From positions 1 through 64,000 of IMG/VR virus record IMGVR_UViG_3300049460_000150: a stretch of 64,000 nt of DNA. One strand, written 5' to 3'. Positions 1-64,000 of the stretch are shown here, piece after piece; position 1 is the first letter of the stretch, and the number at the start of each line of letters is the position of its first letter. Position numbers and translations under genes: made by a program. The notes beneath the pieces are model-generated. The model was not told the DNA's origin and did no database searches. It was given only the letters and a program-made list of their open reading frames with translations. The DNA is from a virus.

Positions 1-3000
1 ATAAACGCCCGTGTTGGCCCCATCCATAACGTCCGCATCCCAGTTAATAAGAAACACGAAATTCGTGGCGACATTCTCTGGGATATTAACGATAATGCTC
101 CCCACCACAGGCGCGTAAGCACCGAACAAGGCATAGCCACCGTTGCCCTCAGTATATCGCGGAATGTTGACGGCTTCATTCCCAATTTTAGTGGTCGTTA
201 CGGCTTCGCCCCCGATTTTCAACGTGGACACGGACAGATTCTCAATATTTGCTTCCCTGACAACCAGGGTCCCGTCGATCACCAGCGCGCCGTTGATGCC
301 CACTGTCTGGATGCCGTTGACGACCCCAGCCACGAACGGGAAGCGAGTTACCTGCCCAGGCAAACCGAAGGCGAATTGGTCAGCGCGGATGATGAAAGCC
401 GAGCTATGCCCAGTGTCGCCACTTGGGTAGACGGAAAGACCGAAGCCAGCGATGTATCCATTCGCATCAATCTTGATCGAATACTGACCGTACAAACCGC
501 TGTTGACAGAGGCTTGCGTTTGAAACTGCTGTTCCATCGAAATACCGCTGTTCGCCGACCCATTAATCCTGGAGTAAACGTTGTACACAAGTCGAGCCGC
601 AGCGGAGCCAGAAGTGGCACTGACATCGTTGAGCGCGGCCACACCCGCAATCGCCACAGGCAAACCAGTATTAACGTCGTTGACCTGGGCCTTGACCGAG
701 GCGAGGGCTTGCGCGTTAGCTGAAGTGGAACCAGCCGATACGTTGTTGATCGCTGTAATCGCCGCCGCCGACGCTGCTACACCCGTTTGTGCATTGTTCA
801 CCGTGGCGGTCACGGAGGCGAGCTGCTGCGCACTAGCTGAAGACGAACCAGCCGAGATGTTATTGATAGCCAAGATGGCCGCAGAATTCCCCGCCACGGT
901 GCTGTTTAATTGCGTTACCTGCGTAGCCGTGCTGGCTCCGCTCAGAATCTCAGCTTGCAACTTACTGAAAATAGAGGTAGGACTTGGACCGTCGATCAGG
1001 TCGATGCGCGTCGTCAAGTCGTTCGCCAACTGGGTCGCGCTAATCTTACCCTGCAAGATAGCCAGGATGGCACTTGGGTCCGTCGAAGTTGTCGCGGATT
1101 TTGGCGTAGAGAAGGGGCTAAAGTTACCACTGGTGTCTTTGACGCGAACCCAGTAGAAGATTTGAACGCCAGCGTTTAGGGCCAGATGTGTCCAGTTGTT
1201 CGTCGGATAAGCCAGCTCGGACAACTTGACCGCAGAGGCCAGTGTATTGACCGTGCTGCCCCAGATTTCAATCAGGCGGGTATCTGTGGCTGGGCTATAG
1301 GTCCAGCTCAACAGCAGTTGGAAGATGCCAGAAGTGACGTTGAAAAGCGTCACATTAGCTGGCACCTTCTGCTTGCCAATCACGACGTAATCGTTGATGG
1401 TCGCCCAGGCAGAGGCGTTACCGGCTGGGTCGATGGAGGCCACGCGCAGCGAATAGTGCGCGCCTGGAGTCACTGGGACGATGTACTGTTCTGTACCAGA
1501 TGGGTGGAGCGTCTGCCATGCCTCGTCATCGGCCAGCTTGTATTGCAGGACGTAGCCACTCACAACGCTGCCGAAAGGCTTGCGCCATGTGGTAAGGATG
1601 CGCGACAGCACCTCGCCTGTCGGAAGGACCAGCAGTTGGTCATCACCACTTTGGGCTTTGAAGTTGGAAGGCTGACCCGGCAGGAAAGGCTGCTGATAGC
1701 TGTACTGAGGTTCGGTGATCGGTGTGCCAGATTCGGACAGCACGTATTTGTTACGGTTGATCTCCATCGCGGAGACCTTGAAGACGTAAGGCGAACCATC
1801 TACTTCTTCCAGTGCCATGACGCGGAAAGGTTTACCAAGGCCGAACCCTTGGTTTGGTTCCTCCAAAGTGAATACGGCGTAGCGTGGCAGATTGTCAGGC
1901 AGCGGAGCGCCCACAAGGCGGAGGCGCGTGAGGTGGCCGATTTGCTCAGGCTCTACGTCAACATCAAGGATGCCAGTCTGGGTCTGAATCTTGACCGTGT
2001 AGGTCTTCAACGTTTCGATGTAAATCGGATCGCGGAAATTGATGAAGTCTTCGTCGTAAGTCGTCAAGCGGCCAGAGGTTGACCAGCCCATGTCTGGGTC
2101 GGCAATTAATATCACATCGTAAAGGCTCAACAACGCGCCCTGACGCGCGGTGTCAAAAGAGACCATGGTGGTCTCTGTCAGTGCGGAGATCAGGCGCACT
2201 TGCGCACGCGACACGGCCTCGTGGATATTAGTGCAGCCGACAGCGATGAAATCAAGCGGAATGCGCCCGTTCTTTGCGATGTCATCTTCGCTGGTCGTAA
2301 CGTTCGGAATGCGTCGGCTATCCTCTGCCCAGTCCAGGTCCGGGTTGATAAACGTCACTGAGATGTCATTTGCCCTGGCCGTGATGTCGGTGAAGGTGTA
2401 GTTAAAACCCTCCGCCGTCACGTTCTCTGGTGTGAACATTTGAACCGCTGGGTCGTCCTTGTCCACGCGGAGGTGGATTTGACCCTGCAAATCGTCCCAC
2501 ACGAGGCCGTTAAAGGAGCCAGCCACGTACTGCAATTGTTCCATTGCAGGGCGTGGCTCTAGGATCAAGTCGTTGAACGTGAAACGCGGACGCATCTGGT
2601 CGGTGTCACCCACGCGGACAGGCTCGTCGCACCAGCGGGCCGCTTCGTAGAACACGAAACGGTTAGCGTCGATGTAGCGTCGATGCTTCGCCAGACCGTA
2701 GCGTGGATTGGTGATGAGATCGTACAGAATCCAGACGCCATTGTTGGTCCAGGCAAACTTGAAGGAACCGTCCCATGGTACGGAGTCATCATACAGGCGC
2801 AAGTCTGGGTTATAATTGGTCGGCACGCGCACGATCAAACCATCATACACACCTGAGAACTCCGGGATGGACGAGAACTGCCCGTTAGCTACGCCAAGGC
2901 CGTGGACGATTGCGGTGTCGGGATAGGTCAGCTTTTCCTTGTTCGTGCATTGGAAGCTTTCCCACTGCAACTCAACTACATCTGACGTGTCACCATCAGG

Positions 3001-3609
3001 GCTTAGTTTCATGACGCGGATGTCCCAATCATCCTGTATGCGTGGGACATCTTTTCGGAACTCCTTAATGGTGCCGCCAGAGGTCTTGCCGGTGATGCCA
3101 GTTGCGGAGAACGAGCCGACGAATGGAAGCCATTCGGTGCTTGACGACTGCTTATACTCCAGCGTGAAACGTGCGGTATTATAGGTCGTGCCGCCGTCTG
3201 ATTTCACCTTGACCAGACGGGCGAACAAGATGCGTACTTCCAGTTGGTCGATGGAATTGCGGAGCGTGCTGCTGGTCTGACGTGTGATCGACACGTTTTG
3301 CATCATCGAAACCGAAACCGCCGTGCTCGAACTTACGCCACCAAGTTTCAAGTCCAGAGGGCGTGCTGAACCATCTGGATAGCCAGGGTGGACGCCGATA
3401 GCGAATTTATCGAAGTTGCGAGTACCAGAGGGGCTAACCAGCGGGGTGTCCCCGACCATGAAGGACTTGGCCCCCTCCGCGAGTCCACGGATGGGGCCTT
3501 CTGAGACAGCAAGAGCGAACTCAATTATGTCTTCCGATTTCAGGTTGTCGTCAACCTGGGTAGGGGCGCTAGGCCCACCACCCGCTCCTGCAAAGAGGTT
3601 TTTATCCAT
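1..3609 (-). CDS. Tail tip/host-specificity protein, lambda J-like; runs off the left edge (partial)
   Basis: Absent from the ORF track, consistent with no stop codon inside the window. ATG at 3609 reads MDKNLFAGAGGGPSAPTQVDDNLKSEDIIEFALAVSEGPIRGL, matching the J-family SEGPIxGL start. The C-terminal region NGYIAGFGL...FIIRADQFAF resembles DUF1983. Both ends are in the same frame; I did not translate every codon between them. Confidence 0.88.
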   Translation of the reverse strand, partial: MDKNLFAGAGGGPSAPTQVDDNLKSEDIIEFALAVSEGPIRGLAEGAKSFMVGDTPLVSPSGTRNFDKFAIGVHPGYPDGSARPLDLKLGGVSSSTAVSVSMMQNVSITRQTSSTLRNSIDQLEVRILFARLVKVKSDGGTTYNTARFTLEYKQSSSTEWLPFVGSFSATGITGKTSGGTIKEFRKDVPRIQDDWDIRVMKLSPDGDTSDVVELQWESFQCTNKEKLTYPDTAIVHGLGVANGQFSSIPEFSGVYDGLIVRVPTNYNPDLRLYDDSVPWDGSFKFAWTNNGVWILYDLITNPRYGLAKHRRYIDANRFVFYEAARWCDEPVRVGDTDQMRPRFTFNDLILEPRPAMEQLQYVAGSFNGLVWDDLQGQIHLRVDKDDPAVQMFTPENVTAEGFNYTFTDITARANDISVTFINPDLDWAEDSRRIPNVTTSEDDIAKNGRIPLDFIAVGCTNIHEAVSRAQVRLISALTETTMVSFDTARQGALLSLYDVILIADPDMGWSTSGRLTTYDEDFINFRDPIYIETLKTYTVKIQTQTGILDVDVEPEQIGHLTRLRLVGAPLPDNLPRYAVFTLEEPNQGFGLGKPFRVMALEEVDGSPYVFKVSAMEINRNKYVLSESGTPITEPQYSYQQPFLPGQPSNFKAQSGDDQLLVLPTGEVLSRILTTWRKPFGSVVSGYVLQYKLADDEAWQTLHPSGTEQYIVPVTPGAHYSLRVASIDPAGNASAWATINDYVVIGKQKVPANVTLFNVTSGIFQLLLSWTYSPATDTRLIEIWGSTVNTLASAVKLSELAYPTNNWTHLALNAGVQIFYWVRVKDTSGNFSPFSTPKSATTSTDPSAILAILQGKISATQLANDLTTRIDLIDGPSPTSIFSKLQAEILSGASTATQVTQLNSTVAGNSAAILAINNISAGSSSASAQQLASVTATVNNAQTGVAASAAAITAINNVSAGSTSANAQALASVKAQVNDVNTGLPVAIAGVAALNDVSATSGSAAARLVYNVYSRINGSANSGISMEQQFQTQASVNSGLYGQYSIKIDANGYIAGFGLSVYPSGDTGHSSAFIIRADQFAFGLPGQVTRFPFVAGVVNGIQTVGINGALVIDGTLVVREANIENLSVSTLKIGGEAVTTTKIGNEAVNIPRYTEGNGGYALFGAYAPVVGSIIVNIPENVATNFVFLINWDADVMDGANTGVY

Positions 3610-4510
3610 AGTTTTGAGTGAATGCGATTGAGGTGCCAGCGATAGGCAGATTGGCCGTTTCGCCGCCAAGCAGCGTGGCTTGCGTTACGACGCCAGCCGA
3701 CAGAATACTGACGTGCAATGTCTGCCCGGTGGCGAAGTTCAAATCGTACTCACCAGCAGTCAGCGTGATAGGGTTAAAGTTGATGAAGGTTTGGAACTCT
3801 TCTTCTAACGTTGCAGGGTACGAGATTCCAGTGAACAGACTGGTCGGCTGTTTGTACGTCTGTGCTGGCGTACCCATCGGCAGGTCGGGAGGCGCGGCGC
3901 TGTAGTTCAACTCTCCGTTGTCTGTGAATGGCGAGCTGTACCACGCGGCGGGGGCGCTATCGAACAAGCCAGCGTCGGTGTCAAACGAGATGTACTGACC
4001 GTAGGCTTTGCGACGACCGTAGATCATTGGAATGCGCGTACCAATTGCCACGGTGTTTCGACCGTTGCCCAGGTAGCGGGATTTTTCTGCTGTTGAGCTG
4101 TTGATTGAAGGCTGGGGAGCCAGCAGTTGCATGACCCCTCCCAGGATCATCATGGCCCCGGCCAAGTACATGGAACCTGTGGCGGAAAGACCGCCAGAGG
4201 CGGTCAAGGATGCGCCGCCTGAAATGTAGGCGGCAGCAATGATGATGATCCCGATGATGATTTGTCCGACGCCTGGGCGTCCGGCACCAGCCATCACCGG
4301 ATGAACGTGCAGCTCCCCTACTTCCCTCCGTTCAAAGATGGCATCGGCAGAGTCGAAGCCTTCGACCCTGACCATGTGGCGTCCGTTGACAGGTTTAAGT
4401 GCCGGGATCAGCGCCAGGGATTGCAGCGCTTCGGCGGCAGAATTGGCTTCAACCCGGATCGGTTCCGGGTGAAGGCTCTGGAGGTATCCGTGTAGGATTA
4501 TCGTTGTCAT
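3602..4510 (-). CDS. Tail assembly protein, lambda I-like, with C-terminal extension
   Basis: Ubiquitin-like N-terminus, Gly-rich hydrophobic middle and an IPMIYG motif; lies directly before J. Start moved to MTTIILHG (4510). Confidence 0.8.
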   Translation of the reverse strand: MTTIILHGYLQSLHPEPIRVEANSAAEALQSLALIPALKPVNGRHMVRVEGFDSADAIFERREVGELHVHPVMAGAGRPGVGQIIIGIIIIAAAYISGGASLTASGGLSATGSMYLAGAMMILGGVMQLLAPQPSINSSTAEKSRYLGNGRNTVAIGTRIPMIYGRRKAYGQYISFDTDAGLFDSAPAAWYSSPFTDNGELNYSAAPPDLPMGTPAQTYKQPTSLFTGISYPATLEEEFQTFINFNPITLTAGEYDLNFATGQTLHVSILSAGVVTQATLLGGETANLPIAGTSIAFTQNYG

Positions 4511-4838
4511 GGTGGCCGTTTTGGAGTCTTTCGCGTACGGCGAGTATATCACCTGACATTTCGAAACACCATATTTCAGAGGCCGATACCACGTAATGGC
4601 GGAGGCGCGGATGAGCCATGAACGCCTTGTAATCCGCCACCGTCAAATTAGGACCAGTGCGCGGGTGCGTATGCCATGTTGCCACAACATCCAGGTTAAA
4701 AAGCAGCTCGTTTTGAATGGCGAAATTGTCCATTGGGTCCGGGTGCAAGTTGCGTAATTCGATGACCCTGCCGTCGCTCATAACTATGCCGCAACGCTCT
4801 GGCCCATTTGGGTCATGGAATTCTTTTAAGTTTTGCAT
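4449..4838 (-). CDS. JAB/Mov34-type protein (one half of lambda K-like function)
   Basis: ERCG near the N-terminus and the WHTHP-x6-T-x2-D JAB motif; tail tip context. Confidence 0.8.
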   Translation of the reverse strand: MQNLKEFHDPNGPERCGIVMSDGRVIELRNLHPDPMDNFAIQNELLFNLDVVATWHTHPRTGPNLTVADYKAFMAHPRLRHYVVSASEIWCFEMSGDILAVRERLQNGHHDNDNPTRIPPEPSPGTDPG

Positions 4839-5301
4839 GGATATGCTCCGGTAAGATGTCCATCATGTCAGTCGTTGGGTAAGCTGTGCCAGCCATGGGT
4901 GTGGTCGCAGGGTGGCGGATGATCGCCAGCAGGCGGGCTTTCCACTTATCCATGAGTGCGTCTTCTGTCGAGAAACGCCCCATGATATGGTGGATAAACA
5001 TGCCGTTGCCGACATAGCAGCCGACGTGGTTAGCCTTCCCATTTATGAGAGAAAATACGAGGCCGTCGCCAACGCGCAAGATGCGTGTGTTGAGGCCCAT
5101 GTTCTCCCATCCATCGTGAGAGATGAACTGGTCGATCAAGTTCATCTCTTTGTCGTCCCACCAGCCTTCGGGCCGAGCGGCGTTGACAATAGTGATGCCG
5201 AACACGTCCTGGTAGTAGCGACGGGCCAGCCCGTAACAGTCGTCTACACCAGACTTGTATGCAATACCAAGCAGGTGTTTGTAGTTGGCATGAAGTCCCA
5301 T
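4813..5301 (-). CDS. NlpC/P60 family tail assembly protein (other half of lambda K-like function)
   Basis: DCYGL catalytic Cys motif and NHVGCYVGNGMFIHH. Confidence 0.88.
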   Translation of the reverse strand: MGLHANYKHLLGIAYKSGVDDCYGLARRYYQDVFGITIVNAARPEGWWDDKEMNLIDQFISHDGWENMGLNTRILRVGDGLVFSLINGKANHVGCYVGNGMFIHHIMGRFSTEDALMDKWKARLLAIIRHPATTPMAGTAYPTTDMMDILPEHIHAKLKRIP

Positions 5302-5798
5302 TATCGAAGGCTCACAGTTGGAAAATCAGGTGGATAAAAACTACGGGCTGGCAGACTGAAATTAACGCCGTCGATGGTGGACCTTAGCTCGAAAACAGCC
5401 ACGTCTTTATTAAGGTTCACAACCTTGGACAGAACCCAGATGTTTTTCGTGTAGGCGTTGACGCCAGCTTCCAGGTCTGACAGCAGCGCACGGTAACGGG
5501 TGATAATGGCCCCGTCAGTCTTGCCAGATTCAATCCAGGTTGAGAAGATACCAGCAGGGTTCAACACCGTGAACTTTGGACGTGACTGTTCACCTGTGGA
5601 GTTCTGGGAGTTCTCCGATAGCTTGCATGGCAGCGTTTCCCAGGTGTGGTCTAGCCAGTCGTATTGGTTGTGCGGCGTGATGTACATTGTTGCGTCGTCT
5701 TCGGAGGCGAATTCGATCTTATAGAACTCTCGGATGCCACGGGATTCCAGCTCGAAAGCGTCGAACTGCTGAGAAATAGGAATCTTCTGATTTATCAT
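5301..5798 (-). CDS. Minor tail protein, lambda L-like (short form)
   Basis: Position between the M-like and K-like genes; QSRPKFTV and VFELRS motifs. Confidence 0.7.
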   Translation of the reverse strand: MINQKIPISQQFDAFELESRGIREFYKIEFASEDDATMYITPHNQYDWLDHTWETLPCKLSENSQNSTGEQSRPKFTVLNPAGIFSTWIESGKTDGAIITRYRALLSDLEAGVNAYTKNIWVLSKVVNLNKDVAVFELRSTIDGVNFSLPARSFYPPDFPTVSLR

Positions 5799-6232
5799 GG
5801 CATATCCTCGTACTCAATTTGAATCAGATCGGTCTCACCGGAACTGCCGATTCCAGGCATCTCGACAAGCTCTATTTCTATGTTCTCTACCACCCCATTG
5901 CCGCCCTCTTTTCCCTCTGGGATTTTCAGCGGCTTGTTGAAGCGGCATGAGAGTGGGCCGTACACCGGATGATTATAGGTGAACGTTGCGTGCAGCTTGT
6001 GAAGGCCGTAGAAGTCGTCCAGAAGTGCAAGGTTGTACTCTGGGTGGACGCTGCGGTCAATGGACCCATTAACTACGAAGTATTGCATGGCCTTAAACTT
6101 CAAACGGAAAATCCGTTGGTCGGGCGCGGTGGGAGGCGCGGAGAATTCATACGCCCCACCAAGGCGAACCCTGGTGGAGCTTTCAGGGTTCTCAGTGCTG
6201 AAAGTATGGTATGGAAAATTGAGAGTAGCCAT
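5795..6232 (-). CDS. Distal/minor tail protein, lambda M-like
   Basis: Directly after the tape measure gene; VRLGGAYE and FTYNHP motifs; 145 aa. Confidence 0.65.
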   Translation of the reverse strand: MATLNFPYHTFSTENPESSTRVRLGGAYEFSAPPTAPDQRIFRLKFKAMQYFVVNGSIDRSVHPEYNLALLDDFYGLHKLHATFTYNHPVYGPLSCRFNKPLKIPEGKEGGNGVVENIEIELVEMPGIGSSGETDLIQIEYEDMP

Positions 6233-6239
6233 GGTTGTT

Positions 6240-9200
6240 TTATACCTGATTTAACACGACTTGTTTAATGAGCTTCTTCACCTGTCCACCACGGCTGATG
6301 TCGTCGGTGATAACAGCGATGATATCCTTCGGACCAGTGGAGTTAGGCTTCTGGTCTGGACTTACAACCCACACGTTGACGACTGAGCTATCTTCCTTTT
6401 TAGCGGAGGGGACCTTCGGCGAAGAGGATGATACCACCGAATTCGCAGCGCTGTTAAGCGAATGCAGGTAGTCAGTGCCTACCGCATCCGTTGCCGTCCT
6501 GTTCAATACGAACTCCCCAGGCATCAGCATGGTAGGCACGGAGTCGCGGCCTGAAATGCCACCAGTAACAGGCCCACCACGGGCCATGCCTTTAACACGC
6601 TGAATCCCGCCTGGGACAATCAAGCCACCTGTTGCAGCCATGAGCGAGAAGTCAGCTCCTATCTGGCTGGTCGTACCTACGTCGGCTCCGGCGACTCCAC
6701 TACCAGCGCCTACACCGAAGCCAAGCAAACCGAACAAACCTTTCACGGCTTGCAGGGCCAGGGCTTGGGCCAGGATGTCGATCATGGCTTTGATGACGCC
6801 CAGTGACATATCCTTGAACGCGGACTTGACCGACTTGGTGCCAGTGACGACAGCGGCGAAGGCATTGCCCAGTTGGCCCGTCACGGAGCCAAGCACGCTT
6901 GAGAGGCCATCGCCCACGACCTTGACCACGTTCATCTGACCCACGGTTGCCTGATACTTAGCCCACACTTCATCGAGCTTATTCAGCAGGTTGTCTAGAG
7001 TGAGTTCTTGAGGCAAAGCTTCTGTGTTCTCCTGGGCCTTCTTCTGGATGTTGAAATTGTCCACTTGGAGCTTCTGCTTCTCGCTACGAGCCGAGCGCAG
7101 ATCGCGGAAACTATCCGTCATTACTTTTTCTTGCACGTTGAGCTGGGATTGCAACTCGGCTTTGACCTTCGTGTCAGTCTCAGTCAGCAGCTTGTCGCCA
7201 AGTTCTTTTACCAGCGCTTTTGACTCTTTGTATTTCGTTGTCAGCAAACCGATCTGGCCTGTGGTGGCATCACCGTATTCGGCCAACGCTTTTTCGTTCT
7301 CTTCCAACTCGATCTTGGTAGACTCTACAATCAGGCGGTTGCGGCGCTGATTCAGGGTCTCACGAATCGAGGCCGAAACGCCACCAGCCGACAGTGTGCT
7401 TTCATTGCCAGAGTTGGTCGTGGTGCGGGACGAGCTGGTGCCGCGACTGCCAGCGGTAACGCCATTTGGGCCGAACGTGGCGTTGTCGTAGGTGACGGTG
7501 GATTTCGAATCGGATTTAACCTTCTTTCCAGTGGCGATTGCAAGCTCAACTTCGCGCAGTTCTTGCTGGGCGGCGAAGACACGATCTTCGCTGTCCAATT
7601 TGTCCTCTGCAATCTTACGCTTGGACTCGTTGATTTTCTTCGTTACCGTGTCGAGACGATTCATCGCGGATTCTATCAACGAAATGAAGCTGTCAGCGAA
7701 GGTATTAATCTTCGAGTCTTCGGACTCGGCCAGAGCGTTCATTTCGAGACGATGTGCGAGGTCGCCGGTCTTCTTGTCATAACCCGGTTGTTCTGACTCA
7801 TATTTCTGCTTTGAGGCCAGCGCGGCGAGACGCTTCTTCTTAGCGTCGAATTTAGCCTCAATGGCCGCATCCATCAGCTTGCCAACTTCGTCCATCGTCT
7901 GAGCGGTCTTGATGGCGGCGCGGTCTTCGTTGGCTTCGGCGTCGGCGGCATCAGCCTGGACGCGCAAGGAACGTTCCGAAAGATTCTCGTTCAATCGAGC
8001 GCCAGGAGCGGCACGGACTTTGCGGTCGTCAATGTTCTGCTTGCGTTGCTCTGCGATGGCGCGCAGTTCTTCTTCATTGTCTTGAATCTTAGCAGCGCTG
8101 GTTAGGCCACGGTTCTTGAACGCGATTTCGTTATCGAACAACTGATCTTCGATCTCCTTCTGACGGGTCTTGTCACCCTTCATCTTGGCGTTCTTTTCTT
8201 GCTCTTGCAGCAGCCGCTTGGTGTGGTTGTAGGCGAGCTGCGCGTCGTCCTTCGAATCGTCCGCTGCGCGGAGGAATTCGTTTTTCTCTTTTTCAGAGCG
8301 TGCATTGACGAGCGCTTTCGCGGTGTCAAACGTGTCCTTGTCAATCTTGCCGGAGTTCTTCAATTCGGTGATAAGTTTGACGCGCTCTGCGTAAATCTTT
8401 TGGCGCGTCTCGTACTCATCTTTCACCAGCTCGTAGACCTTGACCGGATTGCTCTCTTCTTTCTGTCCAGAGGCTTCAAGCGCCAGCTCGGTTAAATTAC
8501 CAACTCGTGGGAGGCTTTCTTCGAACGTGCGCGTCTTACCTTTCACGGCACCGAAACGGCCAGACTCGTTGAAGTCCTTAAAGGCTTGGGTACGGTTCAA
8601 CGTCCCTTGAAGACCGCCCAGCTCTGAGCGGGTGGCATTTACATCAGACAGATTCTTGACGACTTCGCCAAGCTTATCGGCCACGGATTGGAATCGGTCG
8701 GCTACGCTCTCGGCCCCGCCACGGTTCGAGATGTCGGATGACTTACGTTGCAGCAGGATACGGGCGCTGGAGAGTTGTCCAAGATTCCCCGTGCTTCCTT
8801 CCCGCAATTGGGACAAGGCGGTCTCCAAAATCTGACGCTCGGAGGCAGTGAAATTGCCCTGGCTGGAACCGATGGCGGATTGAAGGTCACGGGTGAGGCC
8901 ATTGCCTGCCGTGCCGAACGTGCCTTTCGACTTGTCCAGTGACTCCTTCAGCTTCTCGGTTTGAGCCTCCAAAAGCTTCTCGTTGTCGGCAATGGCACTT
9001 TCAAGACTCTGCTTGCGTACTTCCTCCATTTCTTTCTTGAGCTTTTTCAGCGAGTCAATCATGCGATCAAAGCTCAAGGTCGCGGTGTCTGCCGCGTAAC
9101 CGTTCGCGCCGAACTGATTAGTCAGTGCAAGATTCTCTGCGGTCAGAGCGTTTGTGCCGTCCCCCAAGGAGCCTTGTTTATAGGTCAGTTCCTCAATCTT

Positions 9201-11792
9201 TTTCGACAAGGAAGAGACCACCTTATCCTTCTCTTCGAACACGCCTTTCGCCGTGTTCGCGGAAGCCTTCAATTCATCCATCGCGGCGGCGGAGCGGCCC
9301 GTGATGTACTCGAATGCATAGAACCCAGCGGTTGCGGCAGCGACAGCGATGCCGATTCCGCTCACGATGGATAGGCCAAGGAAGGCGGTCTTGACCGTGT
9401 TGAGCGCGACTGCGAGCGTGCTGGTCGAGGCAGCGGCAACGGTGGCGACTGGAGAGATGAGGCCGATTGAGGTCGCCAGCGTGCCGATGGAACCCACTTG
9501 GCTGGCGGTCTGCAAAGCGGTCACGGCCAGGGAGGCGGCACCGGCACCTTGCGCGAGGCGCAAAGCCCCAGCGGCCATGCTCGCCAAATAGGCGGCGGCA
9601 CCAGACGCGGCGAACCCGGCCAACGAGGTGACAGCCACGCCCACCAGTATGTTGTGTTCGGAAAGGCTCTGGATCAGCGTAGCAAAGCCGCCGATAATAG
9701 CGGTCAACAAATGGCCCAAAGGCTCGAAGCCCGTAGAGGCCAGGTTGCCGAGCGCGGTTGTCAAGCGCGTGGCTTGCGAACGGAACGAGTCCATTTGTAC
9801 TTCATTTGCCTTGACGCCAGCCTGCGTGTCCTGGAGCAGCAGGTATTGACGTTCCAGCTCGGCTGGATTGGCGATCAAAGCGTTGAATGCGGCAGCGCCG
9901 CGAACGTCGAAGGATTTGATGGCGTCGGAGGCCACAAAGCCAGCATCACGCAGCTTGTTGGTTACTCCCAGCAAACCATTCGAGCGGAAGTCCACGTCGG
10001 CCAGGGTCAGGCCCAGGCGTTGCAGAGTGGCCGTGAACTCCTTACTCGGCTTCTCGGTCTCGGTGATGAATTGGCGAAGACCAGTACCAAGTGTCGAGCC
10101 GCTACGGATACCAGCGTTGGACATGGCCGCGAGTGCCGCCGTAACCTCTTCAAAAGAGATGCCTACTTGCGAGGCGGCGTTACCTACATACTGGAAGCCA
10201 AGCGCCAGCTTTTCGACCGAGATTTTGGATGAGTTGGAAGCTTGCGTGACCTTGTTGGCGATGTCCGCAATGTCCGTCGTGCTTTTATCAAACACGCCGA
10301 TGATGGAAGTTACGAGGTCCACGGCCTGTGAAATAGAGGTGCCAGCGGCGCTTGCGAGCGAGACCACAGCGCCGAGCGAATCGCCGACCTGTTTAGCGCT
10401 CAAACCAGCTTGGCCCAGAGTCAGCGCGGCGTTGGCTACTTCAACAGACGAAAACTTACTGGCTCCAGCCACCTCTTTGATGCGGTCTTCCAGGCCGCGC
10501 ATTTCGGTGCTGGTCGTCGCCGTGACAGCCTGCACATTTCGGAAGGCGGCTTCGAGTTCAATAGACGTGCCGACAGCGGACTTTACGGACGTGACAAAGC
10601 CGTTCAAAATCGAGTAGTTCGCCAGCAGGGACGCTTGCACAGCCAGCAGGGCCGCGCCGCCCTCACCGCTGGCGCGATTCAGCATGTTGCGCGACTGAGC
10701 ATCTTGACGGGCCTGACGAGTCTCAGGATCGTTCAAGTTTTGGTCGCGGCGAGCGTTCGTAATCTGCACCGATTTCTGGCGCACTTGCTCCAGGAGTTTC
10801 GCTTCTTCCTGGAGATTGATATTGCCCTTGGCGCGCTCGGCCACGAGGCGGGCTTCGATGTCGCGCACGTCTCCCACGAGTTGGCGCACCTTGGCACCAT
10901 CGGTCAAGGTGGCTTTAATCGAGGCTTGGGCAAGGCCAGCGTCCTTGTAGATTTGGCCCAGGTATTGGCTGGTGGAAGACGACATTAAACGGTCAAGAGA
11001 GATGTCAGTCTTTCCAGGCATCAGAGACGAGTCGATACGGGCGCTGCGAATCTCTGCTTGCTGGCTCGCGTAATCGCGCCCGCGTTGGCTGTAGTCGAGC
11101 TGCGTGTTTGTGGCGCGAGTTTGCGCGGACGCCGACCCTTCCTCTTGCTTGCGCTGTTGGGCGAGGCGTTGAATCTCAGCGTAGCGCTGCTTAGAGGCGT
11201 TGAAGTTTGCTTGAGCAATTTGCTCGTTCAACTTGTCTTGCGTGGCCTGCTGTTTCATCTCGCCGATGACGACATTCAGGAGACCGATATTGTCGTTAAG
11301 AAGCGTCTTCTTTTGTTGCAGGGCAGCGTTACCAGCGTCGTTCTTCAAAGCGAGGTCCACAGCCTTGAGGTTCGTTTCGAGAACCTTCATGGCCGCAGCG
11401 GCTTCGGTGGTGGTCTTGGCGTTCAAGCCCAGTTCGTACTTCTCCAGCGCGGCGCTTTGACGCATGGAATCGTAGGCTTTGGCGGCAGCGGAAATGGCGC
11501 GATTAATCGCGTTGACATTGGCTACTTCATCGCTCTTGAAAAGCTCCTGGCCTTGGCGTACAGTTCCAAGGAACTTTAATTCACGTTGAAGGACGCGAAT
11601 CAGGTTAGTCAGTTCTTCAGGTTTTTTGCCTGCCTGGAAGGCTTCAACCAGCTTCTTCCCGCTGTCAGCCGCAGCGCCTTCCAGTTTTTCGACTATCTTG
11701 AGCAGCGCGTCGAAAGTCTTGGTCGCCTCGGCGGAACCGGGGGTCTCTATTCCGGCTACCACGCTCGCCTGGAATTGGTTATTATCTGCCAT
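6240..11792 (-). CDS. Tape measure protein
   Basis: About 1850 aa, Ala-rich and helical, with TP901-type core motifs (SKFSSVEVANAALTLGQAG, GIRSGSTLGTGLR) and a C-terminal GRDSVPTMLMPGEFVL. Start moved to MADNNQF (11792). Confidence 0.93.
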   Translation of the reverse strand: MADNNQFQASVVAGIETPGSAEATKTFDALLKIVEKLEGAAADSGKKLVEAFQAGKKPEELTNLIRVLQRELKFLGTVRQGQELFKSDEVANVNAINRAISAAAKAYDSMRQSAALEKYELGLNAKTTTEAAAAMKVLETNLKAVDLALKNDAGNAALQQKKTLLNDNIGLLNVVIGEMKQQATQDKLNEQIAQANFNASKQRYAEIQRLAQQRKQEEGSASAQTRATNTQLDYSQRGRDYASQQAEIRSARIDSSLMPGKTDISLDRLMSSSTSQYLGQIYKDAGLAQASIKATLTDGAKVRQLVGDVRDIEARLVAERAKGNINLQEEAKLLEQVRQKSVQITNARRDQNLNDPETRQARQDAQSRNMLNRASGEGGAALLAVQASLLANYSILNGFVTSVKSAVGTSIELEAAFRNVQAVTATTSTEMRGLEDRIKEVAGASKFSSVEVANAALTLGQAGLSAKQVGDSLGAVVSLASAAGTSISQAVDLVTSIIGVFDKSTTDIADIANKVTQASNSSKISVEKLALGFQYVGNAASQVGISFEEVTAALAAMSNAGIRSGSTLGTGLRQFITETEKPSKEFTATLQRLGLTLADVDFRSNGLLGVTNKLRDAGFVASDAIKSFDVRGAAAFNALIANPAELERQYLLLQDTQAGVKANEVQMDSFRSQATRLTTALGNLASTGFEPLGHLLTAIIGGFATLIQSLSEHNILVGVAVTSLAGFAASGAAAYLASMAAGALRLAQGAGAASLAVTALQTASQVGSIGTLATSIGLISPVATVAAASTSTLAVALNTVKTAFLGLSIVSGIGIAVAAATAGFYAFEYITGRSAAAMDELKASANTAKGVFEEKDKVVSSLSKKIEELTYKQGSLGDGTNALTAENLALTNQFGANGYAADTATLSFDRMIDSLKKLKKEMEEVRKQSLESAIADNEKLLEAQTEKLKESLDKSKGTFGTAGNGLTRDLQSAIGSSQGNFTASERQILETALSQLREGSTGNLGQLSSARILLQRKSSDISNRGGAESVADRFQSVADKLGEVVKNLSDVNATRSELGGLQGTLNRTQAFKDFNESGRFGAVKGKTRTFEESLPRVGNLTELALEASGQKEESNPVKVYELVKDEYETRQKIYAERVKLITELKNSGKIDKDTFDTAKALVNARSEKEKNEFLRAADDSKDDAQLAYNHTKRLLQEQEKNAKMKGDKTRQKEIEDQLFDNEIAFKNRGLTSAAKIQDNEEELRAIAEQRKQNIDDRKVRAAPGARLNENLSERSLRVQADAADAEANEDRAAIKTAQTMDEVGKLMDAAIEAKFDAKKKRLAALASKQKYESEQPGYDKKTGDLAHRLEMNALAESEDSKINTFADSFISLIESAMNRLDTVTKKINESKRKIAEDKLDSEDRVFAAQQELREVELAIATGKKVKSDSKSTVTYDNATFGPNGVTAGSRGTSSSRTTTNSGNESTLSAGGVSASIRETLNQRRNRLIVESTKIELEENEKALAEYGDATTGQIGLLTTKYKESKALVKELGDKLLTETDTKVKAELQSQLNVQEKVMTDSFRDLRSARSEKQKLQVDNFNIQKKAQENTEALPQELTLDNLLNKLDEVWAKYQATVGQMNVVKVVGDGLSSVLGSVTGQLGNAFAAVVTGTKSVKSAFKDMSLGVIKAMIDILAQALALQAVKGLFGLLGFGVGAGSGVAGADVGTTSQIGADFSLMAATGGLIVPGGIQRVKGMARGGPVTGGISGRDSVPTMLMPGEFVLNRTATDAVGTDYLHSLNSAANSVVSSSSPKVPSAKKEDSSVVNVWVVSPDQKPNSTGPKDIIAVITDDISRGGQVKKLIKQVVLNQV

Positions 11793-11804
11793 GCTGGCCT
11801 CAGT

Positions 11805-11844
11805 AAAAGAAAAAGGGATGCCCACATTATAGCGGGCATCCCTT
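11805..11844 (-). terminator. Intrinsic terminator-like hairpin between tail chaperones and tape measure
   Basis: 11-bp stem AAGGGATGCCC/GGGCATCCCTT followed by a T-rich run on the minus strand. Confidence 0.6.
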
Positions 11845-12051
11845 CTATCCTCCACCGAATACAGCGCTGAATTTGGTCTTCAGCTCGTCCTTGCTCTGGA
11901 CCTCCTTGGGCTTTTCCTTTTCCCCAGGCCCGAAGGCGAGGCTGACGACTTTCTCCAAGGTTTGGAACTGCTGGACGATCTGGGCTTGCTGCTGCCCGAT
12001 GTACAACTTGACCTTGACCTTTATGTCGTTCAACGTCACGTCCCAGAACAC
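11845..12051 (-). CDS. Tail assembly chaperone, frameshifted C-terminal part (gpGT-like)
   Basis: Lies between the chaperone and the tape measure gene; its frame stays open upstream to at least 12159, in the -1 frame of the chaperone. Confidence 0.7.
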   Translation of the reverse strand: MFWDVTLNDIKVKVKLYIGQQQAQIVQQFQTLEKVVSLAFGPGEKEKPKEVQSKDELKTKFSAVFGGG

Positions 12052-12086
12052 GCGGCGATGAAGGTCTGATGGAGTCGTGTTAAATG

Positions 12087-12524
12087 CTAGACAACAGGAC
12101 TCTTCGAGACTGAGCTTTCCGGCCCAGCTTGTGTAGGTGTCGAGGACGACGGTTTTTTGAGCGCGTCGATGCGGCTTTGGCTCCGCCCCAGAACCTTGTT
12201 CGCCCGCTCCATCGACGCCACAGTAAAATCCGTGACGTGTTCCGTCACGAATTCCAGCAGGTTGGCAACGTCATCGAAGCTAACAGAAACCTCGTCCAGC
12301 TCGCGCTTCTGGATGACCTTACCCTTTGGGTCGCGCAAGGCGAGGCATTCGACCAGGATGGCTTCGCGCAGTTCCGGGTCTTGCAGGATCAGCGGAATCT
12401 GGGTGCTGTCACCCATCAGGTAGCAGATGCGGTTCAGCAGTGCGAAGGACATGAAAAATTCGAAGTTGGCACCGTCAACTGTGATGTTGAGAGTGTGCGG
12501 CAAAGGTTGAGTAACTGTGGTCAT
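12087..12524 (-). CDS. Tail assembly chaperone (gpG-like)
   Basis: Position between major tail and tape measure genes; CTC AAA AAA C slippery-type run at 12159-12152. Confidence 0.75.
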   Translation of the reverse strand: MTTVTQPLPHTLNITVDGANFEFFMSFALLNRICYLMGDSTQIPLILQDPELREAILVECLALRDPKGKVIQKRELDEVSVSFDDVANLLEFVTEHVTDFTVASMERANKVLGRSQSRIDALKKPSSSTPTQAGPESSVSKSPVV

Positions 12525-12582
12525 GAAATTCCCCGTTGGTTGAGAGTGAGGCGATTATACACCGAAGTGGTTTTGTTTGGTC

Positions 12583-12611
12583 AATAAAAAACCCCCGCAC
12601 TTGGCGGGGGT
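12583..12611 (-). terminator. Intrinsic terminator after major tail gene
   Basis: ACCCCCGC-CAAGT-GCGGGGGT followed by TTTTT on the minus strand. Confidence 0.8.
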
Positions 12612-12636
12612 AAGGTGCAGCTAGGGGTGCAACGAA

Positions 12637-13443
12637 TCAGTCCAGAATCATGCCCTTGGCCGGGGTGCCGTTGGCACCGATGGTCTGGAACAGGGCGAAG
12701 TGCGGGTCGGCTTCGACCAGATCGTAGATTTCCAGTTCGAACGGGATGTGGTCGAAATTGTCGGTCTTGAAGGCCATCGACAGGCCGGACTTGACGCGCA
12801 CTTTCGGGAACAGCATCGGCACGGTGTCGCCGTTCGCCAGGGTGCCGACGATCTTGCACGACAGGAACGGTGCGTTGTCCTGGGAGCCGACCGCGATAAC
12901 GTTGACCTTTTCGACCTTGGCACCGATGCCAAGAGCCATCGGCAGGCCGGAGTCCATTTGGATGCTCTTGGCACCAGCGTCAACCGAGATGATTTTGCGG
13001 ATCATCACGTTGTCGTCCTTGCCGGTGTGGACCAGGACGAAGCTGTCAACGGTCAGGCCGACAACAGCGGCCAGCAGCAGTTCGTCGTCGCCGACTTCGG
13101 CGGGGGCAACCGGCGCGGCGTAGGCAGTTGCCAGGGTGGAGCCAGCGGTTTGACGCACGAATTGCGCGCCGTCCAGCGAGAGCGAATACGCCAAGTTCGA
13201 TGGCGTGTATTCGTACATCTCGGCGGTGATGCCAACCGCGTTGCTGTTCATCACGGAATACACCAGCGAGTTACGGATGCCTTGGGTCAGCTCCACGAAG
13301 CCGGGAGTGGTCTTGGTCGTGACGTTCTTTACCAGACCGACCGAGTTCGCGTCGGTCAGATTGAAAAGTGCGTCCTGGGGGCCGAGCATAATGGTCGCGC
13401 TACCCAGCATGAAATCGGTTGTCTTTGCTGCGCCTTGGGTCAT
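12637..13443 (-). CDS. Major tail (tube) protein
   Basis: 268 aa with the codon bias of a highly expressed gene; lies upstream of the chaperones and is followed by a terminator. Confidence 0.75.
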   Translation of the reverse strand: MTQGAAKTTDFMLGSATIMLGPQDALFNLTDANSVGLVKNVTTKTTPGFVELTQGIRNSLVYSVMNSNAVGITAEMYEYTPSNLAYSLSLDGAQFVRQTAGSTLATAYAAPVAPAEVGDDELLLAAVVGLTVDSFVLVHTGKDDNVMIRKIISVDAGAKSIQMDSGLPMALGIGAKVEKVNVIAVGSQDNAPFLSCKIVGTLANGDTVPMLFPKVRVKSGLSMAFKTDNFDHIPFELEIYDLVEADPHFALFQTIGANGTPAKGMILD

Positions 13444-13551
13444 GGTGGTTCTCCAACATTAAGTGGTGGGATGAAATCAGATTGCAACAGATTCTAGTCG
13501 ATGCTATGCTCGATGGCAACTGGTTTAATTTAAACCATATTAGGGGATACC

Positions 13552-13794
13552 ATGAGTACGATTCACAGGGACGGAAAGCCCATCGAGGGCGATGGAAGCG
13601 ATAAAACTCACGCCGCATTTAGCGTGAGGATTCCTATCGAGCTTCTGGACCAGATTGATGCACGCCGGAAGGTGTCAAAACGCAGCCGCAACAAAGAGAT
13701 CGAAATGCTTCTCGAAAGGCAGATTGAAGCTGAGGTCGAAAGGGATCAGCTTATGATCGACAAAATAGCTAAGATGAACCTCACTCCGCCATAA
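13552..13794 (+). CDS. Arc-like ribbon-helix-helix DNA-binding protein
   Basis: FSVRIPIELLDQIDARRKVSKRSRNKEIEMLL matches the Arc/Mnt pattern; GGGGA RBS upstream. Confidence 0.82.
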   Translation: MSTIHRDGKPIEGDGSDKTHAAFSVRIPIELLDQIDARRKVSKRSRNKEIEMLLERQIEAEVERDQLMIDKIAKMNLTPP

Positions 13795-14233
13795 AGCAAT
13801 TCGTCTTAAAGCCTACCATCACGAACTGGACAGGGCGCGAAGAGTCGCCCCCCACTGGTAAAACCCGCACGCCGTCCTGCACGATCAAGAGTCCCTTCTT
13901 TTCCCCTGTCTGGAAATCCAAAACGTCGATGGTTTTCATCGGTTGCAAGCGTTGGAAAAGACGCGCTACAAGTTCACGCAAACGAAACAGGTTTGTGTCA
14001 CCCTCTGTGGCAACGCCAATCATCACGTCAACGTCCACAAATGGGTGACTGGTGGAGAGGGACAAGCCAGAGGTGCCGATCAGGTCTCCTTCAGGAACAG
14101 TGTTCTCGTCCGCGTGGGCGTCGAAATCTTCGTACTCCAACGGGCTGGATTGGGCGGTGCCCCAATCGACGCAAAAGCGCTTAATACTAGCGTCGATATC
14201 CATCATCAAAAGTTGTTCACCCGGTACGGCCAT
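13781..14233 (-). CDS. Putative tail terminator/completion protein
   Basis: Acidic 150-aa ORF immediately upstream of the major tail gene; call is positional. Confidence 0.5.
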   Translation of the reverse strand: MAVPGEQLLMMDIDASIKRFCVDWGTAQSSPLEYEDFDAHADENTVPEGDLIGTSGLSLSTSHPFVDVDVMIGVATEGDTNLFRLRELVARLFQRLQPMKTIDVLDFQTGEKKGLLIVQDGVRVLPVGGDSSRPVQFVMVGFKTNCFMAE

Positions 14234-15078
14234 TATTGACTCCTAGATTTGATTGCGCGCCTGACGATATCAGGGAAGCGTCGTTCGATAAAATACCGCA
14301 GGAGCGGCGTGATGACTGCACGGATAGGGCGCTTGGAGCGGCCCATGCCGTATTCTGAGTTGATCTTGACCCATTGTTTCTCGTTGGATGGGTCCACCCT
14401 TTTGATGATGTAATCAACGACGCTTTTTTCATTAAAGGCCACACCTTTAAGATTCCCAAAGGCGGTGACAGTTGCCGTCATCTTCAGTTCTTTAGGGAAC
14501 GCCACAAAAGTGCCACGTTCGGCGGATCGAACTTGCACCCTTTGAAGCGCTCCATCCTTCTCGCTTACTGTGACAGAGAAACGAGGGTCGGGAGAAACGA
14601 AGTCATAGCTCAATGTTACAGGCCCAAAGAAGCGTGCCGTTGTCCCTTGCGAAGTGAGGGAGCGCATGTAGTCTCCGAAGGGACCGACTTTAACGAACTT
14701 GCTCTTTGACCCGGTTGCTGTGCGCAATCTGGACATCCCGTTATGTTTTGCACGTCCCAATGGCCGTCGCGCTGTACTGCTGTTGGAGAGGCCGATGTAG
14801 TGTCTTTGGCTTATATCAGCGTTGCCCTCTTTTAGCTTCGCAATTTGCCATCTGTCGGAGAGCGGTTGCCAGTAGTAAGGGATGAATCGACTAGGCGTGT
14901 TAAGAGCGCCAACAACATCTTCTACAATAAGTAAGAAGAATGTGTCGTATTCCGTCTGGAGTTCTTCCTTCAACTCAGCCGTCATTTCGCGTATCTTCTT
15001 AGACGAAAACCCCACTAGCTTTTCAGCTAGTGAGGCTTCCATCTTTTTGATCGCGTCTTTGAACGTCGATTTACTCAA
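14233..15078 (-). CDS. Putative neck/tail-completion protein (basic)
   Basis: Coupled start/stop overlaps within the head-tail joining block; call is positional. Confidence 0.45.
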   Translation of the reverse strand: MSKSTFKDAIKKMEASLAEKLVGFSSKKIREMTAELKEELQTEYDTFFLLIVEDVVGALNTPSRFIPYYWQPLSDRWQIAKLKEGNADISQRHYIGLSNSSTARRPLGRAKHNGMSRLRTATGSKSKFVKVGPFGDYMRSLTSQGTTARFFGPVTLSYDFVSPDPRFSVTVSEKDGALQRVQVRSAERGTFVAFPKELKMTATVTAFGNLKGVAFNEKSVVDYIIKRVDPSNEKQWVKINSEYGMGRSKRPIRAVITPLLRYFIERRFPDIVRRAIKSRSQ

Positions 15079-15577
15079 GTTCCACCGCCTTGACTCCCAT
15101 CACGTCGTAGACGCGCTTTACGTTGCGTCCGTCGATGATATCTCCTGACACAACATCCTGCCCTGTCAGGAAGCGATATTTAGTCTCCGAAGTACCCTGG
15201 AACATGATCGCTTCAGGCTTCTCGAAGTATGCGTAAATGAGGCCCATGTCTGATAGGCCAGTGTCGCGCTTTACCTTGGAAACCGGATCGGTCACGACCA
15301 CTCGGCGCTTCCATGCGTACTGGTGGGAGACGTAGGCGACCCGGTACGCCTCTGCCCAGGCAAAGTCTGGTGCAGTCTCCAGCAGGAGTATCTTACGGCC
15401 TCCAGGGTCAACTACAATCGCTCCTATGCTCGCAATTCCAGGCGACTTGACCATCAGCTTACGGTAGGGCATCTGGTCCTTGGTGGGCGCTTCCGCGAGC
15501 GGGCCGAGTAGCGCCATGAAACGCGCTCCGTCCAGGCGGCGGAACACCTCGAACAGCCGGTTTGAGGTAGCGCGCAT
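15071..15577 (-). CDS. Putative head-closure protein
   Basis: Start moved to MRATSNRL (15577), just after the previous stop; call is positional. Confidence 0.45.
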   Translation of the reverse strand: MRATSNRLFEVFRRLDGARFMALLGPLAEAPTKDQMPYRKLMVKSPGIASIGAIVVDPGGRKILLLETAPDFAWAEAYRVAYVSHQYAWKRRVVVTDPVSKVKRDTGLSDMGLIYAYFEKPEAIMFQGTSETKYRFLTGQDVVSGDIIDGRNVKRVYDVMGVKAVELE

Positions 15578-15578
15578 G

Positions 15579-16313
15579 TTAGGCTCCGGTGATGCGGTCA
15601 GCCTGCGAACTGAGCGAGAACAGGTTGTGGCCGACAGCGACGGAAACCGTGCCACCGATAGCATCGGTTATTTGCTGCAAACGAGCAGCAAGTTGACCGC
15701 GCAAGTCACCCTCAAGTTTTATGAAGTCCATGGCCGCACGTTCGAAGCCGGAATTGTCTGCCTTTTCCGACTTGAGCAAGCGGCTCTGCATCGACTGGCA
15801 AAGTGACACGGCGGCTTGCAGCGCAATGGCGTTGTTCGCGGCCATGGCAATTACGTCGGTGCGGCGCAGCGCGGTATCGATGGCGGCACCATAGATCGCG
15901 GCCAGCTCCATGTAGGCCGCGATAAGGTCGATATCGTCGTCCGGCAACTCGTCATGATCGGCACCTACAAGGGCGCGCACGGACTGCGGCCCTTCCGTCA
16001 TGGGGATCATGTGGTGCAGGCGATACGCTTTCGAGACCGAATACGGCTTCGAATTGTACATGAAATCTGCGCGCAAATAGCGCGACTCAAACAGCACGTT
16101 CGAGGGGATATCGCTGAGGGCCAGTGACATCACCACGGACATCTGGGTCGGCACGGCATCTACAGGCTGGGAGAAGTTGTACTTCTGGATGATGGACCCG
16201 CCATTATCCCAGGCTGTGAAACCGATGGTGTTGGCGTCCGGCACAACCGGCTGGCCGTCAACCATAAATTCCAGTATGACAGTTTGAGCCTGTCCGGCTA
16301 GACGCCATTCCAT
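15579..16313 (-). CDS. Putative head-tail adaptor
   Basis: VRALVG...LPDDDI adaptor-like motif; lies after the capsid block. Confidence 0.5.
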   Translation of the reverse strand: MEWRLAGQAQTVILEFMVDGQPVVPDANTIGFTAWDNGGSIIQKYNFSQPVDAVPTQMSVVMSLALSDIPSNVLFESRYLRADFMYNSKPYSVSKAYRLHHMIPMTEGPQSVRALVGADHDELPDDDIDLIAAYMELAAIYGAAIDTALRRTDVIAMAANNAIALQAAVSLCQSMQSRLLKSEKADNSGFERAAMDFIKLEGDLRGQLAARLQQITDAIGGTVSVAVGHNLFSLSSQADRITGA

Positions 16314-16774
16314 TATGCGCTCGCTTTCTGAGCTGCGGCAGCGGCGGCGATTTCAGCGAACTTTTTCTTCGATTCATCAGCAGCTTTATCAGCAGCCTCT
16401 TTGTCTGCCTGAGCCTGGGCTTCTTCAGCCGCTTTACGCTCGGCGTAACCAGCGGCGGCTTCGGCTTCCTGTTCGGTATTCAAACGGCGCTGTTCTTCGT
16501 CAAACATGGATGACTCACGGTTGTGGACGAAACTGAGGAAAGAGCTGATAGCAAGATCGACGTTTTTGTCCGACTCTTTCCAGAACTTTTCGAACTCGGC
16601 ATCGGTGGCGGAATCCGGCAGCTCGCCGCCCAGTGGTTCGATGCAACGGCTCATTGCCAGGGTCTTGACGAATTCCGTGACGGTGACGACCGATGGGCGG
16701 AAGGCATCGATCACCTCACCCAAGGTGGTGTTCAAACGGGTGGCGGAATCTTTGGTGATTACGAGGGCTTTCAT
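16313..16774 (-). CDS. Hypothetical virion-associated protein
   Basis: AAGGA RBS, follows the capsid gene, Ala/Glu/Lys-rich C-terminus. Confidence 0.6.
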   Translation of the reverse strand: MKALVITKDSATRLNTTLGEVIDAFRPSVVTVTEFVKTLAMSRCIEPLGGELPDSATDAEFEKFWKESDKNVDLAISSFLSFVHNRESSMFDEEQRRLNTEQEAEAAAGYAERKAAEEAQAQADKEAADKAADESKKKFAEIAAAAAAQKASA

Positions 16775-16825
16775 TGGATTTCCTTGAAAAAGTTTGGGAG
16801 GGACGACTGGGAAATTATAGACGAA

Positions 16826-16851
16826 ATAAAAGCCCCTTGCGGGGCTTTTAT
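16826..16851. terminator. Bidirectional terminator after major capsid gene
   Basis: ATAAAAGCCCC-TTGC-GGGGCTTTTAT. Confidence 0.8.
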
Positions 16852-16872
16852 CAAGTGGTCAAGACCAACTGC

Positions 16873-18057
16873 TTAGGCGCTGAAGTCCAGGATTTCACGG
16901 GTGTCGCCGAAGGCCAGCTTGTAGCCGCTGTTTTCGGTCTTCACGTACGTGATCGACTGGTTGAGAATCGAGCGCTCGTTTTCCGAGATGGCGGAGCCGG
17001 CTTCGGTCAGTTCTTCCAGCGTGTCGGACTTCGAGTAGCCCAGCAGCTTGTTAGCTGGCATGGTGCTGGACAGGACGAAGTTGCAGTTGCCGCCCAGCAT
17101 AGGCAGGTTCACATTGATACGCGGAGCGCCCTTCTCGGCCAGCGCGTCAGCTTCGGACTTTGCAGCCGACAGCGACGGGGTGAACATGAACAGCAGTTCC
17201 AGGTACATATCGATGTTGCCGACCAGCGTGTCGATTGGCAGACCAGCCTTGGCGCGGGAGACCAGCCAGCGTGCCAGCGCTTTATACTGTCCGCTGATCG
17301 GATTCGCCGTACCGGCTGGCACGATACCCTGGAATGAGGTGAATGCCTTGGTCCCGGCGGCAGCATTGACACCATCCCCGTTGACCAGCACGGAGGTCGC
17401 GGCGCGCACCTTCGAGATTTCCAGTTCGCGGCCAATACGCGCCGCAAACGGGGTCATGATGTCCAGCGAGACGCGGCGCTCGAATTCGTACGAGGTGCGG
17501 ATACCGGAACCGTGCTTGTAAATCGCCACCGAAGTTTGGCTCGACTTGATCGTGCGAACTGGGATGTTACCCAGCTCGGAGATGGACGAGGTGCGACGGG
17601 CTTCGGCGTCGTCATCGATCACGGTCGAAATCAGCTCCGTACCGGCGATGGTGCGCGACTGCGCGATCATCGGTGCGACGGTCTCGATTTGGTCCTGACG
17701 ATTGCGCCAGCGGACCATCTGGTCGATCACTTCCGGGAACATGGCACGGGTGCCAGGGAACTTTTGGAAGGTATCGGCAGCGGCTTGCAGCAGCACGCCT
17801 TGTTCCAGGTCGTCGCGGAACGGCAGTTGCAGTTCCATGAAGGCCGCTTCGAGGCCGTTCAGGCCAGCGTACTTTGCAGCCGTCGCGGAGGCAGCAGGGT
17901 TGATCGCCAGCATCAGGTAGTTAGCCATCGACAGGCCGCTCTCCTTTGCCTGGGAAACCAGCTTTGCCGCTGCATCGCGGGAGACGCCTGGGTTCGTGTC
18001 GCGCAAACCGGCCAACACAACTTCAGGAGCGCGGCGTGGGATGTCAGTCAGATTCAT
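16873..18057 (-). CDS. Major capsid protein
   Basis: 394 aa with HK97-fold-like segments (ISELGNIP, KHGSGIRTSYE, VLVNGDG), strong codon bias, GGAG RBS, terminator downstream. Confidence 0.85.
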   Translation of the reverse strand: MNLTDIPRRAPEVVLAGLRDTNPGVSRDAAAKLVSQAKESGLSMANYLMLAINPAASATAAKYAGLNGLEAAFMELQLPFRDDLEQGVLLQAAADTFQKFPGTRAMFPEVIDQMVRWRNRQDQIETVAPMIAQSRTIAGTELISTVIDDDAEARRTSSISELGNIPVRTIKSSQTSVAIYKHGSGIRTSYEFERRVSLDIMTPFAARIGRELEISKVRAATSVLVNGDGVNAAAGTKAFTSFQGIVPAGTANPISGQYKALARWLVSRAKAGLPIDTLVGNIDMYLELLFMFTPSLSAAKSEADALAEKGAPRINVNLPMLGGNCNFVLSSTMPANKLLGYSKSDTLEELTEAGSAISENERSILNQSITYVKTENSGYKLAFGDTREILDFSA

Positions 18058-18088
18058 GTAGTTCTCTCCAGTTGGAAGTTGTGGTGTA

Positions 18089-18487
18089 TTACAGGAAGAT
18101 TACGTCAGCGCTCAGGTTGGGTGCGTCGATGGACACAACCAGCGTGCGATTCGCCGCCGCAGCCTTCTTAACGACGCCGGGGGTGGCCGAGCCGCAAACG
18201 CTATCGCCGATTGCCAGCGCGCCAGTGTACGTGACTTTGAAGCCGCCCTTGTGATCGACCGTGCCGATTTTGATGCCTTCGATCTTGCGGTCTTCGTACG
18301 AAGCCAGCATACCGATAGGTTGCTCATCAACCGCCAGCAGTTTGACGGTGTTTGCAGCGGTCAGGTCTTGCGCGACCAGCTCACCAACGTCATCGAACGT
18401 AACGACGCCGGAAACGTTCCAGGTCCACGCCATATCTTGCGGGATGAGACCGCGCAGGGTGACGCCTGCACCAATGATACCAGCCAT
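18089..18487 (-). CDS. Head decoration/capsid cement protein
   Basis: 132-aa Ala/Gly/Val-rich ORF between the protease and capsid genes. Confidence 0.6.
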   Translation of the reverse strand: MAGIIGAGVTLRGLIPQDMAWTWNVSGVVTFDDVGELVAQDLTAANTVKLLAVDEQPIGMLASYEDRKIEGIKIGTVDHKGGFKVTYTGALAIGDSVCGSATPGVVKKAAAANRTLVVSIDAPNLSADVIFL

Positions 18488-18522
18488 GTGTTTCTCCTAA
18501 GTGATGTTTTCGGGGGTGGTTA

Positions 18523-19695
18523 TTAGGCCATTTTGTAGGCCGAAGCCTTGTGAACCGTGGCGGTCTTGTCGTCGCCGGTGCCAGCGTCAGTGCCTTGGGC
18601 CTTACCGCCGCCGAATGCTGCCGAGAGTTTATCACGGTTGACATCGATGGAGGCCGTCAGCTCGGCAAAAGTTGCGGTTTCCGGCAGCACGGCCACGCCT
18701 GCCGCCACGCTCAGGCGGTCGGCTTCTTTACGCACGTAGGCCAGTTGGGTTTTCATGGCGTCGGTGGCAGCGGCCAGATCGGTGACAGCCTTGGTCGCGT
18801 CAGCAGGCACAGCGGCCAGCTTGGCGGTCAGGTCGTTGACCTGGGTTTGCAATGCGGCTTTGGCCGTGGTCAGCTCGGCGTTGGCAGCGGTCAGGGTCGT
18901 CACCTGATGCAGCGCGACAGCTTTGTCTGCGGTCAGATTCGCGTTGAGCGTTACGAGTTCTTTGATTTCCATCTTTTGCTCCGGTTTCGTCGGTTGGGTC
19001 AGTGGGGATTGAGCGAATAATACAGTGGCTTCGGGACTAACGCCAGTGGCCGCTAGTTTCTCATACGCTTCGTTGCCCATCAAGGACTTCGTGCGCGAAA
19101 GAATCTTGGCATTCTTGGCCGCGCCGAGCGAGACCAGCGAGGTCTCAAGCCAGCGGGCCATGCCGGACAGGATAACGTGCGTGCCGTCCTTGCCGATTTC
19201 GTGACCCTCGTTGCAGACGAGTCCATAGATGTTGTCAGAGGTCGCTTCCGCGCCCAAGTAATCGAAGCCGCAAACCGAGCAGTTGAGGTGCTGGGTTGTG
19301 AGGCCCACCGAGACCTCTTCGATGGAGCCGGTGTCAACGCCAGAAACCAGAGGGGCTTGTGTGTTATCGATGAAGAACTGGGCGCGCAGCTCAGGAAGGC
19401 CCTGTTCATTGGTGATCTTTTCACCGTCGAAAACGCGACCCACAGGCAGCTCGTAACCTTGCTCATGCAGCGTGTGCAAAGGCACGAAGCCGCCGCCGTG
19501 TACAAAGTCAGCCATTTCCTGAAGCGTGGCTTCAGTGGTCGTGGCACCATTAAACAGGCCACGCTTATTGATAGGCAAAGTGTTCAGCGCTATGGTCTCG
19601 AACACGCTGACTTTTGAGGTGTCGAATTCGGCATCGCCGGTAGATTTAACAATGGCGGCGCGAATCGACGGGGTGATAGTGAGGGCTTTTGGCAT
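18523..19695 (-). CDS. Prohead protease/scaffold fusion
   Basis: N-terminal LH...LPVGRVF and EVSVG protease-type motifs with a CSVC insert; coiled-coil C-terminus. Confidence 0.75.
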   Translation of the reverse strand: MPKALTITPSIRAAIVKSTGDAEFDTSKVSVFETIALNTLPINKRGLFNGATTTEATLQEMADFVHGGGFVPLHTLHEQGYELPVGRVFDGEKITNEQGLPELRAQFFIDNTQAPLVSGVDTGSIEEVSVGLTTQHLNCSVCGFDYLGAEATSDNIYGLVCNEGHEIGKDGTHVILSGMARWLETSLVSLGAAKNAKILSRTKSLMGNEAYEKLAATGVSPEATVLFAQSPLTQPTKPEQKMEIKELVTLNANLTADKAVALHQVTTLTAANAELTTAKAALQTQVNDLTAKLAAVPADATKAVTDLAAATDAMKTQLAYVRKEADRLSVAAGVAVLPETATFAELTASIDVNRDKLSAAFGGGKAQGTDAGTGDDKTATVHKASAYKMA

Positions 19696-19752
19696 GATGT
19701 TCGCAATCTTACTCTAAGGGTTTATAGGAGGCAAAAGGTTTTATTTCAACCA

Positions 19753-21234
19753 CTACTTGACCTTGTTGGCCCCTGCATTGTTGTCACGGGCCGGTGCGCC
19801 CTTCTCCTTGGTCTTGGCGGCGCGCTCGGTGGGGCTGTTGCCCTGGTCCGTGGTGGAGCTGGAGGGCGCGGCACCCGTGGCTGGGTCCAGGAAGTTCGTA
19901 CCGCTCAGGACCGGAGCGCCTGGAGGTGGCAAACGACCATACATTTCGAGGTGATATTCTTCGTCAGTGATGATGCCTAAACTGAGGTCGTTTTTCAGGC
20001 GCGTGGCCTTCATGGATTTGTTAGGCTCCAGCTCCGTTTCAGGGCGCAGTTCCACGTCGTCAAAAGTGCATTCAACATAGCTCTCCGAACCTTGCAGGCG
20101 CAGGCCCAGTGTGAAAGCTTGGCTCAGGAGGTCGGCGATTGGCTTGTTGATGGCCTGGGCGTTGAGCGAGAAAACACGCGCTTCAACAGTCGCGGTATTC
20201 ACGCCGGTCGTGCCACGGCCAATGATCGTCGCCATCGTGCGCAAACCAGCTTGGTTCTGCGCGTTCAAAGTGTTGATGATGGAGTCGATGTTCAAGGTCA
20301 TGGCCGACTTCTCGTTCATGGTCTTGGCTTCCACCGCGTCGTAGTGGACGAAAGCTTGATCCGACTTGATCGAGTTAATCTTCGACGTTATACCAGCCAG
20401 AGCCGAGTCCAAGAACTGCCGCGTTTTCACGGGGTCGATCTTAACGTCTGGCGGTGCGCTTTTCATCACTACTTCTTCCAGCACTTTAACGTCCAGGCGC
20501 GGGAAGCCGGTGATGTTCATGATGCGGTACAAATCGTTGATGACTTGTTGACGCGCCGCGATGGTATTAATCGCGCTGACAAACGGACTGTAGGTATAGA
20601 CGTTTGTTGGGTCCTTGCGGAACCATGTGCAAAAGAACTGCGGGATGTCGAGCGAGATGATATCGCCGCTCAATGCGCGCTGCTGCGGAGTGAACTGGGC
20701 GGGGGCCTTCTCAAACCACTCGATCTTTCCCATGTCTACTTGCCGCAATTCCATCGGCAAAAACTCCTTGCTGATGACCAGCTCTGCGCCGATACCTCCG
20801 CGCAGCAAAATCATGTAGCGCAGGTCCTCCGCGATAGCCTTCATCGACTTGACGTTTTTGTAGCCTTTGGAATAGTCGAAACGCTTGGTCAGAGCATTGA
20901 CAAGTTGCGCCATCATTTCCTGGCCTGGACGATCCACCTGTCCGTTGACATCCTTGACCAGATAACGGAAGGGGGTATCCGCCACGGTTAAGAAGGCGTT
21001 GACGGACGCGCTCATGTCCGGGTCCGTACGGAACAAATCCTGGAGCAGCGCACGGCTGTCCAGGCTTGTCCGGCTGGTGAAGATGTCGGTGAGGTGTTCC
21101 CGGTAGGCCGGGAGCGACAAGATGTTGTTGGTAGCCGAAGGGTTAAAGGTCGAGGTGGTTGCTACGCCTTTGTCGTTCCCCTTCTTGCCTGGGAGTAGGA
21201 CCTTTAACCGATTAACGAGTGAGTTGGTTGCCAT
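19753..21234 (-). CDS. Portal protein
   Basis: 493 aa directly after the large terminase gene and before the protease. Confidence 0.8.
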   Translation of the reverse strand: MATNSLVNRLKVLLPGKKGNDKGVATTSTFNPSATNNILSLPAYREHLTDIFTSRTSLDSRALLQDLFRTDPDMSASVNAFLTVADTPFRYLVKDVNGQVDRPGQEMMAQLVNALTKRFDYSKGYKNVKSMKAIAEDLRYMILLRGGIGAELVISKEFLPMELRQVDMGKIEWFEKAPAQFTPQQRALSGDIISLDIPQFFCTWFRKDPTNVYTYSPFVSAINTIAARQQVINDLYRIMNITGFPRLDVKVLEEVVMKSAPPDVKIDPVKTRQFLDSALAGITSKINSIKSDQAFVHYDAVEAKTMNEKSAMTLNIDSIINTLNAQNQAGLRTMATIIGRGTTGVNTATVEARVFSLNAQAINKPIADLLSQAFTLGLRLQGSESYVECTFDDVELRPETELEPNKSMKATRLKNDLSLGIITDEEYHLEMYGRLPPPGAPVLSGTNFLDPATGAAPSSSTTDQGNSPTERAAKTKEKGAPARDNNAGANKVK

Positions 21235-22991
21235 GTGGGGGATACCTTATTGGAGCTGGAAGAACCAGCGTGGATACCGATCAATTTCGAATCATTGTAC
21301 CCGCCAAAGACGGCACCAGCAATTGCAATAGAGGTTTGCACCGCCGAATTCAGCCCCATGTCAAGCGCGATGTAGGCCACAGCCGTGAGCATGAAGCCCG
21401 CCGCGTGGAAGATGTGGTCTTGCGAGTCGAGCTTGCGCCAGACGGCAGGCTGTTCCGGCTGTTCGTCGCGCACCATATTGCGCAAATGCGTGACGATATC
21501 GTTCTCCAATGTCCCGTATCCGCTGAAGGAAATGTATTGGCCGCGAATAGCCGCTGCAACCTTATCCAGAAGCATGGTTCTATTCGCCTGCAAATACAGC
21601 ACTTTTCCGAGCGGGTCTTTGACGACATTAATCTCCTTGTCACCACGGTATTCGCAAGGCAGGATTCGACCGTGGGTTGCCTCACGAATTGCATCAGCCG
21701 TATTGCTCTCAGGATGTCGGTCGCAAAGACCGCCCATTACGTTGTAGGCGTTGCACAGCTCTTTGGCTCGATCCACGATGCGGCCAACAGGGCAGGTTTC
21801 GACCATGACCACTTGCATGGCTTCGATGCTATAACCCTGGCCGACAGTGATCGTGCAAAAGTGGCCCATGTCGATGCCTACCCAGGTCGGCACATGCTTG
21901 TTGATCGTTGGTATCTGCGCCATGCCGGTGATGCACGCCTTGATGGAGGCTTCTGAGATGCGCGCCGTGGAGCTATCTTCAGGCTCGCCCAGGATGGTGT
22001 TTTTGAAGCGGCGAATGGTCTGCCCCTTCTTCTTCATATCGACCAGCTCAAGGATCACGTCGCGTGGTGGGCGAGTGGACACGGAAAACGGGTTCACGCG
22101 ACGGCCCCGTGCATACTGGCGGCTTGGGTATTTGGCGACCCATGCGCGGTTCGATTCACGGCCCAGGTCCAGCGGGGCGCGGCAGCGCTCGCAGCAGACG
22201 TAAGAAGCCTCCAGATCGATCTTGAAATGTTCGATGGTGCTTTGGTCCAGTTCCGTCAGCGACTCCAGGCCCGATGGGAGGCCAGGGAGGTGGATGAACT
22301 TTTCTTCGAAAAGAGGGAACTGCCAGTGGTTGCAGGCGTCACACTTAATCAGGTACTCCATCTGGTCGCTGTTTTCGTACAGCGCATGGATGCCATATTG
22401 CGTGAAAGTCGGCGTACTAAAGTAGCGCTTGATCTTCCAGTCGGAATTCAGCAGACGCGAGCTGAAAAGGCCAGCGATGTCCATGTCGTGCAAATCGTAC
22501 TCATCCAGGAACACGAAGTCGGCGTCGGTGGAGGTGGCATCGCCCTCCTTGGAACCCGTCATATATAAGAAGGACTGATTGATCTGCAAAAGCTGGATCG
22601 AACGCACCGGCTTGTTGCTGCTGGTGGTCTGCTTATTAAATATGTCAGTGTCCTCCACCATGGGCATCACGCGGGTCTGCACGTTCTTCTTGCGCATGTC
22701 GTCGTCTGGGTAGGCGTAGATGCCTTTGGTGTTGCGATGACGCGCCAGGAAGGCCAGGGCGGCGCGCTGGAAAATCTCCGACACACCCACCTGGGAAGGC
22801 TTGATCGTCGCCGAGTTGCGGTGGTCGTCGTCAACCAGGGCGCGCTGGAAGGGGTAGCGGTTGAACGAGAAGGGCTTGCCCTTCAAGGTCGTGTTTTTGC
22901 ACAGCCATTCGCTGGTCAGCATGTCCGACGCTTCGATAGCAAAGCGGCTGACAAACAGGTTGTAGAGTTCTTGGGAGTATTGATTAGCCAT
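21204..22991 (-). CDS. terL: Terminase large subunit, lambda gpA-type
   Basis: IKPSQVGVSE (gpA-type Walker A), FVFLDEYD (Walker B), STPT, CDAC...CERC zinc motif, VGIDMG nuclease motif. Start moved to MANQYS (22991). Confidence 0.92.
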   Translation of the reverse strand: MANQYSQELYNLFVSRFAIEASDMLTSEWLCKNTTLKGKPFSFNRYPFQRALVDDDHRNSATIKPSQVGVSEIFQRAALAFLARHRNTKGIYAYPDDDMRKKNVQTRVMPMVEDTDIFNKQTTSSNKPVRSIQLLQINQSFLYMTGSKEGDATSTDADFVFLDEYDLHDMDIAGLFSSRLLNSDWKIKRYFSTPTFTQYGIHALYENSDQMEYLIKCDACNHWQFPLFEEKFIHLPGLPSGLESLTELDQSTIEHFKIDLEASYVCCERCRAPLDLGRESNRAWVAKYPSRQYARGRRVNPFSVSTRPPRDVILELVDMKKKGQTIRRFKNTILGEPEDSSTARISEASIKACITGMAQIPTINKHVPTWVGIDMGHFCTITVGQGYSIEAMQVVMVETCPVGRIVDRAKELCNAYNVMGGLCDRHPESNTADAIREATHGRILPCEYRGDKEINVVKDPLGKVLYLQANRTMLLDKVAAAIRGQYISFSGYGTLENDIVTHLRNMVRDEQPEQPAVWRKLDSQDHIFHAAGFMLTAVAYIALDMGLNSAVQTSIAIAGAVFGGYNDSKLIGIHAGSSSSNKVSPTWQPTHSLIG

Positions 22992-23052
22992 GGCGTCGAT
23001 TATAGCAGCGAAAAATATCTCATAAATGAGAGGTTTGGGACGAAAAAGCATA

Positions 23053-23069
23053 GGATGATACTATCATCC
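23053..23069. promoter_or_regulatory. 17-bp palindrome GGATGATACTATCATCC in the divergent terL intergenic region
   Basis: 8-bp arms around one central base; identical copy at 29704-29720. Confidence 0.7.
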
Positions 23070-23131
23070 ATATTGCGCCTAGGGTGCCTGTAACGTACAC
23101 TCTTTTCTCCAACTAAATAGGCGAGAAAAAC

Positions 23132-23662
23132 GTGTCCAATCCCAACGATTACCTCTACCCCGATGTGAGTGTCCAGAACCTCCGCTTTGTTGAGGTCATG
23201 CGCCGCCTGCATAAAGAACACCCAGACTATTTCACGAACCAGCGCTGCCCGTACCCCAACGAGGTCGAACGCTACTTCCGCTCCTGGTTCGACACGTCCG
23301 TGCGCCCTGCTGGCCGCCCTGCTGGCCGCGATATGGGGGCCGACTACGGCGACTCCTACGACCCTCGCGCCGACGCCCTGCTGGGCGAGGACAAATGGGA
23401 CGCTCTATATAGAGAGGTGGTCGAGCTGTACGCCTCCCTGAAAAACGCCAAACCATCGGCTGGCGACTCGTCCGAAAGCATGGCCTACTTCCGCACGGCA
23501 ACGGGCCTGCTGGATAAGCTGGTCGGCCACCAGGAACGGTGCCTGGGCATCAAGCAGGTTGCCGAGTTCCACAAAGTAGTGCTGGACATCATGGAAGGCG
23601 TGCTTTCCGAAGACCAGCGCAACAAGGTCATGTCCCTGCTTAAAGATTCCATCAAGAACTGA
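23132..23662 (+). CDS. Hypothetical protein (candidate small terminase subunit)
   Basis: 176-aa helical ORF divergent from terL; no other TerS candidate is nearby. Function is inference only. Confidence 0.55.
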   Translation: MSNPNDYLYPDVSVQNLRFVEVMRRLHKEHPDYFTNQRCPYPNEVERYFRSWFDTSVRPAGRPAGRDMGADYGDSYDPRADALLGEDKWDALYREVVELYASLKNAKPSAGDSSESMAYFRTATGLLDKLVGHQERCLGIKQVAEFHKVVLDIMEGVLSEDQRNKVMSLLKDSIKN

Positions 23663-23678
23663 TACTAGAAAGAGCCTT

Positions 23679-26120
23679 ATGTCTATCGAAACCCCTACCA
23701 TCTTCGCCTCCACCGCCCCTGCGTATTTCGCTGCTGGAATGTCCGTAATTCCACTGCACGTCCGCGAGAAGAAACCAGTGCCAAACGACTGGTCCATGTT
23801 CCACGATTTGTTGCCTGCCAAGGAGCTGCAAAACCAGTGGTTGGCTGGCAATCCAAACTCCAACATTGGTCTGGTCCTGGGCCGTCAGTCCGGCGTGACC
23901 ATGATCGACATCGACACGGACGATGAAAAAATCTACTCCGCCATCATGGGTTGTCTGCCTCATTCGCCATGGCATCGTCGTGGTAAAAAAGGCATGATGA
24001 TCGCCTTCAAATTCAGCGGACATAAGACCTTCCGAATCAAGAATATGTCTGGTCAAACCATGGTCGAGTGTTTGTCGTCCAGGACCCAGTGCGTTTTACC
24101 CCCATCGATCCACCCAGAAACGCAGCAGCCATACACGTCAAACTGCGAGCTGATAGATGTCGTCGGAAATCTGCACAATCTGCCCACCGATATCGAAGAT
24201 ATGTTACGCACGGCCATCAAGGCTGCGGGCGTGGACCTTTCTCACTCCGGCTGGAGCCGTGTTACTGACTACGTTTCGAGCGGGTCGCGGGACACGACGC
24301 TGACCGAGATGGCTGGCCTCTTCGCTTTCGCCGTTGTTCGTGGCGAAAGGACGCTGAAGGAAGCCATTGGTATGCTCCAGGCGTATTACAACGAGTATAT
24401 CGAGACGGTTGCAGGCGACCAGATCGATGTTGAAAAGCACATTGAGAATCTGATTAAGTTCCTGCACCGCGACGTGCTGGATAAGGGCAAAGTCCTGCCC
24501 AAAGGGTGGGACGAAGGGTACAGCGCCGAAGATTTGACAAAAATGGGCGTGACTCTGGGCGTGGACCAGACCGAGTGGGCCTTCGATGAAGTCCGCAACT
24601 ATCTGAAGACCTGTTTTGAGACCTACGGCGCGGAAGGCAAGGAGCGCGGAGATGCGGTCGAGATCGTCTTGTCACGCATTGCCAAATCCAAGACCCTTTC
24701 CAAGATCGATGAAGACCGGCTGTTGCAGTATATCGTTGATGTCTCAGGTTTGGGCGTCAAGATCAGCACGTTGCGGGCGCGTCTGAAGGAGCTGCGCGCT
24801 GGAACTGTGCAGGGCAACGACCACAGCGAAATCGCCAGGGCTGTTCTGGCAGATTTGAGCCAGTACAATCTGGTGAGGTTCCACACCGGGAAGTTGATGA
24901 AGTGGGCAGGCTCCCACTGGGTCGAAATGGAGATGCACGCCATCAAGAGTTTGGTGTCGAACTCTTACGGTCACTTAGCCGCTTGCAAAAAGGCCAGCGA
25001 CATCAACGGTATCCTCCAAATTCTGATGTATATCGCCGAGCAGGGGATTCAGAAAAAAGTCGTCAAAGGAATTAACTTCGCCAACGGGTTTTTGACGCAG
25101 GAATTGAAGCTGATTCCCCATGAGCCAGACTTCGGCATGACTTATACGATGCCATTCCGCTACGTTCCAGAGGAAGCTGGACGCTTCCCGATGTTCGACG
25201 CCTTCCTTGCGCGGAGTTGGGGCGCGGACAAGGACTATATTGACAAGGTTATGGCGCTCCAAGAGGCCATGGCGGTGACGTTGTTCGGTCTCGGCTCCAT
25301 GTTTCAGCGTGCGATTCTGCTGCACGGTGCGCCGAAATCGGGCAAGACCCAGTTGTTGCGCATCATCGAGACCCTTGTACCAGCAGAAGCACGTACTTCG
25401 GTGCCGCCAAACCACTGGGATGACAAGTACATGCCAGGGCAGATGGTCGGCAAGATTTTGAACATCTGCGGCGAGCTGTCCGACAAGAAGCTTATCGACG
25501 GCCAATCCTTCAAGGACATCGTTGACGGGAGTGAGCGCAGTGGTCAGCACAAATATGGTGCCATTTTCAGCTTCCGTCCTTTGCTGACTCACTGGTTCGC
25601 CTCGAACCACATTCCGCGCACGGCGGATACGTCCAGCGGTTTCATTCGTCGGTGGCTGTTTTTGACGTTCCATTTCCCGGTACAAGATGGGGCCATTGTT
25701 GCAGACATTGGCGACATCATTGCAGCCCAGGAGCGCGAGGCCATTGTATCGTGGGCGGCGCAAGCAATGCCGCGTCTGTTGAAGAAGGGCGATTACACCA
25801 CGCCGGACAGTCACCGGATGCTAGTAAATGAGTTCGCAAATATGAACAACTCTGTCCGTTACTACATGCGTGAAAGTGGAAAGATTACTTTCGACCACGC
25901 GGGCCACGCGGCTAGTAAGCTTTTTGCCACAGAAATGTCGCTGTACAACTCCTACTGGGCTTTCTGTGCTGGCGCTGGTGGGCTGAAGCCGGTGGGCCAG
26001 CAACGTTTCCGGGCGATCATGCGTGAGCTGCAACCAGAGCTTGGCTTTAAGCTCGAAGTAGCCCAGACAACGCTGGGCGGAACCGAGGCAGTCTACCGTG
26101 GGATGTCTATACACGTATAG
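23679..26120 (+). CDS. Primase-polymerase fused to D5-like SF3 helicase
   Basis: Prim-Pol motifs (NIGLVLG, IDIDTD, VLPPSIHP), GSRDTTL PriCT-like segment, Walker A GAPKSGKT, FASNHIP. Confidence 0.9.
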   Translation: MSIETPTIFASTAPAYFAAGMSVIPLHVREKKPVPNDWSMFHDLLPAKELQNQWLAGNPNSNIGLVLGRQSGVTMIDIDTDDEKIYSAIMGCLPHSPWHRRGKKGMMIAFKFSGHKTFRIKNMSGQTMVECLSSRTQCVLPPSIHPETQQPYTSNCELIDVVGNLHNLPTDIEDMLRTAIKAAGVDLSHSGWSRVTDYVSSGSRDTTLTEMAGLFAFAVVRGERTLKEAIGMLQAYYNEYIETVAGDQIDVEKHIENLIKFLHRDVLDKGKVLPKGWDEGYSAEDLTKMGVTLGVDQTEWAFDEVRNYLKTCFETYGAEGKERGDAVEIVLSRIAKSKTLSKIDEDRLLQYIVDVSGLGVKISTLRARLKELRAGTVQGNDHSEIARAVLADLSQYNLVRFHTGKLMKWAGSHWVEMEMHAIKSLVSNSYGHLAACKKASDINGILQILMYIAEQGIQKKVVKGINFANGFLTQELKLIPHEPDFGMTYTMPFRYVPEEAGRFPMFDAFLARSWGADKDYIDKVMALQEAMAVTLFGLGSMFQRAILLHGAPKSGKTQLLRIIETLVPAEARTSVPPNHWDDKYMPGQMVGKILNICGELSDKKLIDGQSFKDIVDGSERSGQHKYGAIFSFRPLLTHWFASNHIPRTADTSSGFIRRWLFLTFHFPVQDGAIVADIGDIIAAQEREAIVSWAAQAMPRLLKKGDYTTPDSHRMLVNEFANMNNSVRYYMRESGKITFDHAGHAASKLFATEMSLYNSYWAFCAGAGGLKPVGQQRFRAIMRELQPELGFKLEVAQTTLGGTEAVYRGMSIHV

Positions 26121-26142
26121 AGGTCGGAAATGTTGCAGTTTT

Positions 26143-26168
26143 AGCCCGCTTTGGCGGGCTTTTTCTTT
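26143..26168 (+). terminator. Intrinsic terminator
   Basis: AGCCCGC-TTTG-GCGGGCT followed by TTTTCTTT. Confidence 0.8.
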
Positions 26169-26228
26169 GGGTAAAAGAAAGGTTACTTTCATGTACGAAA
26201 GGTTGAGCAATTTTCAATCAAAATACCC

Positions 26229-26256
26229 TTGACTTTGAGTGTGGATATGGTACATT
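26229..26256 (+). promoter_or_regulatory. Sigma70-like promoter
   Basis: TTGACT-N16-TACATT with an extended -10 TG. Confidence 0.55.
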
Positions 26257-26358
26257 GAAGGCTCACTCACTAGCAGAGTAATAGTAATGGTCAAAAACAG
26301 GCCACTTGTAGGGGGTCGTATCGCCACCCTTTAATCCACTTTTCCATAGGGGAAAATC

Positions 26359-27321
26359 ATGAGCACTTCTAGCATTCAACCAAGCCCACGCAAACCTTCC
26401 AAATCCACGAAGGCATCCGCGCTCCAAATTCCAGTTCCATCGACCCCAGCAAAAGGTCGTCGTAGTCAGGTATCACTCCCAGGCGAGGCACCGACCGGGG
26501 CAAAGCGTCCAAGCCCAGGCCAGCGCTCGCCCCGACTCAGTGGTATGCACGACCTGTCCTTCAACACATGCGTTAAAACGCTGTCTGGCATCACGATCTC
26601 GCGCCAGGGGCTTTTGCAACTGGAACTGGCCGTTGGTCTCGCCGTGTTCCTGGACTTCGGAGTTGCAGATCGTGCGGCCAAGACCATGCTGCAAGAAGTC
26701 TACTCAAAAGCGGGCTATGATTGTGCTGATTCGGCGGCCCCACACTATAAGACGGTCAATCGCCGGATTCAGGCCAGTGCGGCGCTGTTCGGCAAGATCA
26801 GCCTGGAGGTCCTAAACCACTGGGTAGACGGCAAGAAAGAGGGCAAGCTTTTGCAGGCCATCGCCCAGGAGATTGTGGAGTTTGGTTTCAAGTCCATGGA
26901 CGACGTTCTGGACCACGTTGGGCGCGCAAGCAATCGCGGGCCTGCCGTGGAGGGCCAGGAGGTTGGTGTCGCGGAGGCCGGTTCGGGCACTCGCGGCAGG
27001 AAGGCAAATACGGCCTTCGATATCCAGGTCGGAGACGACGTGGTTGTGCATCTGCCGCGCAAGCTGACGGAGGCAAATCTTGTCGAGCTGGCAACCAAAA
27101 TCATGGCGCTGGCCCAGGTGATCCACGACCAGGAGGCTGCTGCTAAGGCCCAGGAGGCGGCAGACGCAGCAGCGGGTCTGATAGCACCGCTGGAGGCCCA
27201 GGACGGCGCTCAGGCGGTTCTGGGCGGTCCAGAGGGCGAGGCTCCCCCGGCAGGCGCGGGTGTTGGCCCGCAGGACGTTGCCGGTGACGTAGTGGTTGTC
27301 GGGGGCCGGAAACGGCACTAA
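26359..27321 (+). CDS. Hypothetical protein, paralogue A of 27724..28548
   Basis: GGGGA RBS, own promoter and terminator; shares ELAV, AGYxC, YKTVNRR and GFxxxDDVLDxVG motifs with the next gene. Confidence 0.8.
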   Translation: MSTSSIQPSPRKPSKSTKASALQIPVPSTPAKGRRSQVSLPGEAPTGAKRPSPGQRSPRLSGMHDLSFNTCVKTLSGITISRQGLLQLELAVGLAVFLDFGVADRAAKTMLQEVYSKAGYDCADSAAPHYKTVNRRIQASAALFGKISLEVLNHWVDGKKEGKLLQAIAQEIVEFGFKSMDDVLDHVGRASNRGPAVEGQEVGVAEAGSGTRGRKANTAFDIQVGDDVVVHLPRKLTEANLVELATKIMALAQVIHDQEAAAKAQEAADAAAGLIAPLEAQDGAQAVLGGPEGEAPPAGAGVGPQDVAGDVVVVGGRKRH

Positions 27322-27349
27322 ACTGAAGACGCTTAGAGAGCGTTGGTTT

Positions 27350-27381
27350 GCCGGAGGGGTCTAGGCCCCTTCGGCTTTTTT
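27350..27381 (+). terminator. Intrinsic terminator
   Basis: GCCGGAGGGG...CCCCTTCGGC followed by TTTTTT. Confidence 0.75.
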
Positions 27382-27474
27382 ACGTTTATGGGCAGGAAAA
27401 CTTGGGCGGAATGTGCGGCAAGAAGGTGGGCAAGAAGGTGGACCTCTTTCTGGTAAGGGAGCGGCACCGTTTAA

Positions 27475-27521
27475 GGGGCCTGGAGAGGGGGCCTGGAGAG
27501 GGGGCCTGGAGAGGGGGCGGG
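27475..27521 (+). repeat. 13-bp G-rich tandem repeat (GGGGCCTGGAGAG)x3
   Basis: Read directly from the sequence; ends in GGGGGCGGG. Confidence 0.9.
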
Positions 27522-27723
27522 ATCAGGCCCGTTATATGGTGCAAAATGGTTGCAAAAATTTTTCAAAATTTTTTCCAAAACGTGAGACCTCTATACCCGA
27601 CCCAAGCCCTCGCCACAAGCTCAAAAAAGCCCTATACTCTTAGTCATGCAGTCAGGTAAAGCAAGGTCCCGGAAACGGGACCACGCAAGGCCCCTGCTAA
27701 CCCTATCAATCTGATATAAGGAA

Positions 27724-28548
27724 ATGACCATGAAAACCGCTGTCCAATCCACGCAAGGCCAAGGCACCACTACGTCCATCGACTATACCGTCCTGACGCT
27801 GGCAATCGCAAACGCTGCACTGTCGCGCCGCGCCGCGCTGCACATGGAGCTGGCCGTATCGCTGATTCACTTCACGCAAGAAACGGGCGGCACTGACGCG
27901 ACCGGCAAGGCCAACATGAAGGCCATCTACCATGGCGCGGGTTATCTGTGCATGGCTAAGAGTGACCGCGATTATAAAACGGTTAATCGTCGCTTGAATG
28001 CCATGGCTAAAGTGTTCGATAAAATCGGCTCCAGCACGGTCAACGAATGGATCGAGAACAAAGGCGATACAGATAGTATGCTCGCCTACGTGCAAACTGA
28101 ATTGCTGGCGTATGGCTTCGATACGTTGGATGATGTACTTGATTATGTTGGCGTAGAAACTAACAGAACCCGTGCGCCGCGCCAACCAGCCGCGCCGGTA
28201 GCAATCACGGTCCCGGAAACGGGACCAGCACCGGCAGCAGCAGCAGCGCCAGCGGTAGCAGTTCTGCCAACGTTCGACGCGGCACAAGTGCGCGCTGAAA
28301 TGATGGCTAACATGTCACCCGATGCGATCCGTGAATTCTGCGCGCAAATGCTGGCCGATGTCGCTGCACTGGAGCAAGCACAGATTGACGCTGAAACGGC
28401 AGCAGCAGCAGCGCCAGCAGCAGCAGCAGCAGCAGCAGCACCGGCAGCAGTCGTGCCGATGAATAGCAAGGCACGCAAACAGGCAAAGAAACAGGCGCAT
28501 ATCGCGGCGCAGCAGCAGCAGCAGCAGCAGCAGCGCGCAGCAGCATAA
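27724..28548 (+). CDS. Hypothetical protein, paralogue B, with poly-Ala/poly-Gln tail
   Basis: AAGGA RBS; shared motifs with 26359..27321; GCA/CAG triplet runs at 28399-28440 and 28510-28533. Confidence 0.8.
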   Translation: MTMKTAVQSTQGQGTTTSIDYTVLTLAIANAALSRRAALHMELAVSLIHFTQETGGTDATGKANMKAIYHGAGYLCMAKSDRDYKTVNRRLNAMAKVFDKIGSSTVNEWIENKGDTDSMLAYVQTELLAYGFDTLDDVLDYVGVETNRTRAPRQPAAPVAITVPETGPAPAAAAAPAVAVLPTFDAAQVRAEMMANMSPDAIREFCAQMLADVAALEQAQIDAETAAAAAPAAAAAAAAPAAVVPMNSKARKQAKKQAHIAAQQQQQQQQRAAA

Positions 28549-28629
28549 TGTGGCACGGTAGCGGTCCCGGAAACGGGACCGCATCGCAAGTAAATAACGG
28601 TCCCGTTAACGGGACAGGCACCGGAGGAA

Positions 28630-28752
28630 ATGTACATGCAATGGATCGTGTCTGAATTGGCCGTTTGGCCGCTGTCGCATTTTGTCGGGCTGGCGCTGGA
28701 TGTCGCCGTGATCGTTTGGCTGTGGAAGTCCACGCCTATCCGTTTGAAATAA
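28630..28752 (+). CDS. 40-aa hydrophobic (single-TM) protein
   Basis: Below the ORF-track cutoff. GGAGG RBS; translates to MYMQWIVSELAVWPLSHFVGLALDVAVIVWLWKSTPIRLK; flanked by palindrome copies. Confidence 0.65.
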   Translation: MYMQWIVSELAVWPLSHFVGLALDVAVIVWLWKSTPIRLK

Positions 28753-28786
28753 CGGTCCCGTTTCCTGGACCTTCACCGGAGGATTT

Positions 28787-29032
28787 ATGTCTGAATTCAA
28801 CATGGCCGCATGGCTGAAAAAGCGTTTGGCTGATCCATCGCTTTCGACCACGGAGTATTTACATCACGAGCGTGCTTTGCAGGACATCGAATTTCGCCAG
28901 CGTGTGCTGGACGCGGAGTATGCCCACAAGGAACGTATGCTGGCGCTGGAGGCCGAACAGGCTGATTTCCAGCGCCGCATCGGCGCGGCACATGCCAAAT
29001 TGGACGCGCTCGGCGCTCCGCGTTTTTCGTGA
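28787..29032 (+). CDS. Hypothetical coiled-coil protein
   Basis: GGAGG RBS; flanked by palindrome copies. Confidence 0.75.
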   Translation: MSEFNMAAWLKKRLADPSLSTTEYLHHERALQDIEFRQRVLDAEYAHKERMLALEAEQADFQRRIGAAHAKLDALGAPRFS

Positions 29033-29080
29033 ACAAAACGGTCCCGTTTCCGGGACCGGCACCGTTGAAAGGGTTTCCAA

Positions 29081-29461
29081 ATGGCTGGCATGAGCGACAA
29101 TCCCCTCGTGGGGGACTACACCAAGGGCATTTCCAAGGGTCGGCAATACTTCGTGGAGTTGCGCACGAGGTTCTTCCTTGAGAAAGCTGACCTGAAACAC
29201 GTCACTTTGGACCTCCAAATGGGGCTGTTCAAGGAGGCAAAGGCGTTCACTGACGCTTTCGTGAAGCTGAATCACCTAGACCGTTTTGGGCCGGTGCCGG
29301 TCCCGAAAACGGGACCGAAAAGCGTTGCTTTGCGTTCAACTCCATTGGCGCAGAAGCAACGAGTTATCCACAGGCCGACTTCGACAATTGCGAAAAACGC
29401 AAGCCTGAAAGTTTCTGCGTTGCAAGACATTAGGTTGCTTTACATGCAACTTTGTGGATAA
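29081..29461 (+). CDS. Hypothetical protein (doubtful 3' half)
   Basis: Weak RBS; the 3' half runs through a palindrome copy and DnaA boxes. Confidence 0.4.
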   Translation: MAGMSDNPLVGDYTKGISKGRQYFVELRTRFFLEKADLKHVTLDLQMGLFKEAKAFTDAFVKLNHLDRFGPVPVPKTGPKSVALRSTPLAQKQRVIHRPTSTIAKNASLKVSALQDIRLLYMQLCG

Positions 29462-29584
29462 CTCGCGTTTTTCTGTGGATAGTTTTTCTGGCCCTGTGAA
29501 TAACTTATTTTTGCCTAAAAAATAGGCAGAAAACAGCGTTTTTTGTGGATAAGTCGGTGGATAACGCTAAAAAGCTGTGGATAA
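29364..29584. promoter_or_regulatory. DnaA-box cluster
   Basis: TTATCCACA at 29364; TGTGGATAA at 29453, 29544, 29576; TGTGAATAA at 29495; one-mismatch boxes at 29474 and 29556. Confidence 0.8.
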
Positions 29585-29588
29585 ACCG

Positions 29589-30198
29589 GCTTGATAGTCT
29601 CATCCACTTTCGGGGCGAGCGCCTGAAATTTCGGGTTTTCTGTAACGAATGATGGGCCGAATGGTCTAGACCATTTGTGGTCATTTTGACAGGATTTTTG
29701 GGAGGATGATACTATCATCCCCCCATTTGCTTGCACATCGGACGAGAAAATGCAAGCGCTAAATCTGCCTAAAAATGAGGCAAATCGTTGTGCAGCGCAA
29801 TATTTTGGCCTTTGGATGATAGTCTCATCCCCTTTTGGGGGCCAGGACAGGCACCGGGCGATGGCGAGGTCCCGGAAACGGGACCGGAGCGGCGGGTAGG
29901 AACCACAGGGAGGGGATGCAGACGTGATGGCGATGAAATGGGCTTGGCTTTGCGCTCGATTTTGCGCTCGCTTTTGCGCTCGCTTTTGCGCTCGCTTTTG
30001 CGCTCGATTTCCGATCACTTTTGCCTTCGCTTTTGCGCTTGGTTTGTGGTAAGGGGACGGCACCGGCTTTTCCTTTCCTTTCGTTATCTTCTCTCTTTTT
30101 CTAATTACTCTTTAGGGTTGAAGGGGGGATGATAGTATAAAAGGGTAAAGAGAAAAGAGTTACTTTTAAGAAATAAAGAGAGGATGAGACTATCATCT
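29589..30198. repeat. 17-bp palindrome family GGATGAKA-S-TMTCATCC
   Basis: Copies at 29704 (perfect), 29814 and 30182; partial copies at 29589 and 30127; also at 23053. Confidence 0.85.
29948..30007 (+). repeat. 12-bp tandem repeat (TTTTGCGCTCGC)x5
   Basis: Five adjacent units, with degenerate units continuing to about 30040. Confidence 0.9.
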
Positions 30199-30710
30199 AA
30201 AAAATTCTGGACCCCTGCCGGTCCCGGTCCCGTCGCCAACTAATGCCCAATTTTTAGGCAGTGTTTTCGGTGCCTTTTCCGACCCCAAAAAGTTGCCGAA
30301 AAGTGCATAAAATGCCCCTCAAATTTGCCTAAAATTTGCCTAAAACTTGCCTAAAAATTGAGCATTTCTCGTGCTGCCGATCCACATCCTGATCCACATC
30401 CACATCCAAAATCTGCACCAATTTTCGTTAAGGGGAACATCCATGCGCAACGTCATTCCGACCCAAAAGCGGTCATCACTTTTAGCCTCCCTCACCCGCC
30501 CAATTTCCATACCCGCCTGGGTGCCCATTTTCATCACCCTCACCAACATGGTTTCCATCACCATTTTGGTCATCGCCAACCGAGACATCTTCGCAGCATG
30601 GTTCCACGGCTAAATGCAAGGGGTAAAGCTGCCGCCCTCCCACTGCCCGGTCCCGTTTCCGGGACCCGCCACAACCCTGGCCCCAGCATGGACCCCCAAA
30701 GCGATCAGAA

Positions 30711-30739
30711 TCGCCCACAGGGCGTTTTTGGCTTATAAT
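30711..30739 (+). promoter_or_regulatory. Putative early promoter
   Basis: TCGCCC-N17-TATAAT; a similar TCGCCA-N17-TATACT lies at 27610-27638. Confidence 0.45.
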
Positions 30740-30813
30740 GAGTACCGTTCCACCACTGGCTCCATAATCGCCACCTGAGCGGTTTTAGAGCCTTCTAACA
30801 AAGGAGTGACAAA

Positions 30814-31161
30814 ATGACATCCCACCACACTACCCCGGCCCCGGCCCCGGCCCCGGCCCGGGACGAGACCGTTTCCAACCCCCGCGCCCACCACCTCGGC
30901 CATCGCCTTTACCTCTCCCCTTTGGCGGCGATTAAATCCATACTCCCGGCCACCACTTTTTACGCGCCCAATTTCGCCTCCAAATGCCAAGACACGCTCA
31001 TGGAAATGACCGAACCATTCGATGGTGACGATTTGTTCGTCGCCCTCAACCTCCTGGCCCTCTCGGAAGGCATCCTGCTTTATCGCTTTTACGAGCCGCA
31101 AATTACCACCCTCAATCACGCCGTCACCATCATCAAATACTACGCAATAAGGAAGCCTTAA
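30814..31161 (+). CDS. Hypothetical protein
   Basis: AAGGAGTGACAAAATG start; N-terminal PAPAPAP encoded by (CCGGCC)n. Confidence 0.7.
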   Translation: MTSHHTTPAPAPAPARDETVSNPRAHHLGHRLYLSPLAAIKSILPATTFYAPNFASKCQDTLMEMTEPFDGDDLFVALNLLALSEGILLYRFYEPQITTLNHAVTIIKYYAIRKP

Positions 31162-31163
31162 AA

Positions 31164-31721
31164 ATGGCTATTTCAAGCCCAAAACCACCAAAGCCGCCGA
31201 AGCCAGCACCCAAAGTCAAGCCCACTGGCCGTAAGACCTCCTGGCCCACTAAAATTGACGCACCACCGGAGGCTCTTGCACTGTACGAAATGATCTCGTC
31301 CCTGCAACACAGCACGGCGTTCAAGACTTGCCACCCATATCAAGGTGCCACCAGCAAAAATACGGGCATTCCGATGTTCAAGTTTGAAGGGCGAGTCCAT
31401 GCGATGCCTTACATCATCTGTTCCTTCATGGGAATCGAGTACGGCACCCGTAACTGCAAAACCTACGGCTGCATGAACCCTTTCCACTATTCGCCTCCAC
31501 CGCGAATTTCGGGGGCGCAAATGGCCCATATTGACCTGCCAATGCCAACGCTGGCACCGGACTATCACGACCTCCTGGAATACTACGTCGAGGAAGTGGG
31601 AATACAGCCCAATTACACCGCACTTCGCGCTGCAATTCCCACTGACGACATCAGTGACGCCGCCTTGCGGGCGGCAGTGCAAGCTTGGCCCGGTCCCGGT
31701 CCCGGAAACGAGACCCTTTAA
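31164..31721 (+). CDS. Degenerate HNH/His-Me finger-like protein
   Basis: CHPYQGA...CKTYGCMNPFH resembles the Zn-binding CxxxxCxNPxH motif of HNH-type endonucleases. Confidence 0.5.
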   Translation: MAISSPKPPKPPKPAPKVKPTGRKTSWPTKIDAPPEALALYEMISSLQHSTAFKTCHPYQGATSKNTGIPMFKFEGRVHAMPYIICSFMGIEYGTRNCKTYGCMNPFHYSPPPRISGAQMAHIDLPMPTLAPDYHDLLEYYVEEVGIQPNYTALRAAIPTDDISDAALRAAVQAWPGPGPGNETL

Positions 31722-31743
31722 GTCCCCCACCCCAGGAGTAATC

Positions 31744-32088
31744 ATGAACGTCCTCACCTTTAGCACCATCGGGCTGCAAAATCCGAACGTCACCACCACC
31801 AATTACACCGCCATCCAACACGCTGGCGTCGTCTTCACCCTCATCAACGGGGAAACGCACGTTTCCGTGGCCCAGCCGGACCAGAAACCGGACGGCTTTG
31901 CCGTGTATGGTCGCAGCCCAGAGGGTATGGCTGAGTGGATCGCTGATTTCGATAGCGAATTGCACTCGATGCTCTTTGCATCCACTCTGTCCTACGTCAT
32001 GGGCGTGCCAATCGAGGATAAAGTCTTCAACGTGGACGCCATTTCTGCGGCAATCTTCACCCTCAACAATCAAGGGCAACCGAACTAG
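31744..32088 (+). CDS. Hypothetical protein
   Basis: AGGAG RBS before ATG 31744, just after a palindrome copy. Confidence 0.7.
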   Translation: MNVLTFSTIGLQNPNVTTTNYTAIQHAGVVFTLINGETHVSVAQPDQKPDGFAVYGRSPEGMAEWIADFDSELHSMLFASTLSYVMGVPIEDKVFNVDAISAAIFTLNNQGQPN

Positions 32089-32146
32089 CCATGGGCTAAA
32101 GCCGTTTCCCCCTAATCTTCTAACCCTTTTCCTATAGGAATACTCA

Positions 32147-32434
32147 ATGAGTCTCGGTCAACGTAAAATGCGCGCCAAAGCTGATGCCTTGGCACCCTCT
32201 GTTCTGATCTGCGGCCACCGTGGCATGGAGTGGATCGTCATCACGGGTGGCGGTTTCAGCACCCATTTCTACTACGGCAAAGAGGGACCCAACGGTCCCG
32301 TTTCCGAGACCAATACCGGCCTCTTGGCAAGCGTCTCGGACGACTTCAAACCATGGGCCAAGAAACTGCTCAAGGATTACAACAATTTGAGGACTCAAAA
32401 TGAGAACAAAGTTCCAGTTAAGCGCCGAGCCTAA
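32147..32434 (+). CDS. Hypothetical protein
   Basis: AGGA RBS; contains a palindrome copy in frame (GPVSET). Confidence 0.65.
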   Translation: MSLGQRKMRAKADALAPSVLICGHRGMEWIVITGGGFSTHFYYGKEGPNGPVSETNTGLLASVSDDFKPWAKKLLKDYNNLRTQNENKVPVKRRA

Positions 32435-32660
32435 CGAAGTGCATCTGATCCGCAACGCGAACTTTAAAAAGATTGCGGTGCTGATCCCATGCAATAAGGA
32501 CGATGAGGTTCGTGAGCTGGTGTCCATGATCGAAAAAGGACCCTTTCCTGGCTTCCAAAACGTCACAAACTGCACAACCGCTGGCCCCAGTGTTCACCTC
32601 AGTTTTGCCAGCGCCGATGATGCTCGTGCTTTCTTCAACTTTATCTGGAGTACCCAATAA
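32400..32660 (+). CDS. Hypothetical protein
   Basis: GAGGA RBS; coupled to the next ORF. Confidence 0.65.
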   Translation: MRTKFQLSAEPNEVHLIRNANFKKIAVLIPCNKDDEVRELVSMIEKGPFPGFQNVTNCTTAGPSVHLSFASADDARAFFNFIWSTQ

Positions 32661-33058
32661 TGGAACTCTATTACAAACCTGACGCCTCCTTTGTTGGCGT
32701 CGGCGCGACCATCAAGACCCAATCCTGGGGCCTCGTTTACATCACCCAGATAGAATACCCAAAGGTTACGATCCGTTTCCAAACCGGACGCACCTTGACC
32801 AGCGATGCCGGGACCTTTGGTTGCGAGTGGCGTAGGACGCAAGAGGAAATAGACGCGGCTGTCGCCGAAGCCCGTACTAATCGCCAGCCAACAATCTGGG
32901 CCGTTGCCGTGCCACTTTTGGTTGAGGGTCAAGACATCCATGAAGTGCGCCAAATCCTGGCCGAGTTGTTCGCAGGACTCCAGCACAGCAATGTGGTATC
33001 CATCAACACGGAAGTGTCGGGCATCAGTACCGGCGTTTATCGGGGAGACTTGGAATGA
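32660..33058 (+). CDS. Hypothetical protein
   Basis: TAATG coupling; GGAG RBS. Confidence 0.65.
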   Translation: MELYYKPDASFVGVGATIKTQSWGLVYITQIEYPKVTIRFQTGRTLTSDAGTFGCEWRRTQEEIDAAVAEARTNRQPTIWAVAVPLLVEGQDIHEVRQILAELFAGLQHSNVVSINTEVSGISTGVYRGDLE

Positions 33059-33285
33059 AAATCTTTGCCAATCTGTTCGGCTCTCGTGAACCACACGAAG
33101 CCATGGGGCGCATGATCGAAGAAACGCTCGATGAATCACGAGCGCAACTGTTCCAGACCCGTCTGGAAAAGGAGCGCGTACTTAGCGATGAATCGAAGCT
33201 CATGCGCCGCATCGAACGCCTCGAAAAAGAGGAAAAAGAACACGCCGAAAAGCGTGAAGCCCAAAGGGCCTCAACCCTGCTGTAA
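33055..33285 (+). CDS. Hypothetical coiled-coil protein
   Basis: ATGA overlap; followed by a palindrome copy. Confidence 0.65.
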   Translation: MKIFANLFGSREPHEAMGRMIEETLDESRAQLFQTRLEKERVLSDESKLMRRIERLEKEEKEHAEKREAQRASTLL

Positions 33286-33336
33286 AGGGTCCCGGAAACG
33301 GGACCATAACACCACCTTATCCAAAGGATAATAGCC

Positions 33337-33789
33337 ATGAACACCCTCTCCCAAGAGAACATCAAGAAAACCTACTTCGGTGTCGTCACAGATATCAGCG
33401 AGATTTTCGAGCGCTTCCTGTACTGCCACGATGCCACCTTTCACCCAGACCGTGGAAGCCTCACGCCGCGCCCTGAAGGCTTCTATTTCTGCCCCGGTCG
33501 CGGCACGACTGTCGAAACGTGGCTGAATTGGGGAAAGCCGCGCCCTAAATCGGGCAATCTGTCGGTCAAACCGACCTACAAAGTCGCCACCGCTGTCTTG
33601 AAGCGATCCATGGAGGGCAAAATCGGCGGTTTTCAGATCATACCCTGGGAACACGCTGGTCACGCCCTCATCATTGGCAGTGACAGCACGGGAATTGCCT
33701 CTGTTTGGCTGGCGTTTATCCCGCTGGACAAACTCCCGACGATCAATCAGGACAACACGCCCATCTGGGACGGCAAAGCCGATGTCTAA
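33337..33789 (+). CDS. Hypothetical protein
   Basis: AAGGA RBS. Confidence 0.7.
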   Translation: MNTLSQENIKKTYFGVVTDISEIFERFLYCHDATFHPDRGSLTPRPEGFYFCPGRGTTVETWLNWGKPRPKSGNLSVKPTYKVATAVLKRSMEGKIGGFQIIPWEHAGHALIIGSDSTGIASVWLAFIPLDKLPTINQDNTPIWDGKADV

Positions 33790-34219
33790 ACCGACTCCTG
33801 ATAACCCCTCGCGCCGTGCCATGGCCCGCGTCCCGAATCCCCTGCCAATTCCCACCAATTGCCCGCACTGCGGCGCTCTGGTCTTTTGTGTAGGCAACCA
33901 AACGATCTATGGTAGGCCGTTTGGTGACTGGCCGTACGCCTACCAATGTGCACGCCCCTCCTGTGGGGCCTATGTCGGCCTGCATCCGTTCACAAACTAC
34001 CCACTTGGCACGCTGGCGGATGAGCAAACTCGTCGCGCTCGAAGTCTCGCCAAGGATTACTTCAACCCACTGTGGAAAAACCGGGTCATGACCCGCACCG
34101 AAGCCTATGCCTGGCTTGCGACCGTCATGAATCTCCCACCTGAGCTGTGCCATTTCGGCCTGTTCAACGTGGACCAGTGCAGCGCCGCAGTTAAACACAT
34201 CATGGAGCGTACAAAATGA
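33782..34219 (+). CDS. Zinc-finger protein, DUF3268-like
   Basis: CPHCG...CGAYVGLHP...PLGTLAD...RTEAYAWLA...CHFGLF pattern. Confidence 0.75.
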   Translation: MSKPTPDNPSRRAMARVPNPLPIPTNCPHCGALVFCVGNQTIYGRPFGDWPYAYQCARPSCGAYVGLHPFTNYPLGTLADEQTRRARSLAKDYFNPLWKNRVMTRTEAYAWLATVMNLPPELCHFGLFNVDQCSAAVKHIMERTK

Positions 34220-34752
34220 CTCAAAATTTCGACACAAAAGAGAACCGCGCCAAGCAGTTTAAGCGCGGCCTCCGCGATGCCAAGACTGCCCAAGTCCCGT
34301 TTGGTCAATCCAACGAGCTGGGAACCGTCGCCACGAATCTGGATCGCGCCTACCGCAAGGGCTGGATTGCGGGGCGCAATGAAGATACCCACCTCACGCC
34401 GCCTATCCCGAACATCAAAACATCGGGCCGTTTGCACTGGCTGAAATACTTCCACGAGTTGACGCCCAAAGAGCGGGCCGAACTCGATTACATCACCGAT
34501 GACACCAACTCCTTCCTGCGCCACCAAGGTCATGTGTACGACCTGGGTGAGTTTTCGCGCATCATCCCGCCCGAAGAAATCGGCACGCGCCATCTGCATC
34601 CTATGTGCCTGCACGACTGGCACGGCGACTACGACAACTGGGACGCCTACCTGGGCGATTCGGCTTTTAGCATGGTCCTCATCCGTTATGAGCGTGACAG
34701 CAGCGGCGACATCAACGCCGAACGGGCCGTGATCGGACACGCATCATGGTAA
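34216..34752 (+). CDS. Hypothetical protein
   Basis: ATGA overlap; GGAG RBS. Confidence 0.65.
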   Translation: MTQNFDTKENRAKQFKRGLRDAKTAQVPFGQSNELGTVATNLDRAYRKGWIAGRNEDTHLTPPIPNIKTSGRLHWLKYFHELTPKERAELDYITDDTNSFLRHQGHVYDLGEFSRIIPPEEIGTRHLHPMCLHDWHGDYDNWDAYLGDSAFSMVLIRYERDSSGDINAERAVIGHASW

Positions 34753-35015
34753 CGTACTTTGTTGAGGTGACGGACACCTACGGCGGCGAGGCAAACTACT
34801 GCTGGGCGCACCACTTCAAAGTGGAAGCAAAAACCGAGCGCGGCGCTGTCCGTAAAGTGCGCCGTGAAATGGAGCTTGGTTCTTCTCGCTGCGTGATGGA
34901 TGCTGGCGACATGCAACGCTGGGACATTAAAGGCGCTGCCATTTGCATGTTCGTGGAGTGGTACGACGAGACCCGTCACGGACTCGATAAATACGCTAAA
35001 CAGCGTGACCTGTAA
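34746..35015 (+). CDS. Hypothetical protein
   Basis: TDTYGGEANYCW motif; stop lies 1 nt before a palindrome copy. Confidence 0.7.
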   Translation: MVTYFVEVTDTYGGEANYCWAHHFKVEAKTERGAVRKVRREMELGSSRCVMDAGDMQRWDIKGAAICMFVEWYDETRHGLDKYAKQRDL

Positions 35016-35058
35016 CGGTCCCGTTTCCGGGACCTTTCCACTTCAAAGGAGTAACACC

Positions 35059-35247
35059 ATGAAATCACAGAATGGTTACGTGTTTTTCTACGGCAGCAAG
35101 CGCGTCGAACTGTACGCCGACAGCCTGTATGCGGCAAAGGTGGCGGCAATTGCGCATTTCAAAGCGCCGAAGTCGAAGCAACACATGGTCCACGGCGCAC
35201 TCGCTGAAAAAGCGGGAAGCGCCGTGATCCACACGCCAACGGAATAG
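35059..35247 (+). CDS. Hypothetical protein
   Basis: AAGGAG RBS; bracketed by palindromes at 35017 and 35246. Confidence 0.7.
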   Translation: MKSQNGYVFFYGSKRVELYADSLYAAKVAAIAHFKAPKSKQHMVHGALAEKAGSAVIHTPTE

Positions 35248-35297
35248 TCCCGTTTCCGGGACCTCACCTCACCACAACCTTTAAACGGAGTGACAAA

Positions 35298-35591
35298 ATG
35301 AACATAGATAAAATCATGAAAGCCTGGACGAATGAACTTCAGGAAGCCGCAGTTATGGAAGGCTGGGATTTGTTTACTGCCACCGATGGAAGTCCTGTTC
35401 AAGTGCAGCGCTTCGATGACGCTGAGGAATTGCCATTCGGTGCGCACCATTTAACGTGCGATGCTGAGGCAATGATGATCGTCAGGACCGGCACCGGGCC
35501 ACATCATGCCGTTGCACGCAAAATACTGCACGACCATTTCCCCGCCGAGTGGGCCATTATGAACGCCGCTATATTCAGTCCAAAGGAGTGA
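35298..35591 (+). CDS. Hypothetical protein
   Basis: GGAGTGACAAAATG start. Confidence 0.7.
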   Translation: MNIDKIMKAWTNELQEAAVMEGWDLFTATDGSPVQVQRFDDAEELPFGAHHLTCDAEAMMIVRTGTGPHHAVARKILHDHFPAEWAIMNAAIFSPKE

Positions 35592-35595
35592 CAAA

Positions 35596-35907
35596 ATGAA
35601 CGAGAAATTGATAGCGATACTGCGTGCCATTTGCGAAGACACGGATGGTGCCTGCGCCGCCTACAGCCACAGCAAATCTGCCTACGTCCACATCGTAACG
35701 GAGGACAACATCAACGAGGCCAAGGAACTCCTGGCCGAGATCGACCAGACTTACGAGGTCGTCAAGTGCTTTTCCGGCGACACGCCGCAGGAAGTCACGC
35801 ACACCGGCCTGACCAAAGATGAGGCCAAGGACATCGTAGGCGGAGACGACACCAGCGGCACCCTCCCCACGGGTGAGAAGTGGATGCTCATCTTCCGTGC
35901 GGAGTAA
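35596..35907 (+). CDS. Hypothetical protein
   Basis: GGAGTGACAAAATG start. Confidence 0.7.
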   Translation: MNEKLIAILRAICEDTDGACAAYSHSKSAYVHIVTEDNINEAKELLAEIDQTYEVVKCFSGDTPQEVTHTGLTKDEAKDIVGGDDTSGTLPTGEKWMLIFRAE

Positions 35908-35909
35908 CC

Positions 35910-36173
35910 ATGGCCTCCGAACGCTTCATTGAGACCACTTACTACTTCCACAAAGAGGTAGTCAAGATCACTCGCGCCGCCCACCCTGAAAATGCTTTGC
36001 CAAACGCGGTGCGGCACCTGCTGCAAAACGACTACGGTGCCACCGTGGTCGAGGTCACGGACCTCCAATACGGCGAACTGCTGGCCGTGGCAACGTACAA
36101 GATCGGCGAGAAATTGCAGATCATTTTCGAAAAGAACCCGCACCGTCCTGTGTGCATAAAGTGGGAGATTTGA
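35910..36173 (+). CDS. Hypothetical protein
   Basis: GGAG RBS before ATG 35910. Confidence 0.65.
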   Translation: MASERFIETTYYFHKEVVKITRAAHPENALPNAVRHLLQNDYGATVVEVTDLQYGELLAVATYKIGEKLQIIFEKNPHRPVCIKWEI

Positions 36174-36174
36174 C

Positions 36175-36432
36175 ATGGCAACTTACGAAGAACTGGACTC
36201 TCGCGTCAAGGTGGAATTTGTCGCCGCCGCACTGGCTGAAAAAGAGCCTGAAATGCTGGCTAAAGTCTTTACTGTTTGCGCCCGCCATTTTCATCATGGC
36301 AGGGACATCAGCGTGTTCTGTTCCGAGCGCAAGAAAGATGGCTGGCTGGAATGGCTGGTGAAAGTGGATGGCCGTATCACCATCGGCGTGATCCAGCGCA
36401 CCGTCGGTGCTGAATTCGAACTGCATTCCTAA
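36175..36432 (+). CDS. Hypothetical protein
   Basis: GGGAG RBS; followed by a palindrome copy. Confidence 0.65.
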   Translation: MATYEELDSRVKVEFVAAALAEKEPEMLAKVFTVCARHFHHGRDISVFCSERKKDGWLEWLVKVDGRITIGVIQRTVGAEFELHS

Positions 36433-36489
36433 CCCACGGTCCCGGTCCCGTTTTCGGGACCACACGCACACATTTTTTCGGAGAATAAT

Positions 36490-36999
36490 ATGAACCAAGT
36501 CCACATCATGCGTACCACCCTCGTCAACGAAGTAATGCGCCTCGCAAGCCTGTTCGCCACGGCCCGTGTCCGTCACCACGTTGTCAACGCGGGCCTCAAC
36601 GGCAATTCCGCCGAGACCAAAGAGGGCGTTCAAAAGCGTGTTATCAAGGCTGAAAACGAGCTGCGCGGCTATGCCAATGGTTTGGCTCTCCTTTCGGAGA
36701 ACAATGAGGTCGCCAAAGCCCTCATGCGCAAGCAGGAACTCATCGCCGACATCGGCTTTGAAGTCGGCCACTGGTGGGAGCGCACCACCAACAGCGGTTG
36801 CAGCAAGATCATGGAACATTGCGACGGCTCGCGCGGCCTGATGCAACTGGTTGTGGAATGGGCCGGTGAATTCGACACGTTCTGGGAAGCGTTGGACGAG
36901 GACGACGACCGCCGCGAAAACTACATCGAAGAAATCGTTAATTTCACGGCGAAAAAGATCGCCGCGTTGGCCCTGGACGCCGGGGTCGATTCTAAATAA
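36490..36999 (+). CDS. Hypothetical protein
   Basis: GGAG RBS; bracketed by palindromes at 36444 and 37008. Confidence 0.7.
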   Translation: MNQVHIMRTTLVNEVMRLASLFATARVRHHVVNAGLNGNSAETKEGVQKRVIKAENELRGYANGLALLSENNEVAKALMRKQELIADIGFEVGHWWERTTNSGCSKIMEHCDGSRGLMQLVVEWAGEFDTFWEALDEDDDRRENYIEEIVNFTAKKIAALALDAGVDSK

Positions 37000-37047
37000 C
37001 ACATAAGGGTCCCGTTTCCGGGACCTTTCCATATCAGGGAGAACGTC

Positions 37048-37263
37048 ATGAAATACCTACTCATTGCCCTACTGGCTGGTTGCGCACAACAACAGCCTAT
37101 GCTTTACAACCCCTACAAGACGCCTGCAATGGCGCAGCAAGACAACCTGGAATGCCGCTATGAAGCGATGAAGGTTGAGGCCACGGTACAGAACGCGGCA
37201 ATGGGCGTTTTCGCTCGCCAAGACGCCATGCGTATGTGCCTTCAAGTAAGGGGATACAAATGA
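37048..37263 (+). CDS. Small lipoprotein
   Basis: MKYLLIALLAGC: short signal peptide with a canonical LAGC lipobox. Confidence 0.75.
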   Translation: MKYLLIALLAGCAQQQPMLYNPYKTPAMAQQDNLECRYEAMKVEATVQNAAMGVFARQDAMRMCLQVRGYK

Positions 37264-37586
37264 GCGTCAAGACCGTAACAACCTCCGACCTCGAAGCTCG
37301 CATCCAAGAGCTGGAGGCCAAGGTCATGGATGACGACGAGCTGGAAGAGTTTCAAGCTCTCACCGATCTCCGCCACGACCTCGACTACTGCTGGCGTCAA
37401 CCAGCAACGCTAATCCGCGAGGCTGATTTCGTGGAATACGCCATGGAATTCCTGTACGAAGTCGGCGACCTCAAGAAAGGCGGCGTGGCCGACTCCTGCA
37501 TCGACCAAGACGAGGCAGCGCGCATTGTCGAACAGGACTACCGTTTGTGCGTCCACGACGGTGAAGATTATCTCGTGAGGGCCTAA
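37260..37586 (+). CDS. Acidic protein resembling ArdA-type antirestriction C-terminal domain
   Basis: Very Asp/Glu-rich; EYAMEFL...IDQDEAARIVEQDY...DGEDY pattern. Confidence 0.45.
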   Translation: MSVKTVTTSDLEARIQELEAKVMDDDELEEFQALTDLRHDLDYCWRQPATLIREADFVEYAMEFLYEVGDLKKGGVADSCIDQDEAARIVEQDYRLCVHDGEDYLVRA

Positions 37587-37588
37587 CC

Positions 37589-37978
37589 ATGGCACGCATC
37601 TCAAACAGCCTGTCTCCGGCGCGTAAAGGGGACAAGATCGTTATCGAAGTCGGAAGCGAGCGCTATTGGGGCAACACCATCGCGCTTGCCAAGGCCGACA
37701 TGAAGGAGCGCAACCGGGGCGTGGTCACGGCCCCATCTTTCAAGGTCTGGTCTTCCGGCACAAGCGCCCCGCCTATTCTGCTGCAAGAGAACGGGCAAAA
37801 GCAGCCGACATCGGCGCTGCCGCTGTCGGTGGTCTGTCCGCTGTGCAAAGCGGGCCTCGCCCGACCCTGTATCAATGACAAGGGTGTCGTACTGCTGGAC
37901 AAGCCACATAAAACACGCATTCTGCTGGCGCGTAAAATGCTGCTGGCACCATCGAAAAAACGGAGCAAGAAAAAATGA
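37589..37978 (+). CDS. Basic protein with C-terminal zinc finger
   Basis: CPLCKAGLARPC...PHKTR. Confidence 0.6.
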   Translation: MARISNSLSPARKGDKIVIEVGSERYWGNTIALAKADMKERNRGVVTAPSFKVWSSGTSAPPILLQENGQKQPTSALPLSVVCPLCKAGLARPCINDKGVVLLDKPHKTRILLARKMLLAPSKKRSKKK

Positions 37979-38664
37979 AAACCTCTCTCTACATCTGCGA
38001 GAAAGTCCACCGCGACTATCGCCCCATCGGCCCGTATTACCCACCCGTTACAGAGGTGGAGGACTACGAAAACACCGTCAGCATCCGCGCTGCCATGAAG
38101 GGCGCGGGACCGTACAAGACATGCACCTATCAAGGCCCTCTGTCAGCCTGGAAGGGCAAGACAGCGCTCACCGTCCCGCTGGTCGCGGTGCAATTCGATG
38201 ACCAGGGCCAGTACATGGCCTACGGCTGGCACCTGTTCAATGCCAACGACTGGAAGGTCCCGGAAACGAGACCTCTTTTCCAGGCGTTTGCCAGCGCCGT
38301 CGTGGCGCTTGCCAACTGCATCAAGAACGGCAATCAAGAATGGTATCGCATTTGGAACGATTGCCTCGACGGCTGGTGCAAGAACTACATGCCGAGCGGT
38401 TCTGGCTTCGACAACGGCACGCAAATCGACCTGGAAGCGTCAGGCGAACACAAGCTGGTCTTCAACGTACACTACCACCACATGGACGAGCATGGTTGCT
38501 ACGACGGCTGGACCGAGCATCAGGTGATCGTGACGCCAAGCCTTTTGTTCGGCTTTACGCTGCGCATCACCGGCCCGAACCGCAACGAGATCAAGGACTT
38601 CATCTCGGACACCTTCCATATCGCACTTTCCCAACAGGTGAATCCACACGAGTACAAGCCATGA
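37975..38664 (+). CDS. Hypothetical protein, possibly a two-gene fusion
   Basis: A palindrome copy at 38256 is read in frame (KVPETRP) mid-gene. Confidence 0.65.
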   Translation: MKTSLYICEKVHRDYRPIGPYYPPVTEVEDYENTVSIRAAMKGAGPYKTCTYQGPLSAWKGKTALTVPLVAVQFDDQGQYMAYGWHLFNANDWKVPETRPLFQAFASAVVALANCIKNGNQEWYRIWNDCLDGWCKNYMPSGSGFDNGTQIDLEASGEHKLVFNVHYHHMDEHGCYDGWTEHQVIVTPSLLFGFTLRITGPNRNEIKDFISDTFHIALSQQVNPHEYKP

Positions 38665-39032
38665 ACCAGCAACGTTTCCCATCGGTGGTGAAACTGATGG
38701 AAGTCTTCAACGACGAAGCCACGGCACTCATGGCGCGAAAGGTGATGGAAATGTCGCGGGGCGAACTGCTGCGCACTGATGCAGGACGTTTCCGTGCCAA
38801 CGAGTGCCTTAATCCCCCGCCGCTGAATGATCTCCGTATGTACGTTATGAACAGCCTTGACCCTGGCCTGTTCGGTATCGAAACTGAGGAAATCAAGAGC
38901 GAGTATTTCGACTACCTCAATGCCGGGGATGCGTATAACCCGACGGTCATCCTGTGGCGCGGAAAGTTTCGCGTCCAGGATGTGGCAACTTTCCGCGAAC
39001 GAAATGAAAGGCTGGTGCGCAATGAAAACTAG
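38661..39032 (+). CDS. Hypothetical protein
   Basis: ATGA overlap; YLNAGDAYNPTV motif. Confidence 0.65.
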   Translation: MNQQRFPSVVKLMEVFNDEATALMARKVMEMSRGELLRTDAGRFRANECLNPPPLNDLRMYVMNSLDPGLFGIETEEIKSEYFDYLNAGDAYNPTVILWRGKFRVQDVATFRERNERLVRNEN

Positions 39033-39384
39033 CCACCAAAGCGGCAAGGCTATGCTTAGTGTAGAGAGGGATGGTGACGATCTGTACGCCAGCGCTTTCG
39101 CCCTCACTGGTTTGCATACAGAAGCCGCGCATTGTTGGTTTGGTGATGCCGTCTCTGATCTAGCCGTTTTCCACGACTGGATTCCGGCACAGTGCTTTCG
39201 TATGAAGGAGGGGGACAAGATGATCTTCAAGGTCAACTTTGAACAGACCTACTACCAAGGGGATGGTTACACCAGTGACGACGATGAACTTTTGGTGTTC
39301 ACCAAGGCGGTGAAGTTGTATCACAAGCGCGGGGCCAAAGCGTCCCGTAAATCGCTCAAGAAATATTACAGGAGTGCGCAATGA
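39022..39384 (+). CDS. Hypothetical protein
   Basis: Overlapping operon arrangement. Confidence 0.55.
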   Translation: MKTSHQSGKAMLSVERDGDDLYASAFALTGLHTEAAHCWFGDAVSDLAVFHDWIPAQCFRMKEGDKMIFKVNFEQTYYQGDGYTSDDDELLVFTKAVKLYHKRGAKASRKSLKKYYRSAQ

Positions 39385-39836
39385 ATCCTAAATACCAAAG
39401 GGGGCCTGACGGCAACTGCATCCCCGGCGATGCCGTCACGTATGCAGCGTATGGTCCCATCCCCGAAGCTTACGCTTTCCAAAACGAGGTGGGCGGCGTC
39501 GAAGTTCCCGCCATCGTCCACCACTGGGGCTGGTCCACGACCTTTGGCCGCTGGGGCGCTGTGGTCACGTTCAAGAGCGGATGGCATGGCTTTACGTGGC
39601 CTTTCATCCGCCTGGGCGAATTCCCTTTCCAGACTGTGGAAGTGGAACCATTCCCAGGCTTAACCTTGACCATTTACGGTCGCGTCAAGGCCGTCACCCA
39701 GCCGGAGAAACTTCAGCAGGGTTACTACGTCGCCAAAGGCGGCATACCGATCCCTCGCTCGGAGCTGTACCGCGACGAGCGCGATGCCATCGAAAAAATC
39801 CTGCATGAAAGGTATCCCGAACATGCCAACCTTTAG
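39381..39836 (+). CDS. Hypothetical protein
   Basis: AGGAG RBS; ATGA overlap. Confidence 0.65.
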   Translation: MNPKYQRGPDGNCIPGDAVTYAAYGPIPEAYAFQNEVGGVEVPAIVHHWGWSTTFGRWGAVVTFKSGWHGFTWPFIRLGEFPFQTVEVEPFPGLTLTIYGRVKAVTQPEKLQQGYYVAKGGIPIPRSELYRDERDAIEKILHERYPEHANL

Positions 39837-40032
39837 CACAGGCAGATCGCCACCGCTCGTATCGCATGTCTTTGGACAGCCAAGGCAGCGCTACATCCAA
39901 TGCCCTCATTGCTGTGAGCAAGTCTTTCTTCCAGCGGGGGCGTTTCGCGGCCAACAATTTACGCACACCGATGGGAAATGCGGCGGCGTTTTTGAGGTCT
40001 ACTGGAACGCTAAAATTTGCGTTCGAACCTGA
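39823..40032 (+). CDS. Small Cys-rich (Zn-ribbon-like) protein
   Basis: CPHCC...CGGVF. Confidence 0.5.
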   Translation: MPTFSTGRSPPLVSHVFGQPRQRYIQCPHCCEQVFLPAGAFRGQQFTHTDGKCGGVFEVYWNAKICVRT

Positions 40033-40043
40033 AAGGAAACGCC

Positions 40044-40229
40044 ATGGACATCATCCGCCATTACGGAATGACCCGCGAAGAGTTTGCCAGCAAGCTTGGC
40101 AAGCATCCGTCCTGCTTTGAAAATTTCTTACGGCCTTTGTGCAATAACGGCAGCTATCACGCTTACACCACGCGGGATAAAGCGCTTGTCAATTGCCCAG
40201 AATGCCTAAAACGTTTGAAGGGGAAGTGA
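40044..40229 (+). CDS. Small Cys-rich protein
   Basis: AAGGA RBS; VNCPECLKRL. Confidence 0.6.
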   Translation: MDIIRHYGMTREEFASKLGKHPSCFENFLRPLCNNGSYHAYTTRDKALVNCPECLKRLKGK

Positions 40230-40230
40230 A

Positions 40231-40551
40231 ATGAAAGCAGTCGTAGAATTTGGCCGACCACAATCGGCCCTCCCCGCTGGCGCACCGTGCGGCGTTTCAG
40301 GCCATCAGACTTGCGAATCACTGGCGGCGGCTAACCACCTCGCCCTGCATTTGCGCCATGTGCTGGGGAATCGGCAGCATGAGTACCACGGCCCCGATGA
40401 CTTTCTCGTGTCGCGGGATAACCCGCGCATTGTGTGGTGGGCCAATGACCATTCCTGCTGGGTGGCAGTGACGATTTTCAAGCCTAATTACGAACCTGGA
40501 CCTTACGCGGCCCAGGCCGACAAATTTGCCAAAATAGCGAAGGAGCTGTAA
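40231..40551 (+). CDS. Hypothetical protein
   Basis: GGGGA RBS; coupled to the next ORF. Confidence 0.6.
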   Translation: MKAVVEFGRPQSALPAGAPCGVSGHQTCESLAAANHLALHLRHVLGNRQHEYHGPDDFLVSRDNPRIVWWANDHSCWVAVTIFKPNYEPGPYAAQADKFAKIAKEL

Positions 40552-41135
40552 TGCGCAACGTACCAACACCAATCCAGTATCAGGCGCTCATTGATTATGC
40601 CGCCGCTAACGGTTTCTACTGGAAGCACAAACTCAGCACGGCGTGGATGAACGGCACCGACACGCCTTTGCTGCGCCAAATACGCAACGAATTCGGACCC
40701 GGCTGGCTCACGAAATTCAAGCTGCGCACCTACCGCCTGGAACAGATTTCGGAAGTGGCGAAACACTACATCCTTGCCGCCATCTGGGCCGACGCGCCGG
40801 AAGGCACGCAACCTCGCGCCTCGCAAGAGACCCAGGAGGAAGCCTTTCGCCAGTGCGCAAAGTTCATCATGGAATGCGGCCCTCTGTTCGACGCTGCCAT
40901 GGCGCGTTTCGAACGTGGCTACGGCACGCATCCAGACGCGGGCAGTGCAGAGGCCGCTTTCGGCCACGACTTCTGGCTGACGCGGCAAGGCCATGGGGTT
41001 GGCTTCTGGGACCGCAAGGAACTGGGCAAGGAACTGGGACAAGCTTTGACCGACGCGGCCCATGCAAGGCGCGAGGCCAATTACGAGTTCTACCGTGGCT
41101 GGTTCTACTTGAGGGCTGATTATGAAGCCCGGTGA
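40551..41135 (+). CDS. Hypothetical protein
   Basis: AAGGAG RBS; GHDFWLTRQGHGVGFWDR motif, familiar from other phage hypothetical proteins. Confidence 0.75.
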   Translation: MRNVPTPIQYQALIDYAAANGFYWKHKLSTAWMNGTDTPLLRQIRNEFGPGWLTKFKLRTYRLEQISEVAKHYILAAIWADAPEGTQPRASQETQEEAFRQCAKFIMECGPLFDAAMARFERGYGTHPDAGSAEAAFGHDFWLTRQGHGVGFWDRKELGKELGQALTDAAHARREANYEFYRGWFYLRADYEAR

Positions 41136-41313
41136 TACCATCACGTTCCGCCATTACGGCGTCGAAAAGACTGAGACCATCGGGCGCATCAGTCCTGATG
41201 GCACAATCGTCTACACGACGATGTGCCGCTGGCTGCACAAGGAAAGCATTTTGTCCGTCAACAACGTTCCCGTTTCCGGGACCTCAACCAAGGAGAAGAA
41301 AGATGAAATTTGA
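41122..41313 (+). CDS. Hypothetical protein
   Basis: GAGG RBS; ends across a palindrome copy. Confidence 0.55.
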   Translation: MKPGDTITFRHYGVEKTETIGRISPDGTIVYTTMCRWLHKESILSVNNVPVSGTSTKEKKDEI

Positions 41314-41821
41314 TCCAAAATATCCGGCGCGCACCAAGGGCGGCGAGACTGTCGCTTTCCTTACCACGGAATCGCGTGATCCAAAGTTCCCGTACATCGG
41401 CTACGTCGGCGATGAGGACACGCTGACCAAATGGGACAAGGATGGCGCACCACAATATGGGTCCACCTACGACAACGGCTCGCTGGAAAACATCCCGTTT
41501 GAAGGCGTGGTTTACATCGCCATTTACTCTGACGGGAAACGCACCGGGACCTACACGCACTTGATCCCACGAGGCATCCCAAACGTAAGCGAAATGCACC
41601 TCCCGTTGGTGTCCGTCCTCCGCCTACCCTATTCGGTCATGCCTGGAGTGCAGGACCATATCACAACCCTGCTGGCGGAAGCGGAGGCGCTGAAAGAGGA
41701 AATGGCCGCGCTGCCAACACTTGGCGGCATCGTTGACGAATTCGCGGACATCAAACCGCCGAAACCACCCGAAGGTCCGTCGCCGATCCATGACCCGTGG
41801 GGTCTCGGAAAAATGCCGTGA
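41303..41821 (+). CDS. Hypothetical protein
   Basis: AAGGAG RBS before ATG 41303. Confidence 0.65.
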   Translation: MKFDPKYPARTKGGETVAFLTTESRDPKFPYIGYVGDEDTLTKWDKDGAPQYGSTYDNGSLENIPFEGVVYIAIYSDGKRTGTYTHLIPRGIPNVSEMHLPLVSVLRLPYSVMPGVQDHITTLLAEAEALKEEMAALPTLGGIVDEFADIKPPKPPEGPSPIHDPWGLGKMP

Positions 41822-41922
41822 AAAAGTTGAGCATGGACGCCCTCACGAACTGGGGCGATCCCGCCGTGCGCAAACAGTTCGTTCCACCTCCACCACCTCC
41901 CAAACCTCCGAAGGAGTATCAA

Positions 41923-42744
41923 ATGTCCCAGCTCGCCGAACAGCAAGAAGTTGTTCAACAACTCAACCAGATCATCCGCATTTTCAAGAACTCTAAGGGC
42001 GCGATTCGCCCGCACTTCATGATGACCGGCCCCAGCGGTTCCGGTAAGTCCTTCCTGACCGAAGAACTGGCCGATGAACACGATCTGGCCTTCCTGGAAA
42101 TCAACGCGGCCCAGCTCACCAAGGAAGGCACGGCTGGCAACAGCCTGTCCAAAGCGCTGACGCCACTGACCGGCAAGAGCGCCCAGTTGACGCTGTGCTT
42201 TGTCGATGAATTCGACAAGCTGTTCATCAGCGGTAACACGAACTCCCAGCTCGCCCACGAGACCACCAACGGCGTGCAAAACGAGTTCCTGAAAGTGCTG
42301 GAATCGAAGACCACCTCGGTGTATGGCGAGTACGGAAAATACCATGACGTGAACGTGAACAACGTGTTGTTCGTGTTCGCCGGGGCCTTCAACGGCGAAG
42401 AAGACTTGACGATCGATCGCCTCCGCGACTTCGGCATCAAGACCGAATTCCTGGGCCGCGTCGGTCTGGTCTACAACCTGAAAAAGCTGTCGCTGGAATC
42501 GATGCGCGCTGCGCTCGAAAACAGCCCTTTGCTCGCCCGCTACCTGGGCTTGTTCCAGAAGGCGCAGAAGGCCGATGTAGTGGCCGCGCTGATGCCTTAC
42601 ATCGCCAAGCACTTCGACAAGAACACGCTGGGCATCCGCATCATCAACACGCTGCTGCACCAGTATTTCATCAACGGCGGCAAGCTGCCGGTGCTGGCAA
42701 CGGAGAACCTGGCCTTCCAGACTTCCATGGAACTGGCCTCGTAG
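41923..42744 (+). CDS. ClpX/HslU-like AAA+ ATPase (minimal)
   Basis: GPSGSGKS, FVDEFDK, GVQNEFLKVLE, NVLFVFAGAF and FGIKTEFLGR match ClpX-family motifs; AAGGAG RBS before ATG 41923. Confidence 0.85.
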   Translation: MSQLAEQQEVVQQLNQIIRIFKNSKGAIRPHFMMTGPSGSGKSFLTEELADEHDLAFLEINAAQLTKEGTAGNSLSKALTPLTGKSAQLTLCFVDEFDKLFISGNTNSQLAHETTNGVQNEFLKVLESKTTSVYGEYGKYHDVNVNNVLFVFAGAFNGEEDLTIDRLRDFGIKTEFLGRVGLVYNLKKLSLESMRAALENSPLLARYLGLFQKAQKADVVAALMPYIAKHFDKNTLGIRIINTLLHQYFINGGKLPVLATENLAFQTSMELAS

Positions 42745-42783
42745 GGTCCCGGAAACGGGACCCTCTAATATAAGGGGAATTTT

Positions 42784-42996
42784 ATGAAGACCACACAAGA
42801 CGGATTCCACACGATGCGCGGCCACGTCGCGGATGGTTGTGAGATTGCGATGGCTAACGGCGACACGCTGACGCTCAAGGCCGTCATCAACGGCTGGCAA
42901 CTGGTCGATCAAACCGGGCGCAATTTCGGCCTCGCCACCAACTCGGCGCACGTCATCGCGTGCCTGGTATTTGCCCATCCTTCGGAGGACATCTAA
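42784..42996 (+). CDS. Hypothetical protein
   Basis: AAGGGG RBS after a palindrome copy. Confidence 0.65.
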   Translation: MKTTQDGFHTMRGHVADGCEIAMANGDTLTLKAVINGWQLVDQTGRNFGLATNSAHVIACLVFAHPSEDI

Positions 42997-43292
42997 TGCT
43001 CACCACACCACGCAATCGCCTGCTGACGCATGGGCGCAGCTCCAAGACGTACATGGCCTGCATGGACACGCTGTACGAAACCGCCGACGCCGAACTCAAT
43101 TCGGACGAGACCGTTCACGATGAGTTCCACCGGCTGCGGGCGAAGTACAGGACTTTTACTAAATCGTTTATACGGTTTATACGGCCAAAGGTTTTGGCTA
43201 TCAACAGCCGCGACAAGCTGGGCATTTTCGAGGAACAAGTCACGACTGTTTGCGAGCAAATTTACAAGGACTGGGAGAGGGTCACACCATGA
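42996..43292 (+). CDS. Hypothetical protein
   Basis: GGAGG RBS; TAATG coupling. Confidence 0.65.
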   Translation: MLTTPRNRLLTHGRSSKTYMACMDTLYETADAELNSDETVHDEFHRLRAKYRTFTKSFIRFIRPKVLAINSRDKLGIFEEQVTTVCEQIYKDWERVTP

Positions 43293-43798
43293 AGCCAGCT
43301 AAGACCAAGCGCGACGAGTTTTTCAAGGACCTGTCGGCGCAAAAGCGCGTGGATAACGGGACGATCCGCGCCCTCAAAATCTACTTCAACAATCGCCAGC
43401 ACTCACCCAATAAGGAGCGCTACGAGCGCTTGAACCTGCTGCCCACGCTCGGCCCATATCGCCTGGAGATGCAGTGCGAGGCCGACTACATGCACCTGTT
43501 GACCAAAGCGTGTTACATCAACCCAGACTCCAAACATGAGGTATGGCGCAACACGGAATTCACGCGCTTCTTCGGCACCCAGCAACGCAACATCATGAAC
43601 GACCGCCACAGCCTGTATCTGGTGGACTTCCAAGACGAGCAAACGGACGGCAGCGCCAAGTGGGAACGGCGCAACCATCCAGACTGCGAAGCAGGCTTCT
43701 TTGTTCCCATTTATGAGATGCGTGACAGCAGTGGCAATTCGTTCCAATTTATCATCCGCTCGTGGCAGCAGGGCGGCGACCGTATCACCATCGTTTAA
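43289..43798 (+). CDS. Hypothetical protein
   Basis: ATGA overlap; GAGG RBS. Confidence 0.65.
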   Translation: MKPAKTKRDEFFKDLSAQKRVDNGTIRALKIYFNNRQHSPNKERYERLNLLPTLGPYRLEMQCEADYMHLLTKACYINPDSKHEVWRNTEFTRFFGTQQRNIMNDRHSLYLVDFQDEQTDGSAKWERRNHPDCEAGFFVPIYEMRDSSGNSFQFIIRSWQQGGDRITIV

Positions 43799-43810
43799 GG
43801 AGCCTCAAAA

Positions 43811-44125
43811 ATGAAAGCCAAAATGTTTGCATACCTGACGCAACAGGACATGCACATCCTGTCGGCGGAAGACCTCAAGGACGTTGAGAAGGTTTCCAAG
43901 CGCGTCTACCTGTCATCGCACGACATGAGCGCCCAGGGTTGGGTGTTGGTCGGCCACGTTGAAGCCGACATCGAAATCCTGCCGCCTAACGCTGTGGTCG
44001 AAAACGCTGTGGTTGCGTTCCGCGCCAAGGCCACGGAAATCCGCGCCAAAGCGACGGCGGAATGCACCCAGCTCGAAGGGCTGGTCAACCAACTGCTTGC
44101 CATCGAAAATGGGGTGCAACCGTGA
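43811..44125 (+). CDS. Hypothetical protein
   Basis: AAGGAG RBS. Confidence 0.7.
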   Translation: MKAKMFAYLTQQDMHILSAEDLKDVEKVSKRVYLSSHDMSAQGWVLVGHVEADIEILPPNAVVENAVVAFRAKATEIRAKATAECTQLEGLVNQLLAIENGVQP

Positions 44126-44346
44126 AACAGATCGGCGAACCTAAAACCACCACGGCCCGCAACGGTTTGGGCCACGACGCAACCAGCACGCGGACGAACT
44201 ACGTGATCGAAAAAAGCGATGTCGGCATGACGCGGGAAAACTACCGTGGCAAAGGGCATTCGCAATACACGTTCGAAGGCTCGGACGTGGGCAAGGAAAT
44301 CGCAGTCTACACGGACGGCACCGGCTGGACGTGCTGGGTATTTTAA
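44122..44346 (+). CDS. Hypothetical protein
   Basis: GTGA overlap; stop directly abuts the last palindrome copy. Confidence 0.6.
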   Translation: MKQIGEPKTTTARNGLGHDATSTRTNYVIEKSDVGMTRENYRGKGHSQYTFEGSDVGKEIAVYTDGTGWTCWVF

Positions 44347-44383
44347 GGTCCCGTTTTCGGGACCTCTAACAACGGAGTGACAA

Positions 44384-44575
44384 ATGAAAATCAAGATTGA
44401 AATTGTGACCAAAGGCGCGGCCTTTGGCGATGACGAATTCGACGCGGCTACTGAGGTGATCCGCGTCATACAAAAGGATGTGGTCCGGCTGATCGACGGT
44501 GGGCTATCGAACCTGGACCACCGCCTGCTGGACCTCAACGGCAACACCTGTGGCTTCATCAAGGTGACGAAATGA
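44384..44575 (+). CDS. Hypothetical protein
   Basis: GGAGTGACAAATG start; LLDLNGNTCG motif. Confidence 0.7.
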   Translation: MKIKIEIVTKGAAFGDDEFDAATEVIRVIQKDVVRLIDGGLSNLDHRLLDLNGNTCGFIKVTK

Positions 44576-44826
44576 GCGCCATCCGCACCTTCCTGTGGCG
44601 GCACGCTCAAGACTCCAAATCCCTTGACCGCACCGTATGGATATGGGAGATGAAGGAAGACGGCCCACGCCCAATCGTAATGGACTATCTCTTTCGCTAC
44701 CAGGACCCGCTGCGTAAGGTAAAGGAAATCCTCGCCAGCCACGGTGTCTTGGCCCCACCTGTCAACAAGCCAAGCGGGGCCAGTGTTTTCGAACCCAATC
44801 CTAACGTAAGGATTTTCGAATTATGA
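44572..44826 (+). CDS. Hypothetical protein
   Basis: ATGA overlaps at both ends. Confidence 0.6.
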   Translation: MSAIRTFLWRHAQDSKSLDRTVWIWEMKEDGPRPIVMDYLFRYQDPLRKVKEILASHGVLAPPVNKPSGASVFEPNPNVRIFEL

Positions 44827-45068
44827 CTACTAAATTTGAGATCATCGACCGCAGCCTGGGCCGCGTCTATTTTCTGATGGATGACGGCGTATGGATTCAA
44901 TGCTATTTGCATGAAAATACGCTGTGGGAAAAACGCTTCACTGTCGTGGAGCAACCGTGCCGTGCGGAGTGCGTGCTTTCGCACTTCGACACGTTGGAAG
45001 AAGCCCAGCCGGTGTACGACGCCGCCGTGGCCCGCACCAAGGCCCTTATTTTGGAGGCACTAAAATGA
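44823..45068 (+). CDS. Hypothetical protein
   Basis: AAGGA RBS; ATGA overlap. Confidence 0.6.
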   Translation: MTTKFEIIDRSLGRVYFLMDDGVWIQCYLHENTLWEKRFTVVEQPCRAECVLSHFDTLEEAQPVYDAAVARTKALILEALK

Positions 45069-45526
45069 AGATCAAGAACCAAGTAAAGACCGTCAAAGAG
45101 ACGAACAGCGCCAAGAACATTTCGTGCTATCTCGTGGTCAATAAAAAGGGCGCGGAAGTTGCAACGATCCACTGCTACCACAGCGCCACCATCCACGGCT
45201 TTGTGGTGCGAGTCGATGTCTACCAGCCGATAAAGGATGGTTTCGCGCAATACCGTGGCCGTTCCATCGCCAACGCCTTGCACGGCGGCGAGATCGCCGG
45301 AGTCAAGCTGTATGACGGAAGCGAGACCGACGCCGATTCCGAAAAGATGCTCGCGGAATACCGTGCTGGCAACAAGACGATGCAAGCCTATATTGTGCAG
45401 CAAGCCGTGTCCCAAGGGATGTGCTTCACCAACACTGACGGCGACAATCTCTTCACGGGCCTGTATTACATGGAGGGCCTGGAGCGTCTGCATTCCTTTG
45501 GTTACATCGTCCATCGTGTGCTGTAA
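45065..45526 (+). CDS. Hypothetical protein
   Basis: GGAGG RBS before ATG 45065. Confidence 0.65.
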   Translation: MKIKNQVKTVKETNSAKNISCYLVVNKKGAEVATIHCYHSATIHGFVVRVDVYQPIKDGFAQYRGRSIANALHGGEIAGVKLYDGSETDADSEKMLAEYRAGNKTMQAYIVQQAVSQGMCFTNTDGDNLFTGLYYMEGLERLHSFGYIVHRVL

Positions 45527-45556
45527 AATGTAGGTTCCAACAACAAGGGAGCTTGC

Positions 45557-45775
45557 ATGAGAATCGAAGACGCCTACGCGGCCAACGGCGAAGCCATTTG
45601 GCACTATTTCAAAGACCCAAAGGCCCGCCCTTGCCCGCGTGGGATCAAGGTACAACTTCTAACCCGTGGCTTCACCACGGTTACGGGGGAATACACGAAC
45701 GAGGTGGACTACCACGCTTGGGCACCTGTCATTAAGAGGGACAAGGCCCTGGAAGAACGTTTAGGAATTTCGTGA
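45557..45775 (+). CDS. Hypothetical protein
   Basis: GGGAG RBS. Confidence 0.6.
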   Translation: MRIEDAYAANGEAIWHYFKDPKARPCPRGIKVQLLTRGFTTVTGEYTNEVDYHAWAPVIKRDKALEERLGIS

Positions 45776-45969
45776 TGAGTCATGAACATAAAAAGGCGTG
45801 CGAACGCATCGCTACGTTGTGTTCGAAGTCTACCCAGCCGACCAAGCGCATCGAACAGATTTTCGATGTCGCTTTGGAAGCGCTGGGTATGACGGCGAAT
45901 CAACGCGAATTTGAAATACGCACCATGCGGCAAACTGCGCTGCAACGCAAGCGCAACCGAGCATCATAA
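45772..45969 (+). CDS. Hypothetical protein
   Basis: Coupled ORF followed by a terminator. Confidence 0.6.
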   Translation: MMSHEHKKACERIATLCSKSTQPTKRIEQIFDVALEALGMTANQREFEIRTMRQTALQRKRNRAS

Positions 45970-45973
45970 CCAC

Positions 45974-45992
45974 GCCCCGAAAGGGGCTTTTT
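45974..45992 (+). terminator. Intrinsic terminator
   Basis: GCCCC-GAAA-GGGGC-TTTTT. Confidence 0.7.
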
Positions 45993-46005
45993 AACGGAGT
46001 GACAA

Positions 46006-46515
46006 ATGGGCGAAGAAAGCGACCGGATGATCCAGCGGATTCTGGATGAAGACCCTCGCTTTGGTGGTAAGTCAAAAGCCGAGAAGAAACAGGCTCGCGC
46101 CGAATGGCTACTTCGGAGGAAGGAAGCCGCGATGAAAGCCCAACTTCCCATTGTCTCGGTCCTGACCAAAGGAGAACCGATCACGACCGAGAAGCTTTCG
46201 GCGCAACACCTCTCATGGCAGGACCCGCCGCGCACGTTGGAGAACATGCCTGACGCTTTGAAGGCCGAACTGGCAGCGGAAAAACATGAGCATCGGCGGG
46301 CCATCAAAATCCTGCAATGGCTGCAAGACATCACGCAGACAGAAGCCATCAATCAATACAACGCCTACAACCGCAAGCGGCGCGGGGAGGAAGCGGAGGC
46401 GGAACGTCACCGCGAATGCCGCGAAAAGATAGAGCAACTTATGGCCGCTGAAACGCTGGAGGATTTGAAGCCTCTCCTTTCTGAAATCATCATCTTACTT
46501 TGGAGTCCAAAATGA
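46006..46515 (+). CDS. Hypothetical protein
   Basis: GGAGTGACAAATG start. Confidence 0.65.
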   Translation: MGEESDRMIQRILDEDPRFGGKSKAEKKQARAEWLLRRKEAAMKAQLPIVSVLTKGEPITTEKLSAQHLSWQDPPRTLENMPDALKAELAAEKHEHRRAIKILQWLQDITQTEAINQYNAYNRKRRGEEAEAERHRECREKIEQLMAAETLEDLKPLLSEIIILLWSPK

Positions 46516-47480
46516 CCCGCACTACTACCCGCACCACCACGACCGCATCCGTCCCAGCCATCGCTTTGGAAAAAAGTGCCATGCGCGGCCTGGACATCAC
46601 GCTTACCTTGAACCACGTCACGCAGCAGGACGAAAGCGATATGTTCTTCAAGGTCGAAGGCGACCACATCATCGTCGCCTATCTGGTCCAGGACGAGGAC
46701 TGCGAGGACCCCATGGGCAACCATGCCAACGGCGCGATTTTCACGTCGCATCGCCATGCCACTTCCGAGAACCATGTGGGCTTCCAAAACGCGCTGGGTT
46801 TGAACTCCGACTGGCAACCAGATTTTGAGCTGGTGGACGAGGGAAAAGTCTATGCATTGGTGCGCGCCGACATCGAAAGCTGGGCGACCAAAGACATTGG
46901 CAAGTTCTCGGACCTGCTGGACGCCGTGGTCGAAGATCACGAGGAAGGTAAGCCTGACACTGACCAACTGGCTTGGGTTTTCGACCGCCTGGATGACCTG
47001 GATGGTATCGAATCTTCCAGCTACGATTTCGACATGGACGCCTACCGTATGGCGGCATGGTCCGAGGGTCGCTTAAACGGGACCATTGGTAACAAGTACG
47101 CCGTGTCCCTCGACGTGTACGAACACGGAGGCATTTCCTACAGCTTGTCGGGCCAGGGCACGCAGTGCCAATTCGACACGGCACGCGGAGGCGCGATCTG
47201 GGTGCCTGATGAGTCTTGCGTGGAGAACTTCGAGGACAAGAATCTGACCTACGAAGAGAACATGAAGAAGGCGCGTGAATACGCTAAAACCATCGTGGAA
47301 GAGTACACCCGCTGGTGCAACGGTGAATGCTACGGCGCGGTCGTGGAGCGTCACACACTCGAAGGTGAGTTTGTGGAAGAACTCGATTCGTGCTGGGGCT
47401 ACATCGGCGCTGATTACGCCAAAGAGCAGTGCAAAGAACAGTTCGACAACCAAGGAGAAGAAGATGCAACTCAAGGCTAG
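46512..47480 (+). CDS. Highly acidic hypothetical protein
   Basis: GGAG RBS; YEHGG and DSCWGYIG motifs; Asp/Glu-rich. Confidence 0.75.
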   Translation: MTRTTTRTTTTASVPAIALEKSAMRGLDITLTLNHVTQQDESDMFFKVEGDHIIVAYLVQDEDCEDPMGNHANGAIFTSHRHATSENHVGFQNALGLNSDWQPDFELVDEGKVYALVRADIESWATKDIGKFSDLLDAVVEDHEEGKPDTDQLAWVFDRLDDLDGIESSSYDFDMDAYRMAAWSEGRLNGTIGNKYAVSLDVYEHGGISYSLSGQGTQCQFDTARGGAIWVPDESCVENFEDKNLTYEENMKKAREYAKTIVEEYTRWCNGECYGAVVERHTLEGEFVEELDSCWGYIGADYAKEQCKEQFDNQGEEDATQG

Positions 47481-47838
47481 TATCACCCGCGAGCTGTCGG
47501 TGGATTTTATCGACGGCATTTTCGTTACCGCTTTCGAGGGCGGAATCAACTACTGGTGCGACCATGCAGTCTCGCAGTACGAGGGGGAGCATGTTGTCAG
47601 CACTAAGCTCCACTATAAAGAGGACGAAGACGAGCCAAAAACGACGGAGGTTTCCGTTGATACCGCTGCCGTCGTTGACGCCCTCACCAAGATCATCGAA
47701 GGCATCTACCAGTGCCGCGTTGATTTGCGCGAGGCAATTACTCGTGCAGTGTTCGACCTGGACGCCGGAAACATCGACGCAGATTGCGCCGATGTTGTTG
47801 TCCAGTATGCAGCGTTTAAAGAACTTGTCTACGGCTGA
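47464..47838 (+). CDS. Acidic hypothetical protein
   Basis: AAGGAG RBS; EGGINYW and IDADCADVVVQYAAFKELVYG motifs. Confidence 0.7.
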   Translation: MQLKASITRELSVDFIDGIFVTAFEGGINYWCDHAVSQYEGEHVVSTKLHYKEDEDEPKTTEVSVDTAAVVDALTKIIEGIYQCRVDLREAITRAVFDLDAGNIDADCADVVVQYAAFKELVYG

Positions 47839-47888
47839 CAAATTCGGAGTATAATCACAACCTTTCCATCCATCTACTGAGGAAAATC

Positions 47889-48110
47889 ATGAACACCAAT
47901 CTCACCAAAGTTGTATCCAGTCAAATCGCCGCTGTCGGCCACGCCAACAACATCCTGACCGTCCAGTTTAACAACGGTGCCACCTACGAATACGCGAACG
48001 TCGATGATGGCCTGTATGCCAAGCTGATGGAAGCGGAATCGATCGGTTCCTACTTCAGCCGTGAAATCAAGGCCAAGCAGACCGTATTCCCGTTCACCAA
48101 AGTCGCCTAA
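47889..48110 (+). CDS. KTSC domain protein
   Basis: VVSSQIAAVG...LTVQFNNGATYEYANV...AESIGSYF is the KTSC pattern. Confidence 0.85.
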   Translation: MNTNLTKVVSSQIAAVGHANNILTVQFNNGATYEYANVDDGLYAKLMEAESIGSYFSREIKAKQTVFPFTKVA

Positions 48111-48126
48111 ATCTCAACCCAATAAG

Positions 48127-48148
48127 GGGGCCACTTCCGGCCCCTTTT
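48127..48148 (+). terminator. Possible terminator
   Basis: GGGGCC-ACTTCC-GGCCCC-TTTT. Confidence 0.5.
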
Positions 48149-48164
48149 CCACAAGGAGTTTTTG

Positions 48165-48668
48165 ATGCAAATCTTGACCAATCCTTCGGCGCAAGTCGCC
48201 ATGATGAACACGGTGTTCGGCAACCCTGCTGGCGTCATCAGCGCGCCCGACTGGACCGCCATCGACCGCCAGATGAACATTATCGAGAGCGAATTCCATG
48301 AACTGAAACTGGCGGTGGCCGCTCGCCGAATCCACGGCGTTGGCGGCATCCGCGACGGCATCGCAGATTTGAACGTGACCAACCTGGGCATGGCCCACGT
48401 CCTGGGCGTCGATTCCGATGCTGACATGCTGGAAGTTTTCAAGTCCAATATGTCCAAGCTCATCACCAACGAAGACGAGCTGGCCGCGTCCATCGACAAG
48501 TACGGCCAATGGGGCGTCGAAGTCTACGCCGAAGGCGAGTACCCGCGCATGTGCATCAAATCGGTCAAGGACCAGACCGGCAGCAACGGCGAGTTCTACA
48601 AGAAGGGCAAGTTCCTGAAAGGCATCAACTTCAAGGAACCAAAACTGGAGGCGGATCATGTCGAATAA
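48165..48668 (+). CDS. MazG/PRA-PH-like NTP pyrophosphohydrolase
   Basis: IESEFHEL...DGIADL...SNMSKL...GKFLKG, an all-alpha NTP-PPase pattern. Confidence 0.75.
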   Translation: MQILTNPSAQVAMMNTVFGNPAGVISAPDWTAIDRQMNIIESEFHELKLAVAARRIHGVGGIRDGIADLNVTNLGMAHVLGVDSDADMLEVFKSNMSKLITNEDELAASIDKYGQWGVEVYAEGEYPRMCIKSVKDQTGSNGEFYKKGKFLKGINFKEPKLEADHVE

Positions 48669-48888
48669 AGGCTTTGTTCCGACCAGGGTTGAGAAGGGTG
48701 CCTTCTTGGTGGCGCTTGGCACCGTCATGGCTCGGCAAGACCTCCTGGCCGATGCCGCGTTGGATGGCAACTCTGACGACGACCTCGTGGACATCATGAT
48801 GGAGAACGGCCTGGACGCCACTGTGGCCGGTCGCTTCCTGTCGATGGACCATGGTGCCTTGACGGAGGCGATTGATGGTTCGTTCTAG
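48658..48888 (+). CDS. Hypothetical protein
   Basis: GGAGG RBS. Confidence 0.6.
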   Translation: MSNKGFVPTRVEKGAFLVALGTVMARQDLLADAALDGNSDDDLVDIMMENGLDATVAGRFLSMDHGALTEAIDGSF

Positions 48889-49474
48889 CAAAATTTACAT
48901 CGGCCTTGGGGGCCGCGCAGGGCATGGGAAAACCACCCTGGCCCGCGACCTCCAAAACTACTTCCGTTGCGCTGGCATGACTTGCGACATAACCTCGTTC
49001 GCCACCATCCCTAAAAAGATGCTGGCAACGATGGGCCTTAGCAACGACGAGTTGTACGGTGCGGATAAGGAAAAACCCAGCGCGCTTATCTCCGGCCACA
49101 CGCCGCGATTTGCGATGCAAAGTCTGGCGACGGAATGGGGCCGTCACATGCTCTACGATGAAATCTGGGTTGATGCGTGGCAGCGTGACGCACAAGCCCG
49201 CCGGGTGGATGTTGTGATTGTGGACGACATCCGCCACGGTCCAGAGATTGACAGGTTGCAGGAGATGGGCGCGAAAATTTACGAGGTCTACCGACCTTCG
49301 AAAATGCCTCAAAGCGCGTGGGGATGGTGCAAGCATTATTGGCATCAGCTTTCCGCGCATTCTTCCGAGCGTTTGAACTTCAGAAAGCACGGTATCCAGC
49401 GCATAATCGTCTGCGAGGGCGAGTCGGACAAGACCCTCTACGAAGCACTGGAAATTATTTTCGAAGTGCAATAA
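48875..49474 (+). CDS. Deoxynucleoside monophosphate kinase
   Basis: GRAGHGKTT P-loop, SFA.., TPRFAMQSLATEWGR, DDIRH. Confidence 0.82.
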   Translation: MVRSSKIYIGLGGRAGHGKTTLARDLQNYFRCAGMTCDITSFATIPKKMLATMGLSNDELYGADKEKPSALISGHTPRFAMQSLATEWGRHMLYDEIWVDAWQRDAQARRVDVVIVDDIRHGPEIDRLQEMGAKIYEVYRPSKMPQSAWGWCKHYWHQLSAHSSERLNFRKHGIQRIIVCEGESDKTLYEALEIIFEVQ

Positions 49475-49537
49475 AATAGCGGTCCTGGGAGGGCTACCCC
49501 GCCCTCCCTCGTGACCAAGTGCTAAGGCATATCCTCT

Positions 49538-49924
49538 ATGGATAATACGCAACGCGATTTTCTAATTGCCGTTCAATTCATGGACGGCACGCCCGTCCCG
49601 AAATTAGCACAAGACCACAGCCTTTCTGTACCCGCGATTAACCGCATCCTAGCAGCACAAAATGTCGATAGGTCACAGCGTCGAAGAGTCATCATAGAAG
49701 ACAAGGTAGTTGATGACCACCACGACAAGATAGGAAAGCGGCTTTATCACTACCGCGCATTCGTCGCGTACGAAGAAAGGCTTGCGGCCTCCAAGACACT
49801 GGGCTGGTCAGCGAAAAAACTGGCGATGATTGAGCAGGGGCATACTGTCTTGTCTCTAATCGATTTGAGGACCATCGCCAGCTATATGAAACAGTCCCTT
49901 AGCCAATTACTCGAAGACCTATGA
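49538..49924 (+). CDS. HTH DNA-binding protein (two HTH-like segments, C-terminal XRE-like)
   Basis: LAQDHSLSVPAINRIL and ASKTLGWSAKKLAMIEQG. Confidence 0.6.
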   Translation: MDNTQRDFLIAVQFMDGTPVPKLAQDHSLSVPAINRILAAQNVDRSQRRRVIIEDKVVDDHHDKIGKRLYHYRAFVAYEERLAASKTLGWSAKKLAMIEQGHTVLSLIDLRTIASYMKQSLSQLLEDL

Positions 49925-50088
49925 TTATTAACCGACTTCAACAGCACTGGACCATGTGCCGCTTGATTAATAGCGAGTTTGCTTCGCAAAGACAGAACGC
50001 CAAGTTATACTTCCAGGCACAAGCCGGTCTTGCCCGCACCGCCTTAGCGCGCAAAGCCGTGACCTACGCACAAAGAAGGATTGCATAA
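49921..50088 (+). CDS. 55-aa hypothetical protein
   Basis: Below the track cutoff; ATGA overlap upstream and TAATG overlap downstream fill the gap exactly. Confidence 0.55.
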   Translation: MIINRLQQHWTMCRLINSEFASQRQNAKLYFQAQAGLARTALARKAVTYAQRRIA

Positions 50089-50780
50089 TGAGCGATGAAC
50101 TGATCCCAGTCACCCACTATGGTCTGCACACTACGCCGGACGGCGTGGCCTATTTGCACCAGGGGCGTAAGGCGAGCAACTTCATTTCCATGAGGCAGCT
50201 TTCGCCGTACGAGGTCACGACCAAGCGCAAGCGCCTGTGTCCGCACCTGATTAACCCCGCCTCCACGGTGCCAGACCGCGCCCACTGGGAGCTGTTCTTG
50301 CGCTTGTTTGACGACCCGCTGGTGCAGGCACTCATGCCCATCCCAAAGGACCGCAACAGTCTGGTCCCTTACATCAACGACCCGAACGGGGAATTGATGA
50401 TGGATTTGGTCATGCTTTCCCGCATGGGAAGCCCAGTGTTTCCTGTCGTGATGCCGATCAACAAATTGCCGAAGGCAACCATCCTGGAAGAACTGTCGTT
50501 GACCAACGTACTCCCGCTGGTCTTGACCGGCGTGGAAACTGCCGATCAAAGACTGGTCAATGAGCTGGCCGTGGAGTCCCGCACTCTGCCGCGCAAACTT
50601 GTGTTTGCCGGTAACGAGTTTGTGGTGATCCGCAACCCGCTGATCCGCATCGCCACGGAGCTGTGGCATTTCGACCGGGTGGAGCTGCAAAGCTTGAACA
50701 TGGAAACCATCGGTGCCGCCATCATCCGGCGCTACGCTCGCGGTGAGCGCATCGATACAGAATTTGTGCGTGACAAATGA
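50088..50780 (+). CDS. Hypothetical protein
   Basis: AAGGA RBS; 230 aa. Confidence 0.7.
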   Translation: MSDELIPVTHYGLHTTPDGVAYLHQGRKASNFISMRQLSPYEVTTKRKRLCPHLINPASTVPDRAHWELFLRLFDDPLVQALMPIPKDRNSLVPYINDPNGELMMDLVMLSRMGSPVFPVVMPINKLPKATILEELSLTNVLPLVLTGVETADQRLVNELAVESRTLPRKLVFAGNEFVVIRNPLIRIATELWHFDRVELQSLNMETIGAAIIRRYARGERIDTEFVRDK

Positions 50781-50799
50781 TTCCCATAAATGAGAGGAA

Positions 50800-51105
50800 A
50801 TGATGAAGACAATTGAGATGAAAATGTTGCAGGACGCGAAGGCCAGCAACGGTGGCGGCGTGCGTGATCGCAAGTACGGCCTGGACGTGGTGAATACTTT
50901 GCTGCGCAAAGGATACATCGCGGCCAAGAAAGGCCACGGCTTTAACCTGGACGGCTCGCGCCTGATGGTTATCACGGCGGCGGGCCGTGAGTTCCTGGAC
51001 CGCGAACGCAACGTACCTGAGCTGATCGAGGAAGAGGGCCAGCGGGTTGGCTTTGCCGCCTCGACCATCCACCTGGACGGCGGCGAAGCCCCACCCTGGG
51101 AGTAA
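50800..51105 (+). CDS. Hypothetical protein (winged-helix-like)
   Basis: LLRKGYI...ITAAGREFL. Confidence 0.55.
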   Translation: MMKTIEMKMLQDAKASNGGGVRDRKYGLDVVNTLLRKGYIAAKKGHGFNLDGSRLMVITAAGREFLDRERNVPELIEEEGQRVGFAASTIHLDGGEAPPWE

Positions 51106-51109
51106 AACC

Positions 51110-51379
51110 ATGACACTTCGATGGTTTGACGTTCACTCCCCAGTTTCACGGTATGGCGTAGGAAAAATCGAAGTGTCAGACGACACAATAACCAAGACCA
51201 GCCCAGCTTATCGCTGGGCTTTGTCTAGGCACTTCGAAACTACGCGCCGCGTCTGGGAACGTGACGGCTTCGAACTGGTGGAGCGTTTCGAGTGCAACTG
51301 CAAGGGCTTTAACAAGCCCGCTCGCAAGCATCCTCCCATCCCAAACGATTCAGAACTTTATCATAGGATATCTCCATGA
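51110..51379 (+). CDS. Hypothetical protein
   Basis: GGGAG RBS before ATG 51110. Confidence 0.55.
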   Translation: MTLRWFDVHSPVSRYGVGKIEVSDDTITKTSPAYRWALSRHFETTRRVWERDGFELVERFECNCKGFNKPARKHPPIPNDSELYHRISP

Positions 51380-52800
51380 CATGGACCGCCCGCGAGGACC
51401 AAGTGCAAGACCTCGCACACTTCATCAACAATCCGCGTGACTTGATGCTGCATGATCCAGGCGTCGGCAAGACCATTGTTGCGGCCTTGTATTCGTACTA
51501 CGCCTGGGCGCACAAGAAGTCCCGTATTAGCTGGGTTCAACCCATCTCGCTCGTTAACAAGAACCGCGAAGAGATTTTGAAGTTTACGAACTTTGACGAA
51601 AAAGATGTGGTCTGCGTGCAAGGCACTGTCGTCAAGCGCGAGAATATAATGAAGTCAGACGCCAAGGTCTTTTTGTTCGGTGGTGATGGCTACGCCGCCG
51701 AGTGGGAAAAGCTACACAGCTTTCACCCGGACCTCGGCGTCAATATCTGCGATGAGCCGCACCTGTATTTCAGCGGCCATAAGTCGAAGCGCACCCAGTC
51801 CTGGTATCGCTCCAGTCGTACCATGTGGTCTGTCATCCCCATGACTGGCACAATCGTGAAGGGTAAACTTGACTCGATCTACCCTTTCCTTCATGCGTCG
51901 TTCCCAGACTATTACGGGACCTATGAGAACTTCATGGCGATGCACGCCGAAACAGACGAGTATGGCAAGCTGATCTACTGGAAGAACCACGACCGGCTGC
52001 GCACGATCTTGGAGCGGCATAGCATCTGCCGTTCCTTCGAGTCGATCTACGGCGAAGACGCCACGCTCATTATCACCGAGACCGTGGAGATGGAGAAGGT
52101 GCAGCGCGAGAAGTACGAGGAACTGGAGGCTTTCGCGCTGGTGGAGCTGGAGGATTCCTTCATCGAAGCTGGCACTCCAGGCATCAAGGCTATTCGCGCC
52201 AGACAGATCATGTCCTGCCCCGAACACCTGGGCGTGGTTCCAATCGGCACCGTCACCGGCAAAGATGAACGCCTGCTGTTGCATATTCAGGAGGCCATCG
52301 CGTCGAACGAACGGCTCACGATTTTCGCCGCACTGGTGCCGGAGCAAGAGCGCATCGTTGCCATGCTCAAGAAGCTGGGCAAGACGGTGGGGCTTATTAA
52401 CGGGAACACGCCGTTGAAACATCGCCAGACCTTCGATGAAGAGTTCCGCGCTGGCCGTCTGCAATTCGTGGTGGGTTCTCCCGCGTGCATGTCGGTGGGC
52501 TTTAACTGGGGCTTTCTGCGCAAGGTCGTGTTCACATCGCTTGACTACATGGACGACAACTTTGTCCAGGCGTACAAGCGAGGCGTGCGCGGCGTGCGCG
52601 AACACCCGCTGCTGGTCTACGTCCTTGAGTATAAAAACTCGATTGACCAGCGCATTTTCAGGATCGTGGAAGGCAAGTCGAAAGACGCGCAAAAGATCAC
52701 TCCGCACAAGCGGATACTCAACTTCAAAGGCCACGCCATCCGTGACCTGGAAGAGAAGGCCCGAATGGGCAACTTAACTATGGAAGGATTTATATCGTGA
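51376..52800 (+). CDS. SF2 (SNF2-like) DNA helicase
   Basis: DPGVGKT, DEPH, MTGT, VGFN and QAYKRGVR helicase motifs. Confidence 0.88.
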   Translation: MTWTAREDQVQDLAHFINNPRDLMLHDPGVGKTIVAALYSYYAWAHKKSRISWVQPISLVNKNREEILKFTNFDEKDVVCVQGTVVKRENIMKSDAKVFLFGGDGYAAEWEKLHSFHPDLGVNICDEPHLYFSGHKSKRTQSWYRSSRTMWSVIPMTGTIVKGKLDSIYPFLHASFPDYYGTYENFMAMHAETDEYGKLIYWKNHDRLRTILERHSICRSFESIYGEDATLIITETVEMEKVQREKYEELEAFALVELEDSFIEAGTPGIKAIRARQIMSCPEHLGVVPIGTVTGKDERLLLHIQEAIASNERLTIFAALVPEQERIVAMLKKLGKTVGLINGNTPLKHRQTFDEEFRAGRLQFVVGSPACMSVGFNWGFLRKVVFTSLDYMDDNFVQAYKRGVRGVREHPLLVYVLEYKNSIDQRIFRIVEGKSKDAQKITPHKRILNFKGHAIRDLEEKARMGNLTMEGFIS

Positions 52801-52994
52801 AAGTAATCACCACACCCGATCATGTAGCCCTGGACCGCGAGCAGATATCGAAGATCATCAGGGAATCGGTGGGGAAAGCCACCGGGCGCGTGCCGAAGGT
52901 ATGCTCGATCAACTGGGACGACGGCTCGGCCACGGTGACGCTGGAGCCTGTGCCGACTCCGACCACAATACCAAACAGGCCCGACCCTGATTGA
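52797..52994 (+). CDS. Hypothetical protein
   Basis: GTGA overlap; AAGGA RBS. Confidence 0.5.
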   Translation: MKVITTPDHVALDREQISKIIRESVGKATGRVPKVCSINWDDGSATVTLEPVPTPTTIPNRPDPD

Positions 52995-53019
52995 CAGTCC
53001 GGCAGCGCGCCTATATAGT
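52991..53019 (+). promoter_or_regulatory. Sigma70-like promoter
   Basis: TTGACA-N17-TATAGT. Confidence 0.7.
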
Positions 53020-53052
53020 GGGTGTGTTGTCCCTATAAACCTGAAGGAGAAG

Positions 53053-53379
53053 TTGATGAATAAGTCCTCGTTTGTTCGCCTTGCTTTCGCACTGCTGTGC
53101 GGCCTGTCCCTCGGCGCTCCCGCCGTCGCGGTCGAAACCGCACCCGGTCCCACCTACCAAGCCCAGTCGGTCGTGGTCAAGCGCGATGTCGCCCAGGTGG
53201 TCGAGGCCGCTGCACAGGCTCCGGTCAAGGCCCAGCTCGCGGCCATGGCGGTGCGCTGGGACCTGATGAAGCCTTACCCCGTCCGCTACGCCGTGGCCCG
53301 CCAGCGCCCCGCCAGCGCGGTCAGCGAGCCGAAAAGCCACAGCGCGGAACAGCCGCGAGCGCCGCCGAAGTTGACCTAG
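53053..53379 (+). CDS. Exported protein with Sec-type signal peptide
   Basis: NKSSFVRLAFALLCGLSLGAPAVA signal peptide; AAGGAG RBS; own promoter and terminator. Confidence 0.65.
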   Translation: MMNKSSFVRLAFALLCGLSLGAPAVAVETAPGPTYQAQSVVVKRDVAQVVEAAAQAPVKAQLAAMAVRWDLMKPYPVRYAVARQRPASAVSEPKSHSAEQPRAPPKLT

Positions 53380-53399
53380 ACCATTCAGCATGTTATAAA
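53371..53399 (+). promoter_or_regulatory. Sigma70-like promoter
   Basis: TTGACC-N17-TATAAA with an extended -10 TG. Confidence 0.55.
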
Positions 53400-53400
53400 T

Positions 53401-53426
53401 AAAGCCCCGATCTTCGGGGCTTTTTT
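53401..53426 (+). terminator. Intrinsic terminator
   Basis: AAAGCCCCGA-TCT-TCGGGGCTTTTTT. Confidence 0.8.
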
Positions 53427-53441
53427 ATTGGAGAAAATAAA

Positions 53442-54047
53442 ATGAAAATGTCCGCAATCTATGACGGCCTTTTGAACGGCTCTCTTGTCCCTCGCTATCA
53501 TTCTGGCGTCGGCATGATCCAGATGTATCTGAATGAGCAGTACCGCATCCACGTCTGGCACCCAGAACTACGCGCCAAGACGGAAGCGTTTGGCAACCGT
53601 CATTCGCACCGTTTCGACCTGACCTCAACGGTCCTGCTTGGCAACGTGTTCGATACCGCGCTGCGCCTGGAGCCTAACTTCTTCAACGGCAGGTTCGAAA
53701 CCTTTGACGTTGTTCCAGCACACAAGGGTGTGATAACCAGACCGACTCCGAACGACGCCATGTTCGATCTGATCGTTACTGGCATTCGCCACTACCGCAC
53801 CGGGGAAACTTACGCGATAAAGAAGTTTGATTATCACGAGACAAAGACCGAAGGTTTGACCGTCACGTTGCTGCGCAAAGACAACCAGGAAGAGACTCAT
53901 GCCAGGATCATCGGCTTCGCTGGTCAGCGCCCCATCCACGCCATGGCGAATCCGCCCGAACAAACGCTGCTGAATCAGCTCATGTTTTCCGCGCTTCGAA
54001 AGCTGTCGCCGGAAGCTGTGCAAACCATTGAACAACAAACGGAGTAA
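53442..54047 (+). CDS. Cupin-like protein
   Basis: RIHVW...HSHRFDLTSTVLLG and a later YH resemble cupin metal-binding motifs. Confidence 0.55.
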   Translation: MKMSAIYDGLLNGSLVPRYHSGVGMIQMYLNEQYRIHVWHPELRAKTEAFGNRHSHRFDLTSTVLLGNVFDTALRLEPNFFNGRFETFDVVPAHKGVITRPTPNDAMFDLIVTGIRHYRTGETYAIKKFDYHETKTEGLTVTLLRKDNQEETHARIIGFAGQRPIHAMANPPEQTLLNQLMFSALRKLSPEAVQTIEQQTE

Positions 54048-54050
54048 GCC

Positions 54051-54362
54051 ATGCATCTGCAAACCTACAAGAGCGGCCACAAGGGGGTCCATGCTCTCAA
54101 AATCGAACTCGATACCCGCCCACCTATTGTGCATCTGTGCATGGTACAAGTCGGCGATACTTTCTTGCGTGAAGGCGCGGTGTGTATGCGTGTCAAAGAC
54201 GACTGCATAAACGGGGCCGTAAAAGATGAAGTCCGCCACGAAGGAAAAATCGTCATCATCAACCTGCAAACTGGCAATGTATGGCCCGCTTCGGGCCAAG
54301 ATGAAGTCTTCATGATTGACGCGAAACTCGTCATCACCAAAGTCTACAAACAGGAGGTGTAG
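54051..54362 (+). CDS. Hypothetical protein
   Basis: GGAG RBS. Confidence 0.6.
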   Translation: MHLQTYKSGHKGVHALKIELDTRPPIVHLCMVQVGDTFLREGAVCMRVKDDCINGAVKDEVRHEGKIVIINLQTGNVWPASGQDEVFMIDAKLVITKVYKQEV

Positions 54363-54366
54363 AACC

Positions 54367-55257
54367 ATGGCGAAACAAGAATACAAAGATGTGAACTTCA
54401 AAACGGAGACGTACAAGCTCATTGTCCGCATCAACAAAATCATTGAAGACTACATGGAGCAGGGCTATACGGTGACCGTGCGGCAGTTGTACTACCGACT
54501 GGTGGCTAAAGCGGAGATCGAAAACACCGAGAAAAGCTACAAACGAATCACCGGCATTGTTAATGATGCGCGCATTGCTGGTTTGATCGATTGGGACGCC
54601 ATCGAAGACCGCACCCGTTCCTTCATCCGCCGCTCCCGCTGGGAGAACGGAAAACAAGTACTGGAGGGCTGCGCCTCCCAGTTCCACATGGATATGTGGA
54701 AAGGCCAGGAGGATCGCGTCTTCTGTCTAGTGGAAAAGGAAGCGCTGGTGGGCGTGCTGGAGCGCGTGTGCAACACATTCGATATACCGCTCCTGGCCGC
54801 TCGCGGATATCCATCGGGAACTGTGCTGCGGGAGTTTGCGCAATCTGACATCATCCCGCACGCGGAAGACGGCCAGAACATCATCATCCTGCACCTGGGA
54901 GACCATGACCCCTCCGGCCTGGACATGACCCGCGACCTCGAAGAACGTATCAAGATGTTCTCTGAACACTGGGACGGCGACGTGACGTTGAAGCGCATCG
55001 CCTTGAACATGGACCAGATTGCAGAACAAAAACCGCCGCCGAACCCGGCCAAACAGACGGACGCCCGCTTCAAGGCTTACGCTGACCAGTTCGGTGACGA
55101 ATCGTGGGAGCTGGACGCACTCTCTCCCTCGTACCTGAATGACCTCGTGAGAGATCATGTCGAACGCCACATCGACCATGAGTTGTGGCACCAGCGGCAA
55201 AATCAAATCAACGCGATCAAGTATCGCCTCAAGAAAGTAGCCGCTGAATTTGCATAA
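54367..55257 (+). CDS. wHTH-Toprim protein (Topo VI-A/Spo11/JetD-like architecture)
   Basis: TVRQLYY, VEKEA (Toprim Glu), RGYPS, GDHDPSG (DxD), WELDAL. Confidence 0.75.
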   Translation: MAKQEYKDVNFKTETYKLIVRINKIIEDYMEQGYTVTVRQLYYRLVAKAEIENTEKSYKRITGIVNDARIAGLIDWDAIEDRTRSFIRRSRWENGKQVLEGCASQFHMDMWKGQEDRVFCLVEKEALVGVLERVCNTFDIPLLAARGYPSGTVLREFAQSDIIPHAEDGQNIIILHLGDHDPSGLDMTRDLEERIKMFSEHWDGDVTLKRIALNMDQIAEQKPPPNPAKQTDARFKAYADQFGDESWELDALSPSYLNDLVRDHVERHIDHELWHQRQNQINAIKYRLKKVAAEFA

Positions 55258-55263
55258 ATGTTG

Positions 55264-55292
55264 TTGCAATAGCGATTGTGCTTCTATACAAT
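55264..55292 (+). promoter_or_regulatory. Sigma70-like promoter overlapped by inverted repeat
   Basis: TTGCAA-N17-TACAAT; AGCGATTGT/ACAATCGCT arms at 55271-55296. Confidence 0.65.
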
Positions 55293-55353
55293 CGCTTCAT
55301 CGGTTGAACATCACCGATCTAATGAACCTTAACCTGACGAAAAGAGAAATAAC

Positions 55354-56082
55354 ATGACTACTATCGATCCCGTAGCAGCAGCCATCGCCGCCGCACAGCA
55401 AACCGCCGCTGCAACCCCTGCTGTACAACACAGCCAAGTCACCGACGTTGCCGTAGCCGGTAACACCGCTGTCGGCGCTGTCGCTCCGAAAGGCGCTCCG
55501 CTGTCGATGGAAACCCTGATGATGGGTTCCATGTCCGTGGATGGCTGGCTGAAGCCGAAGGAATACGGTCTGGCTGTCGGCGACAATCCGGCCCTGTTCA
55601 CTTCCGCGAAAGTGTACCTGGACATGACCGATGGCTCTGGCTTCATCTCGAAGATGGCGATCAAGGGCGGCAACCCGGCGCAATACGCCTACACGACCGA
55701 TCTGGTCACGGCGATGGGTGGCGGCACCTGGGAAGCGGCGCAGGCCCGTATCCGCGCCCTGGACCCGAAAGCCAGCCCGTACCGCGCCGTTGATCTGCCG
55801 TTCACCGTGGCCGTCGATATCGTGGCCGTCCCGATGGGCGCACCCGCTGGCACGCCAGGAATCGTTCTGGCGAAGGCAGGCCAAAAGCTGGGCTATACCA
55901 CCAGCACGACCAATTGGGCGAACTGGGAGGCGTTCTACCGCGAGGTAGTGCAGGCCGGTCTGGTCGGCAAGAAGGTCGAGCTGACTATCGGCTCGCAGCG
56001 CCGCCAGAACAAGAACAACAACGTATGGGGCGTAATGACCTTTGCGTTGGTGGGCGAAGTCGTGGCCGAAGAAACCGAATAA
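55354..56082 (+). CDS. Putative ssDNA-binding protein
   Basis: Codon bias of a highly expressed gene, acidic C-terminal tip, position in the replication block; function is inference. Confidence 0.45.
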   Translation: MTTIDPVAAAIAAAQQTAAATPAVQHSQVTDVAVAGNTAVGAVAPKGAPLSMETLMMGSMSVDGWLKPKEYGLAVGDNPALFTSAKVYLDMTDGSGFISKMAIKGGNPAQYAYTTDLVTAMGGGTWEAAQARIRALDPKASPYRAVDLPFTVAVDIVAVPMGAPAGTPGIVLAKAGQKLGYTTSTTNWANWEAFYREVVQAGLVGKKVELTIGSQRRQNKNNNVWGVMTFALVGEVVAEETE

Positions 56083-56109
56083 AATCGGTAAGAAAGTGGC
56101 CGCAAACAC

Positions 56110-56138
56110 TTGCGGCTACTTTCGAAGTGCTTTATAAT
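56110..56138 (+). promoter_or_regulatory. Sigma70-like promoter
   Basis: TTGCGG-N17-TATAAT; the -35 lies inside a hairpin at about 56092-56123. Confidence 0.6.
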
Positions 56139-56197
56139 CTGTTCCATCAACACGTAGTTCAAACAACTCTCTCTTACAATTTTTAAAGGAAATTATC

Positions 56198-56455
56198 ATG
56201 CTGCTGAAAGTCACCGTAAACGGCCAGGAATTCTTCGTTGACGCACCTAACAAGGGCACCGCTAAAGCCTTCGGCAAAAAGCAACTGAAGGTCGAAGTGA
56301 CCGAACTGTCGCTGGCCGACCTGCAAGCCCTGGACGTGTCCACCGTGGTCAAGGTCGAGATCGAAGAAAAGAAAGAAGGCGCTGCCGCTGAAGCAACCGA
56401 AGCCAACACCGCGCCGGCCGCTACCGAGCAAGCCGCCGAAGCCGTGAACTACTAA
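56198..56455 (+). CDS. Small hypothetical protein, probably abundant
   Basis: AAGGA RBS, strong codon bias, own promoter and terminator. Confidence 0.75.
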   Translation: MLLKVTVNGQEFFVDAPNKGTAKAFGKKQLKVEVTELSLADLQALDVSTVVKVEIEEKKEGAAAEATEANTAPAATEQAAEAVNY

Positions 56456-56473
56456 TCCCGGCCAGCCGTAGAG

Positions 56474-56498
56474 AAAGCCCGCCACGAGCGGGCTTTTT
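56474..56498 (+). terminator. Intrinsic terminator
   Basis: AAAGCCCGC-CACGA-GCGGGCTTTTT. Confidence 0.8.
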
Positions 56499-56573
56499 CA
56501 CGGGCAGTTTTAATAGCTATGTGGTCTAGACCAACCACGAACACATAGCTCTTATCAACTGATAACACGTATT

Positions 56574-56597
56574 AAGCCCCACTTCGGGGCTTTTCTT
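56574..56597 (+). terminator. Second intrinsic terminator
   Basis: AAGCCCC-ACTTC-GGGGCTTTTCTT. Confidence 0.7.
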
Positions 56598-56611
56598 CCA
56601 GGTGCAAACCT

Positions 56612-57394
56612 ATGTCCATAATCAACCTAGTTGACTGCAATAACATTGTGCGGGTCCGCTTCGAAAAAGATGGCTATGCTTTACGCAATCTTTTCGAATG
56701 GGCTTTCCGCGATCCAGAACCACACATCTTTGTCTTCGACGGAAAGAACGCAAAGGCATCACGCCGCGCCATCTTCCCCGGCTACAAAGTCGGGCGCACT
56801 CCGGCACCGGATAACTTCTATCGTCAGCTTGAGATTTTTCAAGAGCTTCTGACGTACACCAACAAGGTGCAAATGAAGGTGCCACTCTTCGAGGCGGATG
56901 ATGCAATCGCCTCCATGGTTTTCAACAATCCTACGGCCAAGTTCCGCGTCCATTCCAACGACGGCGACTTTGCACGTCTCATAAATGAGAACGTTGAGAT
57001 GACCACGCCAACGCTGAAGGACATTCCGGCCCACGAAATTCGCCTCTACAAAACGCTCAAGGGCGACGGCGCGGATAAGATACCAGGCGTTCGCCTTTAC
57101 GGTCAAAAGTCCTGGGAGGGAATGACCCAGGCGCACAAGGACAATTGGTACAAGCTCCTGGCCCATTTGGAAACGCTAGACCCAGCGAGCGAAACGGCCA
57201 GCATTGCCACTGGTGGCCTCAACCTCACCGATGGGCAGCAAGCATGGCTGCTGGAAAACTGGCGTCTGGTACGATCCTTCTGGCTCGTAGTAGACTTCCT
57301 CAAAGTGCCAGCCGAAACCATGGCACAACACACGGTCGTCGGCACGCCACGTTACGCGCTTGGCGACTCACTTTTGAAGGAGCTGCTTCTGTGA
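56612..57394 (+). CDS. 5'-3' exonuclease/flap endonuclease
   Basis: DCNN, FDG, YKVGR, EADD, NDGDF, GDGADKIPGV. Confidence 0.88.
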   Translation: MSIINLVDCNNIVRVRFEKDGYALRNLFEWAFRDPEPHIFVFDGKNAKASRRAIFPGYKVGRTPAPDNFYRQLEIFQELLTYTNKVQMKVPLFEADDAIASMVFNNPTAKFRVHSNDGDFARLINENVEMTTPTLKDIPAHEIRLYKTLKGDGADKIPGVRLYGQKSWEGMTQAHKDNWYKLLAHLETLDPASETASIATGGLNLTDGQQAWLLENWRLVRSFWLVVDFLKVPAETMAQHTVVGTPRYALGDSLLKELLL

Positions 57395-57660
57395 GCGATT
57401 ACGAACTCCCAAGCATTCAGGAAGTCGCGCAACACTTGCGCGACAAACGCAAGGCGTATCAGCAACGGTATGGGTACGCCCCCAACTACGTTGTTTTTCG
57501 TGAGCGCTGGAAGATGGTGGACTGCACGAGTCTGCTTAACGGAACCAACGGGGTCCAACCAGTGGGCGTTATGCGTCTGCGCGACTTGACCATGTTCGAT
57601 GGTCTGACGGTGCTGTTTTCTGATAAAATTTCGGAGTCCTTTGTGGGGATACTCGAATGA
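57391..57660 (+). CDS. Hypothetical protein
   Basis: AAGGAG RBS before GTG 57391; overlaps at both ends. Confidence 0.55.
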   Translation: MSDYELPSIQEVAQHLRDKRKAYQQRYGYAPNYVVFRERWKMVDCTSLLNGTNGVQPVGVMRLRDLTMFDGLTVLFSDKISESFVGILE

Positions 57661-60269
57661 AACGACCTAAGCCCAATACCATCTTGGTCGATTCCCGTAA
57701 CTGGGCGTCGATCAAGGACCGTGTGAGAGCCGAGATATCTGCCGCTGGTCTGGCGGGCCTGGACATCGAGACCGAGGACAGCCGCCGCCACGAGGGTCTT
57801 AACCGTCTGATGCAAGTCGATGACGAAGGACACAAAAGCAGCACGAAAAAGCTGCTTTTCGATACCAATCGCACGACCATCACCGGCTTCTCTGTCTACG
57901 CCGATGATTCTGATACGGCCTACTACATCAATCTGGCCCACGCGGACGTGGAAAACCGCGTGCCTTGGACCCTGGCCCGCGAGCTGTTGGATTGCAAGCG
58001 CCCAGAGGCTTCCTGGGTGTGCCACAACGCGCCCTTTGAATTGACGATGTTCCGCAAGTGTTTGGGCCTCAAGTTGGACAAGGTTATCTGCACCATGCAG
58101 CTCGCGGTAACGGCGTTCAACGACGACACCTACAGCCGCGAGGACTTCATCAAGCCGGGCCTGGGGGGTATTGAGCGCCTGATGCCTCAGATCATTCGCG
58201 CCTTCGCCACGTTCCAGGGCAACGGCTCGAACGACATGGACGACAAGCAATCCGACTTGTTCTTCAAAGTGGTAGCGAAAGAGTCGAAAGCCGAACACTC
58301 GTGGATCGGTTACATGAAGACCATGACCTGGACGTTCGGCCTGAAGAAGCTTTCGAAGCGCTTCCTGGGCTACACCCAGACCACGTTTGAAGAGGTCTTG
58401 AACGGTCGGGCGCACATGGGCCAGTTGACCGGCGAGGAAGTGGCTGAATACGGCGCAGACGATGCCTGGGTTTGTATGCACCTCTTCCACGAGTTGCTGG
58501 CCTATCTTGCACAGACGAATGCGAAGGCAATACCAACGTTCTTTAGCCAAGAGAATCCGATGATCCACGTCTACTCCGACGTGTGGGCTGACGGCGTTAG
58601 GATCGACATCAAACAAGTGCTGGCCCGCCAGCTCGTTTCTCGCAAGCAGTATGCCCGCACGCTGGCAGAGCTGAAGGCTGAGGTGCGCAAGATGCTGCCG
58701 TTCCCGCAGGACGTGCATGAAAAGCTGGTCAAGTACGACCCTAAAGGCTACGGCAAAGAAGGAACGGCGGAGCGGTATCGCCATCAGGTAGAAACCTGGG
58801 CAAAGATGGCCGACGCACCCAATGCCTTCGAGCAGATTTACCAGACCAAGAACCCGCTGGGTAAACAGTGGGGCGCGGAGCTGAACCGTAAAGAGTCGAA
58901 GGGCTTGTCCATCAACTACTACCAAGTCAAGCGCTGTATCCTGCTGGACTTGTGCCGTTGCAGCTTCCAGCTCAATGATGGGAAACCAGCATCGGATGCG
59001 GACGCCATCGATACGATGGAAGAACGGTGGAAGAAGAAGGGCGATGGCGGCGAGCGTGGCCCAGCGGCGTACGAGCCGGTGCTTAAAATCATTGAGCTTT
59101 ATAAGAAGCTGGCGAAGATTGAACAGGTCAACAAACTGTTCATCAACTCGTACTTGAACTTGACCGATCCCGACACCGGCAAAGTCTACCCGACTTTGAA
59201 CTCGCTGTTGAACTCGCGCCGTATGGCGTTGGCGACACCGAACCTGTCGCAGCTCCCGAAGTACGACGAGAACGCTTTTGTTCGCTCGTTCTTCCTGGCC
59301 GACGAGGACGACCATATCATCATCTCCGCCGACTGGGCCTCCATCGAGCTGGTGCTGATCGGCGACCGATCCGGCGACCCTGGCTTCGCTGCCGTTTTCG
59401 GCCAGCTCCCGTTCGGCGACTTGCACTCGGAAACGGCGGCTTTCTTGCAAGATTTGAGCGTGCTAGATTTCAAGCAGCGTCCTACCTACAAGGAAGAACG
59501 CCGCGACCTGGGCAAAGTGCCAAACTTCGGCTACTGGTATTCCGGCGCGCTGGGTCAAGCCGCGAAGGCCATGAACTGGGGCAGCGAGAAGATGTGGGAA
59601 GCCACGGACAAGTATCGTCAGCGTTTCCCAGTGGCGGAAGCGTGGCGTGTTGGCGTCATCCAGAAGACGCGGGAAACTGGCATTGTCCACTTGCCAGACG
59701 GTCACACGCGGATTCGTTACGAATCCACGTACGATTGGGCGCAGCAGATGCGTGCCAAATGGGCGCGTCACGGCGATATAGCTCTGAAGTTCGGGGAACA
59801 GGTCATTAAGAAGATTCAGACCCGCTCCGGCAATCAGGCCGTCAACTCGGAGATTCAAGGCACTTGCGCCACGCTGGCGAAGCGTGCAATCTTGCGCATC
59901 CGCGAGAAGGTAGCACAGATGGATTTACGCGCTCGATTCATGTTCCCAGTACACGACGAATTGGTGTTCTCGGTTCACAAATACGACGCGCTGCCGTTCA
60001 TCCGCATTCTGCGTCAAGCGATGTGCGAAGGCCACGAAGACATCGTTACGCGCCTGAAACTGGATTGCGCCGTGGCTGTTGGCTTCAACTACCTGGGATG
60101 GGATGCCGAGACCAATCCAACGGGCCAGATCGAGCTGGACGAGTGCAGCAAGTTGCCGATCTTCGGCAAAGAGAAGTGGGGTACGAAACTGGACGAAAGC
60201 GACTACACAGCCGTGATCGATTATCTGTATGCAGTTAGAGCCAAGAAAGAGGAAGAGGTGACAGCATGA
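57657..60269 (+). CDS. polA: Family A DNA polymerase with 3'-5' exonuclease
   Basis: DIET, HNAPFE and YGADDA (exonuclease); PNLSQLP, DWASIEL (motif A), RRDLGKVPNFGYWY (motif B), VHDEL (motif C). Confidence 0.93.
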   Translation: MKRPKPNTILVDSRNWASIKDRVRAEISAAGLAGLDIETEDSRRHEGLNRLMQVDDEGHKSSTKKLLFDTNRTTITGFSVYADDSDTAYYINLAHADVENRVPWTLARELLDCKRPEASWVCHNAPFELTMFRKCLGLKLDKVICTMQLAVTAFNDDTYSREDFIKPGLGGIERLMPQIIRAFATFQGNGSNDMDDKQSDLFFKVVAKESKAEHSWIGYMKTMTWTFGLKKLSKRFLGYTQTTFEEVLNGRAHMGQLTGEEVAEYGADDAWVCMHLFHELLAYLAQTNAKAIPTFFSQENPMIHVYSDVWADGVRIDIKQVLARQLVSRKQYARTLAELKAEVRKMLPFPQDVHEKLVKYDPKGYGKEGTAERYRHQVETWAKMADAPNAFEQIYQTKNPLGKQWGAELNRKESKGLSINYYQVKRCILLDLCRCSFQLNDGKPASDADAIDTMEERWKKKGDGGERGPAAYEPVLKIIELYKKLAKIEQVNKLFINSYLNLTDPDTGKVYPTLNSLLNSRRMALATPNLSQLPKYDENAFVRSFFLADEDDHIIISADWASIELVLIGDRSGDPGFAAVFGQLPFGDLHSETAAFLQDLSVLDFKQRPTYKEERRDLGKVPNFGYWYSGALGQAAKAMNWGSEKMWEATDKYRQRFPVAEAWRVGVIQKTRETGIVHLPDGHTRIRYESTYDWAQQMRAKWARHGDIALKFGEQVIKKIQTRSGNQAVNSEIQGTCATLAKRAILRIREKVAQMDLRARFMFPVHDELVFSVHKYDALPFIRILRQAMCEGHEDIVTRLKLDCAVAVGFNYLGWDAETNPTGQIELDECSKLPIFGKEKWGTKLDESDYTAVIDYLYAVRAKKEEEVTA

Positions 60270-60943
60270 GAATTAGCAGCTTTCAAATAGCGGTTACGCT
60301 GTGGATGGACCGCTGCTTCGGCCCGCTGATTGCGGGCGATAAAGAGGAACGTGGGTTCCGTTTCCTGGAAGAGTCATTGGAGCTGGTCCAGTCCACAGGC
60401 TGTTCTAAGGAAGACGCGCACAAGCTGGTCGATTACGTCTACGGTCGCCCCGTGGGCGAGATCGCGCAAGAGGTCGGTGGCGTCTCTGTCACCTTAGCCG
60501 CGCTGTGCCAAGCTAACGGCGTTTCGTGGGAGGCGGCGGCGGTCGATGAATACCGCCGCATCAACACGCGGGAGGCGATGCTGAAGATTCAGCAAAAGCA
60601 ACTGACAAAACCGCAGCGTAGCCCGCTGCCGGGTCACACGGTTCCGGTGCAAGCCTTTTACACGCACAATCTGTCGGATGACGACCTGGAGCGCGAGGCT
60701 GGTTTGAGCCGTAACTTCGAAGCGCCATACGACCCCTTCGACGACCGAACCGGCGCTCCGATCTCCCCCGTGGTAATGGAGGCGTTGAATGCGCGCCTGA
60801 AGCCACTAGAACAGGCCAAGACGCTTGCGGTCTCGACCCCGAACGGTTGTGAATGCGAGCATCTGCGCCGCCTGTTCGAGCGGGAGCAACCAGAGTTCCA
60901 TCCTGACGGCCTGACAGGCGAATGGAAGGCACCTCATGGCTAA
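60266..60943 (+). CDS. MazG-like domain protein with C-terminal extension
   Basis: RFLEESLEL...QEVGGVSVTLAALC. Confidence 0.6.
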   Translation: MRISSFQIAVTLWMDRCFGPLIAGDKEERGFRFLEESLELVQSTGCSKEDAHKLVDYVYGRPVGEIAQEVGGVSVTLAALCQANGVSWEAAAVDEYRRINTREAMLKIQQKQLTKPQRSPLPGHTVPVQAFYTHNLSDDDLEREAGLSRNFEAPYDPFDDRTGAPISPVVMEALNARLKPLEQAKTLAVSTPNGCECEHLRRLFEREQPEFHPDGLTGEWKAPHG

Positions 60944-61367
60944 GTCTGTTTGGATGAACGCCCAGGCGGATTTCGAATCTGTCTGGGTGGGCAAACAATG
61001 CTGGTGCTACGCTTTCGAAGATACCAGGGAGGCGATGGGCCTCTCTGGCTCGCGCCGTGTGTTCACGAAGGGTCGGCCCTCCGACTATCTCGTGACCGCT
61101 GGTGGCAAGACGTTCTTTGCCGAGGTGAAGTCAAGCCAAAACGAGGTATCGTTTAACCTCAACAACGTTGAAGAGTCGCAGTGGCAAGCAGCCATCCGCT
61201 CGGTGGCCGCTGGTGGCCTCTACTTCTTCTTCATTCGTTGCGAAGTCAACGGCCTGTGGTTCCAGGTGCCAGCAGTGATCTTGGTGGAACAACGCAAGAC
61301 CAAGAAAAGTATCAAATGGGTAGACCTTAAACCTTACTTCTGGAAGATGTCACATGAACATAAATAA
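60936..61367 (+). CDS. PD-(D/E)xK nuclease, Holliday junction resolvase-like
   Basis: PSDYLV...FAEVKS; 143 aa in the replication block. Confidence 0.72.
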   Translation: MAKSVWMNAQADFESVWVGKQCWCYAFEDTREAMGLSGSRRVFTKGRPSDYLVTAGGKTFFAEVKSSQNEVSFNLNNVEESQWQAAIRSVAAGGLYFFFIRCEVNGLWFQVPAVILVEQRKTKKSIKWVDLKPYFWKMSHEHK

Positions 61368-62010
61368 AGACGATTTCCCCGACGTGATGGTGGACATTGA
61401 AACCACCGGCACCGACTCGGCCTCTTGCGCGATCATTCAGATCGCAGCGGTGCGTTTCAACCTCCAGGCGCGTACCGTGTCACCGGACTTCTTCGACCGC
61501 TGCCTGATGATTCCCACGACGCGCTTCTGGCAGGAAGGCGGGCGCGATTTCTGGGTCAAACGTAAGGAGCTGTTCCACAGCATCAGCGCCCGCATGGAAG
61601 ACCCAGAAACGGTGATGCGCGCTCTGATCGAATGGTGCGGCGGTCAGCGCGTGCTGTGGGCCAAGCCAAGTCACTTCGAATTCCCGTTCCTGGAATCGTA
61701 CTTCCGCCGCTACGAACTGCAAACGCCGTTCTTCTACCGCAGCGTGAACGACCAGAACTCGTTCTTCCGTGGCCTGTATTACCCGGCCACGGTGCCTGAC
61801 TTCGAGCGCTCCTTGCCCTTCGTCGGCGAACTGCACAATGGCCTGTACGATACCTTGCACCAATTGAAGGTGTTGTTCCACACGGTTGAGGACGCGATGG
61901 CGCAGCGTAACGCGGTCCTGGGCGCGGTGGGCGAGATCGTGGGCGAGATGAAACAGGTCCTCGACACGGTTGGCGACGGTCCCGACAACCCGGCCACTGG
62001 AGCAGCATAA
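61354..62010 (+). CDS. DEDDh 3'-5' exonuclease
   Basis: VDIETTG...IIQIAAVRF...HNGLYD. Confidence 0.82.
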   Translation: MNINKDDFPDVMVDIETTGTDSASCAIIQIAAVRFNLQARTVSPDFFDRCLMIPTTRFWQEGGRDFWVKRKELFHSISARMEDPETVMRALIEWCGGQRVLWAKPSHFEFPFLESYFRRYELQTPFFYRSVNDQNSFFRGLYYPATVPDFERSLPFVGELHNGLYDTLHQLKVLFHTVEDAMAQRNAVLGAVGEIVGEMKQVLDTVGDGPDNPATGAA

Positions 62011-62322
62011 ATGCAGATGGAATTGCACCGGAATTATCCGCAGGCTATTAAGAACGTTCTTGGCATCGTTGTCGGCATCAAATTGATGCCAAGTAGTCTG
62101 CCAAAAGAAGGGCCGATTTCCTTGCACGAAATCGGATATCCTGCCATACTGATGGCTTGCAATTTGTGGGAAGCCGAAGATGGCGACTCCAAGCACTGGG
62201 ATTGGTACTATTGCCATGACCCAGAAATAAACGCCAAGATCGACAAGTTTGTGCGTGAACAAGCGCTCAACTTTCATCAGTGGTACTACCTCGATGTGTT
62301 TGACTTTCAAGACGGAGAATAA
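62011..62322 (+). CDS. Hypothetical protein
   Basis: GGAG RBS; contiguous with its neighbours. Confidence 0.55.
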   Translation: MQMELHRNYPQAIKNVLGIVVGIKLMPSSLPKEGPISLHEIGYPAILMACNLWEAEDGDSKHWDWYYCHDPEINAKIDKFVREQALNFHQWYYLDVFDFQDGE

Positions 62323-62324
62323 AA

Positions 62325-62741
62325 ATGACTGCACGTACCAACGCAAAAACCAAAGGTGTTCCAACCCGCGATTCCGAGAAGCCAAGCCGTCACGCCCAAG
62401 CGAAGGCTACGGCCCGCAAGACCAACGGTGATGTTGGCTACACGGACGTTGCCGCCCAGCCGTTCGAGCTGGTCAAGCCTGTGCTGATGCCGCGCCAAGC
62501 ACTGTTCATCAACGCCCTGCCGGACAACATCGCCGACGATCTGATGGTGTCCTCCATGGCAGAACAGATGTACGGCAAGATGGGCTACAACCGCATGGAA
62601 GGCAAAGCGGGCTGGCACACCACGCAATGCTCCACCGAAGACCTGAAACTGATGCTGAAGAATCTGGTGGCAAAGCAGGACTGGATCGACGTGGCAATCG
62701 TGTCGAGTATGCTGCTGATCCGTGAACAACTGGCGATGTAA
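62325..62741 (+). CDS. Hypothetical protein
   Basis: GGAG RBS; followed by a terminator. Confidence 0.7.
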   Translation: MTARTNAKTKGVPTRDSEKPSRHAQAKATARKTNGDVGYTDVAAQPFELVKPVLMPRQALFINALPDNIADDLMVSSMAEQMYGKMGYNRMEGKAGWHTTQCSTEDLKLMLKNLVAKQDWIDVAIVSSMLLIREQLAM

Positions 62742-62767
62742 AATCCAGACCAATCTGGCGTAGCAAC

Positions 62768-62790
62768 AGCCCCGCAGTGCGGGGCTTTTT
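62768..62790 (+). terminator. Intrinsic terminator
   Basis: AGCCCCGC-AGT-GCGGGGCTTTTT. Confidence 0.75.
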
Positions 62791-62804
62791 CACAGGAGAA
62801 AATC

Positions 62805-63803
62805 ATGAATGTAATACCTTTCGAAATCGGCGATGTCCACCTGGGCCGCAAGTTCACCAATGGCGTGCCGTTGCACCGCAAGGGCGACCGCGAGCGCATG
62901 GTGATGGACGACTTCAAGATGCGGCTTGCCACTTACGATGGCCCGCTGCTGGTCCAGACTGGCGACCTCTTCGACTCCTTCACCGTGGACGAGGCAATCG
63001 TTCTGGACGTGGCCCGCACCGTGCGCGCCGCCGCGACGGCGCACCCTGACAGCATCTACGTGTTCTATCGCGGCAATCACGACGCCAGCAAGGACACCAG
63101 CAAGGCCAGCTCCTTTGACGTGTTCAAAGAGCTGATGCAAGGGCTGGAAAACGTCAAGGTCTTGACCAACGTTGACGTTGTGATCTTTGAAGGTCAAGCT
63201 TTCGGGTTCATCCCCTGGCATCCATTCAAGTCAGCCGATGAGCTGGCCCAGAACCTTATCGACAACTGGGGAGGTTTCCAGTTCGAGGCCGTCTACGGCC
63301 ACTGGGACGTGGAAGGTTACGGCAGCGCTGCGCATGACTTCAACATGGTGCCCACGAAGATACTTTCGGCCCGCACCAAAGTGGTCAAGACCGGCCACGT
63401 TCATAAACCAACGGCTTTCGACCGCGACGGTGTGCGCGTGACCGTGATCGGTTCCATGCAGCCATACGCGCACGGCGAAGACCCAGCAACCACTTGGTAC
63501 AAGACGACCTCGTATGCTGACTTCAACGCCTACGGCCCACTGGAAAAAGAATGGTGCCGCAACCTAAACCTGCGCATCGTGGTCAAAGACGGCGAGGTGC
63601 CGGAACCGATCAACTGCCTGTCCTTCATCACGAAGAAGGCCACCGACAAGAACGACGATGAAGCCCCAGACCTGGATGTCCAGATCGCGGACTTTAACAT
63701 GGACAATCTGTTCTCGCAAGCCATGGACGCACGCGGCGTGACCAGCCATGTGCAAGAACTCGTTTCCTCCAAATTCAAAGAGCTGCGCAACACTGGAGCA
63801 TAA
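62805..63803 (+). CDS. SbcD/Mre11-like metallophosphoesterase nuclease
   Basis: GDVHLG, GDLFD, GNHD, GHVH; followed by an SbcC-like ATPase. Confidence 0.88.
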   Translation: MNVIPFEIGDVHLGRKFTNGVPLHRKGDRERMVMDDFKMRLATYDGPLLVQTGDLFDSFTVDEAIVLDVARTVRAAATAHPDSIYVFYRGNHDASKDTSKASSFDVFKELMQGLENVKVLTNVDVVIFEGQAFGFIPWHPFKSADELAQNLIDNWGGFQFEAVYGHWDVEGYGSAAHDFNMVPTKILSARTKVVKTGHVHKPTAFDRDGVRVTVIGSMQPYAHGEDPATTWYKTTSYADFNAYGPLEKEWCRNLNLRIVVKDGEVPEPINCLSFITKKATDKNDDEAPDLDVQIADFNMDNLFSQAMDARGVTSHVQELVSSKFKELRNTGA

Positions 63804-63804
63804 A

Positions 63805-64000
63805 ATGCTAAAAGACATCCGTATTCAAGGCACCTTCGGCCACCGTGATTCCTACTTCAACTTCGAAGAAGGTCTGACCTCCATCACGGGCCGTAACGGT
63901 CGTGGAAAATCCATGATCCAGGAAATGGTGCAGTTCGCCTACTGGGGCATCGCGGCGCTGCGCGGCGTATCCTCTGACTATCCAGAGCTGAAAGTCGTGC
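63805..64000 (+). CDS. SbcC/Rad50-like ATPase (partial)
   Basis: MLKDIRIQGTFGH...GLTSITGRNGRGKS Walker A; runs off the right edge. Confidence 0.82.
   Translation, partial: MLKDIRIQGTFGHRDSYFNFEEGLTSITGRNGRGKSMIQEMVQFAYWGIAALRGVSSDYPELKVV

Follow-up and report, generated by a model that had tools for sequence, protein, structure and literature searches.

The uncultured phage genome of 79,112 bp (IMG/VR record IMGVR_UViG_3300049460_000150), whose first 64,000 nucleotides form the window that was analyzed, carries an array of the palindrome GGTCCCG-N4-CGGGACC in an early region of 17 kb. At its start the array borders on the primase gene and on an origin-like region that contains DnaA boxes. 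Thirteen copies are exact and seven have one arm mismatch (starting at 28599, 28754, 31698, 32294, 35246, 38256, and 41266), so the count of 20 given by the first-pass annotation stands if one-mismatch copies are included, but the exact pattern accounts for only 13. All 20 lie within 27665-44364, and the annotation's statement that no full copy exists elsewhere holds for the whole genome; the sole leftovers are an arm-only doublet at 30220 and a two-mismatch relic at 47067-47084, within gene 46512-47480, a gene whose homologues in relatives stand where the palindrome region ends. Shuffled sequences gave expectations of 0.00 exact copies and 0.30 matches with up to two mismatches, and the packing of 20 of 20 copies into 21% of the genome has a P of ~3e-12. 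The arms are identical in 13 copies and the 4-bp center is A/T-rich, with a recount reproducing the earlier tally (GAAA in 8, TTTC in 8, TTTT in 2, AAAA in 1, and TTAA in 1). On the coding strand 9 centers are A-rich and 10 are T-rich, with all genes on one strand. The sites are thus real, confined to the early region, and free in orientation.

The array opens with three exact GAAA copies, the first (27665-27682) intergenic and 47 nt ahead of the start of gene 27730-28548, the second (28209-28226) within a low-complexity part of that gene, and the third (28563-28580) 14 nt past its stop at 28548. Three consecutive junctions then share a unit of 37 nt, ribosome-binding site included; they hold a one-mismatch TTAA copy at 28599-28616 (13 nt ahead of the start at 28630), a one-mismatch TTTC copy at 28754-28771 (stop 1 nt upstream, next start 15 nt downstream), and an exact TTTC copy at 29040-29057 (stop 7 nt upstream, next start 23 nt downstream). 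The last of these forms a 26-nt inverted pair, flanks included, with the exact AAAA copy at 29299-29316, which lies in a weak ORF. Exact copies follow at 29868-29885 (GAAA), in the non-coding origin-like region, and at 30649-30666 (TTTC), 35 nt downstream of the stop at 30613. The arm variant CGAGACC recurs in three one-mismatch copies, at 31698-31715 (GAAA; in the last codons of ORF 31164-31721, with an extra GGTCCC before it at 31692), 32294-32311 (TTTC; within gene 32147-32434), and 38256-38273 (GAAA; encoding KVPETRP in the linker of gene 37975-38664). Six further exact copies stand just past stop codons: 33288-33305 (GAAA; stop 2 nt upstream, next start 31 nt downstream), 35017-35034 (TTTC; 1 and 24 nt), 36444-36461 (TTTT; 11 and 28 nt, with an extra GGTCCC before it at 36438), 37008-37025 (TTTC; 8 and 22 nt), 42745-42762 (GAAA; abutting the stop of an AAA+ ATPase gene, next start 21 nt downstream), and the last copy of the array at 44347-44364 (TTTT; abutting a stop, next start 19 nt downstream). 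The one-mismatch TTTC copy at 35246-35263 overlaps the stop of gene 35059-35247, and that at 41266-41283 lies near the end of gene 41122-41313, with an overlapping start at 41303, 19 nt downstream.

By context, 13 copies lie between genes, 6 lie within genes, and 1 overlaps a stop codon, an intergenic excess with a P of ~5e-7 in a region that is 15% non-coding. Palindromes fill 11 of the 13 short gaps (34 to 101 nt) of the region, and none of the similar short gaps further along the same strand carries one. Within a gap the typical position is 0 to 14 nt past the stop and 13 to 49 nt ahead of the next start; the ten copies first listed as lying within 14 nt of a stop are indeed 0 to 14 nt away or overlap it. 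The palindromes stand between blocks of translationally coupled genes, and their flanks are not conserved. "Cassette boundaries," as they had been called, is therefore apt as a description, but a cassette mechanism was not demonstrated. Promoter-like matches numbered 11 against 9.9 expected, and none recurs beside the copies. In agreement with the annotation, no + strand copy passed the U-tract test, whereas the canonical terminators at 26143 and 27350 did; a hairpin of -12 to -14 kcal/mol lacking a T-run on the + strand does not make an intrinsic terminator.

The phage is of the JWF/Lumi type, and its relatives comprise Achromobacter phage JWF, Xylophilus phage Lumi, and several uncultured genomes; close relatives show 77-85% primase identity. 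Each of the relatives examined in full carries a palindrome of its own, found only in the 13 to 19 kb downstream of the primase gene: GGTGGGG-N4-CCCCACC in G001 (11 copies), GGGGGAA-CA/TG-TTCCCCC in G002-G004 (10-11 copies), TTTCCCCGGCCGGGGAAA in G005 (8 copies), GGTTCGT-W-ACGAACC in JWF (10 copies), and RTTACT-N5-AGTAAY in Lumi (14 copies). In Lumi and JWF this region sits at the physical end of the genome. A scan of 185,579 species genomes found the motif in multiple copies in none and only scattered single matches. At least 22 early genes are common to G001 and G004, and different palindromes occupy at least 6 of their orthologous junctions. Syntenic copies in sister lineages are 96-99% identical, compared with 83-95% for the flanking ±60 nt. 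As judged by these sequence comparisons, the palindrome array is a family trait, which is new relative to the observation in a single genome, and the equivalent sites in relatives are under sequence selection, lineage specific, and changing in concert. That the palindromes of this region differ in sequence between relatives makes a lineage-specific factor their probable reader.

We favor, at a rough probability of slightly under 40%, the view that the copies are sites at which a candidate dimeric DNA-binding protein, co-evolving with them, acts on the early operon. A putative phage-encoded dimer, made early, would occupy the ~20 sites at gene-block boundaries of the 17-kb operon, and once bound it would act as a block or insulator to host RNA polymerase, shutting off or grading early transcription, for instance. 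The array would then correspond to the stoperators of Cluster A mycobacteriophages, but with symmetric sites limited to one region. We infer all three parts of this proposal, namely, the protein nature of the reader, its binding to duplex DNA, and its effect on transcription. Both center orientations (9:10), with genes on one strand, are predicted by a symmetric dimer that reads the duplex but not by an RNA reader touching the loop. The feature common to the relatives is dyad symmetry rather than hairpin strength, since predicted RNA folding energies are -12.3 to -13.8 kcal/mol for this phage, -5.8 for JWF, and -1.4 to -4.1 for Lumi. In addition, 4 of 4 transition variants (G to A on the + strand) disrupt pairing in + strand RNA, which argues against selection for an mRNA hairpin. 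There are precedents: the authors of the Cluster O mycobacteriophage study inferred a dimeric binder for its 7-N3-7 repeat (PMC4351075), and stoperators are placed in short intergenic gaps with a motif that tracks the reader (PMC6550527, PMC9283540).

A double-stranded site for a dimeric protein had been one of the annotation's two suggestions, and it gains from the orientation freedom, the selection, the concerted change, and the separate palindrome of each relative, but no binder was found. Helix-turn-helix, ParB, and repressor matches were all absent from the ~90 proteins scanned against Pfam or PHROGs, as was ParBc, with ~25 small ORFs outside the scan; likewise, neither database recognized a repressor or integrase, and no lysogeny module was found. 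The one DNA-binding-type match is a borderline zinc-finger domain (37589-37978) that relatives are without. No co-varying protein can be named because the early genes are not common across lineages. We note that the sites lie in gaps between stop codons and ribosome-binding sites, not at promoters, which speaks against this proposal. Extended to JWF/Lumi-like siphophages at large, the proposal is more tentative still: a fast-evolving phage factor may punctuate the early operon by reading one lineage-specific palindromic word at block boundaries throughout the 13 to 19 kb after the primase gene, with word and reader switching together at lineage splits. Such punctuation would be a stoperator counterpart in phages showing no lysogeny module.

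A somewhat less likely alternative, with several points on its side, is that the palindromes act as hairpins in polycistronic early mRNA, where they would stop 3′ exonucleases or serve as processing or attenuation points. Each gene block would thereby get its own mRNA stability and dosage, and the stem may be recognized by an RNA-binding protein or a nuclease of the phage or host. Consistent with this, 14 of the 20 copies overlap a stop codon or come 0 to 14 nt after one, before the ribosome-binding site that follows; of the region's 13 short gaps, 11 are occupied; the predicted folding is strong in this phage; and an RNA stem reads identically from either DNA orientation. A conserved AU-rich leader lies downstream of the palindromes in G001 and G004 and is kept despite the palindrome change. 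The base-paired form is further favored, against a duplex reader, by the GC-rich 6- to 7-bp stems with 4- to 6-nt loops in G001, G004, and G005, even at 44% GC, by unique flanks that add 7-8 bp to the stem of some copies in the relatives L055, L058, L068, and L072, and by the 16-nt and 18-nt forms of G004, in which pairing is restored in a shifted register. However, structure alone requires neither identical sequences within each genome nor a concerted switch between genomes. Constraint on the center acts at the DNA level, whichever its orientation, and the stable GAAA loop is not in excess on the coding strand. Moreover, 0 of 7 variant copies retain pairing via G-U in + strand RNA, Lumi's equivalent sites hardly fold, the missing U-tract means that these are not canonical terminators, and an Rfam scan of 22500-48000 gave 0 matches at E<=1.

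That the palindromes are a recombination scaffold or a selfish element, providing microhomology for swapping small gene cassettes in the manner of PeSL elements or spreading by themselves into tolerant gaps in the manner of REP elements, with any cellular function secondary, is improbable. Several features point this way: the 37-nt unit with its ribosome-binding site at three consecutive junctions, the inverted copy that brings its flank along, the extra GGTCCC half-arms at 31692, 36438, and 30220, and the orthologous junctions of G001 and G004 at which only one genome has a palindrome. Deletions in Cluster O phages arose by recombination between repeats (PMC4351075), and in T4-type phages PeSLs are agents of shuffling (PMC2839356). 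Raw ends of homology breaks near palindromes were also abundant (56 against 8.6 expected), but this enrichment vanished with gene junctions as the control. In three sister groups, palindrome junctions were breakpoints no more often than other junctions (14/18 versus 47/60, 4/10 versus 30/72, and 3/12 versus 5/28), a result that, within sister lineages, goes against the annotation's second suggestion, that of a recombination site by which genes are gained and lost. The one intragenic copy that was tested, at 38256, aligns gap-free to homologues of the same length that keep the KVPETRP peptide, and it is therefore not an 18-bp insertion. The annotation had seen no recombinase in the window, and we likewise found no transposase, RAYT, or site-specific recombinase among the ~90 proteins scanned; the recombination genes present are general ones (an SbcCD-like pair, a Holliday-junction resolvase, and exonucleases). 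Copies are without target-site duplications and are conserved beyond their flanks, and no genome of the species collection has the motif in multiple copies.

Least probable, and very unlikely, are hairpins or cruciforms in single-stranded or supercoiled DNA, e.g., on the template strand, which would serve a protein of replication or repair as signals to prime, pause, or load near the origin-like region; the array begins beside that region and the primase gene, the phage encodes an SbcCD-like palindrome nuclease, and three variant copies here and most 18-nt variants of G003 and G004 retain G-T pairing on the minus strand only, but the 17-kb array reaches far past any origin, placement tracks gene boundaries, the strand bias comes from few and maybe not independent events, and stable DNA hairpins are not expected of the Lumi sites.

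The fixed genome position and the sequence turnover between lineages make the question of function testable. The cultured phages JWF and Lumi open the array to transcript-end mapping and pulldowns, and pairs of the G001/G004 type are swaps already made by nature, from which the reader could be traced. A reader, if there is one, would form with its site a compact, orthogonal pair controlling a long operon and would explain the organization of ~40 small early genes without assigned function.

Among known systems, an integron attC array does not fit, as no tyrosine recombinase was found and the sites are 18-bp perfect dyads rather than imperfect attC sites of 57-141 bp. REP/BIME elements are likewise extragenic palindromes after operon stop codons, in both orientations and species specific, and REPs can stabilize upstream mRNA. 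They are, however, 20- to 40-nt imperfect chromosomal palindromes mobilized by RAYT transposases, whereas the sites here are 18-bp perfect dyads, some intragenic and in frame, with no RAYT or Y1_Tnp match in the scanned proteins and only single scattered matches in the species genomes. KorB O_B operators of plasmid RK2 and other ParB-type sites comprise about a dozen palindromes of 13-16 bp dispersed over a replicon and read by a dimer, and in KorB-type sites the central base is either of two. In contrast to these, the present sites are at gene ends, not promoters, and the scanned proteins showed no ParB/KorB-type domain. PeSLs of T4-type phages combine a sigma-70 promoter with a terminating stem-loop and demonstrably recombine (PMC2839356). 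Like them, the palindromes are repeated stem-loop elements among small non-essential early genes of a fast-changing region, but no promoter accompanies the palindrome and sister lineages show no excess of breakpoints.

The stoperators of Cluster A phages such as L5 and Bxb1 are 20-30 short sites that stop transcription elongation and whose motif tracks the repressor (PMC9283540, PMC6550527). Both systems place an array mostly in short intergenic gaps of lytic operons, with a motif that varies between lineages. Stoperators are 13 bp, asymmetric, oriented with transcription, spread over both genome arms, and read by the monomeric immunity repressor of temperate phages, whereas the sites here are perfect dyads in both orientations (9:10), lie in the early region only, and come with no repressor or lysogeny module found. 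The nearest published analogue is the 17-bp repeat of Cluster O mycobacteriophages, TGTTCGG-NNN-CCGAACA, whose function has been without explanation since 2015 (PMC4351075). Its publication makes "undescribed system," the annotation's term, an overstatement. The word and the host are unrelated, with no phage homology, the spacer is 4 nt here and 3 nt there, and the Cluster O copies spread over the whole genome, whereas these are limited to one region; recombination between copies is documented for Cluster O, while here it was tested in relatives only and not supported. The two systems share 7-bp invariant inverted arms, a short A/T-rich center in both orientations whatever the direction of transcription, dozens of copies chiefly in short intergenic gaps with some intragenic, and absence from the host. 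Repeated palindromes without assigned function have been reported in few phage groups only, and here an array of the Cluster O kind is part of the conserved architecture of a whole family, two members of which, JWF and Lumi, are in culture.

Searching the window for GGTCCCG-N4-CGGGACC returned 13 exact matches, and permitting one arm mismatch added 7 further copies. The first-pass annotation had counted 20 copies between 27665 and 44364, a total that holds when one-mismatch copies are included but not for the exact pattern; its tallies of the central four bases were reproduced (GAAA 8, TTTC 8, TTTT 2, AAAA 1, and TTAA 1). Shuffling gave an expectation of 0.00 exact matches and 0.30 matches at ≤2 mismatches. 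The earlier statement that no copy lies outside the array also holds for the rest of the phage genome, which is 79,112 bp long, has the window as its initial 64 kb, and carries a 127-bp repeat at its ends that may reflect overlap in the assembly; apart from the array, the only traces of the 18-mer were a relic with two mismatches at 47067 and, at 30220, a doublet of arms alone. Beyond this phage, the exact 18-mer appeared only as scattered single matches in the IMG/VR and GTDB genomes scanned and, among the matches listed, in JGI metagenomes. None of 185,579 species genomes held it in multiple copies, and megablast against cultured phages found no match to the array region.

The structural genes of the phage occupy the minus strand, where terminase (21204-23051) is followed by portal, capsid, a tape measure protein of 1850 aa, and tail fiber, and plus-strand genes begin at 23.1 kb. 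The latter encode a primase-helicase (23679-26120), ∼45 small proteins almost all without a Pfam or PHROGs match, a helicase, DNA polymerase A, exonucleases, a Holliday-junction resolvase, an SbcCD-like pair, a ligase, and thymidylate synthase. The ∼90 proteins scanned included neither an integrase nor a repressor, ParB, transposase, or RNA polymerase. A small AAA+ ATPase (Pfam AAA and AAA_2; phrog_5534) is encoded mid early region at 41923-42744, with a palindrome abutting its stop codon. We also noted three exact tandem 13-bp units (GGGGCCTGGAGAG) at 27475-27518, in the gap ahead of the first palindrome, and a (GGCCCC)n run at 30836-30857, at the start of gene 30814-31161 in a C-rich stretch; GC skew across 30-32 kb is -0.22. 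Ranked by primase similarity, the relatives include Xylophilus phage Lumi (62%) and Achromobacter phages JWF and 2-1 (∼53%), with Caulobacter phage Seuss and several Acinetobacter phages in addition, and closer relatives with primases 77-85% identical exist. The palindromes go unmentioned in the Lumi and TCUP2199 papers.

With genes called by a codon-usage model, 13 of the 20 copies fall between genes, one overlaps a stop codon, and the other six lie inside genes. Because only 15% of the region is noncoding, this is an intergenic excess with P ∼5e-7. Ten copies had been described as close to stops or overlapping them; in ten cases an intergenic copy follows a stop codon at a distance of 0-14 nt, and the next start follows an intergenic copy by 13-49 nt. 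Within 27.3-44.6 kb there are 13 gaps measuring 34-101 nt, of which 11 contain a copy, and the remaining junctions overlap or nearly abut, and the copies therefore divide blocks of translationally coupled genes. Same-strand gaps of 30-160 nt at 44.6-70.6 kb contain none. The reported lack of a U-tract was likewise seen here, as no plus-strand copy is followed by a T-run, while canonical terminators occur at 26143 and 27350. We rejected minus-strand terminators, since only 5 copies have a T-rich tail on that strand and upstream A content is inconsistent, and N4-type hairpin promoters for a virion RNA polymerase, since the two giant proteins are the tape measure protein and tail fiber and the sites lack a fixed orientation.

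We then compared 80 related loci, three full relatives, and the Lumi and JWF records. The scan of relatives suggested by the first-pass annotation recovered a palindrome array in the same region, but its sequence differs by lineage. Each lineage has its own palindrome, here called its word, which in the seven relatives searched over their whole records is confined to 13-19 kb on the downstream side of the primase gene, with no copy elsewhere in the genome. The word is GGTGGGG-N4-CCCCACC in the uncultured relative G001 (11 copies), GGGGGAA-CA/TG-TTCCCCC, plus 18-nt forms, in uncultured relatives G002-G004 (10-11 copies), TTTCCCCGGCCGGGGAAA in a further one, G005 (8 copies), GGTTCGT-W-ACGAACC in JWF (10 unique copies), and RTTACT-N5-AGTAAY in Lumi (14 unique copies); further groups, represented by 22-kb loci only, have GGTTCAA-S-TTGAACC, TGCGC-N5-GCGCA, and similar words. 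Several JWF copies occupy annotated gaps of 19-44 nt among the early genes. On the JWF coding strand (NC_029075.1, 68996-81402), seven of the eight early-gene copies have A as the center base and the remaining one has G, while the two copies close to the terminal repeat have T, a pattern unlike the mixed center orientation of the window phage. A homologue of gene 46512-47480 marks where the palindrome region ends in each lineage. The terminal repeats of Lumi and JWF sit immediately downstream of primase, which makes the palindrome region a genome end with inward transcription. The hairpin energy predicted for the words spans -14 to about -1 kcal/mol across lineages, and the property common to them is dyad symmetry rather than hairpin stability.

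In three comparisons of sister genomes, syntenic copies were more conserved than their ±60-nt flanks (96.8% versus 86.8%, 96.2% versus 82.9%, and 99.1% versus 95.3%). We conclude that the palindrome array is real, highly nonrandom, confined to the early region, and under selection. G001 and G004, which have at least 22 early genes in common, carry different words at no fewer than six orthologous junctions and keep the leader downstream of the swapped words (AATTAACTT ... GGAAATTGACGATG); at a few orthologous junctions, the palindrome is present in one genome only. Identity within genomes, turnover between genomes, and selection on sequence jointly indicate a sequence-specific reader, that is, a factor recognizing the palindrome. 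Homogenization among copies is a less likely explanation of the identity and turnover. The leader itself (AATTAACTT, 6-15 nt, GGAAATTGACGATG) precedes most early genes in G001 and G004 (loci L282-L290), with or without an upstream palindrome, and may serve there as a promoter specific to the phage or as a cassette for translation initiation.

Our leading, still tentative reading (probability about 0.38) is that the copies are duplex-DNA sites for a dimer. The dimeric-protein site proposed earlier gains from the sequence selection and the orientation-free center, but no helix-turn-helix, ParB, or repressor protein was found among the ∼90 proteins. Duplex sites are further supported by a center restricted to A/T-rich sequence in either orientation, by the Lumi sites, with their AT-rich arms and free N5 spacer, and by the maintained sequence identity of the copies. 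Moreover, none of the seven variant copies retains pairing via G-U in plus-strand RNA. The intragenic variants at 31698, 32294, and 38256 have one G-to-A change in common on the plus strand (CGAGACC), independent of loop orientation and reading frame; in plus-strand RNA it creates a C-A mismatch, on the minus strand a G-T wobble, and so it would pair on the minus strand only. The 18-nt variants in G003 and G004 mostly show the same strand bias.

That the copies instead act as RNA hairpins we regard as rather unlikely. A base-paired form would fit their location between a stop codon and the following ribosome-binding site, the GC-rich stems even in relatives at 44% GC, the unique 7-8-bp stem extensions of some copies (related loci L055, L058, L068, and L072), and the 16-nt and 18-nt forms of G004, in which pairing is regained in a shifted register. 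As RNA, the window element is predicted to fold at -12.3 to -13.8 kcal/mol; no Rfam family matches.

Recombination or selfish elements are an improbable explanation. The 37-nt junction unit common to 28592, 28747, and 29033, the inverted copy at 29292 with its flank, and additional GGTCCC half-arms do suggest local duplication and inversion in the window phage. However, no site-specific enzyme is evident, and the raw enrichment of homology-break ends near palindromes (56 versus 8.6 expected) was a gene-boundary effect, withdrawn because the junction-controlled test gave no excess: breakpoints fell at 14/18, 4/10, and 3/12 palindrome junctions versus 47/60, 30/72, and 5/28 palindrome-free ones. 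Palindrome junctions in sister genomes thus break as often as others. Overall, the idea of cassette recombination is weakened and that of a protein site strengthened. At 38256 the copy is translated as KVPETRP within a linker of gene 37975-38664; homologues with 50-61% identity have KVPETRP, KVPEKRP, or KVPETGP in these columns, the last of which could be encoded by a perfect palindrome, and distant homologues have a linker of equal length. This copy therefore did not arise by insertion of 18 bp, and the window phage probably shares its word with its closest relatives. The ∼125-aa C-terminal domain of this gene has no Pfam family and >500 homologues in phages and bacteria, mostly stand-alone proteins of 125-140 aa; its invariant motifs (PSGSGFD, FHHMD, YDGWTEH, and VTPSL) suggest an enzyme. 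A structure in single-stranded DNA is the least probable of the four readings of the copies, and a very unlikely one; the rest of the probability is given to no particular reading.

We also weighed individual proteins as readers. The zinc-finger protein 37589-37978 was rejected as a reader for the whole family, since it is missing from five relatives, and G001, G004, and G005 all lack the gene annotated 'DNA topoisomerase' (phrog_6247, 54367-55257). The primase operon opens with a conserved gene for 176 aa whose helices are highly conserved across lineages, which does not suit a lineage-specific reader. The tandem paralogues 26359-27321 and 27730-28548 are not supported as readers of the 18-mer, as they have their sole homologues in related locus L036, which is without the 18-mer and has the other palindrome of the window phage, GATGATACTATCATC. 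This second palindrome, GGATGATA-C-TATCATCC, is unrelated to the 18-mer; it lies at 23053-23069, in the intergenic stretch from which the terminase and primase operons diverge, and at 29704-29720, 29813-29829, and 30182-30197, in an origin-like region. Among 82 relatives' loci, L036 alone shares it, and since the paralogues also co-occur with it only there, the two proteins are candidate binders of the second palindrome. The copy at 29704 overlaps the -10 element of the region's best sigma-70-like promoter (TTGACA-N16-GATACT, 29686). The origin-like noncoding region spans ∼1 kb (29360-30440) and holds at least four perfect DnaA boxes (TTATCCACA/TGTGGATAA; 29364, 29453, 29544, and 29576), 5-8 tandem 12-bp units (TTTTGCGCTCGC; 29937-30057), TGCCTAAAA repeats, and a run of pyrimidines succeeded by one of purines.

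Among known systems, the repressor of phage phiC31 binds conserved inverted repeats in the early region, which we take as a lead only. PeSLs require a promoter and display recombination (PMC2839356); no promoter accompanies the window copies, and the sister genomes gave no excess of breakpoints at palindromes. Stoperators resemble it in array layout, intergenic placement, and lineage-specific motifs, but they are asymmetric and oriented and have the immunity repressor as reader (PMC6550527, PMC9283540). The nearest published likeness is the Cluster O mycobacteriophage repeat TGTTCGG-N3-CCGAACA, with 34 copies, an A/T center in both orientations, and a function that is unknown (PMC4351075). The window array belongs to a kind of phage element that is already known though little understood, found here in a new family in which its position is conserved.

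Follow-up and report, generated by a model that had tools for sequence, protein, structure and literature searches.

The phage and its replication genes

The DNA analyzed here (the window) is a stretch of 64,000 nucleotides, positions 1 to 64,000 of the IMG/VR virus record IMGVR_UViG_3300049460_000150. The full genome is a single contig of 79,112 bp, listed in IMG/VR as a complete virus; its ends overlap by 127 bp, which makes the assembly circular and means that any terminal repeat has been collapsed. Judged from its primase, the phage is JWF/Lumi-like. The named relatives, by similarity of that protein, are Xylophilus phage Lumi (62%) and Achromobacter phages 2-1 and JWF (53%), followed at greater distance by Caulobacter phage Seuss (44%) and a group of Acinetobacter phages (~34%). 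The genome encodes a gpA-type terminase, and the genes that matter for what follows are these:

23679–26120, + strand: Prim-Pol / D5_N / DUF5906 primase-helicase, 3.8 kb upstream of the 12-mer array
27724–29461, + strand: cassette of small genes within the putative terminal repeat, comprising a 274-aa protein (27724–28548), an 81-aa protein (28787–29032), and an ORF (29081–29461)
51376–52800: SNF2 helicase
56612–57394: 5'-3' exonuclease
57657–60269: family A DNA polymerase

A family A polymerase, an exonuclease, an SNF2 helicase, and a primase-helicase are thus all present, as expected from the statement in the initial annotation that the phage encodes its own replisome. That annotation had also set the phage's own primase-helicase and PolA beside the lack of a Rep initiator; the two enzymes are indeed there, and the missing initiator is doubtful. 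The profile of the primase-helicase matches a D5-type primase-helicase of solved structure (7ola, E = 2e-6) as well as the pRN1 ORF904 prim-pol domain. Proteins of the D5/ORF904 class are self-loading and act as the initiators of their own replicons, which weakens the premise that no initiator is encoded. The primase-helicase is likely to be the self-loading initiator of this phage.

Neither an integrase nor a DnaA homologue was found in the phage genome, and we therefore set aside lysogeny or plasmid maintenance as a reason for a DnaA-dependent origin. Elsewhere in the family, primase-helicase genes occur within large bacterial contigs (L118 and L119; Inquilinus limosus MP06, 120 kb, and Burkholderia paludis MSh1, 290 kb), and some members may be prophage-like, in contrast to the integrase-free phage described here. 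The proteins of the small-gene cassette received no assignment from Pfam, PHROGs, or the ESM Atlas. The largest of them (27724–28548) is a tandem paralogue of the product of 26359–27321 (35% identical over 133 aa, E = 8e-26)—the former gene lying just inside the putative terminal repeat and the latter just outside it—and neither paralogue has a Pfam, PHROG, or Atlas match.

The box cluster and the surrounding control region

What lies between the cassette and the early genes? A large gap follows the cassette and carries a dense series of repeats, palindromes, and DnaA boxes. Listed with them below are the putative start of the terminal repeat and a related palindrome farther upstream:

23053–23069: promoter-like palindrome, fifth copy, in the gap that separates the terminase gene from the primase operon
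27553–27638, + strand: putative outer start of the terminal repeat at ~27585, after a AAAATTTTTC tract (27553–27580) common to Lumi and JWF
27610–27638, + strand: conserved promoter-like TCGCCA-N17-TATACT, inside the putative outer repeat start
29299–29316, + strand: hairpin GGTCCCG-AAAA-CGGGACC, where the coding potential of ORF 29081–29461 ends (~29290)
29360–29465: perfect 13-bp inverted repeat, CGAGTTATCCACA / TGTGGATAACTCG, with an 80-bp spacer, embedding the boxes at 29364 and 29453
29364–29584: DnaA-box cluster of 221 bp, with five exact TTATNCACA boxes and two one-mismatch boxes
29364(+), 29453(-), 29495(-), 29544(-), 29576(-): the exact TTATNCACA boxes
29474(-) and 29556(-): the one-mismatch boxes, CTATCCACA and TTATCCACC, respectively
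29512–29528: palindrome TGCCTAAAAAATAGGCA, a putative protein site between two box sub-clusters
29589–29830, + strand: three tandem predicted promoter-like palindromes GGATGATAGTMTCATCC, at 29589, 29704, and 29814
29949–30039: iteron-like tandem array of the 12-mer TTTGCGCTCGCT, 7.7 copies
30074–30190: pyrimidine tract followed by a purine tract, holding the least and third least stable 40-mers of the genome
30288–30360: array of the 11-mer AAATTTGCCTA, 6.7 copies, just beyond the putative repeat end and matching the Lumi 12-mer array in position

By codon-usage scoring, the coding potential of the ORF at 29081–29461 ends near 29290, though the ORF formally continues, and it next clearly resumes at a small ORF near 30444 and then at the gene at 30814. 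All seven boxes therefore lie in non-coding DNA (~29290–30443).

The cluster is real and non-random. All seven boxes reported by the initial annotation were recovered in place, six of the seven in the same orientation, and the density exceeds that of the shuffled background it had proposed as a check. There are 6 exact boxes in the 64-kb window vs. 0.9 expected (six or more were reached in 0 of 100 shuffles), and five of the six fall inside the 221-bp cluster; the full 79,112-bp genome likewise holds 6, so that one exact box lies outside the cluster. Sites with at most one mismatch number 44 genome-wide, 7 of them within the 221 bp. Across 300 shuffled genomes the maximum was 2 exact boxes per 221 bp, reached once, and the naive genome-wide probability of the cluster is ~4e-11. 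Along the co-oriented run the start-to-start steps are 21, 21, 49, 12, and 20 bp, the boxes at 29544 and 29556 forming a 12-bp pair with a 3-bp gap.

Are these 9-mers DnaA boxes or parts of a longer repeat? Four copies in the cluster are perfect TTATCCACA, and the fifth exact box fits TTATNCACA. When the seven sites are aligned, information content drops sharply beyond the edges of the 9-mer, which identifies the DnaA box itself, rather than some longer iteron, as the unit that is repeated. Together with a density far above chance, these properties uphold the original identification, and the seven 9-mers are very probably binding sites for the host initiator DnaA, as predicted from their sequence.

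The palindromes around the boxes fall into distinct families. The TGCCTAAAAAATAGGCA palindrome occurs in four copies, all in the control region (29512, 29766, 30244, and 30348), and the family itself is real. We rejected a reading of these palindromes as Fis sites: the degenerate Fis consensus shows no enrichment (135 found vs. 136 expected) and has no discriminating power. Each of the GGATGATAGTMTCATCC palindromes has an extended -10-like element, TGnTAGTCT or TACTAT, and the middle copy, as TTGACA-N18-TACTAT (29686–29715), is the only one with a good -35. The first GGATGATAGTMTCATCC palindrome begins 5 bp past the last DnaA box, and 10 nt separate the box at 29576–29584 from the TAGTCT of the predicted extended -10-like element. 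Because a good -35 is found in the middle copy only, the box-adjacent palindrome may be an operator and not a promoter.

Several further elements were observed in and beyond this region. A short repeat, ATCCAC x4.8 (GATCCACATCC...), occupies 30380–30408 just before the first small early ORF; its CCACA cores resemble DnaA half-sites, with no full box. The ORF itself (30444–30614) encodes 56 codons of hydrophobic character, has a ribosome-binding site, AAGGGGAA, upstream and a GGTCCCG palindrome at 30649 after it, and is probably the first early gene past the control region. The palindrome GGTCCCG-N4-CGGGACC is found in 22 copies (at most 2 mismatches) between 27665 and 47084 vs. 0.3 expected. 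The copies are confined to the early/middle + strand gene block, with loops GAAA and TTTC both represented, and some of them are inside ORFs (e.g., at 28209). The palindrome looks like a DNA-level site at which a dimeric phage regulator binds, or else like a hairpin that sets small-gene cassettes apart.

The putative terminal repeat and the phage family

How does this control region relate to the physical ends of the genome? The database records of Lumi and JWF have exact direct terminal repeats of 2,298 and 1,466 bp, respectively, the Lumi repeat having been confirmed by PhageTerm (PMC9959647). Each repeat takes in the two or three small genes that follow the primase operon. Both start just past a AAAATTTTTC-type tract, with an AAAAG-N5-TAYACT promoter-like element ~50 nt inside, and both have their inner end within a large gap syntenic with the box-bearing gap described here. 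The end of the Lumi repeat—a pyrimidine and then a purine tract—aligns with 30083–30175 of this phage, and several other family contigs end 2.4–3.7 kb past the primase in AT-rich or purine-rich tracts. From this alignment of features, a direct terminal repeat of ~2.6 kb (~27585–30175) seems on balance probable, its boundaries being placed by motifs only since the assembly is circular and collapsed. On this placement the boxes would be inside the repeat, 1.8–2.0 kb from the left physical end and 591–811 bp from the inner repeat end (~30175). Both putative boundaries (27553–27594 and 30074–30175) fall in 40-mers that rank in the genome's ten least stable; the AT tract by the 12-mer array is therefore more simply a terminal or packaging feature than an unwinding element. 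The boundary tracts may be sites of terminase cutting or of repeat duplication.

Is the cluster a family trait? We compared 119 family loci (1.6 Mb) drawn from GenBank phages, IMG/VR, metagenomes, and GTDB genomes. Two or more exact boxes within 300 bp were found in 0 of the 119, a set with primase identity of at most 66%; the closest relatives, P0002–P0014, stand at 72–85% primase identity. The initial annotation had named a lack of conservation in relatives as evidence that would count against its reading, and in these 119 loci, at primase identities up to 66%, conservation is indeed lacking. Weak one-mismatch clusters in L048, L083, and others were dismissed as AT-rich noise and are non-syntenic. 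No close relative emerged from a single-protein scan of IMG/VR, and only two distant prophage-like loci came from the genome collection. Because none of the 119 family loci has it, the cluster appears to be a lineage-specific add-on; and since family relatives do without boxes, they are not essential to the family's entry or replication.

The closest relative examined, L037 (primase 65%), has no DnaA boxes. Its palindromes are arranged as in this phage, one before the primase operon and three in the gap, and a 12-mer array (x7.5, 15545–15645) of other sequence sits in the same place as the TTTGCGCTCGCT array. From the last ORF to the first palindrome, L037 has 90 bp vs. ~300 bp here, the surplus being the box cluster; this difference suggests that the boxes are a ~220-bp insertion into a pre-existing control region. 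Arrays with a 12-bp period and 5–11 copies recur downstream of the primase in L037, L020/L021, L082/L083, and L080. Their units are unrelated in sequence between phages, as would be expected if they were iterons or packaging repeats co-evolving with a protein of the phage.

Dense box clusters are not confined to this phage. In IMG/VR, at least 120 viral contigs (L120–L239) carry three perfect co-oriented TGTGGATAA separated by gaps of 3–30 nt, so such clusters are not rare in viral contigs; by a rough estimate, chance alone would yield far fewer than one. Of the 120 matches listed, none is a relative of this phage, and 59 have at least five, and up to 11, exact boxes in 300 bp. Among these matches, flanking genes mostly lack a Pfam assignment; a VapE/DUF5906 helicase gene directly adjoins one cluster. 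For the whole-contig loci among the matches listed, 14 of 48 clusters are no more than 600 bp from a contig end vs. 8 expected. Docking sites for the host initiator may thus be a kind of phage cis element that is widespread, little studied, and for the most part uncharacterized.

Possible roles of the array and comparison with known systems

What might the boxes do? The initial annotation had offered an oriC-like origin and a datA-like decoy, and the finding establishes neither a DnaA-dependent phage origin nor a decoy mechanism. Like a bacterial oriC, the locus has a cluster of co-oriented consensus DnaA boxes (five exact and two one-mismatch in 221 bp); unlike oriC, it lacks DnaA-trios within 16 nt, an unwinding element next to the boxes, and any dnaA/dnaN context. 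Under the basal unwinding rule (PMC8287927), a box should have three or more DnaA-trios (3'-NAN-5') no farther than 16 bp away. Three or more trios within 16 nt were found at none of the cluster's boxes, by a test that ~17% of random positions in the genome pass. A search for an AT-rich unwinding element adjoining the boxes returned only a stretch of 70% AT (29480–29540) inside the cluster, and the nearest strongly unstable DNA is 490 bp from the boxes and coincides with the putative end of the terminal repeat. Cumulative GC skew has its maximum at 30188, which is terminus-like under the bacterial rule, and its minimum near 72–75 kb, where gene orientation switches; only the 23–29 kb block departs from the pattern of a C-rich coding strand. 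GC skew was rejected as origin evidence, since the extremum is a maximum and mostly follows gene orientation, and the coincidence of the minimum with a change in gene orientation makes it uninformative here. These observations, and a primase-helicase that is self-loading, speak against the oriC-like origin.

The boxes could instead be auxiliary to a phage origin, a reading that we consider possible, on the unlikely side. The 12-mer array would then be the iterons of the primase-helicase and 30074–30190 the unwinding element, with DnaA opening or organizing the DNA as at P1 oriR and in iteron plasmids; or DnaA-stimulated rightward transcription would activate the origin, as at ori-lambda. Iteron replicons (P1 oriR, F, pSC101, and RK2) bring DnaA boxes, an iteron array, and AT-rich DNA together, and here, too, boxes, a tandem iteron-like array, and AT-rich DNA share one non-coding region. 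The x7.7 array of 12-mers is a tandem array with a helical period and has counterparts in relatives (the architecture is kept in L037 and the 12-bp period in others), the least stable DNA of the genome lies beside it, and strand composition switches with the skew extremum at 30188. The VapE/DUF5906 helicase gene next to one of the IMG/VR clusters and the lambda precedent point the same way. However, the boxes abut neither the array (365 bp away) nor the AT tract (490 bp away), and three promoter-like elements stand between. The boxes also lack DnaA-trios, no Rep-family gene accompanies them as in the iteron replicons, and relatives with the same array have no boxes. The AT tract aligns with the physical end of the Lumi repeat and is probably a genome terminus, the other putative boundary being among the least stable DNA as well; the skew extremum is a maximum that largely follows gene orientation; and a D5/ORF904-type primase-helicase loads itself.

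Could the array act as a sink, titrating DnaA as phage copies rise and so blocking host initiation? E. coli datA is likewise a compact cluster of consensus and one-mismatch boxes able to titrate DnaA, and the phage has more consensus boxes (five exact and two near) than datA (two consensus and four one-misfit). Initiation mass goes up in the presence of box-bearing plasmids, and the DnaA pool of E. coli amounts to only ~200 monomers per origin (PMC5835720). If DnaA binds, some titration must happen, as an unavoidable by-product of copy number. As a selected function, however, a sink appears decidedly unlikely. The phage cluster differs from datA in being phage-borne and multicopy and in having no IHF consensus site between the boxes: the sole match to WATCARNNNNTTR (one mismatch), at 29354, overlaps the first box, and the motif shows no enrichment in the 64-kb window. 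DnaA-ATP hydrolysis of the datA type is therefore not supported. A pure sink would need neither a fixed promoter-side position nor phased spacing, and the fixed position of the cluster by the promoter-like elements favors a role in cis; the benefit to a lytic phage late in infection is hard to see, and the cluster is missing from relatives.

Two other explanations seem very improbable to us. The 9-mers might be iterons of a phage-encoded protein that merely resemble DnaA boxes, in a region full of phage-specific repeat families and alongside genes for two paralogous proteins that have no assigned function. Such iterons would hardly be expected to include four perfect high-affinity TTATCCACA and a fifth site that fits TTATNCACA, nor conservation that stops at the 9-mer, and the motif is found in no relative with the same neighboring genes. 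An equally remote prospect is that host DNA, from oriC or the dnaA promoter region, was recently captured and has no selected function in the phage, as its restriction to one lineage and its inserted appearance relative to L037 might suggest. Yet 401 sampled Burkholderiales genomes gave no extended similarity, only marginal matches of 20–35 bp, and the phage collection gave no match. The boxes are, moreover, interleaved with the phage-specific palindrome at 29512 and embedded in the 13-bp inverted repeat, which points to local evolution.

The reading that we favor, and hold tentatively, is that a docking array for host DnaA serves as a gate where the repeat cassette meets the early promoters, acting on transcription, on DNA entry as in T5, or on both. 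The lineage-specific insert of ~220 bp would sit between the last repeat gene and the first of the three tandem early-promoter-like palindromes. DnaA loading on six co-oriented boxes, three of them phased at 21 bp, would form a nucleoprotein block that covers the upstream/-35 side of the first predicted early promoter and straddles the sole path from the repeat cassette to the early genes. Such a gate would tie early expression to the state of host DnaA, and it might also act on DNA entry, as proposed for the injection-stop region of T5. In keeping with a gate, the class of palindrome next to the boxes also precedes the primase operon, an arrangement common to L037. DnaA is an established activator and repressor of promoters, including at lambda pR/ori-lambda (PMC8203912). 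Both the reading of the palindromes as promoters and the gating by the array are inferred from the DNA sequence. Relatives with no boxes offer a clean box-plus/box-minus comparison of what the boxes add.

A more specific form of the gate, convergent with T5, strikes us as unlikely: membrane-associated host DnaA would catch the array on the incoming repeat and make genome entry or expression pause once past a small pre-early cassette. If this were true, T5 would no longer be a special case, and stepwise entry dependent on DnaA would count as a general strategy.

How does the proposed gate compare with known phage systems? Phage lambda shares host DnaA near an early rightward promoter, transcription that crosses an iteron-type region, and an initiator supplied by the phage. 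It differs in having a few weak boxes, in contrast to the phased consensus array of this phage, where promoter and origin are both putative. By layout, the locus most resembles the DnaA-box array in the terminal repeat of T5, a precedent on which the initial annotation was silent, as it was on the terminal-repeat context. Boxes in the T5 terminal repeat go back to Heusterspreute 1987, as cited in Davison 2020 (bioRxiv 10.1101/866236), where a comparison of 25 T5-like phages gives about eight DnaA or near-DnaA boxes, with pairs 3 bp apart (Davison 2020, bioRxiv 10.1101/866236). The role of these boxes at the injection-stop signal is still called untested (PMC10644984; PMC13250531). In the T5 record (NC_005859), the repeat spans 1–10219, its last gene ends at 9157, a terminator follows at 9275–9296, and untranslated DNA continues as far as 10936. 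The annotated iss (9140–10149) contains the boxes at 9391(+), 9437(-), 9449(-), 9498(-), and 9510(-).

The parallels are close. Both are siphophages, with a long direct terminal repeat in T5 and a putative one here, placed from boundary motifs, and in both the boxes come after the last repeat gene, within a large untranslated stretch that extends across the inner repeat boundary (likewise putative in this phage). The elements come in the same order: cassette, terminator, (+) box, and (-) run in T5, and cassette, hairpin, (+) box, and (-) run here, the co-oriented run reading TGTGGATAA on the coding strand of the cassette in each. Pairs with a 12-bp step and 3-bp gap occur in both (four in T5, one here at 29544/29556), as does a 49-bp step (9449 to 9498 in T5, 29495 to 29544 here), and in both the boxes are embedded in inverted repeats and palindromes are dense. 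The distance from the boxes to the inner repeat end is 701–828 bp in T5 vs. 591–811 bp here, measured to the putative end. The differences are equally plain. T5 boxes are kept in 25 of 25 T5-like phages, whereas those of this phage are missing from every relative examined; the phage cluster is denser and nearer consensus, with five exact boxes against one exact and four near-consensus boxes in the T5 iss. The repeat here, at a putative ~2.6 kb with three small genes, is much shorter than the 10.2 kb of T5, and promoter-like elements directly follow the boxes, unlike in T5. The two lineages are unrelated. The boxes of T5 have been known since 1987, and here a second, unrelated phage of what is probably the same genome type carries the same layout.
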